Of a stretch of DNA of 64,000 bases, positions 1 to 64,000 are shown one piece after another; positions within the stretch are counted from its first letter, which is position 1, and each line of letters starts with the position of its first letter. The DNA lies in contig OX638351.1 of assembly GCA_951813565.1 (NCBI GenBank), positions 2,400,001-2,464,000 on the forward strand. The letters run 5' to 3'. Under the pieces are notes generated by a model. The model ran no database searches. It saw only the letters and a list, made by a program, of their open reading frames with translations, and was not told where the DNA came from. Source of the DNA: an uncultured Poribacteria bacterium. GTDB lineage: Bacteria; Poribacteria; WGA-4E; WGA-3G. The translations under genes and the position numbers were made by a program.

Positions 1-1
1 G

Positions 2-571
2 AAATGGACAAAGGACGGTAAGTTTGGATCCGCGCTGGAATTTGATGGAAATGAGAGTAAAGGCCATGTAGTCGTCGGCAATTTAGGGTTGTCTGGGAAG
101 ATTACATTGGTTCTGTGGGCGAAACCGAGTGATGCTGCCGATGATGATCGGTTAATATCGAATCTCAGTGGGCCAACGAATCCTGCCTTCGCAATTCGGT
201 TCCAAAGTGGCGCAGTTGACATTTGGGGCAGGGCGTGGAAACCCATCATCCCAAAATTTGATGACAATAAATGGGGACACTATGCGTTTGTATTGAATGG
301 CGAGGGAAACGCGACGGGTTATTACAATGGCAAAGAAGAGGACACAGTTGTCGATACCTATATTTTCACGGATATCGGTATCGGGGCGACTTTTTTGCAT
401 CAATGGGGACAATATTTTTCAGGTGTTTTTGATGAGGTGGCGTTTTTCAATGTCGCGTTGACTGAAGATGATATTAAAATTGTCATGACAAGAGGACTCA
501 AATCCGCTTTGGCGGTTTACCCCGCAGGTAAATTAGCCACTACTTGGGGAAATATAAAAGCCAACCGGTAA
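2..571 (+). CDS. LamG/concanavalin A-like jellyroll protein, 5'-truncated by the window edge
   Basis: The frame is open from base 2 (KWTKDGKFGSALEFDG...). LamG motifs WGHYAFV, YYNG and FSGVFDEVAFFNVALT are present. C-terminal tail AVYPAGKLATTWGNIK. Confidence 0.85.
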   Translation, partial: KWTKDGKFGSALEFDGNESKGHVVVGNLGLSGKITLVLWAKPSDAADDDRLISNLSGPTNPAFAIRFQSGAVDIWGRAWKPIIPKFDDNKWGHYAFVLNGEGNATGYYNGKEEDTVVDTYIFTDIGIGATFLHQWGQYFSGVFDEVAFFNVALTEDDIKIVMTRGLKSALAVYPAGKLATTWGNIKANR

Positions 572-583
572 GGGCCAAACTAA

Positions 584-2029
584 GTGCAAAGTAACCTTCA
601 TCAGCGTTTTCTGTTACAGGTAGAGTCTGGTTTACTCCCGACACTTTTCGTCGCCATGATAATGGTAGTGGTAATCGTCTCGATTTCCCACGCGGAAGAT
701 CAAGTCGCCGGTCACTGGGAGGGACAGATCAACGTTCCGATCCAACCTTTATCGATAAAGGTTGATCTCTCCATCAAAGACAACAATTGGAGCGGCACCA
801 TTGATATTCCTACCCAAGGTGCTAAAGGTTTACCGTTATCTAACATCTATATTGAAGAAACCGATGATAATATTAGTGTCAAATTTGTAATCCGTGGCGT
901 GCCGGGCAATCCCACCTTTGCAGGACATCTAAACGATGACATCATTAGTGGCAAATTCACCCAAGGTGGTGCCACATTCGACTTCAAACTTTCCCCCGAC
1001 ATCATTGTTGAACCTGCAAGACCTCAGGAGCCAAAACCACCATTTCCCTACAAAATCGAAGAAATTGCGTTTAAAAACGTAACCATCAACCTTGCCGGCA
1101 CTTTGACGTTACCACTTGGTGATGGCCCTTTTCCCGCAGTACTGCTTATCTCTGGTAGCGGTTTGCAGGACCGGGATCAGACGTTGTTCGGACACAAACC
1201 TTTTTGGGTAATTGCTGATTACTTGACTCGTGCGGGTATTGCCGTGCTACGCGTTGATGACCCAGGTATCGGCAAGTCAACACCACATCCAGAGCCACCA
1301 ACAACAGCAGACTTCGCGACCGACGTGGAAGCGGGTGTTGATTTTCTCAAGGAGGATAACCGAATCAGTTCTGTTGGACTAATTGGTCATAGTGAAGGAG
1401 GTGCCGTTGCCGCCATCGTTGCCAGTCGCAGTGAAGACATAAATTTTATCGTGCTAATGGCTGCCCCTGGAGTCCTTGGTGCTGAACTCTTGCGCAAACA
1501 GAACGAACGCATCTTTGACGCGATGGGACTCGCGAAGGAACATAAACAGGCTTTACTAACGCTTCTTGATCAGTTGTTTACAACATTAGCCTCGGATATG
1601 GCAGATGATGAACTACGACAGCAGATCGGTGTTATTGTTCGCAAGCAGTTTGAGGCAAACGGTGTTCCCATTACCCAACAGGACGAAACACAAGTGCAAG
1701 CAGCAGTCGAACAAGTTCTTAACCCATGGATGCGGTATTTTCTTGCATTCAATCCAGAACCTGTCCTCAAAAAAGTCAAGGTGCCTGTATTAGCACTTAA
1801 CGGAGAACTCGATGTGCAGGTTGATGCAGAACAAAACCTCACTGGTATCGTTACTGCTCTTGAACAAGGCGGAAATCGCAATGTCACGGCACATCGCCTA
1901 CCGAAACACAACCACCTATTCCAACGGGCGACTACAGGTCTGGTTAATGAGTACGCCACTATTGAAGAAACAATCTCACCAAAAGTCCTAAAACTAATTA
2001 GAGACTGGGTATTGTCAGTAACGCAGTAA
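584..2029 (+). CDS. Secreted alpha/beta hydrolase (S9/S15-like)
   Basis: Nucleophile motif GHSEGG, GELDVQV acid motif, NHLFQ His, N-terminal hydrophobic segment. Start codon uncertain. Confidence 0.85.
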   Translation: MQSNLHQRFLLQVESGLLPTLFVAMIMVVVIVSISHAEDQVAGHWEGQINVPIQPLSIKVDLSIKDNNWSGTIDIPTQGAKGLPLSNIYIEETDDNISVKFVIRGVPGNPTFAGHLNDDIISGKFTQGGATFDFKLSPDIIVEPARPQEPKPPFPYKIEEIAFKNVTINLAGTLTLPLGDGPFPAVLLISGSGLQDRDQTLFGHKPFWVIADYLTRAGIAVLRVDDPGIGKSTPHPEPPTTADFATDVEAGVDFLKEDNRISSVGLIGHSEGGAVAAIVASRSEDINFIVLMAAPGVLGAELLRKQNERIFDAMGLAKEHKQALLTLLDQLFTTLASDMADDELRQQIGVIVRKQFEANGVPITQQDETQVQAAVEQVLNPWMRYFLAFNPEPVLKKVKVPVLALNGELDVQVDAEQNLTGIVTALEQGGNRNVTAHRLPKHNHLFQRATTGLVNEYATIEETISPKVLKLIRDWVLSVTQ

Positions 2030-2443
2030 AATTGATTTGGAAGAGGCGTATTCGATTTTTTATCAATCTTTCGATTTAGATGATATCCATATTTTGAATT
2101 CATTTTATGCACTCTTTCCAATCTAATATTGTGTCTTATAATTATGAAAGGTATCACACACCATTGTTTTGGAAAACCATGTCAAGCATCTTGCGTAAGT
2201 CTGTTTCACTTTAGAACCACCTACACTTTTATTTGCGTTTTCCATTTCTATTCTGGTATACTATTTCATAACGAAATTTTGAGGCATGCGCTAACGCTGT
2301 AAAAATATATGTCAATCACGGAATGTCTATTATTCACTCAGTAATTGTTGCGTTGATTCAGACATCTCAGTTCAGACAATAAACTCCACACATTAAAAAA
2401 ATATTTTCAATCGGTCACTCAGATCTTTTTAACGAGGTCATTG

Positions 2444-3898
2444 ATGGTTATAAATCGTTTTGAAAAAATAACATTTCTGCTTTTGGGTGGTATTGTATTA
2501 TCCATTCTCACAAGTTGCTACACCGAGCCTCCTCCACCCCCTCAATCAAAAAGAACCGTAAACCGTCAAAATTTCAGGAACCGTCAAAGTTATGCAAACA
2601 TTCCTTGGCCGCATACATCTAATTTACCCATTGTGGTTATTGATACATTTGGTCGATGGATTCCTGACGAACCCAAGATTCCGGCACAGATGAAAATTAT
2701 TTACGATGAATCTGGCGGCAGAAACAGTTTGGACAATCCTCACATTCATTTTGAAGGCAAAATCGGTATAGAAGTTAGAGGACAAACTTCACAAGGGTTT
2801 CCGAAAAAGCAATACGGTTTTGAATTTCAAGACGATAAGGGCAATGACAAAGATGTGTCCATATTCCAATTGCCAGCCGAATCTGATTGGGTGCTGAATG
2901 GTCCCTATTCGGATAAAACGCTTATGCGGAACTACTTGGCTTTTGAATTTAGCAATCGAATCGGCAGCTACGCAACCAGAACAAAGTTTGTTGAGGTATT
3001 TCTCAATACGAATCGCGATAAGACAATTAAAGCACAACATTATGTCGGGGTCTATCTGCTCATAGAAAAGATCAAACGTGGAAAAGAACGTATTCCTATT
3101 CAATCTTTGAAACCCACCCATAACAAGCCTCCTGAAATCACTGGGGGCTATATCATAAAAATTGATAAAATGGATAGAAATGAAATTTTCTTCTACACTC
3201 GGCGCGGCACACATCTTGCGCATGTATATCCGAAGGGGCGCGAAATGACTCATGCACAAAGAGGGTGGATTCAAAACTATATGAGCGAATTTGAAGCCAC
3301 CTTAACCAGCCCGAAGTTCAAAGACCCAAAGCACGGATATGCCAAGTATATTGATATAGATTCTTTTATTGATCATTTTATCATCAATGAACTTTTTAAA
3401 AACACGGATGGATTTCGCTTCAGCGCATACATGTACAAAGATAGAGGTGGAAAACTAAAAGCGGGACCAGTCTGGGATTTCAATTTATCGATGGGTAATA
3501 CTATTTTCCATAACGGTTGGGAAACCAATAGTTGGCTCATTTATACAAATCCTGTTCCTTTCTGGTGGGATCGGCTGTTATCGGACGAAAACTTTAAAAA
3601 GAAACTTGTTAAGAAGTGGAAGACACTTCGAAAAAATGAACTCGCTACATCAGAAATCCTTGGCGAAATTAATCGAACAGTAAAATACCTTTCAGAAGCA
3701 CAAAAACGAAACTTCCAAAGATGGCGTGTGCTGGGCCATTCACTTTTTGGTAACCCTGGACCAGGACGCCTTACATATCAAGGTGAAGTGGACGAGATGA
3801 AAACTTGGATAAAAACTCGATTGGAATGGATGGACAGAAACATTGAATTGTTGCCTCAAAAACAAAAGTATCAATATTCTCGAAGGCATCGATACTAA
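2444..3898 (+). CDS. CotH kinase family lipoprotein
   Basis: Lipobox LTSC; motifs IEVRGQTS..FPKK, DKTLMRN, YVGVYLLIEKI, GPVWDFNLSMG. Confidence 0.85.
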   Translation: MVINRFEKITFLLLGGIVLSILTSCYTEPPPPPQSKRTVNRQNFRNRQSYANIPWPHTSNLPIVVIDTFGRWIPDEPKIPAQMKIIYDESGGRNSLDNPHIHFEGKIGIEVRGQTSQGFPKKQYGFEFQDDKGNDKDVSIFQLPAESDWVLNGPYSDKTLMRNYLAFEFSNRIGSYATRTKFVEVFLNTNRDKTIKAQHYVGVYLLIEKIKRGKERIPIQSLKPTHNKPPEITGGYIIKIDKMDRNEIFFYTRRGTHLAHVYPKGREMTHAQRGWIQNYMSEFEATLTSPKFKDPKHGYAKYIDIDSFIDHFIINELFKNTDGFRFSAYMYKDRGGKLKAGPVWDFNLSMGNTIFHNGWETNSWLIYTNPVPFWWDRLLSDENFKKKLVKKWKTLRKNELATSEILGEINRTVKYLSEAQKRNFQRWRVLGHSLFGNPGPGRLTYQGEVDEMKTWIKTRLEWMDRNIELLPQKQKYQYSRRHRY

Positions 3899-4079
3899 AT
3901 TAAGGTGCGTCCTGAAACGACTGCGCAGTTGACCAATTATTCAAATCTATTTAACCAGAAACATGGATACCGTATCATTAGCAAATACCAGCGATGTGTA
4001 TTTTTATGAACTACGAGCAGATTTTATTTACCTTTGCACGAAGTGATTATTTTGAAGTAATAATGTAAGGACTCCTCAC

Positions 4080-4178
4080 TGCCCCATTTCGTGCAATCGG
4101 CATAAAGTCTGCCCCTTTTTGTGCAGTTCTCCAAAGAATCCAGCAGTCTCGTCTTGTTAAACTGGCATAGAATTTGCT
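4080..4178 (+). promoter_or_regulatory. Sigma-54 (-24/-12) promoter with two upstream enhancer-like repeats
   Basis: TGGCATAGAATTTGCT at 4163-4178 has GG-N10-GC spacing. TGCCCCATTTCGTGCA (4080-4095) and TGCCCCTTTTTGTGCA (4110-4125) resemble NtrC-type activator sites. Confidence 0.6.
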
Positions 4179-4203
4179 TTTATTGTATACGCATCTTAGT
4201 ATA

Positions 4204-4459
4204 ACGACTTGTGCCAGTTAACATTTTGTTTTGTTGGTTTTCACATATATTTGCCTTTGTGCTATAAACATATCGTCCCTACCAAATCAACGCCAAATGC
4301 GCGTGTGGCATTTGGCGGGACTAAAGAGTGCTCGTCCAATCATTTTCTATAAACATATCGTCCCTACGGGACTGAAGAACATATAAATATATGATAATGA
4401 CTTACAAACATTTCTTTTGTGAAATAAAGTTCTACAAATGGTTATTTAGCACAACTCGT
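4204..4459. mobile_element. MITE with IS982-like AC...GT ends and a 7-bp target duplication
   Basis: Imperfect TIR ACGACTTGTGC / GCACAACTCGT. TAGTATA flanks both sides (4197-4203, 4460-4466). Contains two CTATAAACATATCGTCCCTAC-GGGACT REP copies. Confidence 0.75.
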
Positions 4460-4506
4460 TAGTATAGGAACATGGTTAAAATAGTTGTAACTAACCGATA
4501 ACCGAT

Positions 4507-6042
4507 ATGAAACACATCTATCTAACAATCCTATTATTTCCCTTCGTTACGATATTGGTTTTGCCGACTGTGACCTACGCAGAAAAAAATGGAAATAAAA
4601 CGCATTGGAATCAATTTCGTGGCCCAAACGGAAGCGGTGTGATAAAAACTGCCAATGTTCCTATCAACTTTGGTCCCGACATAAACATCCTATGGAAAAA
4701 GAAAATGGAAGGAGGACAGTCCTCTCCTGTTATTTGGGGCAACCGCATTTTTGTCACGACTTTTTCGCCCGAAAACAGAGATCAACTTACAGTCGTTTGT
4801 CTTGATCGGCAGAATGGAAGCATCTTGTGGCGTAAATCGGTTAGTACCCGAAAAAACGCACAGTATTTTCCGTTGCTAAACGGTCCCGCTTCACCCACAC
4901 CAGCAGCTGACCACAAACACGTTTACGCTTACTTCGGCACCTACGGTATCCTCTGCTATACCCATGGTGGAGACAAGGTTTGGGAACGTCAAATTGACCC
5001 ACCTGTGAGTCAATACGGAATGTCTGTCTCACCGATACTGTATAAAGATACGGTTATCCTCGTTTTAGACGACAACAGGGGAAATTCTCGACTTCTCGCT
5101 ATGAATCGAGACACAGGTAACACCGTCTGGGAACAACCGCGTCTCTTCTTTCAAGCGGGCTGGTCCACCCCGATGCTCTGGCAGCATGAATTTCGTGATG
5201 AACTTGTTGTGCTGGGATATAAGAAGTTGGCTTCCTACAACCCTGTGAACGGTGAAGAATTATGGTGGGCTGGCGGATTTTCTGTTGAAACCATTGGTAT
5301 CCCTGTCGTAGGGGAAGGGCTTCTTTTTGTAAGTGACGCTGCTGCAGGTGGGCGCGGTGAAACCGAATGGGATGCTGAGGCATCATGGAAAATTACACTT
5401 GAAGATTTTGATAAGAACAAAGACAACAAGATACAACGCGAAGAAATGGCAAAAGGCTTTAGAATCCCTTTGCGAAGCGAATTGGAGAAACATGAACTCG
5501 GTTCTGCATATCCGATTGGGCCTCGACAGGTTGGTGGTTGGTTCAGGCATTTGGATAAAGACAAAGACGGCGAACTGAGCAAAACAGACTGGCTGGAACT
5601 TATGTCCGAATTTGCTATGGAGAGCCAGCCAACGCTCATTGCAATAAAACCGGGTGCGGAAGGAAACGCTCGACCGCTGAACGTGGCGTGGGAAATCAAT
5701 AGTGGCATACCTGAAATACCTTCGCCACTTTATTGTCAGGGGAAAGTTTATCTGCTGCGAAAAGGAGGCATTCTGACATGTATTCAGGCAGCAGACGGCA
5801 AACAGCTTTTTCGTGAACGCATTGGGGCAAGGGGACAGTATATTGCCTCACCTATCGCCGCAGGGAATAAACTGATCGCGGCATCACAACGAGGCATGGT
5901 CACGGTGATTCAAATCGGAGATACACTTGAGGTCCTTGCAAGGAACAACTTCGGAGAAGAGATTGTCGCGACACCAGCAATCGCGGAAAATACAATATAC
6001 CTGCGAACAGCCAATCACCTATACGCCATTGGTAAATATTAA
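4507..6042 (+). CDS. Secreted PQQ-binding-like (BamB-type) beta-propeller with inserted EF-hands
   Basis: Signal peptide, WNQFRGPNGSG, repeated SSPV/W motifs, EF-hand loops DKNKDNKIQREE and DKDKDGELSKTD. Confidence 0.85.
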   Translation: MKHIYLTILLFPFVTILVLPTVTYAEKNGNKTHWNQFRGPNGSGVIKTANVPINFGPDINILWKKKMEGGQSSPVIWGNRIFVTTFSPENRDQLTVVCLDRQNGSILWRKSVSTRKNAQYFPLLNGPASPTPAADHKHVYAYFGTYGILCYTHGGDKVWERQIDPPVSQYGMSVSPILYKDTVILVLDDNRGNSRLLAMNRDTGNTVWEQPRLFFQAGWSTPMLWQHEFRDELVVLGYKKLASYNPVNGEELWWAGGFSVETIGIPVVGEGLLFVSDAAAGGRGETEWDAEASWKITLEDFDKNKDNKIQREEMAKGFRIPLRSELEKHELGSAYPIGPRQVGGWFRHLDKDKDGELSKTDWLELMSEFAMESQPTLIAIKPGAEGNARPLNVAWEINSGIPEIPSPLYCQGKVYLLRKGGILTCIQAADGKQLFRERIGARGQYIASPIAAGNKLIAASQRGMVTVIQIGDTLEVLARNNFGEEIVATPAIAENTIYLRTANHLYAIGKY

Positions 6043-6257
6043 TCCTAATTGTTCGATGGCATTTTTCAGAATTATGCAACCATTTCTCTCCCTACAGGCG
6101 TCACTATATTATGATATGTCTTACGCAAATAATTAGAATCGGAGTGCCTTTAATTTACACCAATATTGCGTAAGTCAATTATAATCATAAGAGTCAAAGA
6201 TGTTAACTGCTACATTGAAGAAACTAAGAACCAATAACTAATTAAAAGGGAATAAAT

Positions 6258-7277
6258 ATGCAAACACCACGACACATTGACCAAATGGATGCCGATGACG
6301 TTGCTGCAATTGACGAACTACGCGACGTCTACGACCAACTAAAGAAAGCACTTGCCAAGATCATCATTGGTCAGGAGCAAGTCATTGAAAATTTATCGAT
6401 TTGTCTGTTTTCACAAGGGCACGCGCTATTGATGGGCGTCCCTGGCTTGGCAAAAACGCTTTTGGTGAGCCGGTTCGCTGAAACCATGGCGTTGTCGTTT
6501 AGCCGAATCCAATTCACACCCGATCTTATGCCGATGGACATCACCGGAACAGATATTCTTCAAGAAATACCGGGGGGTAGACGTGAGTTTGAGTTTGTAA
6601 AAGGCCCGCTGTTTGCCAACCTCATCCTCGCGGACGAGATTAACCGTGCCCCTTCAAAAACACAAGCAGCAATGCTTGAGGCAATGCAGGAATACAAGAT
6701 CACGGTAATCGGCAGGACCTACCAGTTAGCACCACCGTTCTTTGTATTAGCAACGCAAAACCCGATTGAGCAGGAAGGGACATATCCCTTACCAGAAGCA
6801 CAATTAGACCGATTCATGTTCAGAATTGAGGTAGACTATCCTGAGCGATCTGAAGAAATCGAAATCGCCCGAACGACAACTGGCATGTCCCTTCCAACGT
6901 TAGAACACGTTTTGACGGGTGATCGTGTCATAGCATTCCAAAACCTTGTTCGGCGCGTTCCAGTATCTGAACACATCTATGAATTCGCTGTTGACTTAGC
7001 ACGCAGCACACGACCGAAAGGCGACGCAGCACCTGATTGGCTTAAACCCCTTGTCGCTTGGGGTGCTGGCCCACGGGCTGTCCAATACTTAATTCTCGGT
7101 GCTAAGGCACGCGCTGCACTCAGCGGTAGTTATATGGCTCGACTTGAAGATGTGGTCGCTGTAGCAAACCCTGTCCTTGCGCACCGTGTCATCACATCGT
7201 TTGCTGCTGAGTCTGAAAACATTACCAGTCAAGATATCGTTGAACGTCTCGTAGGAGAACTCTCCGAACAAGGGTAA
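6258..7277 (+). CDS. moxR: MoxR family AAA+ ATPase
   Basis: GVPGLAKT Walker A, RIQFTPDLMP, LADEINRA, ATQNPIEQEGTYPLPEAQLDRF. Confidence 0.95.
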   Translation: MQTPRHIDQMDADDVAAIDELRDVYDQLKKALAKIIIGQEQVIENLSICLFSQGHALLMGVPGLAKTLLVSRFAETMALSFSRIQFTPDLMPMDITGTDILQEIPGGRREFEFVKGPLFANLILADEINRAPSKTQAAMLEAMQEYKITVIGRTYQLAPPFFVLATQNPIEQEGTYPLPEAQLDRFMFRIEVDYPERSEEIEIARTTTGMSLPTLEHVLTGDRVIAFQNLVRRVPVSEHIYEFAVDLARSTRPKGDAAPDWLKPLVAWGAGPRAVQYLILGAKARAALSGSYMARLEDVVAVANPVLAHRVITSFAAESENITSQDIVERLVGELSEQG

Positions 7278-7280
7278 AAT

Positions 7281-8186
7281 ATGGCACTGCAACTCAGACG
7301 AGATTATCTCAACCAGAAGGTTCTGGAACGGCTTTCAACGCTACAACTACATGCCCGGTTACCAATGATAGGAAGCGTATCCGGCAAACATCGCAGCCCG
7401 ATTCGCGGGTCAAGCCTTGAGTTCGCGGAGTATCGTAAGTATGTGCCGGGTGATGATACACGGCGGCTTGATTGGCGTGCTTATGCCCGAAATGACCGCT
7501 ATTATATCAAAGAATTTGAGGCAGATACGAACTTACGTATGTGCTTAATCGTTGATACCAGTGGCTCAATGGGATTCGCTTACAACGGGATGAGCAAACT
7601 TGACTATGCGCGCCGAATCGGTGGCACTTTAGCCTATATCGCAGCGCTTCAAGGTGATGCTGTCGGGCTCTACTGTGCAGGCACAAGGTTTCACAAAGAG
7701 ATTCCACCGAAGCGGAGCGCAACACACCTTAGTGCTGTCCTTGATGAACTCGGAGCAGTAGAACCATCAGGTGAAACAGGATTGGCAGACGTTCTTCACG
7801 AAACTGCTGAACGTGTCCCGCAGAGAGCACTAATTATTATCATTTCAGATCTGTTTATTGACCCAGAAGTAGCGCGGAACTGTTTTGAACATTTACGATT
7901 CCGTAAACACGATGTCGCTGTGTTCCATCTTATGGAGCAGAATGAATTGGATTTTGAATTTGATCGTCCAATGCGCTTTGTTGATATGGAGGGTGGTGAA
8001 CCCATATTAGCAGACCCAATCATTATTGGTGAGCAGTACCGCCGTGCCTTGGAAGTATATCTTGAAAGCATGAATGAAGTTATACAAGACACCGAAATTG
8101 ACTATCATCGTGTACAAATTCAGGAAGACTATGGCGACGTATTGGCAAAGTTCTTATTAGGGCGCACACCTAAAAAACGTGCGTGA
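7281..8186 (+). CDS. DUF58 (vWA-like) protein
   Basis: EFAEYRKYVPGDD.RRLDW, MIDAS DTSGSM, directly downstream of moxR. Confidence 0.93.
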   Translation: MALQLRRDYLNQKVLERLSTLQLHARLPMIGSVSGKHRSPIRGSSLEFAEYRKYVPGDDTRRLDWRAYARNDRYYIKEFEADTNLRMCLIVDTSGSMGFAYNGMSKLDYARRIGGTLAYIAALQGDAVGLYCAGTRFHKEIPPKRSATHLSAVLDELGAVEPSGETGLADVLHETAERVPQRALIIIISDLFIDPEVARNCFEHLRFRKHDVAVFHLMEQNELDFEFDRPMRFVDMEGGEPILADPIIIGEQYRRALEVYLESMNEVIQDTEIDYHRVQIQEDYGDVLAKFLLGRTPKKRA

Positions 8187-8404
8187 GACTTTTGGCTATC
8201 AGCAATTGACAAAATATAATGTGCGTATGGACTAAAAATCCAAAGAGGCGCAATGAATTGCGCGACTACAAACGCCGTAAATCTAAAGAAAAACGTTCAC
8301 TTATTTATATGCGTCACTATTATGCAACCATTAAAGTAAATGCTAACCGCTTTACTGAAAAAATGAGAACCAATGGCTGATTGCCGACAGCCAAAAAACC
8401 AACT

Positions 8405-10420
8405 ATGAATTTTCTACAACCTTTAGCATTAATAGCACTTCCTTTGATGTTGCTACCAGTCATTATTCACCTGATTAATCAGCAGCGCCACCGCACCGTG
8501 CCCTGGGCAGCGATGATGTTCCTAATGACAGCAAAACGCATGAGCAAAGGTATGGCACGTCTGCGTCATATTCTTATACTGCTAATGCGTACCCTTGCTA
8601 TCGCAGCGCTGATTTTCGCTATCAGTCGACCACTCTCTGGTGGATGGTTAGGAAGCATCGGATTGGCGAAACCTGATGTCACGATGGTTCTGCTTGACCG
8701 GTCTGCAAGCATGGAAACACAAAATCTGCAGGCTGGCGAGTCAAAAAGGTCCACAGCACTAAAAAGACTTGCACAGTTGCTGGAGCAAGGCGATTATGGG
8801 GCTCACCTGATTCTGATTGATAGTGCCACTGGACAATTACAGGAAATAGATTCACCGAAGGCATTATTGAGCCTACCCATGACTGAAGCGAGTGCTACAA
8901 GTGCGAATATTCCGGGCATGTTTGAATCTGCTTTAACCTATCTCAAAGCAAACAATTCGGGACGTGCAGACGTGTGGCTTTGCTCTGATCTCTACGAGAA
9001 CGATTGGGCTGTTGCCAGCGGACGTTGGGATGCAATCCGAGAAGAATTTGCGCAGTTAGAAGGTGTGCACCATTTCTTGCTTGCATATTCAGCGCCACCT
9101 TCAAATAACTTATCGGTGAGGGTGAAAAACGTACAACGGTGGCAACGAGGCAACGAAGCGGAACTCATTCTTGATGTATTGGTTAGAAATGAAGGCAGCG
9201 ATATAGGAACACGAGAAGTCCCGATTGAGTTTGAAGTCAACAACGTTCGCTCTGTGGTTGAAGTTGAACTTGACGCACGCGGCGCATCTTTGCAGGGACA
9301 TCGCATTCCTATTGATGGCACGCTCACTTCAGGATGGGGGTCTGTCGGGTTGCCGGGTGATGCTAATCCGTTGGACAATCGATTTTTCTTTGTGTTTTCA
9401 GAACCACCGGTGCGGAGGTCAGTTATCGTTAGTGATGATGCGAAAATTGGCGAAGCGTTTCGTCGTGCGCTCGCTATCCCGCCAGATGCCAGGCTTCAAC
9501 ATCAGGCGGATGTGATTCCCACGAGTCGCATTGGGGAGATTGATTGGGGAAGGATAGGGTTATTGGTTTGGCAAGCAGCTTTGCCGAATGGGTTGGTCGT
9601 GGAACAGATACAGAATTTTGTTAACAGTGGTCGTGTCGCTATCTTCTTTCCACCGAGTCAGAATGCTGGTGCCCAAATGTTCGACTCACGTTGGGACAAT
9701 TGGCAGACACCTGATGATGAACAAACTGCCCAGATTTCATGGTGGCGTGGTGATGCCGATCTGTTGGCGCATGTAGATAGCGGTAACCCCTTGCCTTTGA
9801 ATAAACTACGCACCTACCGGTATCGTGCTATTGAGAGCATGGGAACGCCGCTGGCAAGATTTGGTAGCGATGCGCCGCTGCTAACCCGTGTGAATACTGA
9901 CCGAGGCGCAGCGTATTTCTGTAGCACACTACCCACGGCACAATTCTCATCTCTTGAACGGGACGGCGTAGTGTTTTATGTGATGTTACAGCGTGCGTTA
10001 GCTGAAGGATGTCGCGCATTGACTGAAGCATCTCAACGCGATGCTGCGCCTGATGCACTTGCAGATCGTGGACAATGGGAGGCGGTTGCGCCTGAAGGAG
10101 ACGCAGTATCGCTTTCACAACGCGGATTACACGCTGGCGTCTATAGAGACGAGGCGTATTGGGTAGCTGTGAATCGCAGCCAAGCTGAAGATTCCGCTAA
10201 AGCAGCCCCTGAAGAAACTGTAGATGCGCTATTTAACGACTTATCTTATAGGCGAATAGACGTAGAAGTGGGAGACACCTCCTCTTTAGCCAATGAACTC
10301 TGGCGTATCTTCCTGATTGCGATGGCGATAGCACTTATTGTGGAAGCGGTGCTAAGTTTACCGAGTAAGAAAGCGGAAAGTAGTCCAGTTGGAGATTTTG
10401 CAACAGCAGAGAGAGACTGA
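8405..10420 (+). CDS. BatA N-terminal domain + vWA membrane protein
   Basis: MNFLQP...LPVIIHLIN...WAAMMFL BatA double-TM motif, LLDRSASM MIDAS, C-terminal TM. Start placed at ATG 8405. Confidence 0.88.
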   Translation: MNFLQPLALIALPLMLLPVIIHLINQQRHRTVPWAAMMFLMTAKRMSKGMARLRHILILLMRTLAIAALIFAISRPLSGGWLGSIGLAKPDVTMVLLDRSASMETQNLQAGESKRSTALKRLAQLLEQGDYGAHLILIDSATGQLQEIDSPKALLSLPMTEASATSANIPGMFESALTYLKANNSGRADVWLCSDLYENDWAVASGRWDAIREEFAQLEGVHHFLLAYSAPPSNNLSVRVKNVQRWQRGNEAELILDVLVRNEGSDIGTREVPIEFEVNNVRSVVEVELDARGASLQGHRIPIDGTLTSGWGSVGLPGDANPLDNRFFFVFSEPPVRRSVIVSDDAKIGEAFRRALAIPPDARLQHQADVIPTSRIGEIDWGRIGLLVWQAALPNGLVVEQIQNFVNSGRVAIFFPPSQNAGAQMFDSRWDNWQTPDDEQTAQISWWRGDADLLAHVDSGNPLPLNKLRTYRYRAIESMGTPLARFGSDAPLLTRVNTDRGAAYFCSTLPTAQFSSLERDGVVFYVMLQRALAEGCRALTEASQRDAAPDALADRGQWEAVAPEGDAVSLSQRGLHAGVYRDEAYWVAVNRSQAEDSAKAAPEETVDALFNDLSYRRIDVEVGDTSSLANELWRIFLIAMAIALIVEAVLSLPSKKAESSPVGDFATAERD

Positions 10421-10517
10421 GGTATAATTTTGAATATGTCTTGTAGGAGTGCCCTCCAGGTCGCGACCCTAATACATCATAATATTCAAACAGTGTTTAT
10501 TTCTTAAGGAGCATCAA

Positions 10518-13500
10518 ATGAATATTGATACAATTTTTACCGTAAAAAATGAACATCTTAGTCAATTTGATCAAAAAACATCAGTTGAGTTCTTTCAGCA
10601 GCTGCTTTGGGCAGAAGCACGAAGACTTGGAGTGGAAATTAGCAAGATTACTGTTTCTAGTTGGGTTAATAATCCTGACGGTGGCGTTGATGCTAATGTT
10701 GATGACGCTCAAATTAAAGGGGGACAAGGTTTAATTAGGCAGGGAAAAACAAGCTATCAGATTAAAGCTGGAGAAACGTTTAAACCGTGGCAAAAGTCAG
10801 TTATCAAGAAGGAACTTTTTGGCACGAAAACACCAAATAGGCAGAATCTTGGAGAGAGTATTCGAAAGTGCCTTGATGGTGATGGAGTCTACATTTTGGT
10901 ATGCACTGGAATTGATCCTACTGAATTCAATCGAGGAAAAATCATCCCGAACATCAAGGATTACCTAAAGCAGTGTGGTTATTCAAATCCCAAAGTAGAG
11001 GTGTTTACTCAGAATACTCTCAGAGGATTCCTTGAGGTGTTCCCATCATTAGCATTGTGGGTCAATGGGAATGATCGAGGATTTTTCCAAACCCATCAGA
11101 GTTGGTCTGAAGATGCGACTATGCGAGTTCCATTTTTCCCCGGCCAATCACAGAATAAATTAATTACTGAAATCCAAAAAGAATTGCGGGAAAAGCATAA
11201 CACAGTTCACGTGCGAGTGTTGGGGGAACCCGGTATTGGTAAAACGAAGCTCGTTTTAGAAGCAACGAAGGTTGATGATTTATCTCCACTTGTTGTTTAC
11301 TGTACTGCCTCTCAATTCTTAGATAGTGTTTTACTGAATGAAATTCTCCGAGACGATAACTCTTTCTCAGTTCTGCTAATAATAGATGAATGTAATCCCG
11401 ACAATAGATCATATTTCTGGAATAAACTGAAACATCGTGGTTCAAGGATTAAATTGATCACTATCTATAATGACTATGAGGAAAAATCTGGAGATATTAA
11501 CTACTATGATGCCCCACCGCTGGATAATGAACAGATTTGTAGCATTGTTCAGAGTTATACTAATATATCCAATGCTGATGCTAATAGATGGGCTGGACTC
11601 TGTAGCGGCTTACCAGAGGTTGCGCACATGATCGGTACGAATTTGAATTCTCATCAAGAAAATCTACTTGCTCCCCTGAGCACAGTCAATTTCTGGGAAC
11701 GATGTATTTTCGGAGGCGAGGACCCAACAATACCAGATGTAGCGGACCGTTGGCCGGTACTTCGTTATTTAGCACTCTTTAAACAATTTGGCTTTAAAGG
11801 TAATGTTTCCGAAGAATTCAGTGCAATTGCAGAAATTGTGGAGAATGCTTTCCCGTCGATTACTCAACAAAGATTCAAAAAAGTTGTTTTAGACCTGAAA
11901 AAACGTGGTACCCTAAAAGGTGACTATACACTCCGCATTACTCCAAAAGTCCTACATATCAAGTTATGGTTAGAGTGGTGGGAAAATTACTATGCTGAAG
12001 ATTCTGATCTTGTGGAGTTAACACGAGGCTTTACACCAAACTTGTTCGATTGGTTCTGTGAGATGTTTAAATATGCCGCTGAGTCGGAAGAAGCATCAAG
12101 GATTGTCAAGCAGCTCCTTGGACCACATGGGCCATTTCAATCAGACACTTCGTTGAGAAATCTTAATAACAAATTCTTTTTAGCACTAACTGAAGCAGAT
12201 CCAGAATCTGCTTTAAAGTGCTTAGTGCGAACAATCGGTACTTGGGATAAAGAAACTCTTTTAGAATTTACTAATGGTCGGAGATCGGTGATATGGGCTC
12301 TTGAAAAAATTGCTATATGGCGAAAATTGTTCCCTAATGCAGCAAGGTTGCTCCTTGCACTCGGTGAAGCAGAAAATGAAAGAACATCGAACAATGCAAG
12401 TGGAGTATTTGCTGAACTTTTCTCATTAGGACCAGGTGCGGTAGCTCCTACAGAAGCATCCCCAGTAGAACGTTTACTTGTCTTAAAGGAAGCATTTGAG
12501 TCTGAATCAAAAGAACGGCGAAGCTTGGCATTAAAAGCATGCGATAAAGGTTTAATATCCGGCCATTTCTCACGGATGTCAGGAGCAGAATATCAAGGAT
12601 TACGCAAGGAACCAAATTTTTGGTTTCCCAAAACACACGCTCAGTGGTCGAAAGCCTACCGTTCCGTATGGCAACTCTTGTTTGAGCAATTGGAACATTT
12701 ACCTGAAGATGAACGTAAACAGGCTGCGGGGATTCTGCTTGGTCATGCAGGATCACTTGCAAGAAAGCACAATTTAGGCAATATGGTTGTAAACACAGTC
12801 GAAACAATTAGTAAAAATGGATATGTAAACGAAAAACAGATTATTGAGACAATTAGCCGAATTTTGTTTCATGATGACTCCTATGTTGAAAACAAAGGAC
12901 TACCAAAGAAAATTAGACAGCGTTTTGAAAAACTTCAAGACGAATTGATTGGTTCCGACTTTTCTTCGTTAATGCAACGCTATGTTGGGATGGATATGGT
13001 TGAAGACCTTCTTATTGAAGACAGAGATAAAGTTGATAAAGTTAAACCCTACCTTGAATCACTAGCGAAGCAATCTGTAGATAATCCTGCACTTTTGAAA
13101 TCGGAATTATCATGGCTTGTGACTACCGAAGCAAAGAATGGAAACAAGTTTGGGTATGAACTTGGACAGAGAGATAAATCGCTTTCACTTCTACCAATGC
13201 TTCTTGATGCCCAACGAAACACAAAGGATAATATCAGCACTTATTTTTTGGGTGGTTATTTCCATACGATCTTTGATACTGATTCAGCACTATGGGAGCA
13301 ACAACTTGACGTACTCTGTGAAGATATCACTCTTAACACAATAGTACCATCGCTTACGCACTATTCGGGTCTGACTGATCAAGCAGGACTTCGAATTCTC
13401 AACATGGCAAAAAACGATATTATTAATATCTACGATTTTGAATTATTCAAATACCAAAATGCAATTACCAGTCTATCCGAAAATATTTTTGAAGCTTGGA

Positions 13501-14336
13501 TAGAATTTTTATTGGATATTACCGACAGGTCAGCTGTACATATTGCATTGAAGTTATTCCACAGTTACTACATTTTTCGAAAACCAGAATCTACTTTACC
13601 AAATGAACTCACATTCCGCCTCCTTTCACATCCAGAATTATTTAAAGAATCCGATAATTATCAGTATGATACAATGACAGATTTTTATTGGACAGAAACA
13701 GCGAAAGGTTTTCTAAACCTCTATCCAAAAAAGGCTTTAGAACTAGTACAATGCATGCTGGTGCCCTTTGGTAGCGACAGAACAATCTTTGATTCTTTCT
13801 CACAAAGTTGCTCGTTTCTCACTGAAACAACTAAAAAATATCCCGCGGAGGTTTGGGAGTACGTTAGTGAATATTTGGACAGTCGTGATAATTTTTCGAG
13901 AACTATATCTTTAGCAAATTGGCTTAGAGAAGCAGATCTTTCGGAAACAGAAAAAGAAAAAGGAGCATTAACCTTAATTCCACGCGAAAAAATATGGGAA
14001 TGGGTTGATCAAGACGTGGAAAATCGCGCGTGGTATCTTGCCAGTGAATTTGTTCCAAAGACCCTTTTAATAGAAGACTGGTGTGGTTCGTTAGCCCGTG
14101 ATCTTCTTGTTAGGTATGGAGATCAAGAAGATGTTAGAAGCACATTGATATCAAATTATTCAACCGAAGGATTCTGGGGACCTGCTAGTTTATACTATGG
14201 AGAGAAACTACAAAAATTAGTTGACATCCAGAACAACGATAATGACGAAAAAGTCAATTATTGGATTAACGAATTTGTACCCTTTCTTGAAGAGCAAATT
14301 GAACATTCAAAGATACGCGAAGAAAGAATGTCTTAA
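10518..14336 (+). CDS. STAND-class NTPase with N-terminal PD-(D/E)xK nuclease-like domain (Avs-like candidate defence protein)
   Basis: PDGGVDA...YQIKAG nuclease-like motif, Walker A GEPGIGKT, Walker B LLIIDE, GLP motif, long helical C-terminus. Visibly more AT-rich than its neighbours. Confidence 0.7.
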   Translation: MNIDTIFTVKNEHLSQFDQKTSVEFFQQLLWAEARRLGVEISKITVSSWVNNPDGGVDANVDDAQIKGGQGLIRQGKTSYQIKAGETFKPWQKSVIKKELFGTKTPNRQNLGESIRKCLDGDGVYILVCTGIDPTEFNRGKIIPNIKDYLKQCGYSNPKVEVFTQNTLRGFLEVFPSLALWVNGNDRGFFQTHQSWSEDATMRVPFFPGQSQNKLITEIQKELREKHNTVHVRVLGEPGIGKTKLVLEATKVDDLSPLVVYCTASQFLDSVLLNEILRDDNSFSVLLIIDECNPDNRSYFWNKLKHRGSRIKLITIYNDYEEKSGDINYYDAPPLDNEQICSIVQSYTNISNADANRWAGLCSGLPEVAHMIGTNLNSHQENLLAPLSTVNFWERCIFGGEDPTIPDVADRWPVLRYLALFKQFGFKGNVSEEFSAIAEIVENAFPSITQQRFKKVVLDLKKRGTLKGDYTLRITPKVLHIKLWLEWWENYYAEDSDLVELTRGFTPNLFDWFCEMFKYAAESEEASRIVKQLLGPHGPFQSDTSLRNLNNKFFLALTEADPESALKCLVRTIGTWDKETLLEFTNGRRSVIWALEKIAIWRKLFPNAARLLLALGEAENERTSNNASGVFAELFSLGPGAVAPTEASPVERLLVLKEAFESESKERRSLALKACDKGLISGHFSRMSGAEYQGLRKEPNFWFPKTHAQWSKAYRSVWQLLFEQLEHLPEDERKQAAGILLGHAGSLARKHNLGNMVVNTVETISKNGYVNEKQIIETISRILFHDDSYVENKGLPKKIRQRFEKLQDELIGSDFSSLMQRYVGMDMVEDLLIEDRDKVDKVKPYLESLAKQSVDNPALLKSELSWLVTTEAKNGNKFGYELGQRDKSLSLLPMLLDAQRNTKDNISTYFLGGYFHTIFDTDSALWEQQLDVLCEDITLNTIVPSLTHYSGLTDQAGLRILNMAKNDIINIYDFELFKYQNAITSLSENIFEAWIEFLLDITDRSAVHIALKLFHSYYIFRKPESTLPNELTFRLLSHPELFKESDNYQYDTMTDFYWTETAKGFLNLYPKKALELVQCMLVPFGSDRTIFDSFSQSCSFLTETTKKYPAEVWEYVSEYLDSRDNFSRTISLANWLREADLSETEKEKGALTLIPREKIWEWVDQDVENRAWYLASEFVPKTLLIEDWCGSLARDLLVRYGDQEDVRSTLISNYSTEGFWGPASLYYGEKLQKLVDIQNNDNDEKVNYWINEFVPFLEEQIEHSKIREERMS

Positions 14337-14360
14337 CATACTCGGAGATACATAACAGAA

Positions 14361-16568
14361 ATGCAAGACCAGCAAGGACACCTTGAATTCTTCTCAAACG
14401 GTTCCATCATAATTTTGGGACTGATTATCGTTGCTGTAACCGGCGTCCTATGCTGGTTTGCATGGCACCGCAGCGGTTACCGTACACGTATCGGATGGCT
14501 TGAGTTGCTGCGTTTTGTGCTTGTTTGCCTTGTAATTGTCACGCTAAACCAACCTGAATGGTTAGAATCACAGCCGCCGGAACAACGTTCTACACTTGCT
14601 ATCCTGTGGGACAAATCTAATAGCATGCTAACACGGGATATAATTGACGATCAAGATGCTGCTGCCAAACGTAAAAACCGCGCTGAAACGATACAGCCAC
14701 TAATGTCCGAAGATGTTTGGAAATCTGAAGAAGATACTGAACTCAACGTAGTATTCGAGCCGTTCTCTTCACTGTTAGACCCCGCAGAAGAAGCAACAGA
14801 TATAAACGCAGGGCTATCGCATGTTTTGGACAATCATTCCAATCTTCGCGGCGTAGTGCTACTATCAGATGGTGATTGGAATATTGGGGACTCACCCGTA
14901 AAGGCTGCGACACGGTTCCACATGAAAGGAGTCCCTGTTTTCACCGTGGGAGTCGGCAGTGCAGTCCCATTGCCCGACCTTGAGTTAGTGAGTATAGATG
15001 CCCCAACCTATGGCGTAACAAAAAAGCAGCTGCGTATTCCGTTTGTCGTCCGAAACACCTTGGGGCAGGACAGAGACGTGCATCTAACGTTAAGCATTGA
15101 TGATGTGCCAACGACAACCAAAACTATCACTGTTTCCGCTATGGGGCAAGCACAAGATAATATGGCATGGACGCCACAAGAAACAGGTAATTACGACCTT
15201 ACCCTACGGATTGCGAAGGATATTCGAGAGTTGATTCCCGAAAATAATGAACTCTCTGCCCCCATATCTATACGGAAGGAGCAGTTGAAAGTACTTGTTA
15301 TTGAATCTTATCCGCGTTGGGAATATCGATACCTACGTAATGCCTTGGAACGCGATGCAGGTGTTGATGTAACATGCCTGCTTTTTCACCCTAAGTTGCC
15401 GCAGTCTGGCGGTGGACGCGGCTATATTAAACGTTTCCCCGATGCCAGAGAACTTAGCAAATTTGATGTGGTGTTTCTGGGAGATGTAGGTATAGCACCT
15501 GAACAGTTGACGGTCGAACAAGCACAGGATTTACGACAACTCGTCAGCGCACAAGCCGCTGGGATTGTCTTTCTACCGGGACGTTCCGGCGCACAAGATT
15601 CTTTGACCACTGGTCCGCTTGCTGACCTTTATCCTGTTGTCTTGGACCCCGCAACACCGAACGGTGTCGGTTCAAGTGTCCAAGGCTATTTCTCGCTCAC
15701 CGAACCCGGACAACGCAGCTTGCTAACCCGTCTCGGAGATACCGACCTTGACAACAGCGACGTGTGGCGCGCATTACCAGGTTTTTTCTGGTACGCTGGT
15801 GTCAAACGAGCCAAGGCAGGCACAGAAATCTTAGCAGTGCACGATCAGGTTGCTACAGTTTCTGGACGGGTGCCGCTCATCGTCACAAAAACGTATGGCA
15901 CTGGTAAAGTGCTGTTTATGGGAACAGACAGCGCATGGCGTTGGCGTCATGGTGTGGAAGACAGATACCATTACCGCTTCTGGAGTCAAGTTGCACGTTG
16001 GATGGCGTATCGACGCCAGATGGCGCAAGGCGAATCCATACGATTGTTCTACTCACCAGATAGACCACACGTTGATGATGTCCTAACGTTAAATGTTAAT
16101 GTGATGGACAACGTAGGCGGTCCGTTGGATAGAGGCACTGTTACTGTGCAAGCGATTGCGCCCTCAGGTAAAACGGAGACAATCCGACTTCAACCGGGCA
16201 TAGAAGATGCATTGGGGTTGTTCGTCGGGACGTTTGTGCCGAAAGAGTCAGGCAACTATCGCCTCGTTGCGACCAGTAGCGAAACGGGCGCATCAGTTCA
16301 AACAGATCTGTCAGTGCAAGGCTTGAATCGGGAGCAACAAGGGCGTCTCGCGCGTTTTGATGTCCTTGAGGAAATCGCGAAAATTACCAACGGAAAATTG
16401 GTGCCGATTGCTGAAGTGAGCACGTTGTTAGACCATCTGGCAGCCCTACCAGAGCCAGAACCGATTGTCAAACGAACGCGAATCTGGGCGCATCCGCTTT
16501 GGGGCGGATTGATTATCTTACTGCTTGGGTTATTCTGGGTTGCACGCAAAATGGCAGGTACGATATGA
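14361..16568 (+). CDS. vWA + glutamine-amidotransferase-like (DUF1355-type) membrane protein of MoxR clusters
   Basis: N-terminal TMs, LWDKSNSM, VLLSDGDWN, PRWEYRYLRNALERD, YGTGKVLFMGTDSAWRWR, C-terminal TM. Confidence 0.85.
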   Translation: MQDQQGHLEFFSNGSIIILGLIIVAVTGVLCWFAWHRSGYRTRIGWLELLRFVLVCLVIVTLNQPEWLESQPPEQRSTLAILWDKSNSMLTRDIIDDQDAAAKRKNRAETIQPLMSEDVWKSEEDTELNVVFEPFSSLLDPAEEATDINAGLSHVLDNHSNLRGVVLLSDGDWNIGDSPVKAATRFHMKGVPVFTVGVGSAVPLPDLELVSIDAPTYGVTKKQLRIPFVVRNTLGQDRDVHLTLSIDDVPTTTKTITVSAMGQAQDNMAWTPQETGNYDLTLRIAKDIRELIPENNELSAPISIRKEQLKVLVIESYPRWEYRYLRNALERDAGVDVTCLLFHPKLPQSGGGRGYIKRFPDARELSKFDVVFLGDVGIAPEQLTVEQAQDLRQLVSAQAAGIVFLPGRSGAQDSLTTGPLADLYPVVLDPATPNGVGSSVQGYFSLTEPGQRSLLTRLGDTDLDNSDVWRALPGFFWYAGVKRAKAGTEILAVHDQVATVSGRVPLIVTKTYGTGKVLFMGTDSAWRWRHGVEDRYHYRFWSQVARWMAYRRQMAQGESIRLFYSPDRPHVDDVLTLNVNVMDNVGGPLDRGTVTVQAIAPSGKTETIRLQPGIEDALGLFVGTFVPKESGNYRLVATSSETGASVQTDLSVQGLNREQQGRLARFDVLEEIAKITNGKLVPIAEVSTLLDHLAALPEPEPIVKRTRIWAHPLWGGLIILLLGLFWVARKMAGTI

Positions 16569-16910
16569 TTTAGTATTCAAAAACATATATAACCAATTTA
16601 CAACTGCTTTCGGTAGTACGCTGTTAGAACGTTTTCTGTTTGTTCCTAATACCATACTAAAGTTTGGACAATTTTTCTAATTTTCGTAGTAAAGCAAAAT
16701 ACTTGAGGTGCCAAAATAGCCTATTTACAGAATTTGCTTGTCAATTAGAGGTCGCTATGCAGAAATTAGACATAAGAGAACTCTACTAAATTACGCACAT
16801 AGACAATCTTCCTTCTATTCCTGCGCGAGGGGCTTTCTCCACGAAAAAATTGAAGCAGAACAAATATATTTTCAGAAAAGATAATCTTTCAACCAACAGA
16901 GGTATTCATT

Positions 16911-18203
16911 ATGAAACGTTTTGATTTTACCGCTATAGACATTTTTGTTGTGAGTGTTATGCTTTTGCTGATGACATCTCTCCCAAGCATTGCTGCAACT
17001 TTTTCTGGCAAAGTCGTTGATAATGAGGGGAAACCTGTTCCGGGCATTGTTGTGACACTTCAGTCATTCAAAGGCACTTCATTTCCAGACCAATGGAGGT
17101 CCGATCCTGAACCAGCGTTCCCTCCTCCAGTACCAAGTGAGACAGATAACACCGGCGCTTTCTCTATTACGAATATCACGTCACCCTCCGTAAATAAATT
17201 AGTCTTGTTTCCTGAAGGACACGAACCCGATTATGAAGTTATCGGTCTTGAAATTGAGGGCATCCCGTTCTATGTTGACCTGCATATCTTTGATTTTGAT
17301 TTCGGTAGTTTTGCATTTCTGATTGCGCCGGATGCGGATATTACGGACGTAAAAGTTACTGTTCGTCTTCGTATGCGGATCCGTGGACAGGTGCTTTCCC
17401 CAGACGGCACCCCACTTCGGAACGTTCGAGTGAGTTACAAGGTAAAATCACGTTATGTAGGCGGCGGCACCGGTAGTGAAAGCGGATCAATGAAGCTTGA
17501 TGCGGAGGGGCACTTTGTGAGATATGTAGATGAAGCGGGCCATTATACCGTCTCTGTAACATATCAGGGGCAGTCCGCAACGTCTAAGGAGATTTTGCTT
17601 GAAGATAGGCAACGTCTTGATGGATTGGTCTTGACGCTAAAGGGTGAACAGGAAACGCCTACAGAAGTCCTAACGCCACTGAAACCGCCTGTCCCTAAAC
17701 AACAAGCAGCACCAAGGCGGTTCGATCCTGAACGTCAAAGAGCTGCGGTACAGCGGCGTCGCGCTGGCGTATGGATAGTGAATCCTGAAACCCGTCACGC
17801 CTACAAACGAATTTATTGCGAAACCCATGAGGAAGCACAAGAACAAGCGACCGCCGAAGACGCGCATCTCGTTGCCATCAATAGCAAAGCCGAACAGGAC
17901 TGGCTCCGTGCCGTTTTTAGAAAACAAAATTTTTGGATCGGATTGACAGATGGCGAAAAAGAAGGTGAACGGCACTGGGATAACGGTGAACCTGTTACCT
18001 ACACCAATTGGAATTCGCCAGTGCAAACTTCGGTAGGTCAAGACAACGATGCGAACAAGAATTATACTATGCTCATCGGTTTTACAGGAAAGTGGCAGGC
18101 AGTACGCGAAGGCAGTCCCATCGCACGCATGGCAAAAATAGCGATTCTGGAAAAAGAAATGCTCATCGTTGATAACCCGAAGCCTAAAGATGAAAAACGT
18201 TGA
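16911..18203 (+). CDS. Secreted carboxypeptidase-regulatory-like (Ig) domains + C-type lectin domain
   Basis: SGKVVDNEGKPV, GQVLSPDGTPL; CTL motifs AHLVAINSKAEQDWL, FWIGLTD.EKEG..W..GEPVTYTNW. Confidence 0.8.
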   Translation: MKRFDFTAIDIFVVSVMLLLMTSLPSIAATFSGKVVDNEGKPVPGIVVTLQSFKGTSFPDQWRSDPEPAFPPPVPSETDNTGAFSITNITSPSVNKLVLFPEGHEPDYEVIGLEIEGIPFYVDLHIFDFDFGSFAFLIAPDADITDVKVTVRLRMRIRGQVLSPDGTPLRNVRVSYKVKSRYVGGGTGSESGSMKLDAEGHFVRYVDEAGHYTVSVTYQGQSATSKEILLEDRQRLDGLVLTLKGEQETPTEVLTPLKPPVPKQQAAPRRFDPERQRAAVQRRRAGVWIVNPETRHAYKRIYCETHEEAQEQATAEDAHLVAINSKAEQDWLRAVFRKQNFWIGLTDGEKEGERHWDNGEPVTYTNWNSPVQTSVGQDNDANKNYTMLIGFTGKWQAVREGSPIARMAKIAILEKEMLIVDNPKPKDEKR

Positions 18204-18231
18204 ACGCATTAACGTACAAGGAGGTATTAAC

Positions 18232-20070
18232 ATGACGCGTATTATCACAACACACAAACTCGTAGTGTTAGGGGTTTTCCTTTTGTTTGCTGCAACGACT
18301 TTCGCAGCGGAAGAAGTGCCTATAAAACAAGCGTTGAGCAGCTTGTCGGGCAAAGTTGTTGACACAGCGGGGAAACCTGTTCCTGAATTCACGTTCGTTC
18401 TTCAACCGATGCTTGAATTTGATGAACATCTCGTGCCAGCAGATGAGTTTCAAGATTTACCTGAGGGGATGGAAGGTCCAGGGAAACCTCCCGCCATATC
18501 TAAGGTGCAGACTGATTCCGAAGGCACTTTCAAGGTTACCGAACTTCAGCCAGGGTTTTTCCAAATCAACGTTCATTACGATCCGATGCTGGATGCATTT
18601 GACCTATTTGACCCTGAAAATCCGCCGGAAGACGGTGAAATGCCCCCCGAAATGATTCAGAAATTGATGCAGCTTGAGAACCTTGAACCAGCAAAAAAAC
18701 TTATCTCCATTCAATTCGGAAATGTCACCTTTTTACAAAATACAGAGGAACACGACTTCTCTGAAAGGATCACGTTCGCGCTGAAACCGGGTGTGACCGT
18801 TGAAAACGTCAAAATCACAGTCAAGTCGCGCTTGCGGATTAGCGGCCGCATTGTTTACGCCGATGGCACCCCGCTCAAGAACGCGGAAGTAGACCTTGAC
18901 ATACAACATTCAGATGAACGAGGTAGTGACACCTATGGAACCGGCGTTTTTACCGATGCAGATGGGGACTTTACAACATATCAGGATGAACCGGGATATT
19001 ACACGCTTGGTGCTAAATATAAACATTTGACAGCAGGAATAGGCCCTTTTTTAATTAACAATAAGGTGACACCTGATAAACTGGTCTTAAAACTGGATGG
19101 TACCAAAGTTGATATGGTTAAACCACGCCATCCTGATAATCCGCTGGCAAATGATGCTGAAGTTCGCCTTGCTCGCGCGCGATTAGAGGCGCAAAGTGTC
19201 TGGATCGCTAATCCGACGAATGGGCACGCTTACAAAATAATTTCGTGTAGAGATTGGCACGATGCACACCAGCAGGCTATTAGAGAAGAAGCGCATCTCG
19301 TTGCTATCAACGATGAAGCTGAACAGCATTGGCTTGAAGGTGTTTTTGATGACCGATCTTTTTGGTGGATTGGACTAACGGATATGGAAAAAGAGGGGGA
19401 ATGGCAATGGGACGGTAGTGAACCTGTCACGTACACAAACTGGACAACTTTTGAAATCTTTCCCGACAGACTGCCGGACACCCAAAAGGATTACGTTGTA
19501 GTCACACCTCGAGATGGTAGTTGGCAAACTGCTGGTCCTGGGAGTCCACTTTGGCGCATAGCACGACACGCAGTTATTGAAAAAGATGGGTTGCTTTCTA
19601 CAATACCTGCTGAGGCAAAAGATATGGATTTAGACATTGATCCTACTGTCGAATCACCCTTCGGTTTCGGTCCGTATCCACCGATTCCCGACACGTGGCC
19701 AGCTGATGTTGAATATTGGCCCTGTCAATCCGCAGAATTAGAACTAATGCAACGCGTGCGGATAAAACTTGAATCAGAGGGGAAAAATATATCAGGAATG
19801 TCAATGCAAAAGGGATTGGTATATCCAAATTTTCCCGACACTGTTTATGTTGAATGGGCTGAATCTGGCGAATATCTGTCCAGATTCAGTGGAGACCCAA
19901 AGACAAGCCAACGGCTACGAGCCATCATCAAAGCAAAAATGGAACAAGGTAAACCTTTTACGAAAGAGGATGTGCCGGATGACATCAAACTGGTACCTTA
20001 TGATGAGGGAGGAATTGATCCATACCAATTCTTAGGTTTACAAAGAAATGATGAGTCTGAGGAAAAGTAG
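18232..20070 (+). CDS. Paralogous Ig + C-type lectin protein with an extra C-terminal domain
   Basis: RBS GGAGG before ATG 18232. Same architecture (WWIGLTDMEKEGEWQW) plus a ~150-aa tail (SPFGFGPYP...GGIDPYQFLGL). Confidence 0.8.
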   Translation: MTRIITTHKLVVLGVFLLFAATTFAAEEVPIKQALSSLSGKVVDTAGKPVPEFTFVLQPMLEFDEHLVPADEFQDLPEGMEGPGKPPAISKVQTDSEGTFKVTELQPGFFQINVHYDPMLDAFDLFDPENPPEDGEMPPEMIQKLMQLENLEPAKKLISIQFGNVTFLQNTEEHDFSERITFALKPGVTVENVKITVKSRLRISGRIVYADGTPLKNAEVDLDIQHSDERGSDTYGTGVFTDADGDFTTYQDEPGYYTLGAKYKHLTAGIGPFLINNKVTPDKLVLKLDGTKVDMVKPRHPDNPLANDAEVRLARARLEAQSVWIANPTNGHAYKIISCRDWHDAHQQAIREEAHLVAINDEAEQHWLEGVFDDRSFWWIGLTDMEKEGEWQWDGSEPVTYTNWTTFEIFPDRLPDTQKDYVVVTPRDGSWQTAGPGSPLWRIARHAVIEKDGLLSTIPAEAKDMDLDIDPTVESPFGFGPYPPIPDTWPADVEYWPCQSAELELMQRVRIKLESEGKNISGMSMQKGLVYPNFPDTVYVEWAESGEYLSRFSGDPKTSQRLRAIIKAKMEQGKPFTKEDVPDDIKLVPYDEGGIDPYQFLGLQRNDESEEK

Positions 20071-20156
20071 TGTTGTTCTGATAGCTATAGGCATCTACCT
20101 AACGCTTTTTATAGCTGAAAACCAACAGTCAACAGTCACAACAAAGGAGAACTTCA

Positions 20157-23100
20157 ATGAACCAAACACAATCAAAAGAAAACGCGGTGAACCTACCGCC
20201 GCGCATGAAAAAAGCATTAGAACAATACCGAAAACGTGTATGGATAATCAAAATTGCCGAAGGCACTTTAGCAGCAATCTTTGGTCTCATCATTTCGTAT
20301 CTCATCGTGTTTAGTTTAGACCGATTGTTTGATACGGCTACGTTCTTACGTGCGCTCATTTTGTTAGTCGGGATGGTGGGCATGGTGATTTTCCTGCCGT
20401 TAAAGTATTACAATTGGGTATGGCGAAATAGAACGTTAGATGGGATAGCTCGGTTGTTGCAGCATAAGTTTCCACGTTTTGGTGATCACGTGCTTGGCAT
20501 CGTGGAACTTGCGTCGGAGAGGTCAGATCAGTCATCAAGCCCTGCGTTGGTTGCAGCAGCGATGCGTCAAGTTGATGAAGAAGTAGCAAAACACAATCTT
20601 GCAGATGCTGTGCCTAATCCTCGCCATCGTCGTTGGGCGTTGGCAGTAGGTTTGCCTTTGGTGTTGGTCATTATCGGGGTACTTGTGATTCCCGCTACGA
20701 CTCGGAATACCCTCGCTCGATGGTTAACCCCGTGGCGAGACGTGGAGCGATATACCTTTGCGCAGTTGGAAGGTAAAACGGATCGACGCGTGGTCGCTTA
20801 TGCGGAACCCTTTGATGTTGAAGCACGTCTAAAAGACGAATCCCCATGGAAACCCGAGTCGGGCGAGGCACGCTACGCAGACCAGACACCTATAGTTGCA
20901 GAACGAGAAGGAGAAACCTACAAGTTTGAATTGCCACCACAAACTGAGGAAGGAAAAGTCAATCTTAAAGTAGGAGATGCGCGGCGTTCCATTCCAGTTG
21001 AACCTAAATTACGTCCAGCGTTGAAAGAACTTATTGCCAAAGTTCAGCTGCCCGATTATCTACAACATCAAGAGCCACGTATAGATGATGTGCGCGGCGG
21101 AATAGTGAACTTGGTGAAAGGAAGCACCGCCACCTTGGAAGCCACTACGACACGTGAACTATCAGAAGCAACATTAAACAATCGTCCTCAAAAGGTGGAA
21201 GGTGCGCGCGTTATTACCGAACCAATATCAGTAGAGACAACGACAGAGATGCAGTTAACATGGCGGGATCGTTTTGGACTCGCTGTAAGTGAACCACAAG
21301 TGCTGCAGTTTGAGGCACAAGACGACACTGTGCCAACGGTCGCTATAACTAAACTAAAAAATAATCAAGTTGTGCTTTCTACGGAAGTGCTCACATTTGA
21401 AATTCAGGCAGGGGATGACTTCGGTGTAAAGCGAATCGGTTTGGAATGGGAAGGTATCAAAAATCCTATCCAAAACCCTAATCCTGCTATTGGTGAGAAA
21501 ACTGTGTCGTCAGGTTCTCCGACTTCAGAGGCACTCACTGTCCCTGCCACATTTTCTGTTGAACGTGAGAATATAAAACCACAGAGTCTACGTTTGCGTG
21601 CTTTTGCAGAGGATTATTTTCCTAACCGCGAGCGTGTTCAGTCTCCCCAGATTGTGTTACATGTATTGACGCCTGCCGAACACTTTAAGTGGTTAATTGG
21701 ACAGATGCAGCTATGGGCAGGCGCGGCAAAGGATGTCCACGACAAAGAATTGCAGTTACATCAAACCAACCTTGAACTTCAAGACCTGTCTCCTATGGAA
21801 CTTGACGATCCAGCACAACGTAAAAAACTACAGAATCAAGCCTCTGCAGAACGCGCTAACGCAGCAAAACTTGATAGCCTGATTCAAAGCGGTACGGAAT
21901 TACTGCAGGAAGCAGCGAAAAACAGTGAATTTGATGGAGGTCAACTTGAATCGTGGGCTGAAATGCTCAAACAGTTGGAGGAGATAGCAGGGAAGAAAAT
22001 GCCTTCTGTTGCGAATTTACTTGCACAAGCGTCCGAAGCACCCGGTCAGAGTAGTAATCAGCAGCCGACAGCCGGCAGTCAACAAGATGCTCCACCTTCA
22101 ACAACCGATAGTCAGCGATCAACACCTAACAATCAGTCAAATAGCAAACCCGGTAAATCGGAAAGCGATGTTGAGAGATATGGTCCCGATAGTAAGAACA
22201 TTCCTAATACAGCAGACGAAGAAACGCCGGATGATCCAAACAAGTCCGGTGATTCTGTCGGCGCGGATCGGAGCAAACCAGCAGAAGGTAAGCCAAGTTT
22301 TACACCTGCGAATCCCACACCGAGCGTTTCCGATGTTGAATCAGGATTTAACAAGGCTGATAAACCTCCAGAGGGACAACCTTCACAAATTGTTGGTGGA
22401 CTCGGAATTCCTACCACTATCCTGAAGGGAAGTGGTAGAAACGATCAAGCCCAGGATCAAGACACCGAAACGCCTCAAGCGTCAGAACTTGTCTTAGAGG
22501 CAGTCGAAGAGCAAAAGGAATTGTTGGATGCGTTTGCCAAATTATCAGATGAAATGAAAAAGCTGCTTGTCGGTTTTGAAAACAGCACATTCGTTAAACG
22601 TTTGAAAGCAGCATCTCGAAAGCAGATTGACATTGCGATAGACCTTAATGATCTGGACAGTTTTGGTTTACCAAACAGAGAAGCGTTCAATCAGAGGGAA
22701 CTAAAACGGTTAGCAACGTTTGAAGAAACAGAGGCGAAAAACGTAACGACTATCATACAAGATATGGCAGCATATACTGACCGGCGTCCTAATGCAAACT
22801 ATTTACGTGTCCTTGCAGAAATGGAGGACGCTTCTGTGTCCAGCCAAATGCGAGATATTGTCAGATCAATTAGCAGGAATTTTGTTGGTCAATCATCCAT
22901 TGATGCGGAATTTTGGGCGGATACACTGGATCGGTGGGCAGAACAATTGGTAGATCCTCTACCTGAAATGCCTCCCGGACAAGGGGGTATGATGGAATTG
23001 CCCAACCTACCACCAGAAATAATTGTGAAAGTTTTACGCATCATCAATCGCGAAATTCAATTGCGGGAAGAAACGCGTGAGGTTGAGCAGGCAAAGAACG

Positions 23101-23597
23101 CTCTCACTGCCGACAAATACTATGAGCGAAGCGAAGCATTAAGCGATACACAATACGAAATCGCAGAAGATACCCACGAAGTAGCGCGGGAAATAAGTTT
23201 GTTGCCCAATGCTAACACAGCACTGATCCGGCAGCAACTCATGAAAGTTTCAAAGGCAGCTGAAGTTATGGATGAGGCAGAATCAATTCTTGCAACACCC
23301 GACACCGGTCCCAAAGCAATTGCAGCCATTTCGGAAGTGATCGAAATTTTGCTTGAAACGCAACGCATGCCAAATGTTCCCGGTGGCGGAGGCGGAGGAA
23401 ATGCACCGGGCGGTGGAGGACAAGCATTAGCGGCAATTGTTTCCGCACTAAGGCTTATGGGAATTGGCGATGACAGTGGAGAAGCCTTTATTGAAAAACG
23501 GTCACCTAAACAGGCAACAGGGAAAGCAGGACGCGTATTACCCGAAGAATTTCGTCAAGGGTTAGACGCTTATTTTAATGCAATAGAAGGACAGTAG
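20157..23597 (+). CDS. Large membrane-anchored coiled-coil protein (DUF4175-like) of MoxR clusters
   Basis: Three N-terminal TMs, AGDDFGV motif, long helical and low-complexity region, C-terminal LPEEFRQGLDAYFNAI. Confidence 0.75.
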   Translation: MNQTQSKENAVNLPPRMKKALEQYRKRVWIIKIAEGTLAAIFGLIISYLIVFSLDRLFDTATFLRALILLVGMVGMVIFLPLKYYNWVWRNRTLDGIARLLQHKFPRFGDHVLGIVELASERSDQSSSPALVAAAMRQVDEEVAKHNLADAVPNPRHRRWALAVGLPLVLVIIGVLVIPATTRNTLARWLTPWRDVERYTFAQLEGKTDRRVVAYAEPFDVEARLKDESPWKPESGEARYADQTPIVAEREGETYKFELPPQTEEGKVNLKVGDARRSIPVEPKLRPALKELIAKVQLPDYLQHQEPRIDDVRGGIVNLVKGSTATLEATTTRELSEATLNNRPQKVEGARVITEPISVETTTEMQLTWRDRFGLAVSEPQVLQFEAQDDTVPTVAITKLKNNQVVLSTEVLTFEIQAGDDFGVKRIGLEWEGIKNPIQNPNPAIGEKTVSSGSPTSEALTVPATFSVERENIKPQSLRLRAFAEDYFPNRERVQSPQIVLHVLTPAEHFKWLIGQMQLWAGAAKDVHDKELQLHQTNLELQDLSPMELDDPAQRKKLQNQASAERANAAKLDSLIQSGTELLQEAAKNSEFDGGQLESWAEMLKQLEEIAGKKMPSVANLLAQASEAPGQSSNQQPTAGSQQDAPPSTTDSQRSTPNNQSNSKPGKSESDVERYGPDSKNIPNTADEETPDDPNKSGDSVGADRSKPAEGKPSFTPANPTPSVSDVESGFNKADKPPEGQPSQIVGGLGIPTTILKGSGRNDQAQDQDTETPQASELVLEAVEEQKELLDAFAKLSDEMKKLLVGFENSTFVKRLKAASRKQIDIAIDLNDLDSFGLPNREAFNQRELKRLATFEETEAKNVTTIIQDMAAYTDRRPNANYLRVLAEMEDASVSSQMRDIVRSISRNFVGQSSIDAEFWADTLDRWAEQLVDPLPEMPPGQGGMMELPNLPPEIIVKVLRIINREIQLREETREVEQAKNALTADKYYERSEALSDTQYEIAEDTHEVAREISLLPNANTALIRQQLMKVSKAAEVMDEAESILATPDTGPKAIAAISEVIEILLETQRMPNVPGGGGGGNAPGGGGQALAAIVSALRLMGIGDDSGEAFIEKRSPKQATGKAGRVLPEEFRQGLDAYFNAIEGQ

Positions 23598-23634
23598 TAG
23601 ATACACGCCGTGCCGTAAAACAGAGGAGAAACCG

Positions 23635-24579
23635 ATGGCAGATACACAAAAAGGTGCTATTCCGTTTGAGTTATTCGCCAGTTTCAAGAGGATAGAAACT
23701 GGTAATCCGATCATTTCTCTCCCGCCACCTTTCTGGGCGGCAGCAACTCATGCGATTATCGTTGATGGGACAGTCCACTACATCTGGTGTAAACGCGATT
23801 TTGGCGTCCGCTGGTTGATAATGCACGCGACAGCACCTATTAGTGACCTAACCAATATCACGCAGGATGCACGTAATCCTATTCTTGAACCTTCAGCAGA
23901 CGGTTTCGATAACGCAGCGGTTGAGTATCCGTTCCCGTTCCTAAATCCTGCCGATGGTAAGTACTACATGTATTATCGGGGTAAGGGGAAAACGACACCT
24001 GAACAGACCGGTTTGCTTGTGAGCGATGGAGACTTGGGTAAGTGGCAGCGCGTTCAACAAACTCCTGTCATTCCTGCTGATACCGAACACGAAAGGCATG
24101 GCTCAACTCACCCTTCTGTTGCAGTAGATGGTGAGACGATTCATATTGTTTATACTGGTAAGGCGACGCAGTCGTTTGGGGAGGGATTGACGATGTGTCA
24201 CGCGACTGCACTAACAAGCGATCCAGCGTTCATTACAAAAAATCCTGCTAATCCCGTTTTTACAGGAAGTGGGCAAACGTGGGATAGTAAAGCCGTTCGT
24301 GAAACCGAATTGTTCAAAGGACCGCAATACTTCCATATTCTCTATGGTGGATTTGATGGGGAAGTTTGGCGGATTGGACATGTACGGACTCGCGATTTTC
24401 GCAACTTTGAACCGAACCCGCACAACCCCGTATTCACACCATCTGACGCCCCTGAAGCGTTTGATTGTGACGGTGTGTTGACAGGTCAAATTCTTGAAGT
24501 CAATAATACCTATGTTATGCTTTATGCAGGTAAGAAAGGCAAAGAATGGCAGACGGGTTTGGCTACAATTCCAGATTAA
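23635..24579 (+). CDS. Five-bladed beta-propeller glycoside hydrolase-like protein (GH32/GH117/GH130-like)
   Basis: Repeated NP(I/V)(L/F)...(W/F)D blades; YYMYYRG and YVMLYAG motifs. Confidence 0.7.
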   Translation: MADTQKGAIPFELFASFKRIETGNPIISLPPPFWAAATHAIIVDGTVHYIWCKRDFGVRWLIMHATAPISDLTNITQDARNPILEPSADGFDNAAVEYPFPFLNPADGKYYMYYRGKGKTTPEQTGLLVSDGDLGKWQRVQQTPVIPADTEHERHGSTHPSVAVDGETIHIVYTGKATQSFGEGLTMCHATALTSDPAFITKNPANPVFTGSGQTWDSKAVRETELFKGPQYFHILYGGFDGEVWRIGHVRTRDFRNFEPNPHNPVFTPSDAPEAFDCDGVLTGQILEVNNTYVMLYAGKKGKEWQTGLATIPD

Positions 24580-24638
24580 AGTTACAAACAAATATGGATT
24601 TGGCATGAGAAAGAAAAATCACAAGAAGGATTGGAAAA

Positions 24639-26269
24639 ATGCGTTGTTATAGTTCTATGCTAATAATAGTTGTGTGTGTTGGTATGTCCGCATGCCTCGC
24701 TCTTGCAGAAGAAAATGCTGTGAAGGGCGGAACCATCCGAGGCAAAATTACTGACCAAACCCCAAAACAGAACCCAATTGAAGGTGTTAAAATCAATATT
24801 ATTGCATCAAACAAAAAAGGATTCACAGTAAAGACTGATGCCAATGGTGAACATAAACGTACTGGTCTTCCTGCAGGTCGTTATTTTATCAACATATCTA
24901 AAAAAGGGTACTATCCTCGGAATAGAAAACCTGTAACGGTTATTAATGGTAACGATCACTTCTACGAGATTAAATTGCGACAAAAGGACGATAGAGAAAA
25001 ACGTTTTACAGAAGATTTACTACAGCATGTTGCTGAAGATATCGGCAAACGTTACAAGTTGGACGCGTCTATTGTCAAAGAACTTCGCCAATCAATTCTT
25101 CAAGCACTCAACACTGTGATGGAGGAAAAAAACCAAGAACTGAAGGACTTCGCAAAGATAGAAGAATATAACAGCATAGCGTTGATCATAGCGATGTTGT
25201 CACACCCTGATTGCAAATCTGCTTTCGCCAAATACATGACAGAAACGCAAATTCAGGATTATACCAATTTCACCAAAGCACGGCAACAGCAAGTTAGACA
25301 AGCAGTTGTTAATATTATGACAGCATTCCTGGACCAAGCACTTAGTTTGACAGTTAAACAACGCGAAGACCTTGGAAAATTGCTGCTTGACATAATAAGT
25401 GAGAATCAAGGTTTGCCCTTGATGGGCGGTATAATGAATGGACCATTGCCGAAGGAAGTAGGTGATCTGTTACATAATAAATTGCACATATCTCTGGATA
25501 GCGTATTGAACCAAACACAGTCCAAAATTTGGGAAGTGATGATTGATTTTTATGATGAAAAGGGGTAGTTGGTATTGAGGTTTTTGAAGTGCCATCGGAA
25601 AATGCTGCTGAGAAGGATGAAATCGATAAGGTCCCTCCAAAATCTCAAAAGTGGATATTGGCTGAAGCAATACTGATGGCACATACTGAACAGTTAGGCA
25701 TGCTCAACGAAAGTGCATCAAAACGTTTGGAACTCGCTACCTATGGTGTGGTCCAACAATATATTGAAGCGCAAAATCGAGACATTGATGATAATTTTAA
25801 ATTTACAGCTAAAATAGGTGCTCTCATGCAGGCGTTCATGTGGCAATCTATATCTCGCGATGAGGCTATTGAGAGGCTTGGAGCCATGAAGAATGAGTTA
25901 TGGGACGAGAGAGGGACGAATAAACAATGGGATAGAATTGAACTGTACAAGATTACTAACCACCCCCTGTACCAACAGACAATCAAAGATGTCCTCTCTG
26001 AAGATGCCTATTTGCAATATACAACACGCCAAGTGGAACGAGAGAATTTCCGCATACAAGCATCGCAGGATCTTGCTCTGGCTTTCATAGATATGATTGT
26101 GCTGCTTAACGAGGCACAGCGGCAAAAAATTAAAATGACAACAACACAGTTAACTATATCCTCATTGAATTATAAGGGACTGCAAATGATGTTTGCTGAA
26201 TTATTCATTAGGATGGACAACGAGATATTGAGTCCTTGGCAGCAAAGTGTATTTAAAGGAGGAAGATAA
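24639..26269 (+). pseudogene. Secreted carboxypeptidase-regulatory-domain protein with duplicated helical domain, split by a -1 frameshift at ~25559-25568
   Basis: ORF 24639-25568 ends GAA AAG GGG TAG. The -1 frame is open through this point (KGVVGIEVFEVPS...) and continues to 26269. The two halves are homologous to each other. Confidence 0.6.
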
Positions 26270-26271
26270 TC

Positions 26272-27375
26272 ATGGCAAAATATAATAAAGTTACAAGTTC
26301 TGTGATGAACAACCGTATACGAATTGTCGGTTTCATGGGATTTCTGATATTCCTGAGCACGTTTTCCATAAAACCAACCTACGCACAGGATCCAACTCTC
26401 CGCTACGGCACGGGTGTTCCACCAGCGGTTAGAAGCATTAACGACCGTAGTTTGCGATACCTCGCAAATACCCAGCTGAAAGATGGAAGTTGGCCGGGAT
26501 CACCAAATGCCCCAGGAATAACAGGTATATGTGTTATGGCGTTAATGGCAAGTGGTGAAGACCCTGATTATGGTCCTTATGCCACACATATCCGTAAAGC
26601 CTTGCAAAACATGATCGCTAAACAAAACGCCAGAACAGGATACATGGGGACGAGTGGGCACGCGTCAATGTACCAGCACGGTTTTGCTACGTTAGCACTG
26701 TCCGAAGCGTACGGCGCAATAAACGAAGCCCTACTTTGGAAAGATAGTGAGATGTTTGAAGGCCGCAGACGAACCCTCGGTGAAGCTTTAGAGCTTGCTG
26801 TGCGATGCGCGTTGACTGCCCAAGAAAAAAATCCTTGGGGCGCATGGCGATACTCACCACAAGCGCGAGATGCAGACACAACCGTCGCTGGAACCGTATT
26901 AATGGGAATACTCGGTGCAAGAAACGCTGGCATTGAAGTGCCTAACGAAGCTATTGATAAGGCATTGAACTTTTTTCAAACCTGCACAATGCGCGGTGGA
27001 AGTGTCTCTTATACGCCTTCAGGCAGCCACGGCGATGGACTTACTCGCTCTGCTATTGCAACCCTTGTGTATGCAATTGGCAAAAGGAAGGACACACCTG
27101 AATACAAGGCTACTGCCGAATTTATCAAGCGCAGAACAGATCATAATGTAGGTAATCGTTACATGTTTTATACGCAATACTATATGGCTCAGGCACTGTT
27201 TCAGAGCAACTTTGAAGCATGGCAAGCTTGGAATCAACGTACTATTGCGCAACTTCAAAGGATGCAACAAGAAGATGGGAGTTTCAACAGTTCCCACGGT
27301 AAAGCCTATGGAACAGGAATGGCGGTGCTTACCTTAGCTTTGAACTATCGTCTTTTGCCTATTTACGAAAGGTAG
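26272..27375 (+). CDS. Prenyltransferase/squalene-oxidase-repeat (terpene cyclase fold) protein
   Basis: QLKDGSW, SMYQHGFATLALSEAYG, AQ...GAWRY, QQEDGSF repeats. Confidence 0.88.
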   Translation: MAKYNKVTSSVMNNRIRIVGFMGFLIFLSTFSIKPTYAQDPTLRYGTGVPPAVRSINDRSLRYLANTQLKDGSWPGSPNAPGITGICVMALMASGEDPDYGPYATHIRKALQNMIAKQNARTGYMGTSGHASMYQHGFATLALSEAYGAINEALLWKDSEMFEGRRRTLGEALELAVRCALTAQEKNPWGAWRYSPQARDADTTVAGTVLMGILGARNAGIEVPNEAIDKALNFFQTCTMRGGSVSYTPSGSHGDGLTRSAIATLVYAIGKRKDTPEYKATAEFIKRRTDHNVGNRYMFYTQYYMAQALFQSNFEAWQAWNQRTIAQLQRMQQEDGSFNSSHGKAYGTGMAVLTLALNYRLLPIYER

Positions 27376-27471
27376 TTGACTATCGGCAGCCAGAAAGAGG
27401 AATTTTTGAGATAACATTCCTTTCTGAAAGTCGGCAACCTAATGTTGGCTGCTATAAGAAGGAGAAATATA

Positions 27472-29871
27472 ATGCGAAAGTGTCTAAAACAGATATTGAT
27501 TATTGCTATCGTGATCACTATGATGTGGATTCCCACTACAACACTGGCTCAGGAAACATTTTTACGCTGGAAAAATGGCGATTCTCTTCCCGGTAAACTA
27601 TTAGACAGTAAGTCAGGGAAGATTAGATGGATATCACCGTACTTTTCTGATGATCTACTTGTTGATATTAACGTTTTGGATTCAATTCTTTTCGCTAAAC
27701 AGCCTGAATCAGTGACAGAAACTTTTCGCGTCGGCACAATATCGGGTGATGTCTGGATAGCGGACATTATTGGTTCAGATGAAAATACTTTTCTCTTTTC
27801 CAGCAAACGCTATGGTAAGTTCCGAGTAAATAGAGAGTTGATTTACTCGCTTGAAAGTCGTGAGCATTCCAATCTCATTTTTGATGGTTCACAACTAACA
27901 GCTTGGAAATCATCTAAGGAAGATGTAGCGAAAGCAGTTGAAAATCAACACACCAATTGGTATCCCGATCATATTGGACTTCCACACACAGATAGAAAAA
28001 AGGCAAACATTTTCTATGCAATGGAATGGCCAAAACGTTTTGAAATTGACCTTGAATTGGCATCCACTACAGGGAACCTTGGTTTTGTCTTTGCTCTCGG
28101 AAAAAACCTGTACGAAACACTACGGGTGGAGACATGGTGGAGGCGTGAAGACCATAAACTCGTTGTTGTTCAAGGAACGTTGTTTGAAACAATAATGACA
28201 ATTGAACCGGAGCGTCGTAACTTGCGTTTGCGACTTGCTTATGATCAGGACCTTGGCACGCTGAAAGTGTTTGACTTGAATGGTAATTTGCTTTTACAAG
28301 TAGATGATGTTCAACCGACTCTTGTATCACCCGGACCCTATATTTATAATCGCGGACAAAATTTGACAATACAGCGGTTAAAGGTCTACCGGCAGCCTGC
28401 CGAATTCAAAAACCAACAAGTTGATTTCTCTAAACCTCGGATTTATCTGATGAATGGAGAAGTTTTTTACGGCAAGTTGTTTGTAAAGAAAAACGAGAGT
28501 TATGTCCTCAACAAGGACGGAACACGACAGGATATCAACCTACAGCAGATTGATCGTGTTGTCCAACCAGGAAGAGAATTGACGACACTCGACGAATACA
28601 TGGCATTAACATATATTGACGGATCTGTTATACGTGGACAGGTAATGCAACTGAACCCAGATAGTGTTTTATTGCAGACTTCATTCACAGATGAACCGAT
28701 AACCTGCTCACTTGCGGGGGCTTCACTATTTCGGTTTGAGTCTAAAGTTCAAACGAAAGAACCAGTAGATGACTATGATAAAATGTTTTTTCCTTCGGGT
28801 AGTCTCCGTGGACACGTTATTTTTAACAGTAGGGACAAATCAAGTATCCAATGGCAGGCTATAGGCACGTCTGAACCTGCGCGCCTTGCAAATCACCGAT
28901 CTGTCCGTATAGAACGTAATAATAAGCATGTCTCAAGACTACGACCTTTTGATGTGGAGACGTTTCCACATCTGTTACATCTGAAAAACGGAGAAGTCAT
29001 CCCATGTCAAGTGCTGTCTTACGATGAAACTTCAATCAGTTTCCGATCCCCTTTTATCAAATCGACACACATAGACTCAGCGTATATGAAAGGTATTGAG
29101 TTCACACGCGGTAAAACGCAAACGCGAAAGGAAAACCGTAACCCAATTATCATTACAGGTGGGGATAAACATCGCATCATTTTAGAGGATGGACAAATTT
29201 TGGAAGCTGTGATGCGGAGGTCCAAAAATGGCCAGCAGCAAATAATAGTGAATAATGAAAAACTTAAAGGCAATGCCAAAATTGTTATTGTTGAGAGAAA
29301 CATTGGCGCGAATGATGTTGATGCCCTAAAAAATGAGATTGAAATCCTGTTTGATCCGCTCGAAACACAAACTGACGAATTAGGTATAAAATTAGAACGC
29401 GCTTTAACCGTGCCACGTTTCAGCCGTGACAATCCACCAAGTCATATTCTTGTGGCAAACAATGGTGATTTAAAGCGAGGCAAATTACTCAGTATGAACG
29501 AACAGACAATTCAGTTTGAATCAAAATTAAAGAAAGTTCCCATCCCGATCAAACGGGTGGCGCGAATCGTTGATATAAGCGTTGAGGGTGCTGAGGAATT
29601 TGCAAAAGAGGCTGTCGGAAATCAACAACCAACAGCAATTCAGTCTGTGGTCCGCTTTGCTTTGATCCATAATCCGATCCTGATTTTTGAACCGCTTGAA
29701 GTCAGCGGTGAAACACTGCACGGGCGTTCACCGATCTATGGAGAGGTATCAGTTCCGGTGAAGAGTCTCCAGTATCTCCATTTTGGAGATAAAGCAAAAT
29801 CTTTCAAGTCCATTTTCGAAGCATGGAAAATCCGCTCGGCAAAAGAACCGGACTACGGTGATGATCGGTAG
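27472..29871 (+). CDS. Secreted hypothetical protein with repeated short beta modules
   Basis: RBS AGGAG before ATG 27472; signal peptide; repeats WKNGDSLPGKL, LMNGEVFYGKL, LKNGEVIPCQV, ANNGDLKRGKL. Confidence 0.75.
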   Translation: MRKCLKQILIIAIVITMMWIPTTTLAQETFLRWKNGDSLPGKLLDSKSGKIRWISPYFSDDLLVDINVLDSILFAKQPESVTETFRVGTISGDVWIADIIGSDENTFLFSSKRYGKFRVNRELIYSLESREHSNLIFDGSQLTAWKSSKEDVAKAVENQHTNWYPDHIGLPHTDRKKANIFYAMEWPKRFEIDLELASTTGNLGFVFALGKNLYETLRVETWWRREDHKLVVVQGTLFETIMTIEPERRNLRLRLAYDQDLGTLKVFDLNGNLLLQVDDVQPTLVSPGPYIYNRGQNLTIQRLKVYRQPAEFKNQQVDFSKPRIYLMNGEVFYGKLFVKKNESYVLNKDGTRQDINLQQIDRVVQPGRELTTLDEYMALTYIDGSVIRGQVMQLNPDSVLLQTSFTDEPITCSLAGASLFRFESKVQTKEPVDDYDKMFFPSGSLRGHVIFNSRDKSSIQWQAIGTSEPARLANHRSVRIERNNKHVSRLRPFDVETFPHLLHLKNGEVIPCQVLSYDETSISFRSPFIKSTHIDSAYMKGIEFTRGKTQTRKENRNPIIITGGDKHRIILEDGQILEAVMRRSKNGQQQIIVNNEKLKGNAKIVIVERNIGANDVDALKNEIEILFDPLETQTDELGIKLERALTVPRFSRDNPPSHILVANNGDLKRGKLLSMNEQTIQFESKLKKVPIPIKRVARIVDISVEGAEEFAKEAVGNQQPTAIQSVVRFALIHNPILIFEPLEVSGETLHGRSPIYGEVSVPVKSLQYLHFGDKAKSFKSIFEAWKIRSAKEPDYGDDR

Positions 29872-30088
29872 AGTAGTCCTCAGCAATCCAGCGTCCAGTG
29901 AATCAACATCTCCGATTTCTTTTGTAGGAGCGACCTCCCGGTCGCGACCTGATAATGTCATAAGCGCATTCAGCAATTGAACTGACAACGAATTGGGCTA
30001 CGACAAACGTTCTGAATATTAATAGCCAACCACCAATCTCATCTTTATAGAATTTAAGACCGTAAAACCAAAATTACACTTTTTGAAA

Positions 30089-30425
30089 GGGTGTGTAAAG
30101 TTTTTGTAGAAATCCGCACAACCCCTATTGTAGGGGCGGGGCACAGGGACCCCATAGGCGTCAATTTAAGGATTTGTTTCAGGTTGGACGCTATTAAATA
30201 CAACCTACAAACCTCACGCTTATTGTAGGGGCGGGTCTCTGTGCCCGCCCGTTGTTTGAATACATCAGCAATGGCGGGGCACAGAGACCCCGCCCTACGA
30301 TGTGTGACGGGATTTATCCCCTAAATTGACGCCTATAGGGCGGGGCACAGAGACCCCGCCCTATAGTGGAAAACGCCGCGTAATCATTGTAAATTGAACC
30401 TATGTAACCAAATATTTACACACCC
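30089..30425. mobile_element. MITE with GGGTGTGTAAA TIRs (IS256-like), containing REPs and a nested IS4-like MITE
   Basis: TIRs at 30089-30099 and 30415-30425. Both end regions are shared, inverted, with the 37400-37761 copy. Confidence 0.8.
30153..30337. mobile_element. IS4-like (CAT-ended) MITE inserted in a REP
   Basis: TIR CATAGGCGTCAATTTA / TAAATTGACGCCTATA. A 19-bp direct repeat GGGCGGGGCACAG(G/A)GACCC flanks both sides. Confidence 0.75.
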
Positions 30426-30464
30426 TTTAAAAAAATAAGTTGCATTTTATAGTGGAAACCATAA

Positions 30465-31298
30465 TTACTTGGACATTTTTATGATTTCGTCAATTGACGC
30501 TTCGGCATTGTATTCCCATTTGCGCTTTATGTTCGCAAAATCTCTTTCAATAGGATTAAGTTGAGGCGAATACGGAGGTAAAAAAAGTAAACTCGCACCG
30601 GAAGCAGTAATCAATGCCTCTGTTTGCTGGCTTTTATGGAAAGACGCATTATCCAATATGACAACATGCGATGTGTCAAGTAGTGGACACAGCACATTCT
30701 CAAGCCACGCATTGAAGGCAAGCGTATCACAAGCACCTTCAAAAAGCACAGGTGCTGTAAAACGCCCCTGGATTTGCGCAGCAATGAGCGTCGTGCTTCT
30801 ATACCGATTACTTGAGATTTTATCCGTAACGCAAACTCCTTTCGGCGCATAAGCATACTGCCGAACACTTTCTGTAGTAAAACCGCTTTCATCAACAAAA
30901 ACAGGTATTTTTCCGTTTTGAAGTGCCATCTGAAGCTGAGCGCGATAGGTATCCTGTTTTACAGCGCATTGTTCCTTGTAGGTGAATGTCTTTTTTTACG
31001 TGTGTATCCGATCTTTTTCAGACGATAACAGATACAACGCTGCGACACGCCAAAATGTGCAGCGCGTTCTTTCTGCGTGCTGTCTGGGAACTCTTTGACA
31101 TGTTCAGCGAGTGCTTCTGGGTCAAGCCGATAAGGTTTACGAGGCCCCGGTTTTTCGTAAGTAAAAGGGTCGGCTGCGTCTAACCAGTTATAGATACAAC
31201 GGCGTGAAACTTGAAATCTGCGAGAAGGTTTCTGCTTTACTATTACCATCTGCTATGAAATCAAGAACGCGTTTTCGTCCGTCTTGTGAATATCTCAT
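30465..31298 (-). pseudogene. IS630 family transposase, probably inactivated
   Basis: Starts MRYSQD.RKRVL at 31298 and has a 1-bp frameshift near 31225. An A7G slippery run at ~30988 joins the HTH ORF to the DDE ORF (VDESG, LDNASFH, LPPYSPQLNPIE). Confidence 0.88.
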
Positions 31299-31394
31299 AA
31301 TATAACTATTATCACAAAAACGGAAAAATGTAAATATATTTATGATTTTAACTATAAATAAAAGATATTTTCCCAAAAAGATAGAGAAGTGGAG

Positions 31395-31862
31395 ATGGCT
31401 AAAATTATTACAGGGCATCGTGTTGGGCAAAATGGTAAAATTCGTGTTGGGTGTTCAGCTGTAATTTTTGATCAGCAGCACAAGAAGATTCTATTAACGA
31501 GACGCCAAGATAATAATCAATGGTGTTTACCAAGTGGAGGTATGGAGCCGGGCGAAAGCGCAAGTGAAGCATGTATTCGAGAAGTCGAAGAAGAAACTGG
31601 TTTACAAGTCAAAATCAAACGCTTAATCGGTGTTTACACAACTCCACACGAGTTGATTGTGTATCAAGACGGAAACAAAATCCAGTTGGTAGCATTATGT
31701 TTTGAAGCAGAAATTGTGGGTGGTGAACTGCAGCTTAGCTGTGAAACAACCGAGTATGGATACTTTTCCTACCAAGAGATACAAGAATTGGACTTACTTC
31801 TGAACCACGCGCAGCGTATTAAAGATGCTTATAACGAAAAAATGACAACGTTTATCAGGTGA
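31395..31862 (+). CDS. NUDIX hydrolase
   Basis: Nudix box GGMEPGESASEACIREVEEETG. Confidence 0.92.
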   Translation: MAKIITGHRVGQNGKIRVGCSAVIFDQQHKKILLTRRQDNNQWCLPSGGMEPGESASEACIREVEEETGLQVKIKRLIGVYTTPHELIVYQDGNKIQLVALCFEAEIVGGELQLSCETTEYGYFSYQEIQELDLLLNHAQRIKDAYNEKMTTFIR

Positions 31863-31916
31863 TGTATAGAACTATTCAATTCCCTATAATTCTGCCTTTT
31901 CTCTAAAATCTCTTAC

Positions 31917-31960
31917 TGTAGGAGCGACCTCCTGGTCGAGACCAGGAGGTCGCTCCTACA
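31917..31960. repeat. Perfect 21-bp-arm hairpin (GTAG-type REP doublet) between convergent genes; may act as a terminator
   Basis: TGTAGGAGCGACCTCCTGGTC-GA-GACCAGGAGGTCGCTCCTACA. Related single REPs occur at 10443 and 29924. Confidence 0.85.
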
Positions 31961-32121
31961 AAAGAAATCGGGGTTACAAACCCCTCCTACAAGAGCACTT
32001 CGCTACAATTGAATGCTTCTGGGTGATGTATACTTTAAGTTGACGATAAGCAAATTTCAGTTAAAGAAACAGGTTGAATCTGGCTAAAAAACTTTTAAAT
32101 CTGTTGTGGTTCAAGGCAAAC

Positions 32122-33546
32122 TTAATCTGACCAAGTAATCGGACGATGTGGGTCAATAAAACAGTTGTCTTTATCTTTGCGACGCGGTGATGGTAATACA
32201 TCTGCTTTTGCTCTAAGCCTTGAAAGGGTCACGGCATAATCTGGATCGTCTATCAGGTTGTTTCGTTCGTCTGGGTCTTTGGCGAGATCAAAGAGTTGGT
32301 CAGGCCAACCCTTATTGTTGTCAAAACGGAAATACTTCAAACTCCCCTCCTTTACCATCACAGAAGGCCCGTTTTGCGCACGCCACAGTTCGCTATATAC
32401 CGTATCATCCCAATCAGCAGAATTTCCCTGAATCAGTGACGCAAGCGATTTTCCATCAAGTTCATCAGGTGCGGGAATCCCCGCTAACTCACACAAAGTC
32501 GGAAATAAATCGATTAACGATACATTCTGCTCAATGATTTTCGGTTCTCGTCCGAATTTCTTTGGATACCAGATTGAAAGAGGTACCCGCGCGGAAGCCT
32601 CAAAATAACTCTGTTTTTCCCACAGACCTTTTGTACCCAGCATCTCACCGTGGTCAGAGAGAAAAACGATAATAAAATCATCAAGCACATTTAGGTGTTC
32701 TAATTTTTCAATCACTCTACCAAACTGTGCATCCATCCACTCAATCATTCCATAATACGCAGCTGTTGCACGGTGTGCCTGACGGTAAGTTACATCTTTA
32801 CCGATCTGAGCTCTAAAAAAGTTGTCATACCCAAACTTTTCGTTTGGTTCTTCAACAATCGGTTCCACGCGTTGCATGTAGTAATTGAACAAGTCAAGCG
32901 GACACTGATACGGATAGTGTGGCGCTATGAGACTTACCGCCATACAAAGCGGATTTGACTTAGGTCGGTCATAAGAGGCGTTAACAAAATATTCCTCAAG
33001 GAATAGAAGCGCACCGTCCACATTATATTGATCATGGAGCATCCAATGCCCTATGCCCGGTTGCGCATCACGGACTTCTTGAACGACTTTGTTTTGTTTC
33101 ATGCCGGTTCCGGGTTCTCGTTCAATCTGTGCGGTGTGTTCGTCTTTCACGGCCGGATAGGGATAGCCGTTATTTCCAATAATATCGCGCCCAATACGTT
33201 CATGCCAACCGTGCATCACATCAGTGCCAACAAAATGCATTTTGCCTGCACAGCATGAATAATAGCCGTAGTTGCCGAGATGTCCGGGAATGGTTCGGAC
33301 TTCTGTCGGCATTGGGTCGCCAAAATTTAAACAACCGCAGTTGCGGGGATAGAGTCCTGAAAGAAAGCTTTGACGGGCAGGAACGCAGACTGGAGATGGT
33401 GTATAAGCATTACGGAAGTATATGCCCTCATCCATAAAGCGAGAAAGTGTCGGCGTGCGGATAACTGTGTCCCCTTCGATCGGCAGGACATCGGGTCGGT
33501 GTTCATCGTTGATGAAAAGTAAAATGTGCGGTTTATTTTGTGGCAT
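32122..33546 (-). CDS. Sulfatase (choline-sulfatase-like)
   Basis: CVPARQSFLSG formylglycine motif, GKMH, SDHGEMLG. Confidence 0.92.
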   Translation of the reverse strand: MPQNKPHILLFINDEHRPDVLPIEGDTVIRTPTLSRFMDEGIYFRNAYTPSPVCVPARQSFLSGLYPRNCGCLNFGDPMPTEVRTIPGHLGNYGYYSCCAGKMHFVGTDVMHGWHERIGRDIIGNNGYPYPAVKDEHTAQIEREPGTGMKQNKVVQEVRDAQPGIGHWMLHDQYNVDGALLFLEEYFVNASYDRPKSNPLCMAVSLIAPHYPYQCPLDLFNYYMQRVEPIVEEPNEKFGYDNFFRAQIGKDVTYRQAHRATAAYYGMIEWMDAQFGRVIEKLEHLNVLDDFIIVFLSDHGEMLGTKGLWEKQSYFEASARVPLSIWYPKKFGREPKIIEQNVSLIDLFPTLCELAGIPAPDELDGKSLASLIQGNSADWDDTVYSELWRAQNGPSVMVKEGSLKYFRFDNNKGWPDQLFDLAKDPDERNNLIDDPDYAVTLSRLRAKADVLPSPRRKDKDNCFIDPHRPITWSD

Positions 33547-33638
33547 GGTTGTTTAGGTTAGATGAGCAGAGAGTTCTAAATTGGGGTTATAAACCCTCCT
33601 ACAAGAGTGTTGCAAAATAGGTAACAACTTGAGTTACT

Positions 33639-34397
33639 TTAGTAAGGAGTCATCAATTCTTCTGCGCCCGGTATCGGTTTTCGCTCAAATTCCGGTGTAA
33701 TCCACCTTTCACCAGGGTCTTTACCCGGTTTATAATATCCATAAACGACTGTCCATCTGGTGTCGCTATCCTGTTTTCTCGGAGTTACGGCATGTGCCGC
33801 ATGTGTCCACATCAGGATGATCGTTCCTGGCGGCATTGATAGCCTCTGGATCTTCAATGGTTCGCCAGTCTCAGGATGCGTTTTTCCTGCCAGCCAACCC
33901 TCTCGTAATGCTTCATCTGTTGCCGCCTGAATTTTGGGATCACGGTAAAGATGGCTACCGGGTACTGCCTTTAAACCACCATCATCCGCTTGAAATCCGT
34001 TGACATAGAAGAATATACGGACATAACCGTAGCGCGGATCATCTTCAGAGTATCCGTGGCTATGCCAACCGATGCCACCATTGCCGCCGGGGCGATTAAG
34101 GCTAACGCAGTGGTCATATCGGATTTCTTCGCCAAGCACTCCGCGCGCAAGTTTAAGCATTTGCGGATGCGGGATCAGGCTTTCAAGATAACTGTCATAT
34201 TCCGCTGCGAATCTGTTCGGTTCATATCCTTTTTTACCACCAGGAATGAGTGATTCAATCCTAACTAACGCTTCTGTCAATCGCTCCTGAGCATCGGTAG
34301 TAAGAAGGCCGGGCAGTACATAATGACCATCACGGTCTAATTTTTTGCGCTCTTGATCGCCGAAAGTGTAATCATGAAAAATCGGTTTTGGTGACAT
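33639..34397 (-). CDS. PhyH-family dioxygenase, HxH variant, copy 1
   Basis: DGHYVLPGLL, GWHSH, GGLKAVPGSHL, THAAHAV...R. Confidence 0.85.
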   Translation of the reverse strand: MSPKPIFHDYTFGDQERKKLDRDGHYVLPGLLTTDAQERLTEALVRIESLIPGGKKGYEPNRFAAEYDSYLESLIPHPQMLKLARGVLGEEIRYDHCVSLNRPGGNGGIGWHSHGYSEDDPRYGYVRIFFYVNGFQADDGGLKAVPGSHLYRDPKIQAATDEALREGWLAGKTHPETGEPLKIQRLSMPPGTIILMWTHAAHAVTPRKQDSDTRWTVVYGYYKPGKDPGERWITPEFERKPIPGAEELMTPY

Positions 34398-34536
34398 AAA
34401 AGACTTTTAAGTTAAACTTTTTATGGTAGATTTTAGAATTACTTGGACACTCTGCACCCGCGAGATGAATCAACGCCGAATGCGCGTGGTAGAATAAGCG
34501 TTTGGTTTTCTGCATAATCTGTCACTAACTACTACC

Positions 34537-35295
34537 TTAATAAAGGGACATCAACCCTTCTACACCGGGAATCAACTTTTGTTCAAATTCGGGTGTAATC
34601 CAACGAGCACCAGAAGGTTTTCCGGGATTGCGATAGGCGTAAACGACTGTCCACCGTGTATCGCTATCCTGTTTTCTTGGGGTTACTGCATGTGCTGCAT
34701 GTGTCCACATTAAAATTACTGTTCCCGGCGGTACTGATAAAGCCTGAATCTCTAATGGTTCACCGGTCTCTGGATGGGTTTTGCCTGCCAACCATCCTTC
34801 CCTCAGCACATCATCTGTTCTACCATGAATTCTTCCATCTCGGTAAAGATGGCTTCCGGGTACTGCCTTTAAACCGCCATCATCCGCCTCAAACCCGTTG
34901 ACATAGAAGAAGATGCGGACAAAACCGTAGCGCGGGTCATCATCTGAATATCCATGGCTATGCCAACCGATGCCGCCATTGCCACCGGGGCGATTGAGGC
35001 TAACGCAGTGGTCGTATCGGATATCATCGCCAAGCACTTTACGTGCAAGTTCCAGCATCTGTGGATGTGCAATCACACTTTCGAGATAAGTATCATATTC
35101 GGCAGAAAATCGATTGGGTTCATGCCCTTCCTTACAACCAGGTATTAGCGATTGAATCCGAGCCAATGATTCAGTCAATCGTTCCTGAGCCTCGGCAGCA
35201 AGAAGTCCAGGAAGAACATAATGACCCTCACGATCAAATCCTTTTCGCTCTTTGTCACCAAAAGTGTAATCATGAAAGATTGGATTTTGGGACAT
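34537..35295 (-). CDS. PhyH-family dioxygenase, HxH variant, copy 2 (tandem paralog)
   Basis: Same length (252 aa) as copy 1, with long identical blocks. Confidence 0.85.
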   Translation of the reverse strand: MSQNPIFHDYTFGDKERKGFDREGHYVLPGLLAAEAQERLTESLARIQSLIPGCKEGHEPNRFSAEYDTYLESVIAHPQMLELARKVLGDDIRYDHCVSLNRPGGNGGIGWHSHGYSDDDPRYGFVRIFFYVNGFEADDGGLKAVPGSHLYRDGRIHGRTDDVLREGWLAGKTHPETGEPLEIQALSVPPGTVILMWTHAAHAVTPRKQDSDTRWTVVYAYRNPGKPSGARWITPEFEQKLIPGVEGLMSLY

Positions 35296-35408
35296 ACAAA
35301 CTCCTAAGTTTGTGCTTCAGATTATTTTAACTATATGCTTAAAAATATATCATTAATTAATTGTTCTTACAATTCAAATTCTGGATATGTCATCACGAAT
35401 CTATTTTA

Positions 35409-35528
35409 ACGTGAGTTTGAAAAATCAGATTTTTGGACTCGGTGCGGTTAGGAAACCGCACCTACCGGGCTTATGAGAATAAGATTTTATGCAAAATGAA
35501 GTTCATATATCTATTATCAAACTCACGT
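35409..35528. mobile_element. 120-bp MITE with IS982-like ends carrying a REP hairpin
   Basis: Perfect TIR ACGTGAGTTTGA / TCAAACTCACGT; 7-bp direct repeat TATTTTA on both sides; internal GGTGCGGTTAGGAAACCGCACCTAC. Confidence 0.85.
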
Positions 35529-36367
35529 TATTTTAGTTCAGGTCCAGGATTTCGATTCCATTTTATCGGTTCAACGTCGCTTTCACAGACCGGCGCGAGT
35601 TCGGCAATTCGTTCCCAATCTGAATCTGTCCATCCGAATTTCTGCCGGAGTCTGCCGATATGTGCCTGCATGCTTGCTGGTAATAGTGCAAAGAATGGAT
35701 GATACCAGAGTGTAATCACAGTCCGGCGTTCATCGGACTGATTGCCGTGTGAGGCGTGTAGAAGCCGAGAATCACCGATAACGAGGTCGCCAGCGTCCAC
35801 TGATATGTCAATCTCGCCTGGGAAGTGCTGAAATGCGGGATGGTCAACGTTTTCTACACGCTGTAGCTCCGCACCGTGTGCGCTTGGCAATATATCATGC
35901 AGTGGGTGTCGCTTCAGATGTGAACCTTTAATCACACGGAGGCATCCGTTATACGGCGTTGTGTCAACCAGATAATACATCAGAAATAGCTGCTGAGGTA
36001 GTGCCGTGTAGCTGCACGGATCGTTCCAACCCCACCAGTCCTGATGCCAAAAGAGCGGTGGACTCTGAGGCGGTTTGCTAATAACATATCCTGATGACCA
36101 TTTTGGTCGCAGGAAACCTAAAGCCTCAAGCGTCTGTAATGCACGAGGATAAACCACTAATTCTGCAAACAGAGAATGTTGATAAACACTGATCATGCTA
36201 CCAGATGAACGGTGTGCGGCGCGTTCCTCTTCCGTTTGGGCATCAAGCAGTTCATCGGTTACTGAGCATAGCCGTGTGAGCATATCTTCCTCTAAGACAT
36301 TTTCAACAACACAGTAACCGTCGGCAATTAATTGATCGTATTTCTCTTTTGGATTTTCGACTTTCAT
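35528..36367 (-). CDS. PhyH-family 2OG-Fe(II) dioxygenase
   Basis: Canonical WHQD, NGCLRVIKGSH, LLHAS..N.S..RR. Confidence 0.9.
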   Translation of the reverse strand: MKVENPKEKYDQLIADGYCVVENVLEEDMLTRLCSVTDELLDAQTEEERAAHRSSGSMISVYQHSLFAELVVYPRALQTLEALGFLRPKWSSGYVISKPPQSPPLFWHQDWWGWNDPCSYTALPQQLFLMYYLVDTTPYNGCLRVIKGSHLKRHPLHDILPSAHGAELQRVENVDHPAFQHFPGEIDISVDAGDLVIGDSRLLHASHGNQSDERRTVITLWYHPFFALLPASMQAHIGRLRQKFGWTDSDWERIAELAPVCESDVEPIKWNRNPGPELK

Positions 36368-36395
36368 AACCCTTCCGCTTTGTCTTTTGCTGCTA

Positions 36396-37169
36396 TCACC
36401 TTTTAGCCACTAAAGAAAACCCATCATCATTCCCTGGATCGAAATCTTCAATTCTACGTTTTTTATAAAAGTGGAAATTCCCAAATCCCGCCTCCACAAG
36501 ACAGTTCTTAATTTCGTCGGTAGAGAGGTGTTTAAGAAAAAAGTCGCACTTGTAATCCACCTGTGTCTTTAGGTCTATTTTAAGCCAAGTGTTTCTTGAT
36601 CCGCTGTCATCTTCGTCATATTCTCCTGTTTGCAGGACAAACACGTTTTTCTCAATTTCAGACAAATTAACCATTGGAAATTGGTTTTTTATTTTTGATT
36701 GATTTGGATGCTCAAAGTAAAGCCTGCCATTAGGCGTCAGTGCTTTATATATTCGGGTTAGGAGCGACACTAAACCTTCTCTGGATTTATAGAAAAATGA
36801 GCCTTCAAAGAAAATAACAGAAAACCTTTCTTCAAAACGCATTTCATTATAGTCACCGAAAATAAATTTAATCTCTAAATTTTCGCGTTGCGTAATCTCT
36901 CGTGCCTCAGAAAGAAAGTTGGACGATAGATCCATACCAATAACATGATACCCCTGCCGGGTAAATTCACGCGAATAACTTCCAATTCCGCAGCCTGCCT
37001 CTAATATGTTGTCGTTTTTAGATAGTTGCAGTGCTTTTTCATAGAAGGGTATATGTTTTTCTACAAAATCTCTCGTCTCAAAATTGTGTCTTGCATGTTC
37101 AAGATACCACCTATCGTATATCTCATGCCCAAAATCAGTTCTATTAAATTTGCCAGAAAGATTGTTCAT
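36396..37169 (-). CDS. Class I SAM-dependent methyltransferase
   Basis: ILEAGCGIG, GMDLS, LTPNGRL. Confidence 0.88.
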   Translation of the reverse strand: MNNLSGKFNRTDFGHEIYDRWYLEHARHNFETRDFVEKHIPFYEKALQLSKNDNILEAGCGIGSYSREFTRQGYHVIGMDLSSNFLSEAREITQRENLEIKFIFGDYNEMRFEERFSVIFFEGSFFYKSREGLVSLLTRIYKALTPNGRLYFEHPNQSKIKNQFPMVNLSEIEKNVFVLQTGEYDEDDSGSRNTWLKIDLKTQVDYKCDFFLKHLSTDEIKNCLVEAGFGNFHFYKKRRIEDFDPGNDDGFSLVAKR

Positions 37170-37399
37170 TTTTTTTCCTTAGACGATCAAGAATGTGAAG
37201 ATAGAGCGTTTTTTTCATAGACTTATCCATTTGATTAATCAAACCATATTCATGAATAAATGTCAAGCGAATTTCAGAGTACAGAGGCATTCAATTGTCA
37301 GCTTATTACCCGTTTTAGGCGAAAGGTTGCTCCTACAGGAAGAGACCTTTGAGAAAAGTTAGAAATTACTGTAGAATTGAATGGCTCTGTTCAGAGTAT

Positions 37400-37761
37400 G
37401 GGTGTGTAAATATTTGGTTACATAGGTTCAATTTGCAATGATTACGCGGCGTTTTCCACTGTAGAGCGGGGTCCCTGTGCCCCATGCCGTCAATTTAAGG
37501 ATATACCCTCTTGTGGGAGGGGTTTTCAACCCCGATAAAACATATAAATCGGGCTTATAAAGCCCTCCCACAAGAGGCAATCTGGTAATTGTGTGCTTAA
37601 ATTGACGCCTATGGGCGGGGTCCCTGTGCCCCGCCACTGTGCAGGACGTGCCATGCAACAGGCAGGCACCAAATCAACGGTCCGAATGCCTTTTGGCATT
37701 CCCCGGAGACCCGCCCCTTCAATAGGAGTTGTGCGGATTTCTACAAAAACTTTACACACCC
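37400..37761. mobile_element. IS256-like MITE (second copy) with a 9-bp target duplication
   Basis: GGGTGTGTAAA...TTTACACACCC, flanked by TCAGAGTAT at 37391-37399 and 37762-37770. Confidence 0.88.
37483..37613. mobile_element. IS4-like MITE nested in a REP
   Basis: CATGCCGTCAATTTAAG ... CTTAAATTGACGCCTATG; 18-bp direct repeat (A/G)GCGGGGTCCCTGTGCCC. Confidence 0.78.
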
Positions 37762-37855
37762 TCAGAGTATTTCAGCTCTTGACTTATTTCTGAGAAATGG
37801 TATTATTTCATAATACTCTTAATCTGAAAACACTAATATGTGGTAGGAGAAGGAA

Positions 37856-38854
37856 ATGTCTAATATTATAAGTTGCCAAATTCATCTTAAAAATCGGATT
37901 GTTGGAATGCCAAAGGAAGAGGATTTTGAAGTAGTTGAAGTGCCGCTACCTGAACCAGAGGAAGGAGAGATATTAGTTCAAAATATATACACTTCTGTGG
38001 ACCCGTATATGCGCGGTGGCATGCGGTCTGCCGAACAGGTTAAACCACTTGATGGTGGGTGTGTCGGTAGGATTGTGTTATCAAACAGCAATAAGTTTAA
38101 GGTTGGAGATTATGTAACAGGATATTTAGGATGGCGTGACTATTACATTGCGCGGGCAGAGAGTGTGACACCTATTGATACTACTATCGCCCCACTCCAG
38201 TCATTTTTAGGTGCCGTTGGCATGCCCGGACGCACAGCCTACTTTGGGTTATTAGATATAGGTCAACCGAAAGAAGGTGAAACAGTTTTTGTCTCTGCAG
38301 CAGCGGGAGCGGTCGGTTCCATTGTGTGCCAGATAGCTAAAATCAAGGGTTGCCGAGTCGTCGCAAGTGCTGGTTCAAACGAGAAAGTTGCATGGTTAAT
38401 AGAGAAAGCAGGCGTTGACGCGGCTTTTAACTACAAGCAGGTTGAGAATTTGGAAGCAGAACTCAGAAAACACTGCCCAAATGGTCTTGACATCTATTTT
38501 GAGAATGTAGGCGGGAAACATTTACAAGCAGCACTTGCGGTGATGAACATGCACGGACGTATTCCGCTGTGCGGGATGATCTCTCAGTATAACGATGTTG
38601 AACCAACTCCCGGTCCGACAAACCTCAGTTCTGCCATCGGCAAACGGATTAGATTACAAGGATTTATTGTCACAGATTTCATGGCGCGTAACCATGAATT
38701 CTATCGGGACATGCGGCAGTGGATCAGCGATGAAAAAATTACTTGGGAAGAGACAATTATAGAAGGTTTAGAGAATGCACCGCAAGCATTTATTGCATTG
38801 TTTACGGGGAAGAAACTTGGTAAGATTATCGTCAAAGTTAGTTCTGATGATTAA
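37856..38854 (+). CDS. NADP-dependent oxidoreductase (MDR, prostaglandin reductase/CurA-like)
   Basis: SVDPYMRG, GMPGRTAYFGL, VSAAAGAVGS, YFENVGG, CGMISQYN. Confidence 0.92.
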   Translation: MSNIISCQIHLKNRIVGMPKEEDFEVVEVPLPEPEEGEILVQNIYTSVDPYMRGGMRSAEQVKPLDGGCVGRIVLSNSNKFKVGDYVTGYLGWRDYYIARAESVTPIDTTIAPLQSFLGAVGMPGRTAYFGLLDIGQPKEGETVFVSAAAGAVGSIVCQIAKIKGCRVVASAGSNEKVAWLIEKAGVDAAFNYKQVENLEAELRKHCPNGLDIYFENVGGKHLQAALAVMNMHGRIPLCGMISQYNDVEPTPGPTNLSSAIGKRIRLQGFIVTDFMARNHEFYRDMRQWISDEKITWEETIIEGLENAPQAFIALFTGKKLGKIIVKVSSDD

Positions 38855-38990
38855 TGTTTCTGTCAAGAGAATTCATTGGAAACTCCTTGATATTCTTGGA
38901 TTAACCAAAGAAAACTGATTATCTTGGCATTTTAAAACTTAATTTATGCCTAAAATCAGGTGAGTAACAACTTGGATTATAATACACAAA

Positions 38991-40187
38991 ATGAAAAAAT
39001 TATTAGGAAGCGTCTTCATCATGATGTTAATGCAATCAACACAGGGATATACTAAAGAAATTCCACCGGTATTTGAAAAAATTGATCCCTATTTGGCAAC
39101 TCCCGCTCCAGGAAACCTGTGTGAAATCCCAGTTGTCATAATGAGATTTTTACCCACCATAGATGGTATCAATCTGGATGTTTCCAAAGCACCTGACTTT
39201 TGGGAATTAGGTGGAATTTCATTAGAGGAATTGAAGGCAAGGATCGATCTTTTTGATAAACGGATAAAGTTTATGCTTGAAGAGGGAACTCGATTCAGAG
39301 GTTATAAAGACACATCAGCAGTTCCATCTATTGGTTATCGGGTAGTAGAATACATCACTATTTATGAACAAACGCCGCAAGGACCGGTTTCAGACCATTT
39401 AAAGGATGGAAGCCCTCTTTATTCGCCTAATTATCACAAAATTTTCGAACGATTCAACATGGAACATTATGTAAACGATTTGGGTGTTAAAGAGATTTGG
39501 ATATGGATGGGAGGTGTCAATTCCGATTTTCCTTGTTATGACCCGGAAATCCATAGACCTGAAGATTTCAGAAACTGGTGGGAATCAAATATGTCAAGTC
39601 CTCTGACCGGAGATATTTCTAACAGCAACCGAGATAACACCGATCTGCCTATCTACAATTCAACTTATACCGTCTATGGGCAAAATTTCAGGAGAAGCCA
39701 CGCTGAAGCAGTCCACAATCACGGACATCAATTAGAGGCAATATTGAGCCATGTCAATCATCTACAATTCGGCAATACAGATCTCTTTTGGAAAAAATTT
39801 GTTGGTCAAAATAAAAACGGTGACTTCATTACGGGGCGTGCAGGCTGGACACACATGCCTCCGAATACAACTAAGCACTACGATTATACTGAAACCATGA
39901 CACCTGTTGAAAGCGATATTGAAGATTGGACACCGGATAATAGTGGTATAAAGAAATTAGTTAACGTTAACACTTATGGAAAATTGAAATATGCATGGCC
40001 AGATGCCGACCCATCACAAATTCCACAACGGGTAGAGTCACAGTGGTATATCTATTGGATGCAGAATATGCCCGGACACAAAAACGGCATTCATTATGAA
40101 AACAAGGATATGACAAATTGGTGGTTGTTTACAGCTGATTGGGATAAGGCTATTTCAGCAGGTGTCGGTCTTGTCTCTAAAGATTAA
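38991..40187 (+). CDS. Secreted hypothetical protein, possible metalloprotein
   Basis: Signal peptide; EAVHNHGHQLE and GWTHMPPN motifs. Confidence 0.6.
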   Translation: MKKLLGSVFIMMLMQSTQGYTKEIPPVFEKIDPYLATPAPGNLCEIPVVIMRFLPTIDGINLDVSKAPDFWELGGISLEELKARIDLFDKRIKFMLEEGTRFRGYKDTSAVPSIGYRVVEYITIYEQTPQGPVSDHLKDGSPLYSPNYHKIFERFNMEHYVNDLGVKEIWIWMGGVNSDFPCYDPEIHRPEDFRNWWESNMSSPLTGDISNSNRDNTDLPIYNSTYTVYGQNFRRSHAEAVHNHGHQLEAILSHVNHLQFGNTDLFWKKFVGQNKNGDFITGRAGWTHMPPNTTKHYDYTETMTPVESDIEDWTPDNSGIKKLVNVNTYGKLKYAWPDADPSQIPQRVESQWYIYWMQNMPGHKNGIHYENKDMTNWWLFTADWDKAISAGVGLVSKD

Positions 40188-40196
40188 GTATATTTG

Positions 40197-40368
40197 TAGG
40201 TTGGGTAGAACGGAAAAGAGGGAGGCGATACAGATATCCAAACATACCTTAAAACTATACGGGTCATATATCATCAGCAAGTCCGGAGTGAAACCCAACT
40301 TCGTAGCACCATATCCATCAAACCGCGTTGGAAAAGTGTTAGGTTTCGCAAGTTTTACCCAACCTACG
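40197..40368. repeat. Inverted pair of GTAGGTTGGGTAGA-type REPs between convergent genes
   Basis: GTAGGTTGGGTAGAAC ... TTTTACCCAACCTAC. The family also occurs at ~45375 and ~50120. Confidence 0.7.
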
Positions 40369-40405
40369 AGTTACTTATTTTATAATTTCATGATAGATGG
40401 ATTGC

Positions 40406-41485
40406 TTAAGCACCGCGACTCAACGGATGTTCGCGATTTGCAATCGGGAACGGAACCCGTTGACCTGTGAGTTGAGATTCATAGGCGCCCAAAATCATCT
40501 CCAACGCAGCAACAGCATCTTCAGCAGCGGAAATCGGTTTCCGGTCATTCTCAATCGCATCAATCAGATCAAGGATAGCCAATTCGTTACCACTGGAAAA
40601 AGGCGTTTGGTCAAGGTCAATCGCTTCCCATTCCTGTTCAGAATTTGAAGGAACTAACACAGGATACGGATAAACCATAAGTCGATTCGCAACATCACCG
40701 CGGAGCGAGAAAGTGCCTTCACTTCCAACGATCTCCATGCCGTATCTGCCTGAGCCTGCTTGATCCTTCCGTGATTGGAAGAAACCAGAAACGCCGCTTT
40801 CAAAAGCGAAGTAGCTATTGATGCAATCCCCAGCAACAGGTCCAACGGGTTCAGTCGGCTCGTGGTCATTACTATAAGCTACCTCTTTACCGTCTTTAGT
40901 AACATGGGACTGCATCCACGCAACATTACCTACAAAAAATCGCATCATATTAAACAAATGTGTGCCGAGGACAATCATATCCTCACCGCCACCGCGATGA
41001 TCCTGCTTACCACTGGCATAAATGGCTTGAATAGTGCCAATTTTCCCATCAGTGAGCATCTGTTTGATGGTGTGCGTTGCAGGAAGGTAGACTGCCTGAT
41101 GCGCCACGGCAATCTTTAATCCTTTTTGTTTTGCTGTCTCAACAATTACATCACCATCTGCAAGTGTGCTCGTCATCGGTTTCTCGCAGTAGACGCTACA
41201 TCCCGCCTCAAGACAAGCAGTTACCATAGCGACGTGTTCCGATGTCCAGCGCGGACAGACACTCACAATGTCTAACGTTTCTTTTTCCAACATGTCACGA
41301 TAATCAGCGTAGCTGCGCAAAGCATTTGCTTCCTCAGCAGCTTTTGCCCTACCCGCTTCATCGGGGTCAGAAATAGCGATAAACTCAACTTTTTCTATGT
41401 TTTTGTATGCAATGTGTAATCCGTGTCCGAAGTTTCCGGCACCCGTATGTCCAATTGCTGCCGCACGATATGTCTTTTGACTCAT
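40406..41485 (-). CDS. Gfo/Idh/MocA oxidoreductase
   Basis: AAAIGHTG, VYCEKPM, GTHLFNMM. RBS GAGGT before ATG 41485. Confidence 0.9.
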   Translation of the reverse strand: MSQKTYRAAAIGHTGAGNFGHGLHIAYKNIEKVEFIAISDPDEAGRAKAAEEANALRSYADYRDMLEKETLDIVSVCPRWTSEHVAMVTACLEAGCSVYCEKPMTSTLADGDVIVETAKQKGLKIAVAHQAVYLPATHTIKQMLTDGKIGTIQAIYASGKQDHRGGGEDMIVLGTHLFNMMRFFVGNVAWMQSHVTKDGKEVAYSNDHEPTEPVGPVAGDCINSYFAFESGVSGFFQSRKDQAGSGRYGMEIVGSEGTFSLRGDVANRLMVYPYPVLVPSNSEQEWEAIDLDQTPFSSGNELAILDLIDAIENDRKPISAAEDAVAALEMILGAYESQLTGQRVPFPIANREHPLSRGA

Positions 41486-41530
41486 AAATAATACCTCTTT
41501 CATAGGGTTTTTAGAACTCAAAGATTGTGT

Positions 41531-42814
41531 CTACCAGTTTATCAGAAAAATGAGAATTCCGAATATTGGGATTAAAGCAATCAATACTTTTACCTCAAGT
41601 AGACACTTTCTATAACGTTGAATAGAAGGTTTTTCCGCCGTTGATCTATCCAAAAATTTAATTCTTCGATCTATAGACGGATGTGTATTGAAAATTTCAA
41701 GAACAAAACGAAATAGTTTAGGAAGTCCGCTGAAAAATCCAAGGTTTTCTAATGCGGATATAAACGCTTCTGGATTATCGGTGAGGTCAACTGCATATAG
41801 GTCTGCTTGATGTTCAAAACGTCTCGATAAATAATTAAAGAAAATCTTAAAATAAAACACAAAGAAGAGAATCGAAACAATTGATAAGAGAATTGGGTAT
41901 CCCGCGAGAAGCGGCTTTAACGGCTTCATGACCACTTGGTAAAACAGCACAGAACTTATCAGATAACCGAATGCAAGAAAACAAGAGATAAGGAGATGTC
42001 TATGGCGAATGTGTCCGATTTCATGGGCAACAATTGTCTCAATCTGGTCATCTGTAAAATTGCGTAAAAGTGCATCCGTTATAAAGATTTTACGGTTGCG
42101 TGGGATTATTCCAGCGACAGCAGCGTTTGCTATAGCTAAACCACCTGTTTGCCACACCGCAATATCTCGATACTTCATTCCACTTCGGTCCGTTAACTGC
42201 TGCAGTTTCTGCTTTAGTACTATATTTGTTAGTGGTTCTGTTTTCCACAGGAATTGCATCAATAACGGTGCAATGACGAATAGAAGCACAAGTAGCGGAA
42301 GAAAAATCCCTACGACCACAAAAGGTTGTACCGTTTCAGGAAGTAGATGCGTGAGATCAAGAACTACATTAATTACTAACAGTGGAATCAGTGGGAGGAG
42401 TAAAAATCTGAAATTGAAACTAATGAATTCCCACCTTTGTTCGAATCGCCTCAAGGGAACATCTGGCATTACGACTCGAATACCGAGCAACCCTACGAAA
42501 AGAGGAATTAGAAAAAAGATCTCACGCGAGTGATGAACCATTTCTAAAAAGGCGAGATGTTTATTGATGAATTCCGGCAAGTTCAGCTGGTACAGGATGT
42601 AGACATAACTGCCCAAACTCAAGATTTCAAAAACAATCGTAGCACGTAAGGTGGTTAGTTTTCTTGTCAGATAAGTAAGAAGGATTGGGACTGTGGTAAG
42701 CACGCATGTCCAATAAACGACTTGCGCGTTGTTGAATTCTACGGATGTTTCCGGCGGTTCATAACGAATCAGAAAGATGAGTCCTGCGATTAGAACGATG
42801 CTTGTGTGTCCCAT
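41531..42814 (-). CDS. M48 (Ste24/HtpX-like) membrane metalloprotease
   Basis: Multiple TMs, ANAAVAG, AHEIGH, SRRFEHQAD, THPSIDRRI. Confidence 0.9.
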   Translation of the reverse strand: MGHTSIVLIAGLIFLIRYEPPETSVEFNNAQVVYWTCVLTTVPILLTYLTRKLTTLRATIVFEILSLGSYVYILYQLNLPEFINKHLAFLEMVHHSREIFFLIPLFVGLLGIRVVMPDVPLRRFEQRWEFISFNFRFLLLPLIPLLVINVVLDLTHLLPETVQPFVVVGIFLPLLVLLFVIAPLLMQFLWKTEPLTNIVLKQKLQQLTDRSGMKYRDIAVWQTGGLAIANAAVAGIIPRNRKIFITDALLRNFTDDQIETIVAHEIGHIRHRHLLISCFLAFGYLISSVLFYQVVMKPLKPLLAGYPILLSIVSILFFVFYFKIFFNYLSRRFEHQADLYAVDLTDNPEAFISALENLGFFSGLPKLFRFVLEIFNTHPSIDRRIKFLDRSTAEKPSIQRYRKCLLEVKVLIALIPIFGILIFLINW

Positions 42815-42980
42815 TATATTTATAACAACCTTGCTTGTAGCATCTATTGTAAGGCAATGCTACTTGTTATGGTTTCTACGGATGCCTCTAACTAACATGT
42901 TCCTCATCTTCCTGAACGCGCAGTAGCACCTTTAGAAAGATGCCATTGCGTGTAGTTTAGTTGGCGCATCGATCCCACTG

Positions 42981-43265
42981 TTACTCAAGCGCATCAGCAT
43001 GTTCTGCAAATTTAAAGTCTAATTCAGTTATGCCATCCGCATCGTGTGTGCTCATGTCAATTGTTACGCGATTGTAGACGTTGAACCATTCGGGGTGATG
43101 ATTCATGGATTCAGCGATTAAAGCGAGTTGTGTCATGAAACCGAACGCCGCAACGAAGTTATCGAATTGGAATTCCTTATGCAGTTTATCGTTTTCAACA
43201 GTCCAGCCGTTGAGTTTTTCTAAGTTCTTCTGAATTTCAGAATCTGTAAGTTTCTTTCGGGCCAT
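42981..43265 (-). CDS. phhB: Pterin-4-alpha-carbinolamine dehydratase
   Basis: NHHPEWFNVYNRV...THDA.GITELD; RBS GGAGG. Confidence 0.93.
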   Translation of the reverse strand: MARKKLTDSEIQKNLEKLNGWTVENDKLHKEFQFDNFVAAFGFMTQLALIAESMNHHPEWFNVYNRVTIDMSTHDADGITELDFKFAEHADALE

Positions 43266-43392
43266 CAGATACCTCCGCAAGAATTGAGCGCAAAAATTTA
43301 GTGGAATATTAGGTTAGATTAAGTTAGAATTGTAGTGGAAACATAAGATTATATCAAGTAAAAACAGTTCGAATATAAATAAGGAGAAATAA

Positions 43393-44619
43393 ATGGCACT
43401 TGCAACAACGTTATATTTTCCAGAGGTAGGTCCCCAATGGGAAGACTGGATCCAAGTTATCAACGTAGGCACTGAGGAAACCCGTGTGACAGGAATAGCA
43501 AGACACGCTGCTAACGGAAAACCAACTTGGACTGATGAAAAAGAGATTTCACCCTTTGAATGTTGGACACCGAACGTAGAGGCAATCAAACAGAATTCCT
43601 CAATGCAGCTTACCGCGGATGAACCGATTGTGGCAGAACGGCACATGCATAAAGACCCGAATATTCTTGATTTTGTGGGAGCGGCGGAGGAATATGAAAC
43701 AGTCGGGTTGCGTTTATTTTTTCCAGAATTGGTTCCTGGTGCATTAGACTGGTTCCGATTTATGAACGTTGGTGAGGCGGATGCGTATGTAAACATAATC
43801 GTCCGCAATCGGCGCGGAGATATTAACAGGCAACGTCACCATGTAATTAAACCGCAATGTTGTTGGGATATTGCCGAAGGCTTAATGGGGAATGTGCAAG
43901 GTACACTTGAAGTACAAAGTACGCAACCCATTGTTGGTGAACGACATCTACATTATCAAGGTGGAAAAACTTGCGTTGGACAATATGGCCAGGTTATCTC
44001 CGACGCACCGAAAACACTATACTTTCCAGAGGTTGGGCCAGCATGGCGAGACTGGGCAATCATTGTTAATGTCGGTAGAGAAAAGGGTGAGGTAACAATG
44101 ATAGCGCATGACGATGGTACTGGAAACCCGGTGACGACGATGGAGCGCGAATTGGATCCTTTTGAGTGTTGGATTCCGAAGATGGAGGATATTAAAATAA
44201 AATCTTCCATTTTGATACGGAGTGATCAACCGATTGTAGCGGAACGGCACATGCACAGTGGTACAGCAATAATTGATCTGCCAGGGGCATCCGAAGAAGG
44301 TGGTCACGTTGGACTTCGGTTATTCTTCCCAGAAATCGCAAGTGGGGCGAGAGATTGGTTCCGTTTCCTTAATGTCGGAGAAAACGATGCATTAGTTAAC
44401 ATCGTTGTCCGAAATAAAAGAGGTGATGTTAAACGGACGATTCATCGGCGGATAAAGCCACGCTGTTGTGCAGATGTTGACGAAGCCGCTATGGGAAACG
44501 TGCGTGGCTCTGTTGAAGCGCAAAGTTCACAACCCATCGTTGGTGAAAGACATCTGCATTATCAATCTGGACACAAAGGCGCGGTTGTCGGTCAATACGG
44601 TGTTGTCATAGGTGAATAA
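43393..44619 (+). CDS. Hypothetical protein made of four ~100-aa repeats in ABAB order
   Basis: Each repeat reads L(Y/F)FPE..DW...NVG...PIV(A/G)ERH(M/L)H. No signal peptide. Confidence 0.8.
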   Translation: MALATTLYFPEVGPQWEDWIQVINVGTEETRVTGIARHAANGKPTWTDEKEISPFECWTPNVEAIKQNSSMQLTADEPIVAERHMHKDPNILDFVGAAEEYETVGLRLFFPELVPGALDWFRFMNVGEADAYVNIIVRNRRGDINRQRHHVIKPQCCWDIAEGLMGNVQGTLEVQSTQPIVGERHLHYQGGKTCVGQYGQVISDAPKTLYFPEVGPAWRDWAIIVNVGREKGEVTMIAHDDGTGNPVTTMERELDPFECWIPKMEDIKIKSSILIRSDQPIVAERHMHSGTAIIDLPGASEEGGHVGLRLFFPEIASGARDWFRFLNVGENDALVNIVVRNKRGDVKRTIHRRIKPRCCADVDEAAMGNVRGSVEAQSSQPIVGERHLHYQSGHKGAVVGQYGVVIGE

Positions 44620-44622
44620 GCA

Positions 44623-45369
44623 ATGAATCTGAAGAATAAAATAGCAATTGTGACAGGCGCGGGACAAGGCATCGGTAAAGCAATTGCCCTCAGACTCGCG
44701 AATGCGGGTGCAGATATCGCAATCATGGATTTAAACCTATCAGCTGCTGAGTCTGTTGCCAAGGAGATAGAAAATCTTGGTCGGCAAGCACTTCCTATTC
44801 AAGCAGATGTGTCGCAGTCTACCGATGTTAATACTGCTGTAGACACAGTGCTTTCCGAATTTGGACGCATTGATATTCTTGTGAACAATGCTGGAATTGC
44901 CGGGAGAACGTTGCCACTAACTGATTTAGATGAATCAGATTGGGACACAGTGATAGGGGTGAACTTGACAGGTGTATTCCTCTGTTGTAAAGCGGTCATT
45001 GGCACGATGATTGCGCAGGATTACGGTAGAATAGTAAATATCGCCTCAATTGCTGGTAAGGAGGGCAACCCGACACTTATACCATATTCTGTGTCTAAGG
45101 CAGGAGTTATCTGCTTGACGAAAGCACTTGCGAAAGAGGTAACAGACTATAATATTCGTGTGAATGCTGTATCGCCCGCGGTTATAGGAACTCCTATTTT
45201 AGAGGGCATGGCACAGTCCACGATTGACTATATGGTAAGCAAGATTCCACTGGGGCGAGTTGGAAAACCTGAAGAAGTTGCGGCTGTCGTAAATTTCTTA
45301 GCCTCAGATGAGGCGAGTTTTGTGACGGGACAGTGTTATGATGTGAGCGGCGGTAGGGCTACTTATTGA
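44623..45369 (+). CDS. SDR family oxidoreductase (FabG-like)
   Basis: TGAGQGIG, NNAG, YSVSK. Confidence 0.92.
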   Translation: MNLKNKIAIVTGAGQGIGKAIALRLANAGADIAIMDLNLSAAESVAKEIENLGRQALPIQADVSQSTDVNTAVDTVLSEFGRIDILVNNAGIAGRTLPLTDLDESDWDTVIGVNLTGVFLCCKAVIGTMIAQDYGRIVNIASIAGKEGNPTLIPYSVSKAGVICLTKALAKEVTDYNIRVNAVSPAVIGTPILEGMAQSTIDYMVSKIPLGRVGKPEEVAAVVNFLASDEASFVTGQCYDVSGGRATY

Positions 45370-45655
45370 GTTCGTAGGTTGGGAAGAATACAGCGAGACC
45401 TAACATGTATTTTTCTTGTAGGAGGGGTTTTTAACCCCGATTGTTTCTGCATCTCGGATTGGTATGGATTTTTTATCTGAACCAGGATTGTCATGATTAT
45501 AGAATTTCCAAGATTATACATTTTTCTGAACAATAAATGTTTCTTTTGGTAGAAACGCGTTTTGTAGTCGCGCAATTCATTGCCAAATCAAGACAAAATG
45601 TGATTTTGACATTTGTCTTCTCTAAATCAATGCTATCGTATCGGGGTTGAAACCC

Positions 45656-45808
45656 GCAGCATGCCATACGGGGAATGCCATAAGGCATTCGGACCCGGTG
45701 AATGACTAAAGACGAATGCGCTTGGTAGAATACGCTTTTGGTATTCTACATGATTCGCCATGATTCATACCGTTGATTTCTTGATTTGGCGCATGCTGCG
45801 TTGATTCA
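45656..45808 (-). repeat. 153-bp composite of nested micro-hairpin elements inserted in a REP
   Basis: Near-identical to 50414-50566. Removing it restores GGGGTTGAAACCC-CTCCCACAA. Confidence 0.85.
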
Positions 45809-45894
45809 CTCCCACAAAGAGAGGAAAGGGCGACATACCAAGGAAAGAGAAGGCGGGCACAAAGACCCGCCCTATAAATCAAACAAAGTTACGA

Positions 45895-47286
45895 TTACTC
45901 TGCAATACAGTAGAGATACTGACTTCCACGCAAGTATAATTCTGAACCAACAATTGCTGGTGATGCGTTGAAACTGTCCTCTAAGTAATTTTGTGCCAGT
46001 ATTTCAAACTTAGGTCCGTGTTGAACAACTGCCACAGTGCCATTTCGACTTACGACATAGACGCGATCAGCAGCGCCAACAATTGACGCGTAGATGCCTC
46101 TTACGCCACCTATTCTAATAGGTCCATACAGTAATTCACCTGATATTTTGTCAACAGCGGAGATAATGTCGTTCCCTTTGAGGAAATATAGAATATTCCC
46201 GTGCAGGAGTGGAGATGGTACATAAGGTGTGTCTTCATTGTATTCCCATGCAATGGCTTCCGTGGATGCGGTAATGTCACCTTCGGCATTCGCAAGATTA
46301 ACCGCTTGCAATGCGGCACCTCTGAAACCACTGATGAGATAAACTAATCCATCGGCAGCTATAGGTGTGGGTATAACGTTTCCTGTCATACCGCCACATT
46401 CCCATAACACTTCGCCAGTTTCTAAATCATAACTACGCGATCTATTTGTAGCAGTAACAATTACCTGTGCTTTTCCACCGTGTTCCACAACAATAGGCGA
46501 TGTCCACGTGGTACGTTCGTCTCTATCCATTTTCCACAGTTCATCACCAGTTCGCTTATCCAGAGCAGTGATGAAGGAGGGACCTTCGTGGTCTTGCAGG
46601 ATCACAATTGTATTACCGTGAATGATAGGGCAGCTGCCTTCACCGAAGGTATTCCTTTTCTGCATTTTCCCGATGTCTTTTTCCCACTTGAGATTTCCAG
46701 CCATGTCCAAGCAATAAAGTCCACGAGAACCGAAATAGGCATAGATGTGTTCCCCATCGGTTATTGGAGAATTGGATGCGAAGCTGGCAGTTTCATGGAT
46801 ACCTTCATGCGGAGGCGTTTCTCGGAGAGTCTTTTGCCACAAAACACTTCCATCACTCCGATTGAGCGCAATCAAATCAAATTTATACGAAGGAAAAACT
46901 TCGTTTCTCCTTCTGCCACGTCTTCTTCGTCGAGAGTCTTCAGGTGGATTTTCAGCTTCTGTGTTCTGAGTTTGTGTTTTGGGCATCTCGCCTTTAATCG
47001 CAGTCTGAATGAAGATTCTATCTTCCCAGACAATAGGTGTGGCATGTCCCATACCGGGAATGCGAACTTTCCAGCGGATATTTTCAGTTTCACTCCATGT
47101 TGTGGGCGGATTTGCGTTAACAGCGGCACCGGTGGCATGCGGACCGCGCCAATGAGGCCAGTTGTTCTCAAAATTAAGGTTCTGTTCAGACTTAGAGGCA
47201 TGTTGATCAGCAATGGTCTGCAATGTATACAGAGCAAATATCGCTAAAACACATACGAATATCGTCAAGAATGTAGTTTTTTTCAT
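45895..47286 (-). CDS. Secreted PQQ-binding-like beta-propeller
   Basis: Signal peptide, NWPHWRGP, GHATPIVW, YVPSPL; ends LYCIAE. Confidence 0.88.
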   Translation of the reverse strand: MKKTTFLTIFVCVLAIFALYTLQTIADQHASKSEQNLNFENNWPHWRGPHATGAAVNANPPTTWSETENIRWKVRIPGMGHATPIVWEDRIFIQTAIKGEMPKTQTQNTEAENPPEDSRRRRRGRRRNEVFPSYKFDLIALNRSDGSVLWQKTLRETPPHEGIHETASFASNSPITDGEHIYAYFGSRGLYCLDMAGNLKWEKDIGKMQKRNTFGEGSCPIIHGNTIVILQDHEGPSFITALDKRTGDELWKMDRDERTTWTSPIVVEHGGKAQVIVTATNRSRSYDLETGEVLWECGGMTGNVIPTPIAADGLVYLISGFRGAALQAVNLANAEGDITASTEAIAWEYNEDTPYVPSPLLHGNILYFLKGNDIISAVDKISGELLYGPIRIGGVRGIYASIVGAADRVYVVSRNGTVAVVQHGPKFEILAQNYLEDSFNASPAIVGSELYLRGSQYLYCIAE

Positions 47287-47337
47287 AATAATATCTTCCT
47301 TATTAGTTGAGCCAGTTGTAGTTGTATATGTGATTAT

Positions 47338-48711
47338 CAAGCGTTCCGTTCAAAACCCAATGCTTTAGCTTTGGGATGTAGACACCGCTAACGTCTCCAT
47401 TTTTTTGTTGATTTTTCCTTGCGTTTGTGGTATACTATCCCCAGCATTACAGCGGTGGATTTCACCTCTCGCTTGAGAGTGCCACCGCACCATTTGAAAG
47501 TGGTATTGTAATGCGAACCTACAAATACAAGGGACAAAAACATAAACGCAATCGTCATCTGCAAAAAGACCTGCGTCCCATTGCGCATGTCCACAACCAT
47601 TTTGTTGCGTTGTTGCAACGTCACTATCGCATCTACGGACATTGCGAAGATTACAAACGACCCAATGCATTTAGGATGATTAAACATCTGACGAAACTGA
47701 AACGACTTGCTAAATATCAACACTGGACAATCCCATATTCTTGGTGTTTGCAAGAATGTATCCAACGCGTTGACAGAGGTTGGAAAAACTTCTTTGAAGG
47801 TAGAGCCAAGCGTCCGCCTAAATTTAGAAGTCGGCATAAATATAAATCTATGACTTTTGATGGTAGCCAAGTCAAAATAGAAACTTTTGACAAAACAGAT
47901 GGATGCCCCGTTGCGAAAATCCGTATCAATAGAAGGTGGTATCGCTGCTGGTATAGCAGACCTATTGAAGGCAACATCAAACGGGTTACCGTTAAGAAAG
48001 ACTTTGTAGGGGATTGGTATATCACTATCACAACAGACGCAGAAGGACTTGAGCCTGCACCTAAGACTGGTAGGACAGCAGGGTTTGATTTTGGACTCAA
48101 GGATTTTCTCACCTGTTCCGATGGCACGAAATATCAATCTCCTGAATTCTATAAATCTACTGCTAAACTGATAAAACGTGCGAGTCGTGCGTTGTCTCGG
48201 AAGCAGAAAGGCAGTAATAATCGCGAGCGTGCGAGGAAAGACCTTGCACGGGTACACAGGAAAATTAATCGGCAGCGGGAAGACCATCATTGGAAACTCG
48301 TGCTTGAACTTGTCCGAAAGTTTGATGTCTGTTTCTTCGAAAACTTGAACCTTGACGGCATGAAGCGCCTCTGGGGACGCAAAGTTTCGGACTACGGCTT
48401 TGCAGATTTCAGGCTGAAAATCAAATGGCAAGCACAAAAACGATGCAAGCACGTTGTGCAGATTGACAGATGGACACCCACAAGCAAAGTTTGCCACGCC
48501 TGCGGACAAATCCATAAGTTCTTTAATTTGAGTGTGCGCGATTGGTGTTGTCATCACTGCAAAATCTCTCATGACCGTGATATAAACGCTGCTATAAACA
48601 TTCATAAGGTTGGGACGTCAACCTTTTCAGGAGGAGACGTAACACCTGCCTCGGCAGGCAGTCTCTGATGATAGAAGAATCCCATGCCTTTAGGCTTGGG
48701 GAGTATGTCAA
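47338..48711 (+). mobile_element. IS200/IS605-family element, tnpB only (IS1341-like)
   Basis: The left end follows (G)ATTAT and has hairpin CCCAATGCTTTAGCTTTGGG. The right end has hairpin CCCATGCCTTTAGGCTTGGG and then GTCAA. No target duplication and no tnpA. Confidence 0.88.
47511..48668 (+). CDS. tnpB: RNA-guided endonuclease TnpB
   Basis: RuvC-I GFDFGLK, RuvC-II FENL, zinc finger CHACG...CHHC, RuvC-III DRDINAAINI. All three acidic residues are present. Confidence 0.93.
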   Translation: MRTYKYKGQKHKRNRHLQKDLRPIAHVHNHFVALLQRHYRIYGHCEDYKRPNAFRMIKHLTKLKRLAKYQHWTIPYSWCLQECIQRVDRGWKNFFEGRAKRPPKFRSRHKYKSMTFDGSQVKIETFDKTDGCPVAKIRINRRWYRCWYSRPIEGNIKRVTVKKDFVGDWYITITTDAEGLEPAPKTGRTAGFDFGLKDFLTCSDGTKYQSPEFYKSTAKLIKRASRALSRKQKGSNNRERARKDLARVHRKINRQREDHHWKLVLELVRKFDVCFFENLNLDGMKRLWGRKVSDYGFADFRLKIKWQAQKRCKHVVQIDRWTPTSKVCHACGQIHKFFNLSVRDWCCHHCKISHDRDINAAINIHKVGTSTFSGGDVTPASAGSL

Positions 48712-48730
48712 TCTGCTATACAATATAGAT
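48520..48730 (+). ncRNA. Predicted omega/reRNA (tnpB 3' end + right end + flank-derived guide)
   Basis: Inferred from established TnpB biology. The 5' boundary is approximate; the guide would start at 48712 (TCTGCTATACAATATAG). Confidence 0.5.
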
Positions 48731-50084
48731 GTTTAGTTCCACGCAGATATAGTTCTGATCCAACAATTGCAGGTGATGCGTTGAAACTATCGTCAAGGTG
48801 ATTCAGAGCAATTACTTCAAGTGCAGGTCCGTCTTTTAAAACTGCAACATTTCCGTCTCGACTTGCAATATATACACGACCTGCCGCGCCAACAATAGAT
48901 GCATATACATTGGATACACCTTTAACCCTTTCAGGTCCAAATAACACTTCTCCACTATTTCTGTCAATAGCTGTAAGTAGATTCCCATTTCTTTTCAAGA
49001 AATATATTGTATTTCCACTCAATAGCGGTGAAGGCACATAAGGTGTGTCACGGTCGTAATACCAATCAACTGCATCAGTCCCAGTAATATCGCCAGAAGC
49101 AAGTTCTAAGTTAATGGATTGTAGTGAACTTCCACCATGTCCACTTATCACATATATATGGCCATCTTTATGCATAGGAGATGGAATCACATTCCGCGTC
49201 ATACCATCACATTCCCAAACCAAATCGCCATTGGCTAAATCGTAACTACGTGTTCGGTTTGTTGCTGGAACGATCACTTGAGAGATGCCGTTGTAATCTA
49301 CAACAATAGGAGATGTCCATGTAGTAGGTTCATCCCTATCCATTCGCCAAAGTTCGTCACCTATGTGTTTATCCAAGGCAGTAATAAAGGATTGTCCTTG
49401 ATGGTCCTGTAGCACAATAATGGCATCACCATATATCACTGGGCAGCTTCCTTCACCGAAAGTACCCGCTTTACGCATTTGTCCAATATCTTTTTCCCAT
49501 ATCAGATTCCCTTTGAAATCCAAACAGTAGAGACCACGAGAACCGAAATAAGCGTAAATGTGTTTTCCATCGGTTGTTGGTGAGTTGGATGCGAAACTTG
49601 AATGACCGTGCATACCCTCGTGAGGAGCAGTTTCCCGTAGCGTTTTTTCCCACAAGACACTCCCATCACTTCGTTTCAGCACAAGGAGATTAAACTTATA
49701 TGGTGGTATGGTTCTATTCCTGTTTCTTCTATTACGTCTTCTTTCAGACTGTGATTCTTGCGATATATTTTCATCTTCCACACTCTCAGTTTCTGGCATC
49801 TCACCTTTAATGGCTGCCTGGACAAATATCATATCTTCCCAAATGATCGGCGTAGCATGACCTAAACCGGGAATGCGAACTTTCCAGCGGATATTTTCTG
49901 TTTCACTCCATGTTGTGGGTGGATTAGCATTTACTGCCATCCCTGTTGAATGAGGACCTCGCCAGTGATGCCAGTTTTTTTCAAAATTGAGTGTCTGTTC
50001 AGTATCAACCGTGGTTTTTGAACTGCACGCGACGAACATCGCGAGAGCACAGATACATATTGTCAAGAATGCCAATTTTTTCAT
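48708..50084 (-). CDS. PQQ-binding-like beta-propeller lipoprotein (paralog of 45895-47286)
   Basis: MKKLAF...FVAC lipobox, NWHHWRGP. The stop codon lies inside the IS right end. Confidence 0.88.
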   Translation of the reverse strand: MKKLAFLTICICALAMFVACSSKTTVDTEQTLNFEKNWHHWRGPHSTGMAVNANPPTTWSETENIRWKVRIPGLGHATPIIWEDMIFVQAAIKGEMPETESVEDENISQESQSERRRNRRNRNRTIPPYKFNLLVLKRSDGSVLWEKTLRETAPHEGMHGHSSFASNSPTTDGKHIYAYFGSRGLYCLDFKGNLIWEKDIGQMRKAGTFGEGSCPVIYGDAIIVLQDHQGQSFITALDKHIGDELWRMDRDEPTTWTSPIVVDYNGISQVIVPATNRTRSYDLANGDLVWECDGMTRNVIPSPMHKDGHIYVISGHGGSSLQSINLELASGDITGTDAVDWYYDRDTPYVPSPLLSGNTIYFLKRNGNLLTAIDRNSGEVLFGPERVKGVSNVYASIVGAAGRVYIASRDGNVAVLKDGPALEVIALNHLDDSFNASPAIVGSELYLRGTKHLYCIAD

Positions 50085-50146
50085 TATATGAATTCCTTTC
50101 ATGTTTGTTATGGTGATCCGTAGGTTGGGTAGAGCGCAGCGAAACC

Positions 50147-50660
50147 CATAAATCAACGGTATGAATGCCTGAATCAACGCCAAATGCGCTTTTTGGCATT
50201 TGGCGGGTTTTCAACCCCGATTTCTTCTCTATGAGAAGTATTCAACTATGAGAAATCAATATATCGGGCTTCCAAAGCCCTCCCACAAGAAAAAAATCAG
50301 CAACTTAAGTATATACCTTCTTGTGGGAGTGAATCAACGCCAAATGCGCTTTTTGGCATTTATCGGGTTTTCAACCCCGCTGAATGCCTACACGCGCATT
50401 CAGCGTTGATTTGGCAGCATGCCGGACGGGGAATGCCATAAGGCATTCGGACCCGGTGAATGACTAAAGACGAATGCGCTTGGTAGAATACGCTTTTGGT
50501 ATTCTACATGATTCGCCATGATTCATACCTTTGATTTCTTGATTTGGCGCATGCTGCGTTGATTTGGATTTAACAGTTTGAGTCTCACAAAATCGGGCGG
50601 ACAAGGTCTCCCTCCCACAAGAGACAATCTGGTAATTATGTGCTTAAGTTGACACCTATG
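50147..50660. mobile_element. IS4-like MITE (third copy), inflated by REPs and micro-hairpins
   Basis: Right TIR CTTAAGTTGACACCTATG; interrupted left end (CATA...CAACTTAAG); 20-bp direct repeat GGGTAGAGCGCAG(C/G)GAAACC at 50127-50146 and 50661-50680. Confidence 0.72.
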
Positions 50661-50694
50661 GGGTAGAGCGCAGGGAAACCCAACAACTCAACTA

Positions 50695-53600
50695 TTAGGT
50701 TAATATATCCTCAATCGCGAGAGGTTGTTCAAGTTCATTGTTCGCGGCTTCGAGTTTTTCTCTGCTTGAGACAACACAAACCGCAGCTTTATCCAGATTT
50801 TCCTCAAAAACTTGAAGCAGTGCACGTTGGACCTCACTCGGTGTTGCACTGAGGCGTTGTGCGTAACGTTCTTCCCGCAGCTCGCGCGTCTGCCCACTGA
50901 TGTGGTACCACTGCGCGTTACTTACTGCTTGGCTTGGACGGATCGGTTTTTCCGCATCTTTCGCTGTTGCGATAATCGCACGGTCGATGTCTGTTTGCGT
51001 CCATTCTACCTGCTTGATGTAATCTACTGTCTGTTCAAAAACATTGATCGTGCGTGCCACATGCGGATCTCTAAACGATGATTGGTACAGTGCCGCGTCA
51101 AATGAATTATAAGAGAGCCTTGCACCATAAGCATTACCTTTAAATCGGATTTCACTCAATATGTAGTCCATCCCAACAAGGTGTGTACCAATAGAGATCA
51201 ATGCTGAATCCGGATGTGAATAGTGTGGTGCCGGCATGACATGTGCACAGTGCGCAATCTGAATCGGCCCCGCCAATCCTTCGCGCGGTGGTGTGTCATA
51301 CGGCTGAAATGCTACCGGGCCTGTAGCAACCGATTCATCTCCCATAGCACGCAGCCATTCACCGAGTTTTGTGCGTGTTACCTGATAGGCAGAATCGGAA
51401 CCGACAAACCCGGCTGTCACACGCCCACGATTTAATAAAAAATATCGAATCTCTTCTATATGACCTATAAGGTCAGCGTTATGTTCGTCAAAATTATTGA
51501 GCAGATTTTCACTATGTCTGAGTTGTGGTAGACCGTAAACGATTTCAGCGAGATGTGCTTGTGGTGAAAGTCCACGGGAAGCATGATGTGTGGCTGTGCT
51601 TGAACCATCCTGAACCATCTCCGTCTGGTATTCAGCGACTGCTTGTACCATTACATCATGAAGACGTTCTGCATCGCGCGGATTTACAGAAAAAACAAGA
51701 TCATGCAGCACATCAAGTGCTACGTCCATTTTACCATCAAGCACTTTGAGATGAAAGTATGCGTTTTGCAATGAACGGCTGGGATCAAGTGCATGTGTAC
51801 GGAACCCAACACCGCATCGGATTCCACCAGTAACAGACGACTTTCGGAGTGCCATTTCCGCGAAATCCATTTCTGCTGCACCGAGTTTATGTATCGCGTC
51901 AATATATCTCGGCAAATATGTCCAGAGGTGTTGCGGTAACCCACGAATATCAAAATCCAATACAAAATAGTTAACACCGTTAGCAAAGACATCACTATGG
52001 AGGAGGTCTTGTCCACAAACTTTCTCTACTGTGGTAGGGATATGTTTTGGTCTATTGGGCAGATCACTCACTTGGAGTTGTGGCAGTTTTGCCAACGCTT
52101 CAGGCGGATTTGGTTGCCCATTCATCCGTTCTAATTCTGCAGCGTCAGCCGCAATCTGTCTCGTCTGTTCCTCCGTAAGTTGTGCACGGATAGCCTTCGT
52201 GCGTTGTTCTAATTCGGCATCGAGTTCTGCCTGCATGTTCTGGTCAGGTGAGAGCACACTCGTCAAAAGGTGTGGATTGTCCACAAGTCGTTCGCGCATC
52301 ATTTCATTAAATATACTTGGATTTTCCTGCCAACGCCGACGAACAGTAGTAAGACTCTCTCGCATCTTCAGGAAAGTATCCGTATCCTTATCGTATATCC
52401 ACGCACCAATAACGCGATAAAGCATGCGGAGTGGGAACATCGGTGCTACTTCTTGGTAGTGATAAGTTGACTGTTGGAAAGCAGCTTCTACTAATTCGCT
52501 TTCAAACTCGTTTTCAGCAAGTTCTGTGAGGGTATCGGTGACCAAATTAGTGAATGCTTCAACACGATCTGCTTCGCTCCCCTTGATTCCAACACAGAAA
52601 GTACCGTTCGGACCAATAGAACTTACACCAGAAAAAATGAGATCTGTCCCCAATTTTGAGTCTATAATCGCTTTCTTAAGAGGGGCAGCTTCATTACCCA
52701 GAAGGATGAGCGTCAGAATGTAACACATCGCAACATCCTCAGGATCTGTCGCATCACCGATGAGCCAACTCAACATCAGATAGGTCTTTTCTGTGAGTGA
52801 TTCATCTGGAGCAACGGGATAAGTATCGGTCACAGTCTGTGGCGATTCCCATCTCGGTTGGTGTGTAACTTCCGCATTAAGAGGTTGCATTGAGGCGACA
52901 GTCTCATTTTTTGGAATCTTGTCCAACCTGTCAGCAAGAAACGCGAGATAGTCGCTTGTTGGAATATCGCCGTAAAGGAAAAAATATCCATTGCTGGGAT
53001 GGTAATATGTCTCATGAAATCCTTTTAACTGCTGATATGTCAAGTCAGGAATAGCATCGGGGTCTCCACCCGATTCCTTTGCGTACAGTGTATCAGGAAG
53101 AAGTCTACTTGTCATTGAGCGATACAGCCGCGATTCGGGATCGGAAAAAACACCTTTCATCTCATTGTAGACGATGCCTGTTATCTTTAGATCACCTGTT
53201 GGATCTTCCTGATCAACGGGCGCAAGATGGTGCCCTTCGCGCTTGAATGTTTCCTCTGTCAGCAACGGATGGAATACAGCATCAAAATAGACTTCCGCCA
53301 AGTTAAAGAGGTCTTTTTTAACGTTGCTCGCGACTGGATAATAGGTGTGGTCTGAGCTTGTCATGGCGTTGATAAAAGTCGCCATGCTCATTTTAATCAT
53401 TTCAAAAAATGGTTCTTTTACCGGAAATTTTTGCGAACCTGCCAAGACAGCATGTTCAAGGATATGCGGAACACCGGTATCGTCTGTCGGTGGCGTAGGA
53501 AAATTGATTGAGAAAAGGTTTTCTGTGTCGTCTGTGTAGAGATGAAGTAGACGTGCACCACTATGGTTATGCGCCAATTCAATTGTTACGGCACGTAATT

Positions 53601-53712
53601 CTTCAATTGGTGTGATGTTTTTTACCTCAAATCCGTGAAGTTGTTGTCCGAGTTCAAGGTCAATGGGCGGGTGCTGGGACCCGCCATTTCCAGCTGCGAG
53701 TTTTGAATCCAT
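50695..53712 (-). CDS. M16C insulinase-family (presequence protease-like) metallopeptidase
   Basis: PHILEH, FINAMT, GIVYNEMKG, IRFKGNAYG, SFRDP. Confidence 0.92.
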   Translation of the reverse strand: MDSKLAAGNGGSQHPPIDLELGQQLHGFEVKNITPIEELRAVTIELAHNHSGARLLHLYTDDTENLFSINFPTPPTDDTGVPHILEHAVLAGSQKFPVKEPFFEMIKMSMATFINAMTSSDHTYYPVASNVKKDLFNLAEVYFDAVFHPLLTEETFKREGHHLAPVDQEDPTGDLKITGIVYNEMKGVFSDPESRLYRSMTSRLLPDTLYAKESGGDPDAIPDLTYQQLKGFHETYYHPSNGYFFLYGDIPTSDYLAFLADRLDKIPKNETVASMQPLNAEVTHQPRWESPQTVTDTYPVAPDESLTEKTYLMLSWLIGDATDPEDVAMCYILTLILLGNEAAPLKKAIIDSKLGTDLIFSGVSSIGPNGTFCVGIKGSEADRVEAFTNLVTDTLTELAENEFESELVEAAFQQSTYHYQEVAPMFPLRMLYRVIGAWIYDKDTDTFLKMRESLTTVRRRWQENPSIFNEMMRERLVDNPHLLTSVLSPDQNMQAELDAELEQRTKAIRAQLTEEQTRQIAADAAELERMNGQPNPPEALAKLPQLQVSDLPNRPKHIPTTVEKVCGQDLLHSDVFANGVNYFVLDFDIRGLPQHLWTYLPRYIDAIHKLGAAEMDFAEMALRKSSVTGGIRCGVGFRTHALDPSRSLQNAYFHLKVLDGKMDVALDVLHDLVFSVNPRDAERLHDVMVQAVAEYQTEMVQDGSSTATHHASRGLSPQAHLAEIVYGLPQLRHSENLLNNFDEHNADLIGHIEEIRYFLLNRGRVTAGFVGSDSAYQVTRTKLGEWLRAMGDESVATGPVAFQPYDTPPREGLAGPIQIAHCAHVMPAPHYSHPDSALISIGTHLVGMDYILSEIRFKGNAYGARLSYNSFDAALYQSSFRDPHVARTINVFEQTVDYIKQVEWTQTDIDRAIIATAKDAEKPIRPSQAVSNAQWYHISGQTRELREERYAQRLSATPSEVQRALLQVFEENLDKAAVCVVSSREKLEAANNELEQPLAIEDILT

Positions 53713-53775
53713 TTTTGCCTCCAGTTTTTATTAGACTCTTACATTTTACTAAAAATATGGTCTACAAGTTTACGT

Positions 53776-56700
53776 TTATATGTCCTCAATTTCAAGCGGA
53801 TGATCCATTTTCTGATTTTCTGTCTCTAATTTCTCACGACTCGCAACCACACAGATCGAGGCTTTATCTCTGTTCTCCTCAAAAGTTTCAAGTAATGCCC
53901 GTTTAACCTCCTTGGGAGTTGCGCGTCGGAGTTGAGCATATTTTTCTTCAACCACTTCGCGTGTCTGCCCCTTAACATAATGCCAGATGGCATCAGTTGA
54001 GGCTTGACTGGGTCGAACTGTTTTTATGTAATCTGACGATTTTGCAATAATTGCCCGGTCAATATCAGTCTGCGTCCATTCTGTCTGATTAACATAGTCA
54101 ACTGTTTGTGTGAAAACGTTGAGTGTTCGGGCGACGTGCGGATCGTACTCCGATCCTTGGTGCATCATTGGTTCAAATGGATTATATGAGAAACAATAAC
54201 CGTAGGCGTTGCCCTTTAGCCGGATTTCGGGCAACATGTAATCATTTGCTAAGATATGCGAACCGATTGTCAAGAGTCCTGAATCCGGATGTGAGTAATG
54301 TGGTGCTGGCATCATCTGTGTGCAATGCGCTATTGGAATTGGAGCCGCTAATCCTTCACGTGGGGGCGTCCCAAAAGACTTAAAACCTATCGGTGCTGGA
54401 ATTATCGGTTCATTACGCATGCCGCCAATCCATTCGGTGAACTGTTCTCGAAACAGCTCATAAGCTGCGTCAGAACCGGTAAAACTGGCGGTTACGCGAC
54501 CTTGAACTAATAGAAACTCGCGAATCTGTTCAATATTATCGGTAAGTTCTTCATAAGATTCATCGAAACGGTTGAACAACACTTCACTTGTGCGGAATCG
54601 TGGTAGTCCGTAGACAATATCTGTGAGAAATCCTCGTTGTGAAAGTCCGCGGGCAGCACGACGATTTACAACAGATGCACCGTAATAGTCATGTTTCGAT
54701 TCTACTACTTGACTCAGAATGTCGTAAAGGCGTTCTTTATCGCGCGGGTTCACAGCAAAAATTAAATCGTGCAAAACGCCCAAGGCATCCTCAATTTTAC
54801 CGTCAAGTGCTTTGAGTCGAAATTGCATATCCCACACTGGACGACTTGGGTCAAGCGCTTGTGTGGTAAAGTTTGGCGAGCATCCAATGCCGCCGGTGGC
54901 TGCTGTTCTACGTTGTGCAATCTGTTCGTAATTCATCTTACCCGCGCCGAGTCTGCCGATGGCATCCGTGTATCTCGGTAGGTATTGCCAAAGGTGTTGC
55001 GGTAACCCTTGCAAGTCGAAGTTCAACGTGAGGTAGTTAACCCCGTTTGAAAAAATGTCGTTCCGAAGCAGCGGGCGCCCGCTAACCGTCTCAATAGTTG
55101 TTGGAATATGCAGTGGTTCTTTGGGAAGGTCAGAGACGTGTAGTTGTGGTAACTTTGCCAAATCCTCTGGTGAGTTCGGTTGTCCGCTCAGACGTTCAAG
55201 TTCAGCGGCATCGGCAGCAATTTGCCGCATCTGTTCATCAGTGAGTTGGGCACGGATCGCTTTCAGACGTTTATTTTCCTTCGCATCAAGCCTTGCCTGC
55301 ATATCTGGGTCAGGAGTCAGGATGGTCGTCAACCGATGTGGGTTGTCAAGGAGTCGCTCGCGAATCAATTCATTAAAAATCTGTGGGTTTTGCTCCCAAC
55401 GTTGACGCACAGCAGATAGGTGCGTCCCCATCTTCAAAAAGAGGGTCGGTTCCTTTTCATATACCCATGTATTTATGACACGTATCATCATTTGAAACGG
55501 GAAACCCGGTGTGACTTCCTGATAATCATAGGTGATCTGTTGGAATGCGGCTTCCACTATCTCTTTGTCAATTTCTGCGTCTGCAATTTGCGTTAGTGTC
55601 CTGATGACCAATTCTGTGAAAGCGTCAACGCGATCTGCTTCACTTCCAACGACGCCAACACAGAAAGTCCTATTCGGTCCTGTCAGACCGTCTAAGGAAT
55701 TTATGAGTATATCAGTTCCAAGTTTTGAATCGATGATCGCCCTTCGGAGCGGTGCTGCTGCATTGCCAAACAGAATCAGATTTAAGATATTGCACAGGAT
55801 GACATCTTCGGGATCTGTTGTCCCTCCGATGATCCAACTGAGCATCAAGTATGTCTTATCAGTGAGGGGCTCATCTGCACCAATTGGGTAGGTATCCGTT
55901 ACAGTCTGTGGAGATTTCCACTTCGGTTGATGTGTGATTTCTGGGCGGAGAGGGTGTAGAAAGCCATCTGTTTCTGTCTTTGGAGTAGCCGCCAGTTTAT
56001 CGGCAAGAAATAAGAGATAATCGTGTGTTGGTATATTGCCGTAGAAGAAGAAGTAGCTGTTGTGTGGATGGTAGTAGGTTTGGTGATAAGTTTTCAATTG
56101 TTCGTAGGTTAAGTCAGGCATAACCAGTGTATTTCCAGCACCATTGCGCGCATAGCAGGTGTCAGGTAGAAGTCCACCGGACATGGCAAAATGTAAACAC
56201 GCTTCTGGATGGAACAGATTGTTTTTCACTTCATTGTAAACGATTCCATTTATTATTAAATCTCCTGTGGGTTGATCTGGATCAGCAAGTTCAAGATGGT
56301 GTCCTTCACGTTTGAAAGTTTCTTTCGTCAGAAGTGGATGAAAAACCGAATCGAAGTGGACTTCTGCAACATTAAATAGGTCTTTCTTGACACTGTTTGA
56401 GGTGTAGTACAAGGCATGATCGACCCAGTTCATGGCATTCGTACTGTCATAAGTTGCGAGGCTCATTTTCATGATCTCAGAGACCACCCCTTTTAACGGA
56501 TAAGTACGAGATCCACTCATTACGGAATGCTCAAGGATATGCTGCAACCCTGTATCATCTAATGTTGGTGTTATTGGACTGATTGAAAACAGGTTTCTGG
56601 AGTCGTCTGTCCGGAGATGCAACAACCGTGCGCCGCTGCGTGGATGTAAGAGTTCTATTGCTACTGCGCGCAGTTCATCAATTGGTGTGATCGCTTTGAC

Positions 56701-56787
56701 TTCAAATCCGTGAAGTTCTTGTCCTTGCTGTAGAGCGACGGGCGGGTTTGTGGAACCACCACGACCAGCTGCGAGTTTTGCCTTCAT
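53776..56787 (-). CDS. M16C metallopeptidase, tandem paralog
   Basis: QHILEH, GIVYNEVKN, IRLKGNAYG; collinear with its neighbour. Confidence 0.9.
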   Translation of the reverse strand: MKAKLAAGRGGSTNPPVALQQGQELHGFEVKAITPIDELRAVAIELLHPRSGARLLHLRTDDSRNLFSISPITPTLDDTGLQHILEHSVMSGSRTYPLKGVVSEIMKMSLATYDSTNAMNWVDHALYYTSNSVKKDLFNVAEVHFDSVFHPLLTKETFKREGHHLELADPDQPTGDLIINGIVYNEVKNNLFHPEACLHFAMSGGLLPDTCYARNGAGNTLVMPDLTYEQLKTYHQTYYHPHNSYFFFYGNIPTHDYLLFLADKLAATPKTETDGFLHPLRPEITHQPKWKSPQTVTDTYPIGADEPLTDKTYLMLSWIIGGTTDPEDVILCNILNLILFGNAAAPLRRAIIDSKLGTDILINSLDGLTGPNRTFCVGVVGSEADRVDAFTELVIRTLTQIADAEIDKEIVEAAFQQITYDYQEVTPGFPFQMMIRVINTWVYEKEPTLFLKMGTHLSAVRQRWEQNPQIFNELIRERLLDNPHRLTTILTPDPDMQARLDAKENKRLKAIRAQLTDEQMRQIAADAAELERLSGQPNSPEDLAKLPQLHVSDLPKEPLHIPTTIETVSGRPLLRNDIFSNGVNYLTLNFDLQGLPQHLWQYLPRYTDAIGRLGAGKMNYEQIAQRRTAATGGIGCSPNFTTQALDPSRPVWDMQFRLKALDGKIEDALGVLHDLIFAVNPRDKERLYDILSQVVESKHDYYGASVVNRRAARGLSQRGFLTDIVYGLPRFRTSEVLFNRFDESYEELTDNIEQIREFLLVQGRVTASFTGSDAAYELFREQFTEWIGGMRNEPIIPAPIGFKSFGTPPREGLAAPIPIAHCTQMMPAPHYSHPDSGLLTIGSHILANDYMLPEIRLKGNAYGYCFSYNPFEPMMHQGSEYDPHVARTLNVFTQTVDYVNQTEWTQTDIDRAIIAKSSDYIKTVRPSQASTDAIWHYVKGQTREVVEEKYAQLRRATPKEVKRALLETFEENRDKASICVVASREKLETENQKMDHPLEIEDI

Positions 56788-56807
56788 TTTTCCTCCAGTT
56801 CATTTGA

Positions 56808-58109
56808 TTATTTCTTCTCTAAGCTTGCACAAACCAGTTCGTTGTCATTTCTTGCGAAGACGTGTTTGTAAGCAAAAGCGGGATGTGCCCACGTAACCCC
56901 GCCTCTACGGTTCAACTGGTCACGCGTAGGTTCAATCAATTTTGCACGACTGATTATGCTAAGTCCTTCGGGAGAGAGTTTTGTGATGAGAAGTTCACCG
57001 TGCTCATTGAACATCCAGACCTTATCACCGTTTTGAACAAAGTGGATAGTGCTCCAACGCGCTCTTTTAACAGCAGAAAGATCTTCCCAAATCCGATCGC
57101 CGTTTCGCGCATCTATGCATCGGAGTTCTCCGTAGCTGTCTACGCCATAGATATAATCACCCGCCCAAATTGGAGTTGACATCGTAGTTTGGATTGCCTC
57201 AGTATTCTTCTCGTCTTTACCTTGCTTGTGCCACACAAGTTTCACATCTAATTCATCAGTTGATAATTTCAGAAGAAATGCCCCTTCATAGAAATTAGTA
57301 ACGAACAACCGATTGTTACTCACAATGGGTGTGGCAATTCCGATTTCCCATCGAGTGGGAGGAATCGGATATTTCCAATGTAATTTTCCAGTCTGAGGAT
57401 TTAATGCAGCAACGTTAGCACCTGTCCAACAAATTAAGACCCGTTTTCCTGCTTGCGTAATTATGATGGGAGCAGAATAAGATGCGTTATCTTCCAATGC
57501 TTTCCATTTTTCCTCACCCGTTTTTCGGTCAAACGCAACGATGCATGCGTCTGGCTTGCCACCGATTTGCACAATGAGATTATCTGCTTCAACAATAGGC
57601 GCGCAAGCAATCCCCCAAATCGGCATATTAATGTTATATTCAGTGTTTAAGTCTTTTTTCCATTTGATTTCACCAGTGGCAGCATCAAAACAGTGTAGAT
57701 GTCCCATCGCACCTAAAGCATAGGCGAGTCCATCGTGTACGGTGACATTGGCACGCGGACCAGCTGAATAGTCAATCTTGTATACGCAATCGTAGGTGTA
57801 AGACCAAATTTCGTCTCCCGTTTCCCAATCGAAGCAGTGGACACGTTCGACCTGTTTCGGTTTTGTGATCCTGTCGGTAACGTATACACGTCCATCAGCG
57901 ACAGTCGGGCCACTATATCCGCTACCGATAGGCACGCTCCAACGTATAGGGATTTCTGGGTCATTAAATTCCTCAATGATATCAGTTTCGTCCCAAACCC
58001 CGTCTCGGTTTGGACCGCGCCATTGAGGCCAATCATCAGCAGTTGCAAATTGCCCCAGCATCAATACAACGGCAAAAAACGTAATGAAAAGGCATGTAAA
58101 ATGTTTCAT
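56808..58109 (-). CDS. Secreted PQQ-binding-like beta-propeller
   Basis: Signal peptide, DWPQWRGPNRDG, GYSGPTV, WAHPA. Confidence 0.88.
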   Translation of the reverse strand: MKHFTCLFITFFAVVLMLGQFATADDWPQWRGPNRDGVWDETDIIEEFNDPEIPIRWSVPIGSGYSGPTVADGRVYVTDRITKPKQVERVHCFDWETGDEIWSYTYDCVYKIDYSAGPRANVTVHDGLAYALGAMGHLHCFDAATGEIKWKKDLNTEYNINMPIWGIACAPIVEADNLIVQIGGKPDACIVAFDRKTGEEKWKALEDNASYSAPIIITQAGKRVLICWTGANVAALNPQTGKLHWKYPIPPTRWEIGIATPIVSNNRLFVTNFYEGAFLLKLSTDELDVKLVWHKQGKDEKNTEAIQTTMSTPIWAGDYIYGVDSYGELRCIDARNGDRIWEDLSAVKRARWSTIHFVQNGDKVWMFNEHGELLITKLSPEGLSIISRAKLIEPTRDQLNRRGGVTWAHPAFAYKHVFARNDNELVCASLEKK

Positions 58110-58399
58110 GGTTTTATGTAAAACTCCTCAGTTATCGGATCGTTTATGGTAGACCCTGTCATCTTTTAACTCTGTTTGTGATGTCAATCTGTTTCTGTTT
58201 GAGATTATCAAGTTACGGTGAGTATTCAACCAAAATTGCAGTTATATTTTATCATTTTACGATGAGTTTGTCAATGGAAAATGTATTTTCATTCAACCTG
58301 ATTTTGCTTGCCTCTTTTACTTAAGCATGGTAAAATTCACCCCATTGCATACGGTGTTGAGAATTCGGAGAATTTATAGGAGAGCCCCTTTAAATTTGA

Positions 58400-58606
58400 G
58401 TTTATGATAACTTTCCTATTCCATCCATAACAGTGGAAAACCAACAGATTGCTACAAAGATTGAAGGTATAGTTTGCAAAGATCATTGATGCTAAACAAG
58501 TTGACCCTGACGTAGACATTTCCGACCTTGAAAATGAGATTGACAAACTGGTATACGCTTTATACAACTTAACCGACGATGAGATTGGATGCAATTGTAG
58601 AGTGAA
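58400..58606 (+). pseudogene. Frameshifted C-terminal remnant of a type IIG restriction-modification enzyme
   Basis: Across frames it reads NFPIPSITVENQQIATKIEGIV / KIIDAKQVDPDVDISDLENEIDKLVYALYNLTDDEI / AIVE*, the typical Eco57I-like tail. Confidence 0.7.
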
Positions 58607-58645
58607 GTGTCTGAACACCATACTGAAAATAGGAGAAATATTATA

Positions 58646-60310
58646 ATGGAAGAAATAAAGTTGGAAATTCCGAGAGTTCCAAATGATCCAAACCCAATAA
58701 GTCTAAGCCTAAAGAATGGCGATCAATTATTCATAGTTGGAGCCAACGGTTCAGGGAAATCTGCGTTAATGCAGCGATTTGCCTCAGAAAACCAGAACGG
58801 TAAGTTTAAGTTGATAACAGCTCATAGACAAACATGGTTAGACACAGAAAGGAATAATCTCACACCTGATAATCGTCAAGCATCTGAAAATAACAGGCTA
58901 AACTATACTACAAAACCCAGTGCACGCTGGACAGATTCGTTTAGTCCCAGGGACTGGTCTACTATTCTATTTGACTTGGATGCTAAAGAGAACGCTATTG
59001 ATAAGTCTATTGCTCAGCATGTACGTAATAAAGATACATCAATAGCGGAAAAAATTGCTGCTGAATCTCCATTACCGTTTGATCAAATGAATGAGTTGCT
59101 TGACTTAGGTAGGTTGAAGGTCACGCTTGAAAAAGCAGAGGATCGGAGAATACTCGCCAAGCAATCACAAGGACAGCCTTTTAGTGTTGTACAAATGTCC
59201 GATGGTGAACGGAACGCAATGATTATTGCAGGACATGTTATTACTGCTGAGGCTGGAACAGTATTCCTGATTGATGAACCAGACAGACACCTCCATCGAT
59301 CCATCACCCAACCTTTTTTCTCGGCACTGTTTGATCTCAGAAAAGAGGACTGCATTTTTATTATAGCCTCTCACGATATAGGTCTACCGACCGTTAACGC
59401 GGAAGCACGAGTTCTTATACTCCGATCATGTCAATGGAACAGTTCCCGATGTATAAGTTGGGATGCAGCAGTTTTGGAACCGAATTCACAACTCTCAGAA
59501 GATCTCAAATTATCAGAAGAACTAAAGCATGATATACTTGGATCCAGAAAAAAGATGCTTTTTGTTGAGGGAAGTTCTAATAGTCTGGATCTTAAACTTT
59601 ATGAAATATTATTTCCGGATATTTCTGTAATTCCAAAAGGAAGTTGTGAAGAAGTCCAAAAAGCAGTCATTGGTTTACACGACTCTCAAGAGAATCACCA
59701 CGTTGAAGCATTTGGTCTGATTGATCGAGACAACCGGGAAGACGAGGATGTAAAAGAACTTAGTAAAAAAGGCATATTTGCCTTAGAAGTCTATGCTGTA
59801 GAATCTCTCTACTATTGTTCAGATGCTATTGATGCTATTGCTGACCAACAAGCAAGATCCTTAAATGAAGATAAAAACAAACTTATTGAGTCAGCTAACA
59901 AACAGGCGATTGATGACTTAAATAAACATGCAGAAAGAATGTCCGCGCGAAGATGTGAACGTCAAGTAAAAGAAACCATGTCTAAAAGTCTGAACTGGGA
60001 AACAATCATAAATAGCCCAAATCAATCTATTGAAATACCTATCGATAATCCGTTTACTGATGAACTTAAACATTTCAATATGCTTGTTGAAGAAGAAAAC
60101 CTTAATAAACTAATAGACCGTTATCCTACCCGCGAAAGTGGTGCTTTCGAATTAATAGCAAAGTCACTCAGATGTCCAAACAAAAAAGATTATGAACAGA
60201 GGGTCATTACACAAATTAGACAGGACAATGAATTAGCAGAGAAACTAAAAAAACGGATTGGACCACTGTCAGAAGTATTAGATCCTAAAGATAACCCGCA
60301 AACTACATAA
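58646..60310 (+). CDS. ABC-type ATPase fused to a DUF4435/TOPRIM-like domain (OLD/PARIS-like defence candidate)
   Basis: GANGSGKS, MSDGER, LIDEPDRHLH, ASHD; then FVEG...D and GLIDRD TOPRIM motifs; RBS AGGAG. Confidence 0.8.
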   Translation: MEEIKLEIPRVPNDPNPISLSLKNGDQLFIVGANGSGKSALMQRFASENQNGKFKLITAHRQTWLDTERNNLTPDNRQASENNRLNYTTKPSARWTDSFSPRDWSTILFDLDAKENAIDKSIAQHVRNKDTSIAEKIAAESPLPFDQMNELLDLGRLKVTLEKAEDRRILAKQSQGQPFSVVQMSDGERNAMIIAGHVITAEAGTVFLIDEPDRHLHRSITQPFFSALFDLRKEDCIFIIASHDIGLPTVNAEARVLILRSCQWNSSRCISWDAAVLEPNSQLSEDLKLSEELKHDILGSRKKMLFVEGSSNSLDLKLYEILFPDISVIPKGSCEEVQKAVIGLHDSQENHHVEAFGLIDRDNREDEDVKELSKKGIFALEVYAVESLYYCSDAIDAIADQQARSLNEDKNKLIESANKQAIDDLNKHAERMSARRCERQVKETMSKSLNWETIINSPNQSIEIPIDNPFTDELKHFNMLVEEENLNKLIDRYPTRESGAFELIAKSLRCPNKKDYEQRVITQIRQDNELAEKLKKRIGPLSEVLDPKDNPQTT

Positions 60311-60545
60311 TCTGAATCTCAGATTACGCGGATTTTCTGTTCTCTGTGCCATAGCGTTTTATTGTCTGCAGTCAAACCGATTTGATAAACGAAGGTTAAA
60401 ATCCGCGTCATCCGCGCAAACCCGCCTAATCCGCGATTCAGAAAAACACACGCGCAGATCACGCAATTACGCTGCTATTGTGAAGTGAATTTGGGATTTG
60501 CAAGGGCAAAATCCGTGTCATCCGTGCAAATCTGAGATTCTGACA
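60311..60545. repeat. Cluster of AATCCGCG/ATCCGTG short repeats bounded by inverted TC(T/A)GAATCTCAGATT
   Basis: TCTGAATCTCAGATT ... AATCTGAGATTCTGA, with AAAATCCG(C/T)GTCATCCG(C/T)GCAAA occurring twice. Confidence 0.6.
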
Positions 60546-60608
60546 AAAAAGTAATCCGAGTCATCCATACCTGTTGACAAAATCTCTACAAACTGCATAG
60601 GATTATCA

Positions 60609-60637
60609 TTGACAAGATAAAGCAAAAATAGTATACT
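60609..60637 (+). promoter_or_regulatory. Sigma-70 promoter
   Basis: TTGACA-N17-TATACT upstream of the SDR gene. Confidence 0.7.
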
Positions 60638-60704
60638 TAATCAAATAAGATAGATTCAGCATTTGAAAGGACTGAGGGCAGTTTGCTGCCCAAATTAACA
60701 ACGT

Positions 60705-61496
60705 ATGAACCTCGGACTTACGGAAAAAATTGCAGTTGTAGGTGCATCAAGCAAAGGGCTTGGGAGAGCAATTGCGCTCGGTTTAGCACAAGAAGGCGCA
60801 AAGGTCACCATCTGTGCGAGAAATAGCGACACATTGGAGGCAACTGCGGAGGAAATCCGTAACCAAACGGACTCCGAAGTGTTGGCTGTGCCGACAGATG
60901 TTAGTCAACCAGAGCAGGTAGAATCTCTAATAGATAAAGCAATATCGCACTTTGGCGGTATTGATATTTTAATTAACAATGCAGGTGGGCCCAGAGCGGG
61001 GCGATTTGACGACCTGTCAGCAGAAGATTATCTGACTGCTGTGCATCTGAATCTGATGAGCACGATAAACTTATGTCGTGCTGTTGTACCGACGATGCGT
61101 GCACGCGGTGGCGGACGGATTATCAATCTTACATCTGTTTCTGTCAAGCAACCTGTAGATGGACTGATGTTATCAAATATGGCGCGAACAGGTGTGATCG
61201 GATTTGCCAAGACACTCGCAACAGAACTCGCTCCCGATAAGATACTGGTCAATAACGTATGTCCTGGGATCATCTTTACTGATCGGATTAAGCAGTTGGC
61301 GACAGTACGTGCAGAAGAAACAGGTATCTCGTTTGATGCTGCGCTTGAGAGAATGACAGCAGATATTCCTTTAGGAAGAATTGGAGATCCAGAAGAATTC
61401 GCGAACTTGGTTGTTTTTCTTGCCTCAGAACGGGCAAGTTATATTACCGGTGCAACAATTCAAGCAGATGGAGGCATGGTAAAATCCTTGCTCTAA
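60705..61496 (+). CDS. SDR family oxidoreductase
   Basis: GASSKGLG, NNAGGP, SNMAR, GRIGDPEE. Confidence 0.9.
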   Translation: MNLGLTEKIAVVGASSKGLGRAIALGLAQEGAKVTICARNSDTLEATAEEIRNQTDSEVLAVPTDVSQPEQVESLIDKAISHFGGIDILINNAGGPRAGRFDDLSAEDYLTAVHLNLMSTINLCRAVVPTMRARGGGRIINLTSVSVKQPVDGLMLSNMARTGVIGFAKTLATELAPDKILVNNVCPGIIFTDRIKQLATVRAEETGISFDAALERMTADIPLGRIGDPEEFANLVVFLASERASYITGATIQADGGMVKSLL

Positions 61497-61600
61497 TTGA
61501 GTGTTGATTATCAGAGTCAGAGACTTCAGGTATTTTGACTTCTTTTTACTGATTGCTGAAAGCCGGCCACCGATAACCATTAATAGAAATGTAATACATA

Positions 61601-62320
61601 ATGTTAGTATCTGTTATTATTCCTGCTTACAATGAAGAGCAAACGATCCGACAGGTACTTGAAACTGTGCAGGCACTACCCCTTGAGAAACAGATTATAG
61701 TTGTTAATGACGGGTCAACTGATGATACTTACACTATCCTTGAGGAACTCCGTAGCGACAAAAGTTTAACTATCGTTCATTGTAAGGAGAACCGGGGTAA
61801 GGGTTTTGCAATTCGGAGTGGGATTCCACATGTCAAAGGCAAAGCAGTTATAATTCAGGATGCGGATATGGAACTTTCCCCGAATGACATTTTGCAACTG
61901 GTTGAACCCTTGAAAAATGAAAAGGTTGAAGTTGTCTACGGTTCGCGGTTTCTGGAGGGGAGGGGAAACGCGAGCATCCATAATTTTATTGCAAACAGAG
62001 TTCTCGCCATTTACACTAATCTCCTCTACGGATGCCGAATTACAGATGAATCTACTGGTTACAAGGCATTTTCAACTGACCTTTTAAAGGAATTAAATTT
62101 GACTTGTGAAGGGTTTGAATTCTGCCCTGAAGTTACAGCGAAGATTTTACGTGCAGGTTATCAGATCCATGAAGTGCCGGTCTCCTATTTCCCTCGCACA
62201 AAAAAAGAGGGTAAAAAACTCCGCTTTTGGTCAGATGGATTGTTTGCAGCATGGACGCTTTTAAAATATAGATTTATATCAAAGAGCAAGATTTTCAAAA
62301 CCACTATTAATAATGAGTAA
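61601..62320 (+). CDS. Glycosyltransferase family 2 (Dpm1-like)
   Basis: IIPAYNE, VNDGSTD, GKG, QDADME, YGSRF. Confidence 0.92.
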   Translation: MLVSVIIPAYNEEQTIRQVLETVQALPLEKQIIVVNDGSTDDTYTILEELRSDKSLTIVHCKENRGKGFAIRSGIPHVKGKAVIIQDADMELSPNDILQLVEPLKNEKVEVVYGSRFLEGRGNASIHNFIANRVLAIYTNLLYGCRITDESTGYKAFSTDLLKELNLTCEGFEFCPEVTAKILRAGYQIHEVPVSYFPRTKKEGKKLRFWSDGLFAAWTLLKYRFISKSKIFKTTINNE

Positions 62321-62356
62321 CATTTATACCAATATCTGGAGGTTAAATCATATATA

Positions 62357-63970
62357 ATGTATAAAAAGATTGTTTATTCTGCATTTCTCGTTTTGCTTAT
62401 GGGTGGCATGTCGTTTTCAGCATTCGGTCACGGTGAAGGTTCCACCTTATTAGAGGATGTGAACAGAGATGGCAAAGTAAATATTCAAGACCTTGTGCTG
62501 GTCGCAAATGCATTCGGACAACCATCGGACCGCACCGCTGTGCAAAACCCTGATGTCAATCGTGACGGAATTGTTAATATACTTGATCTTGTTCGGGTTG
62601 CTAACCGTTTAGGTGCAACTGAGCAAGAGGATAACTCAACCTATCATGAAATTCAGGATAATATCTTTGATAAAAGTTGCGCGAATAGTGCATGTCACGC
62701 TGCACCCCAAAATGCAGCGAATTTGAATCTCACTTACGAACAGTCCTATCAAGATTTGATTGATACAGTACCACGCAACACTGCAGCAGCAAATGCCGGG
62801 ATGAAACTTATTGACCCTGGCAATCCAGATAACAGTTTTCTTCTGACGAAGTTGATGGAACCAGAAGCACCAGAATTCGGAGCGCGCATGCCTTACTTTA
62901 TGGGACCCCTTCACAATGGAAAGATAGATGCGATTCGAAAGTGGATAGCCGCTGGCGCCCCACGGGAAGGAAAAGTTGCAGGCGTTGGTGATTTAGGTGT
63001 GTTACGTGATCCCGAAGAGGTGTTTAATCCTCCTCCGCCACCAGCACCTGGAGAAGGGTATCAAATCCATTTACCCCCTTTCAAAATTGAGCCGGGCACT
63101 GAGCGTGAAATATTCTACGCAACACAGATTAAGGATGAAAATGGACAACCTGTAGAGGGAGATATTTTTATTAACAGAGTTGAAATCTTCTATCCATCTG
63201 GAAGCCATCACTTCATCGTATATCGACTCACAGAGGAAGGTCTGGTAAATGGTGTTCAAAATAGAGGTGTAGACACCAGCATAGGTGTAAATCCGGAAGA
63301 TCAATTTCGCGAACTTGATCCAGATGATCCACAAGTTCTCGGCAACTTTGGGATTGATAGACTCTTTGTAGTCGGAACGCAGACAGATGATACACTCTTT
63401 GAATTCCCCGATGGTGTAGGATTGCGACTGCCCGGGAATACAGTTTTCGACCTGAATTCACACTATATCAATCTTCTCGGTGATGAAACGTTGATCGGGG
63501 AAACTTATGTCAATATCTACACAATTCCGGAGGAAGAAGTTAAGTACGAAGCAATTGAGATTTTTGTTTCCAATCGTGCAATAAATGTTCCACCAAATAC
63601 AACACGCGTTGCAAAATTGACGTGGTATGTTGAAGATGAATTAGAACGCCGCGGGCACGATCCTGATACAGAGTTGTATGTTTTCCTACTAACTTCACAC
63701 ATGCATCGACACGGTGACCTGTTTGAAATTTTTCAAAATTCAACAGGTGAATTGTTGCATCGCAGTATCGCTTATGATGATGCGCCTATAACACTGTTCG
63801 ATTCACCGCTTATTTTGAATGTTGATGACGGTCTCAAATTCCAGTGTACACATAATAACTACGATAAAAACGCCCCACTCCAATTCGGACTAACATCCGA
63901 AGACGAGATGTGTATCATCTTTGGATATTATTATATTCCAATAGAAAAGACTGGGGAGACAATTCAGTAA
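62357..63970 (+). CDS. Secreted dockerin + c-type-cytochrome-like + copper type II monooxygenase (PHM/DBH-like) fusion
   Basis: Two DVNRDG.VNI.DL repeats; CANSACH...RMP...IRKWI..GA; SHHF, NSHY, SHMH and DEMC copper ligands. Confidence 0.75.
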   Translation: MYKKIVYSAFLVLLMGGMSFSAFGHGEGSTLLEDVNRDGKVNIQDLVLVANAFGQPSDRTAVQNPDVNRDGIVNILDLVRVANRLGATEQEDNSTYHEIQDNIFDKSCANSACHAAPQNAANLNLTYEQSYQDLIDTVPRNTAAANAGMKLIDPGNPDNSFLLTKLMEPEAPEFGARMPYFMGPLHNGKIDAIRKWIAAGAPREGKVAGVGDLGVLRDPEEVFNPPPPPAPGEGYQIHLPPFKIEPGTEREIFYATQIKDENGQPVEGDIFINRVEIFYPSGSHHFIVYRLTEEGLVNGVQNRGVDTSIGVNPEDQFRELDPDDPQVLGNFGIDRLFVVGTQTDDTLFEFPDGVGLRLPGNTVFDLNSHYINLLGDETLIGETYVNIYTIPEEEVKYEAIEIFVSNRAINVPPNTTRVAKLTWYVEDELERRGHDPDTELYVFLLTSHMHRHGDLFEIFQNSTGELLHRSIAYDDAPITLFDSPLILNVDDGLKFQCTHNNYDKNAPLQFGLTSEDEMCIIFGYYYIPIEKTGETIQ

Positions 63971-64000
63971 CGACCACTGTATTTGACTGACGTTAGGTAT

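What the first reader, a model, noticed from the sequence alone, without database searches (positions are those of the whole stretch)
4283..50566. Family of ~35-bp self-nesting leader+hairpin micro-elements that invade REPs without target duplication
Seen in sequence: units made of a fixed leader (CA/TG)AATCAAC plus a hairpin, at 4283-4316, 37670-37704, 50170-50204, 50330-50364 and 50379-50413 (minus strand). Composites occur at 34466-34523, 45656-45808 and 50414-50566. Removing a unit restores a REP that is intact elsewhere in this window: CCCTAC^GGGACT (intact copy at ~4362) and GTGGGAG^GGGTTTT (intact copy at ~37513). At the junctions I could reconstruct there is no duplication, and the insertion lies 5' of GG. 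The stems vary with compensatory changes (GCCAAATGC/GCATTTGGC, GCTGAATGC/GCATTCAGC, GCAGCATGC/GCATGCTGC, GTAGAATAC/GTATTCTAC), so structure rather than sequence is conserved. Inference: these are very small mobile units moved in trans, perhaps by a single-strand HUH (TnpA/RAYT-type) enzyme or through an RNA intermediate. The nearest precedent I know is the short dispersed repeats of Nostoc; I do not recognise this family.
Basis: partly seen in the sequence, partly recalled or inferred. Interest (0 to 1): 0.82.

Follow-up and report, generated by a model that had tools for sequence, protein, structure and literature searches.

The report
Tiny hairpin insertion units in Poribacteria
A sponge-symbiont bacterium carries hundreds of copies of a 33-35-base piece of DNA (a fixed tag plus a hairpin) that has inserted itself into other repeats, into itself and occasionally into genes, joined cleanly at one end and loosely at the other, by machinery that is still unidentified.

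Summary
Real, and found before by this scan in other windows of the same genome. G000 holds 442 canonical units at 282 loci. A covariance model finds them in 80 of 92 other genomes of one Poribacteria family and in 0 of 48 genomes of other families.
Excising two window units restores repeats found intact elsewhere. 'Precise, no duplication' holds for only one junction class. In a second class the unit brings its own terminal G and 1-4 target bases are lost; the tag-side base is coupled to the leader variant. So the hairpin end is exact and the tag end looks microhomology-joined.
Also found here: an in-frame insertion in a gene, empty in an orthologue; and a conserved hairpin downstream of an efflux gene, homologous to the unit plus the tag's complement, in 16 of 29 orthologous loci.
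Many copies share flanks and probably hitch-hiked on RAYT-type REPs. Reverse transcriptase, Cas1 and IS110 do not track the units. Best guess: one-ended strand transfer by a RAYT-type HUH enzyme plus repair (0.4). Closest precedent: Nostoc SDRs.

The parts
4283..4316 (+). Canonical unit (2 variable nt + 7-nt tag + 9-bp stem, 7-nt loop), class 1: exact insertion at a C^G step of a palindromic repeat
   Evidence: 58.7 bits; excised junction 2 exact copies
4348..4378 (+). Unfilled copy of the same host repeat (empty allele)
   Evidence: used as 0-mismatch empty allele for other filled copies
34466..34523 (+). Composite: tagged unit whose 3' arm is interrupted by a sister-type hairpin; between two PhyH genes
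   Evidence: 16 bits; bridged by an independent contig, 0 differences; excision finds no intact host
37509..37536 (+). Unfilled REP copy (empty allele of the host at 50321-50379)
   Evidence: (family D9)
37670..37704 (+). Variant unit with a shorter stem, inserted in a REP
   Evidence: 17 bits; 0 exact, 6 near copies of the excised junction
45583..45617 (+).
   Evidence: family D11; 18 bits
45656..45808 (-). Nested composite (outer unit opened in its loop by further units and sister-type hairpins), 98% identical to 50414-50564, so copied as a block
   Evidence: (D5)
47334..48711 (+). Not part of the family: element with 4 further copies and IS200/IS605-type ends; tnpB-only (IS1341-like) reading is inferred
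   Evidence: the ORF I scanned (47388-48605, minus strand) had no Pfam hit; the plus-strand ORF was not scanned
50149..50169 (+). Remnant of an outer unit (tag + 5' arm) at the foot of a REP; orthologous spacers in G048 and G012 show the unfilled REP foot
50170..50204 (+). Canonical unit (8-nt loop) nested in the outer unit
   Evidence: 50.4 bits; excision gives no intact copy
50330..50364 (+). Canonical unit, exact insertion at one foot of the REP hairpin
   Evidence: 43.7 bits; 11 exact copies of the excised junction
50379..50413 (-). Canonical unit, last member of a minus-strand tandem array at the other foot of the same REP
   Evidence: (47.8 bits)
50414..50566 (-). Nested composite, first member of that array
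   Evidence: (D5)

Best explanation
Shown: a non-coding 33-35-nt unit (variable dinucleotide, invariant 7-nt tag, 10-bp stem closed by a C-G pair, 7-8-nt loop) inserts in one polarity with its hairpin end next to a G/C-rich dinucleotide (mostly GG), without duplication. Counting the closing G as part of the unit, every reconstructed event replaces at least one target base: one G in class 1 (net +34, looks like exact insertion at C^G) and 1-4 other bases in class 2 (net +33 or less). The GG target is regenerated, so arrays grow at that end. Inferred: primary insertions number dozens, and most copies were then spread inside REPs and larger repeats. Inferred mechanism: a single-strand HUH nuclease of the RAYT type, already acting on these REPs, nicks target and donor and joins the hairpin end by one strand transfer; the tag end is then fixed by 1-2-nt microhomology annealing and host repair, which removes the target bases. 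The invariant unpaired tag is the likely recognition element. I put mobility at about 0.9 and this mechanism at about 0.4.
For: Asymmetric junctions: G follows the stem in 97 of 104 non-tandem clusters, then GG in 71 and CC in 8, against 4% background each. Class 2 pairs with 0-2 mismatches in 60 flanking nt lose 1-2 target bases; 75 of 176 clusters have an empty allele, and both classes recur among them. Unfilled copies of class-2 hosts have A, not G, at the replaced place in 308 of 366, 639 of 665 and 132 of 165 copies. Leader variant is coupled to the preceding base: 267 of 273, 143 of 154 and 13 of 13. Hosts are the REPs that flank RAYT genes in this genus; several host families are hit inside the GTAG tag. 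86 of 104 clusters are repeat-flanked against 24 of 60 random intergenic positions. Genomes with a RAYT over cut-off have median 38 units (n=25) against 9 (n=15), p=0.0014 uncorrected. HUH chemistry (5'-phosphotyrosine, 3'-OH; cleavage after C, flexible in group 3) is from PMC8266576.
Against: No RAYT or TnpA gene has the unit as its cognate end: units near RAYT genes sit inside their REPs (output of 46 partly cut). G055 (187 units), G014 (75) and G023 (41) have no RAYT over cut-off. The correlation is confounded by kinship and by REP target supply. The unit lacks GTAG. Known RAYT and IS608 reactions are precise at both ends. Some insertions lie outside REPs (18 of 104 clusters, two in genes). 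No usable replication-strand bias (237 against 205; skew weak). No presence/absence polymorphism seen in 4 runs of the same species (contigs break at the repeats). Only one filled/empty pair is surely orthologous; 245 projected tests gave 9 alignments and 3 filled/empty pairs, two of which lie in multicopy repeats.
Confidence: 0.4

Rival explanations
1. No dedicated transposase: a nick or stalled fork at a REP hairpin leaves a 3' end that switches template onto an existing unit through 2-3-nt homology, copies it, and switches back at 1-2-nt homology (host polymerase template switching or gene conversion).
For: Microhomology coupling and small deletions; leader variants mirror stem-arm variants (by eye); loop inversion between G000 and G052 at the conserved hairpin and double-tag forms show template switching acts on these hairpins; insertions outside REPs.
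Against: Tract length is fixed at 33-35 nt and donor flanks are not carried along; the unpaired tag is invariant across a family, which points to a defined donor and a recognising factor. No Ku or AEP primase in G000 (controls rang).
Confidence: 0.27
2. An undescribed trans factor (not RAYT) recognises tag plus hairpin and cuts the fully paired double-tag hairpin after the closing G, in the manner of an integron integrase on a folded attC site.
For: The unit ends exactly where the double-tag hairpin would be cut after its G; the tag and its complement fit the attC core consensus at 6 of 7 positions (consensus recalled, compared by eye); the conserved full hairpin exists.
Against: G000 has one tyrosine-recombinase match (215-aa frame) and it was not characterised further; the stem lacks extrahelical bases and is far shorter than attC (recalled); targets do not resemble attI or secondary cores; a cassette should begin with the remainder of its core, and the unit does not.
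Confidence: 0.15
3. Target-primed reverse transcription of a short RNA (a trimmed terminator-type transcript end) at nicked REPs.
For: Precise primed end and loose far end fit this route; the homologous hairpin sits just downstream of a gene in most orthologues.
Against: Reverse transcriptase in only 18 of 40 genomes, none in G006 (364 units), G012, G048, G017, G049, G014; medians 26.5 against 35.5, p=0.85. G000's two are CRISPR-linked and a lone 511-aa one. Dominant unit variants differ from the local conserved hairpin.
Confidence: 0.1
4. Not mobile: local slippage or fragments of a larger IS end.
For: Tandem arrays and block copies explain many copies.
Against: The same unit sits in dozens of unrelated hosts and in genes; no gene flanked by units on both sides is a transposase by inspection (14 ORFs); IS605 ends in G000 differ.
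Confidence: 0.05

Closest known systems
Small dispersed repeats SDR1-8 of Nostoc (Elhai et al. 2008, Genome Res 18:1484)
   Same: Very small, apparently mobile repeats; precise insertion of SDR5 inside another repeat (HIP1) per a passage of PMC4390886; about 20 bp and possibly mobile per PMC2884548. Nesting, no duplication and unknown enzyme are recalled; the paper is not held.
   Different: Different phylum and larger size; fixed unpaired tag; GG/CC-adjacent polarity with a lossy second junction; sequence relationship to SDRs not tested.
GTAG-tagged REPs / REPINs with RAYT (TnpA-REP) (PMC8266576, PMC3116915, PMC3733652)
   Same: Short tag plus hairpin, extragenic, hundreds of copies, occasional in-frame gene insertions, lineage-restricted; the hosts here are such REPs.
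   Different: Tag is 7 nt and not GTAG or CGTC; single units, not doublets, insert; they parasitise REPs; no cognate RAYT flanked by them.
IS91-family one-ended transposition (IS801 miniature derivatives; PMC3189936)
   Same: One fixed end next to a short target motif and a less fixed far end; moved in trans by a HUH enzyme.
   Different: Smallest described there is 229 nt; no Y2 transposase match in G000 (but the control rang nowhere); target-base loss is not described in the passages read.
IS200/IS605 single-strand transposition (IS608, ISDra2)
   Same: Hairpin-dependent, strand-specific, no duplication, target motif retained for re-use.
   Different: Needs two hairpin ends and joins both precisely; G000's IS605-type ends are unrelated in sequence.

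Membership tests
REP (GTAG/CGTC-tagged) | Terminal GTAG or CGTC tetranucleotide before the stem | tested here: not met
   alignment A1: different invariant 7-nt tag
REP (GTAG/CGTC-tagged) | 20-50-nt palindrome, high copy, mostly extragenic | tested here: met
   442 units; 1 inside an ORF of 200 aa or more by the first test, 2 confirmed in conserved genes
REP (GTAG/CGTC-tagged) | Cognate RAYT gene flanked by the repeat | tested here: not met
   10 Y1 loci of G000 and 30 RAYT loci of the genus are flanked by other repeats; units appear inside those (part of 46 cut from view)
REPIN | Inverted doublet as the mobile unit | tested here: not met
   single units and head-to-tail arrays; 187 of 282 loci have one unit
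IS200/IS605 non-autonomous derivative | Left and right hairpin ends shared with a TnpA element | tested here: not met
   ends of five TnpA elements and the tnpB-type element differ
IS200/IS605 non-autonomous derivative | Precise insertion, no target loss | tested here: not met
   class 2 loses 1-4 nt
MITE | Terminal inverted repeats and target duplication | tested here: not met
   asymmetric unit; no duplication beyond a possible single C
IS110-mobilised element | IS110 recombinase in the genome | tested here: not met
   PF02371 absent from G000 (95% complete), control rang in 6 of 14
Nostoc SDR | Very small, inserts into other repeats without duplication | tested here: met
   definition partly recalled, partly from PMC4390886
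Nostoc SDR | Sequence or structure homology to SDR1-8 | not testable with these tools
   paper not held; no Rfam match in the window
Integron cassette / attC | IntI integrase, attC with L boxes and extrahelical bases | tested here: inconclusive
   one tyrosine-recombinase match, not classified; stem has no bulges
CRISPR spacer acquisition by-product | Cas1 present where units are abundant; repeat duplication | tested here: not met
   no Cas1 in G006, G048, G017; two in G001, which has 0 units by pattern
HUH substrate | Cleavage and strand transfer in vitro | not testable with these tools
   needs biochemistry

The most novel reading that the evidence does not exclude
A one-hairpin, 33-35-nt element that arose from a conserved gene-terminal hairpin by loss of the 3' part of its stem, so that the old paired arm became a recognition tag, and that is moved by a so far undescribed one-ended single-strand reaction (precise at the hairpin, microhomology-resolved at the tag), parasitising REPtrons and adding 11-residue peptides to genes.
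Probability: 0.2. Interest if true: 0.85.

Novelty: new variant of a known kind. Interest (0 to 1): 0.6.

Why it matters
How DNA pieces too small to carry two transposon ends or form a double-stranded circle can move (SDRs, single REPs) is an open question. This family gives many natural junctions with a clear asymmetry, candidate enzymes in the same genomes and a 35-mer substrate that can be tested directly in the published REP cleavage and strand-transfer assay. The conserved full hairpin offers a concrete origin or domestication case, and in-frame insertions show an effect on proteins.

Tried and rejected
Rfam: no match in the window. Element at window 47334-48711 as autonomous partner: unrelated ends. 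Genes flanked by units on both sides: 14 ORFs, none transposase-like by inspection. Reverse transcriptase, Cas1: do not track unit counts. IS110, Ku, AEP primase, Rep_trans: no match in G000, controls rang. IS91 Y2: no match but control silent, so uninformative. Replication-strand bias: skew too weak to read. Reads: no RNA holder listed; four runs laid, all contigs, broken at repeats, no clean presence/absence joint among the rows shown (many rows not shown). Orthologous empty sites: intergenic repeat clusters mostly turn over between species. The idea that class-2 hosts already had the extra G: G is a small minority in unfilled copies, though a rare pre-existing variant cannot be excluded for any single family. 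Terminator scan did not call the conserved hairpin, so 'terminator-like' rests on position and shape. Covariation counts are partly circular, because units were chosen for pairing, and palindrome correction can also produce them. Searches gave nothing useful. A collection-wide pattern scan outside the phylum was not done, so distribution beyond Poribacteria is open. Literature searches found no paper on this element; most subscription journals are not in the library. No supplements were opened.
Full report
Setting. The window is G000:C1:2400001-2464000 of a single-contig 5.43-Mb genome. The closest relatives of one of its RAYT proteins are Candidatus Poribacteria (64-74% identity), and four studies hold the stretch, two labelled sponge metagenome. 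The name Poribacteria first came from earlier notes. Eight notes and further ones describe the same family from other windows of this genome; I used them as leads only.

Observation. The listed stretches are present. Of 2358 genomic occurrences of the 7-nt tag, 417 are followed by a perfect stem of at least 7 bp, against 0.6-0.9% for seven control words. A relaxed definition gives 517 units, a canonical one 442 in 138 flank clusters, 104 non-tandem and 34 tandem, at 282 loci. The unit is two variable bases, the tag, a stem whose outermost pair is the last tag base with a following G, and a 7-8-nt loop. Six of 10 pairs show two-sided changes, but the set was chosen for pairing. In-silico excision restores a known repeat for 4283-4316 and 50330-50364, approximately for three more, and not for three nested or degenerate ones.

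Distribution. A degenerate pattern finds 0-401 copies per genome in 39 of 40 genus members. Model R1, built from 45 references, hits 80 of 92 other genomes of the family (36 of 36 in the genus) and 0 of 48 genomes of other families in the sample (strict filters). Outside the phylum was not searched.

Junctions. 35 of 104 clusters have an empty allele in G000 within 10 mismatches over 60 flanking bases; with relatives' DNA added, 75 of 176 (5 mismatches over 40). Two classes appear. Class 1: exact gain of 34-35 nt, mostly at a C^G step, including every tandem addition. Class 2: the unfilled host has A or T (most often the A of the REP's GTAG tag) before GG or CC; the filled copy has G there and has lost 1-4 bases. 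Pairs with 0, 1 and 2 flank mismatches show this (G000 1450980 against 1748664; 4020212 against 3124781; 1511075). In three class-2 host families the unfilled copies carry A at that place in 308 of 366, 639 of 665 and 132 of 165 cases. The leader variant follows the preceding base in 267 of 273, 143 of 154 and 13 of 13 units for three variants; other variants are looser (33 of 52, 26 of 45). These counts include block-copied units, so they overstate independent events. One reading covers both classes: the unit ends in G, the hairpin side is exact, at least one target base is always replaced, and the tag side is joined at 1-2 nt of homology. That reading is inference; a one-base ambiguity remains in class 1.

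Targets and spread. 86 of 104 clusters have repeated flanks, against 24 of 60 random intergenic positions. The hosts are the REPs that flank RAYT genes in this genus. The largest clusters hold 25, 23, 16, 14 and 11 copies with the same flanks, and 45656-45806 equals 50414-50564 at 98%, so much of the copy number is hitch-hiking. Intergenic clusters turn over between species: none of seven relatives aligned at 50110-50700 has the G000 arrays, and two aligned at 45370-45900 have a 56-nt spacer. Of 245 projected orthology tests over 2.4 Mb of G052 and G006, 9 aligned: 3 filled/empty, 5 shared filled, 1 false. Two of the three lie in multicopy repeats and may be paralogues. The third is clean: a 33-nt in-frame insertion near the start of a 253-aa membrane-protein gene (C1:1292617), shared by G000 and G006 and absent in G052. 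A second in-frame copy (C1:4444600) is shared with G052. Laying four runs showed the strain-level genes and bridged the 34466 composite, but no presence/absence joint.

A conserved homologue. Downstream of an efflux-type membrane-fusion gene (annotation by inspection; G000 C1:4309389-4309429) lies a long hairpin made of tag, stem and loop of the unit, continued by the full complement of the tag and A/T tracts. It scores 40 bits with R1 in G000 and hits in 16 of 29 orthologous loci from all main clades; related hairpins are visible in most others, and it is replaced by other repeats in G001, G005 and G007. The unit equals this hairpin cut after the G that pairs with the last tag base. It may be the progenitor or an old domesticated double-tag copy; similar double-tag forms in G000 can arise by deletion between opposed units. 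Direction is not resolved. A sister type, 122 of 487 hairpins without the upstream tag, mostly carries a related tail on the other side and inserts into stem arms.

Enzyme. G000 has five IS605-type TnpA and five RAYT-like Y1 matches, two reverse transcriptases, one tyrosine-recombinase match, two Cas1, and no IS110, Ku, AEP primase or Rep_trans match. Reverse transcriptase (18 of 40) and Cas1 (29 of 40) are missing from G006, G048 and G017, which are rich in units. RAYT over cut-off (25 of 40) goes with more units (median 38 against 9); on a 30-genome tree five sister contrasts point the same way by eye and G055 points against. Kinship and target supply confound this. I therefore rank one-ended RAYT-type strand transfer plus repair at 0.4, host template switching at 0.27, an unknown integrase-like factor at 0.15, retro-insertion at 0.1.

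Comparison and papers seen. PMC8266576: abstract, introduction and passages. PMC3116915, PMC3189936, PMC2884548, PMC4390886, PMC3733652, PMC11708052: passages. Elhai et al. 2008: not held; known from two citing passages and recall. attC and IS608 details beyond PMC8266576 are recalled. The unit works like an SDR or a single REP but fails the defining tests for REP, REPIN, MITE and IS605 derivatives. Searches found no description of it in the held library.

Verdict. Real; a new variant of the very small mobile repeats; mechanism unproven; interest 0.6.

Noticed in passing
window 47334-48711: 1.38-kb element with IS200/IS605-type ends and four further copies in G000 (91-92% identical); absent at the orthologous place in relatives. 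Probably tnpB-only; plus-strand ORF not scanned.
   Followed up: partly
L119:1507-1549 (G000 C1:4309389-4309429): Conserved long hairpin downstream of an efflux-type gene, homologous to the unit, with its loop inverted between G000 and G052.
   Followed up: yes
G000 C1:1292617 and C1:4444600: In-frame 11-residue insertions of the unit near the starts of two genes; the first is empty in G052.
   Followed up: yes
window 45725-45757, 50483-50515: Sister hairpin type without the upstream tag and with a related tail downstream; about 120 copies, inserting into stem arms of other units.
   Followed up: partly
L033 (G000 C1:3988991-3992061): Stand-alone 465-aa reverse transcriptase beside cas1 and CRISPR repeats, with a long insertion splitting the RT domain; a unit-bearing repeat sits just upstream of cas1. 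Similar split RTs occur in at least seven other genus members.
   Followed up: no
L034 (G000 C1:811749-813284): Lone 511-aa reverse transcriptase of unknown class.
   Followed up: no
L037-L066: At least four RAYT clades in the genus, each with its own REP or tandem-repeat type; some are flanked by long tandem repeats, not GTAG hairpins.
   Followed up: partly
window 44743-44797: Cluster of ten substitutions in 55 bases shared by three runs from other studies, inside a short-chain dehydrogenase gene: a likely recombined patch.
   Followed up: no
window 10518-14336, 20157-23597, 27442-29871: Large ORFs (1272, 1146, 809 aa) with no Pfam match.
   Followed up: no
G001: 97% complete genus member with 0 units by pattern (4 weak model hits), no Y1 match and no conserved hairpin at the efflux locus; G+C make-up unlike the others.
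   Followed up: partly
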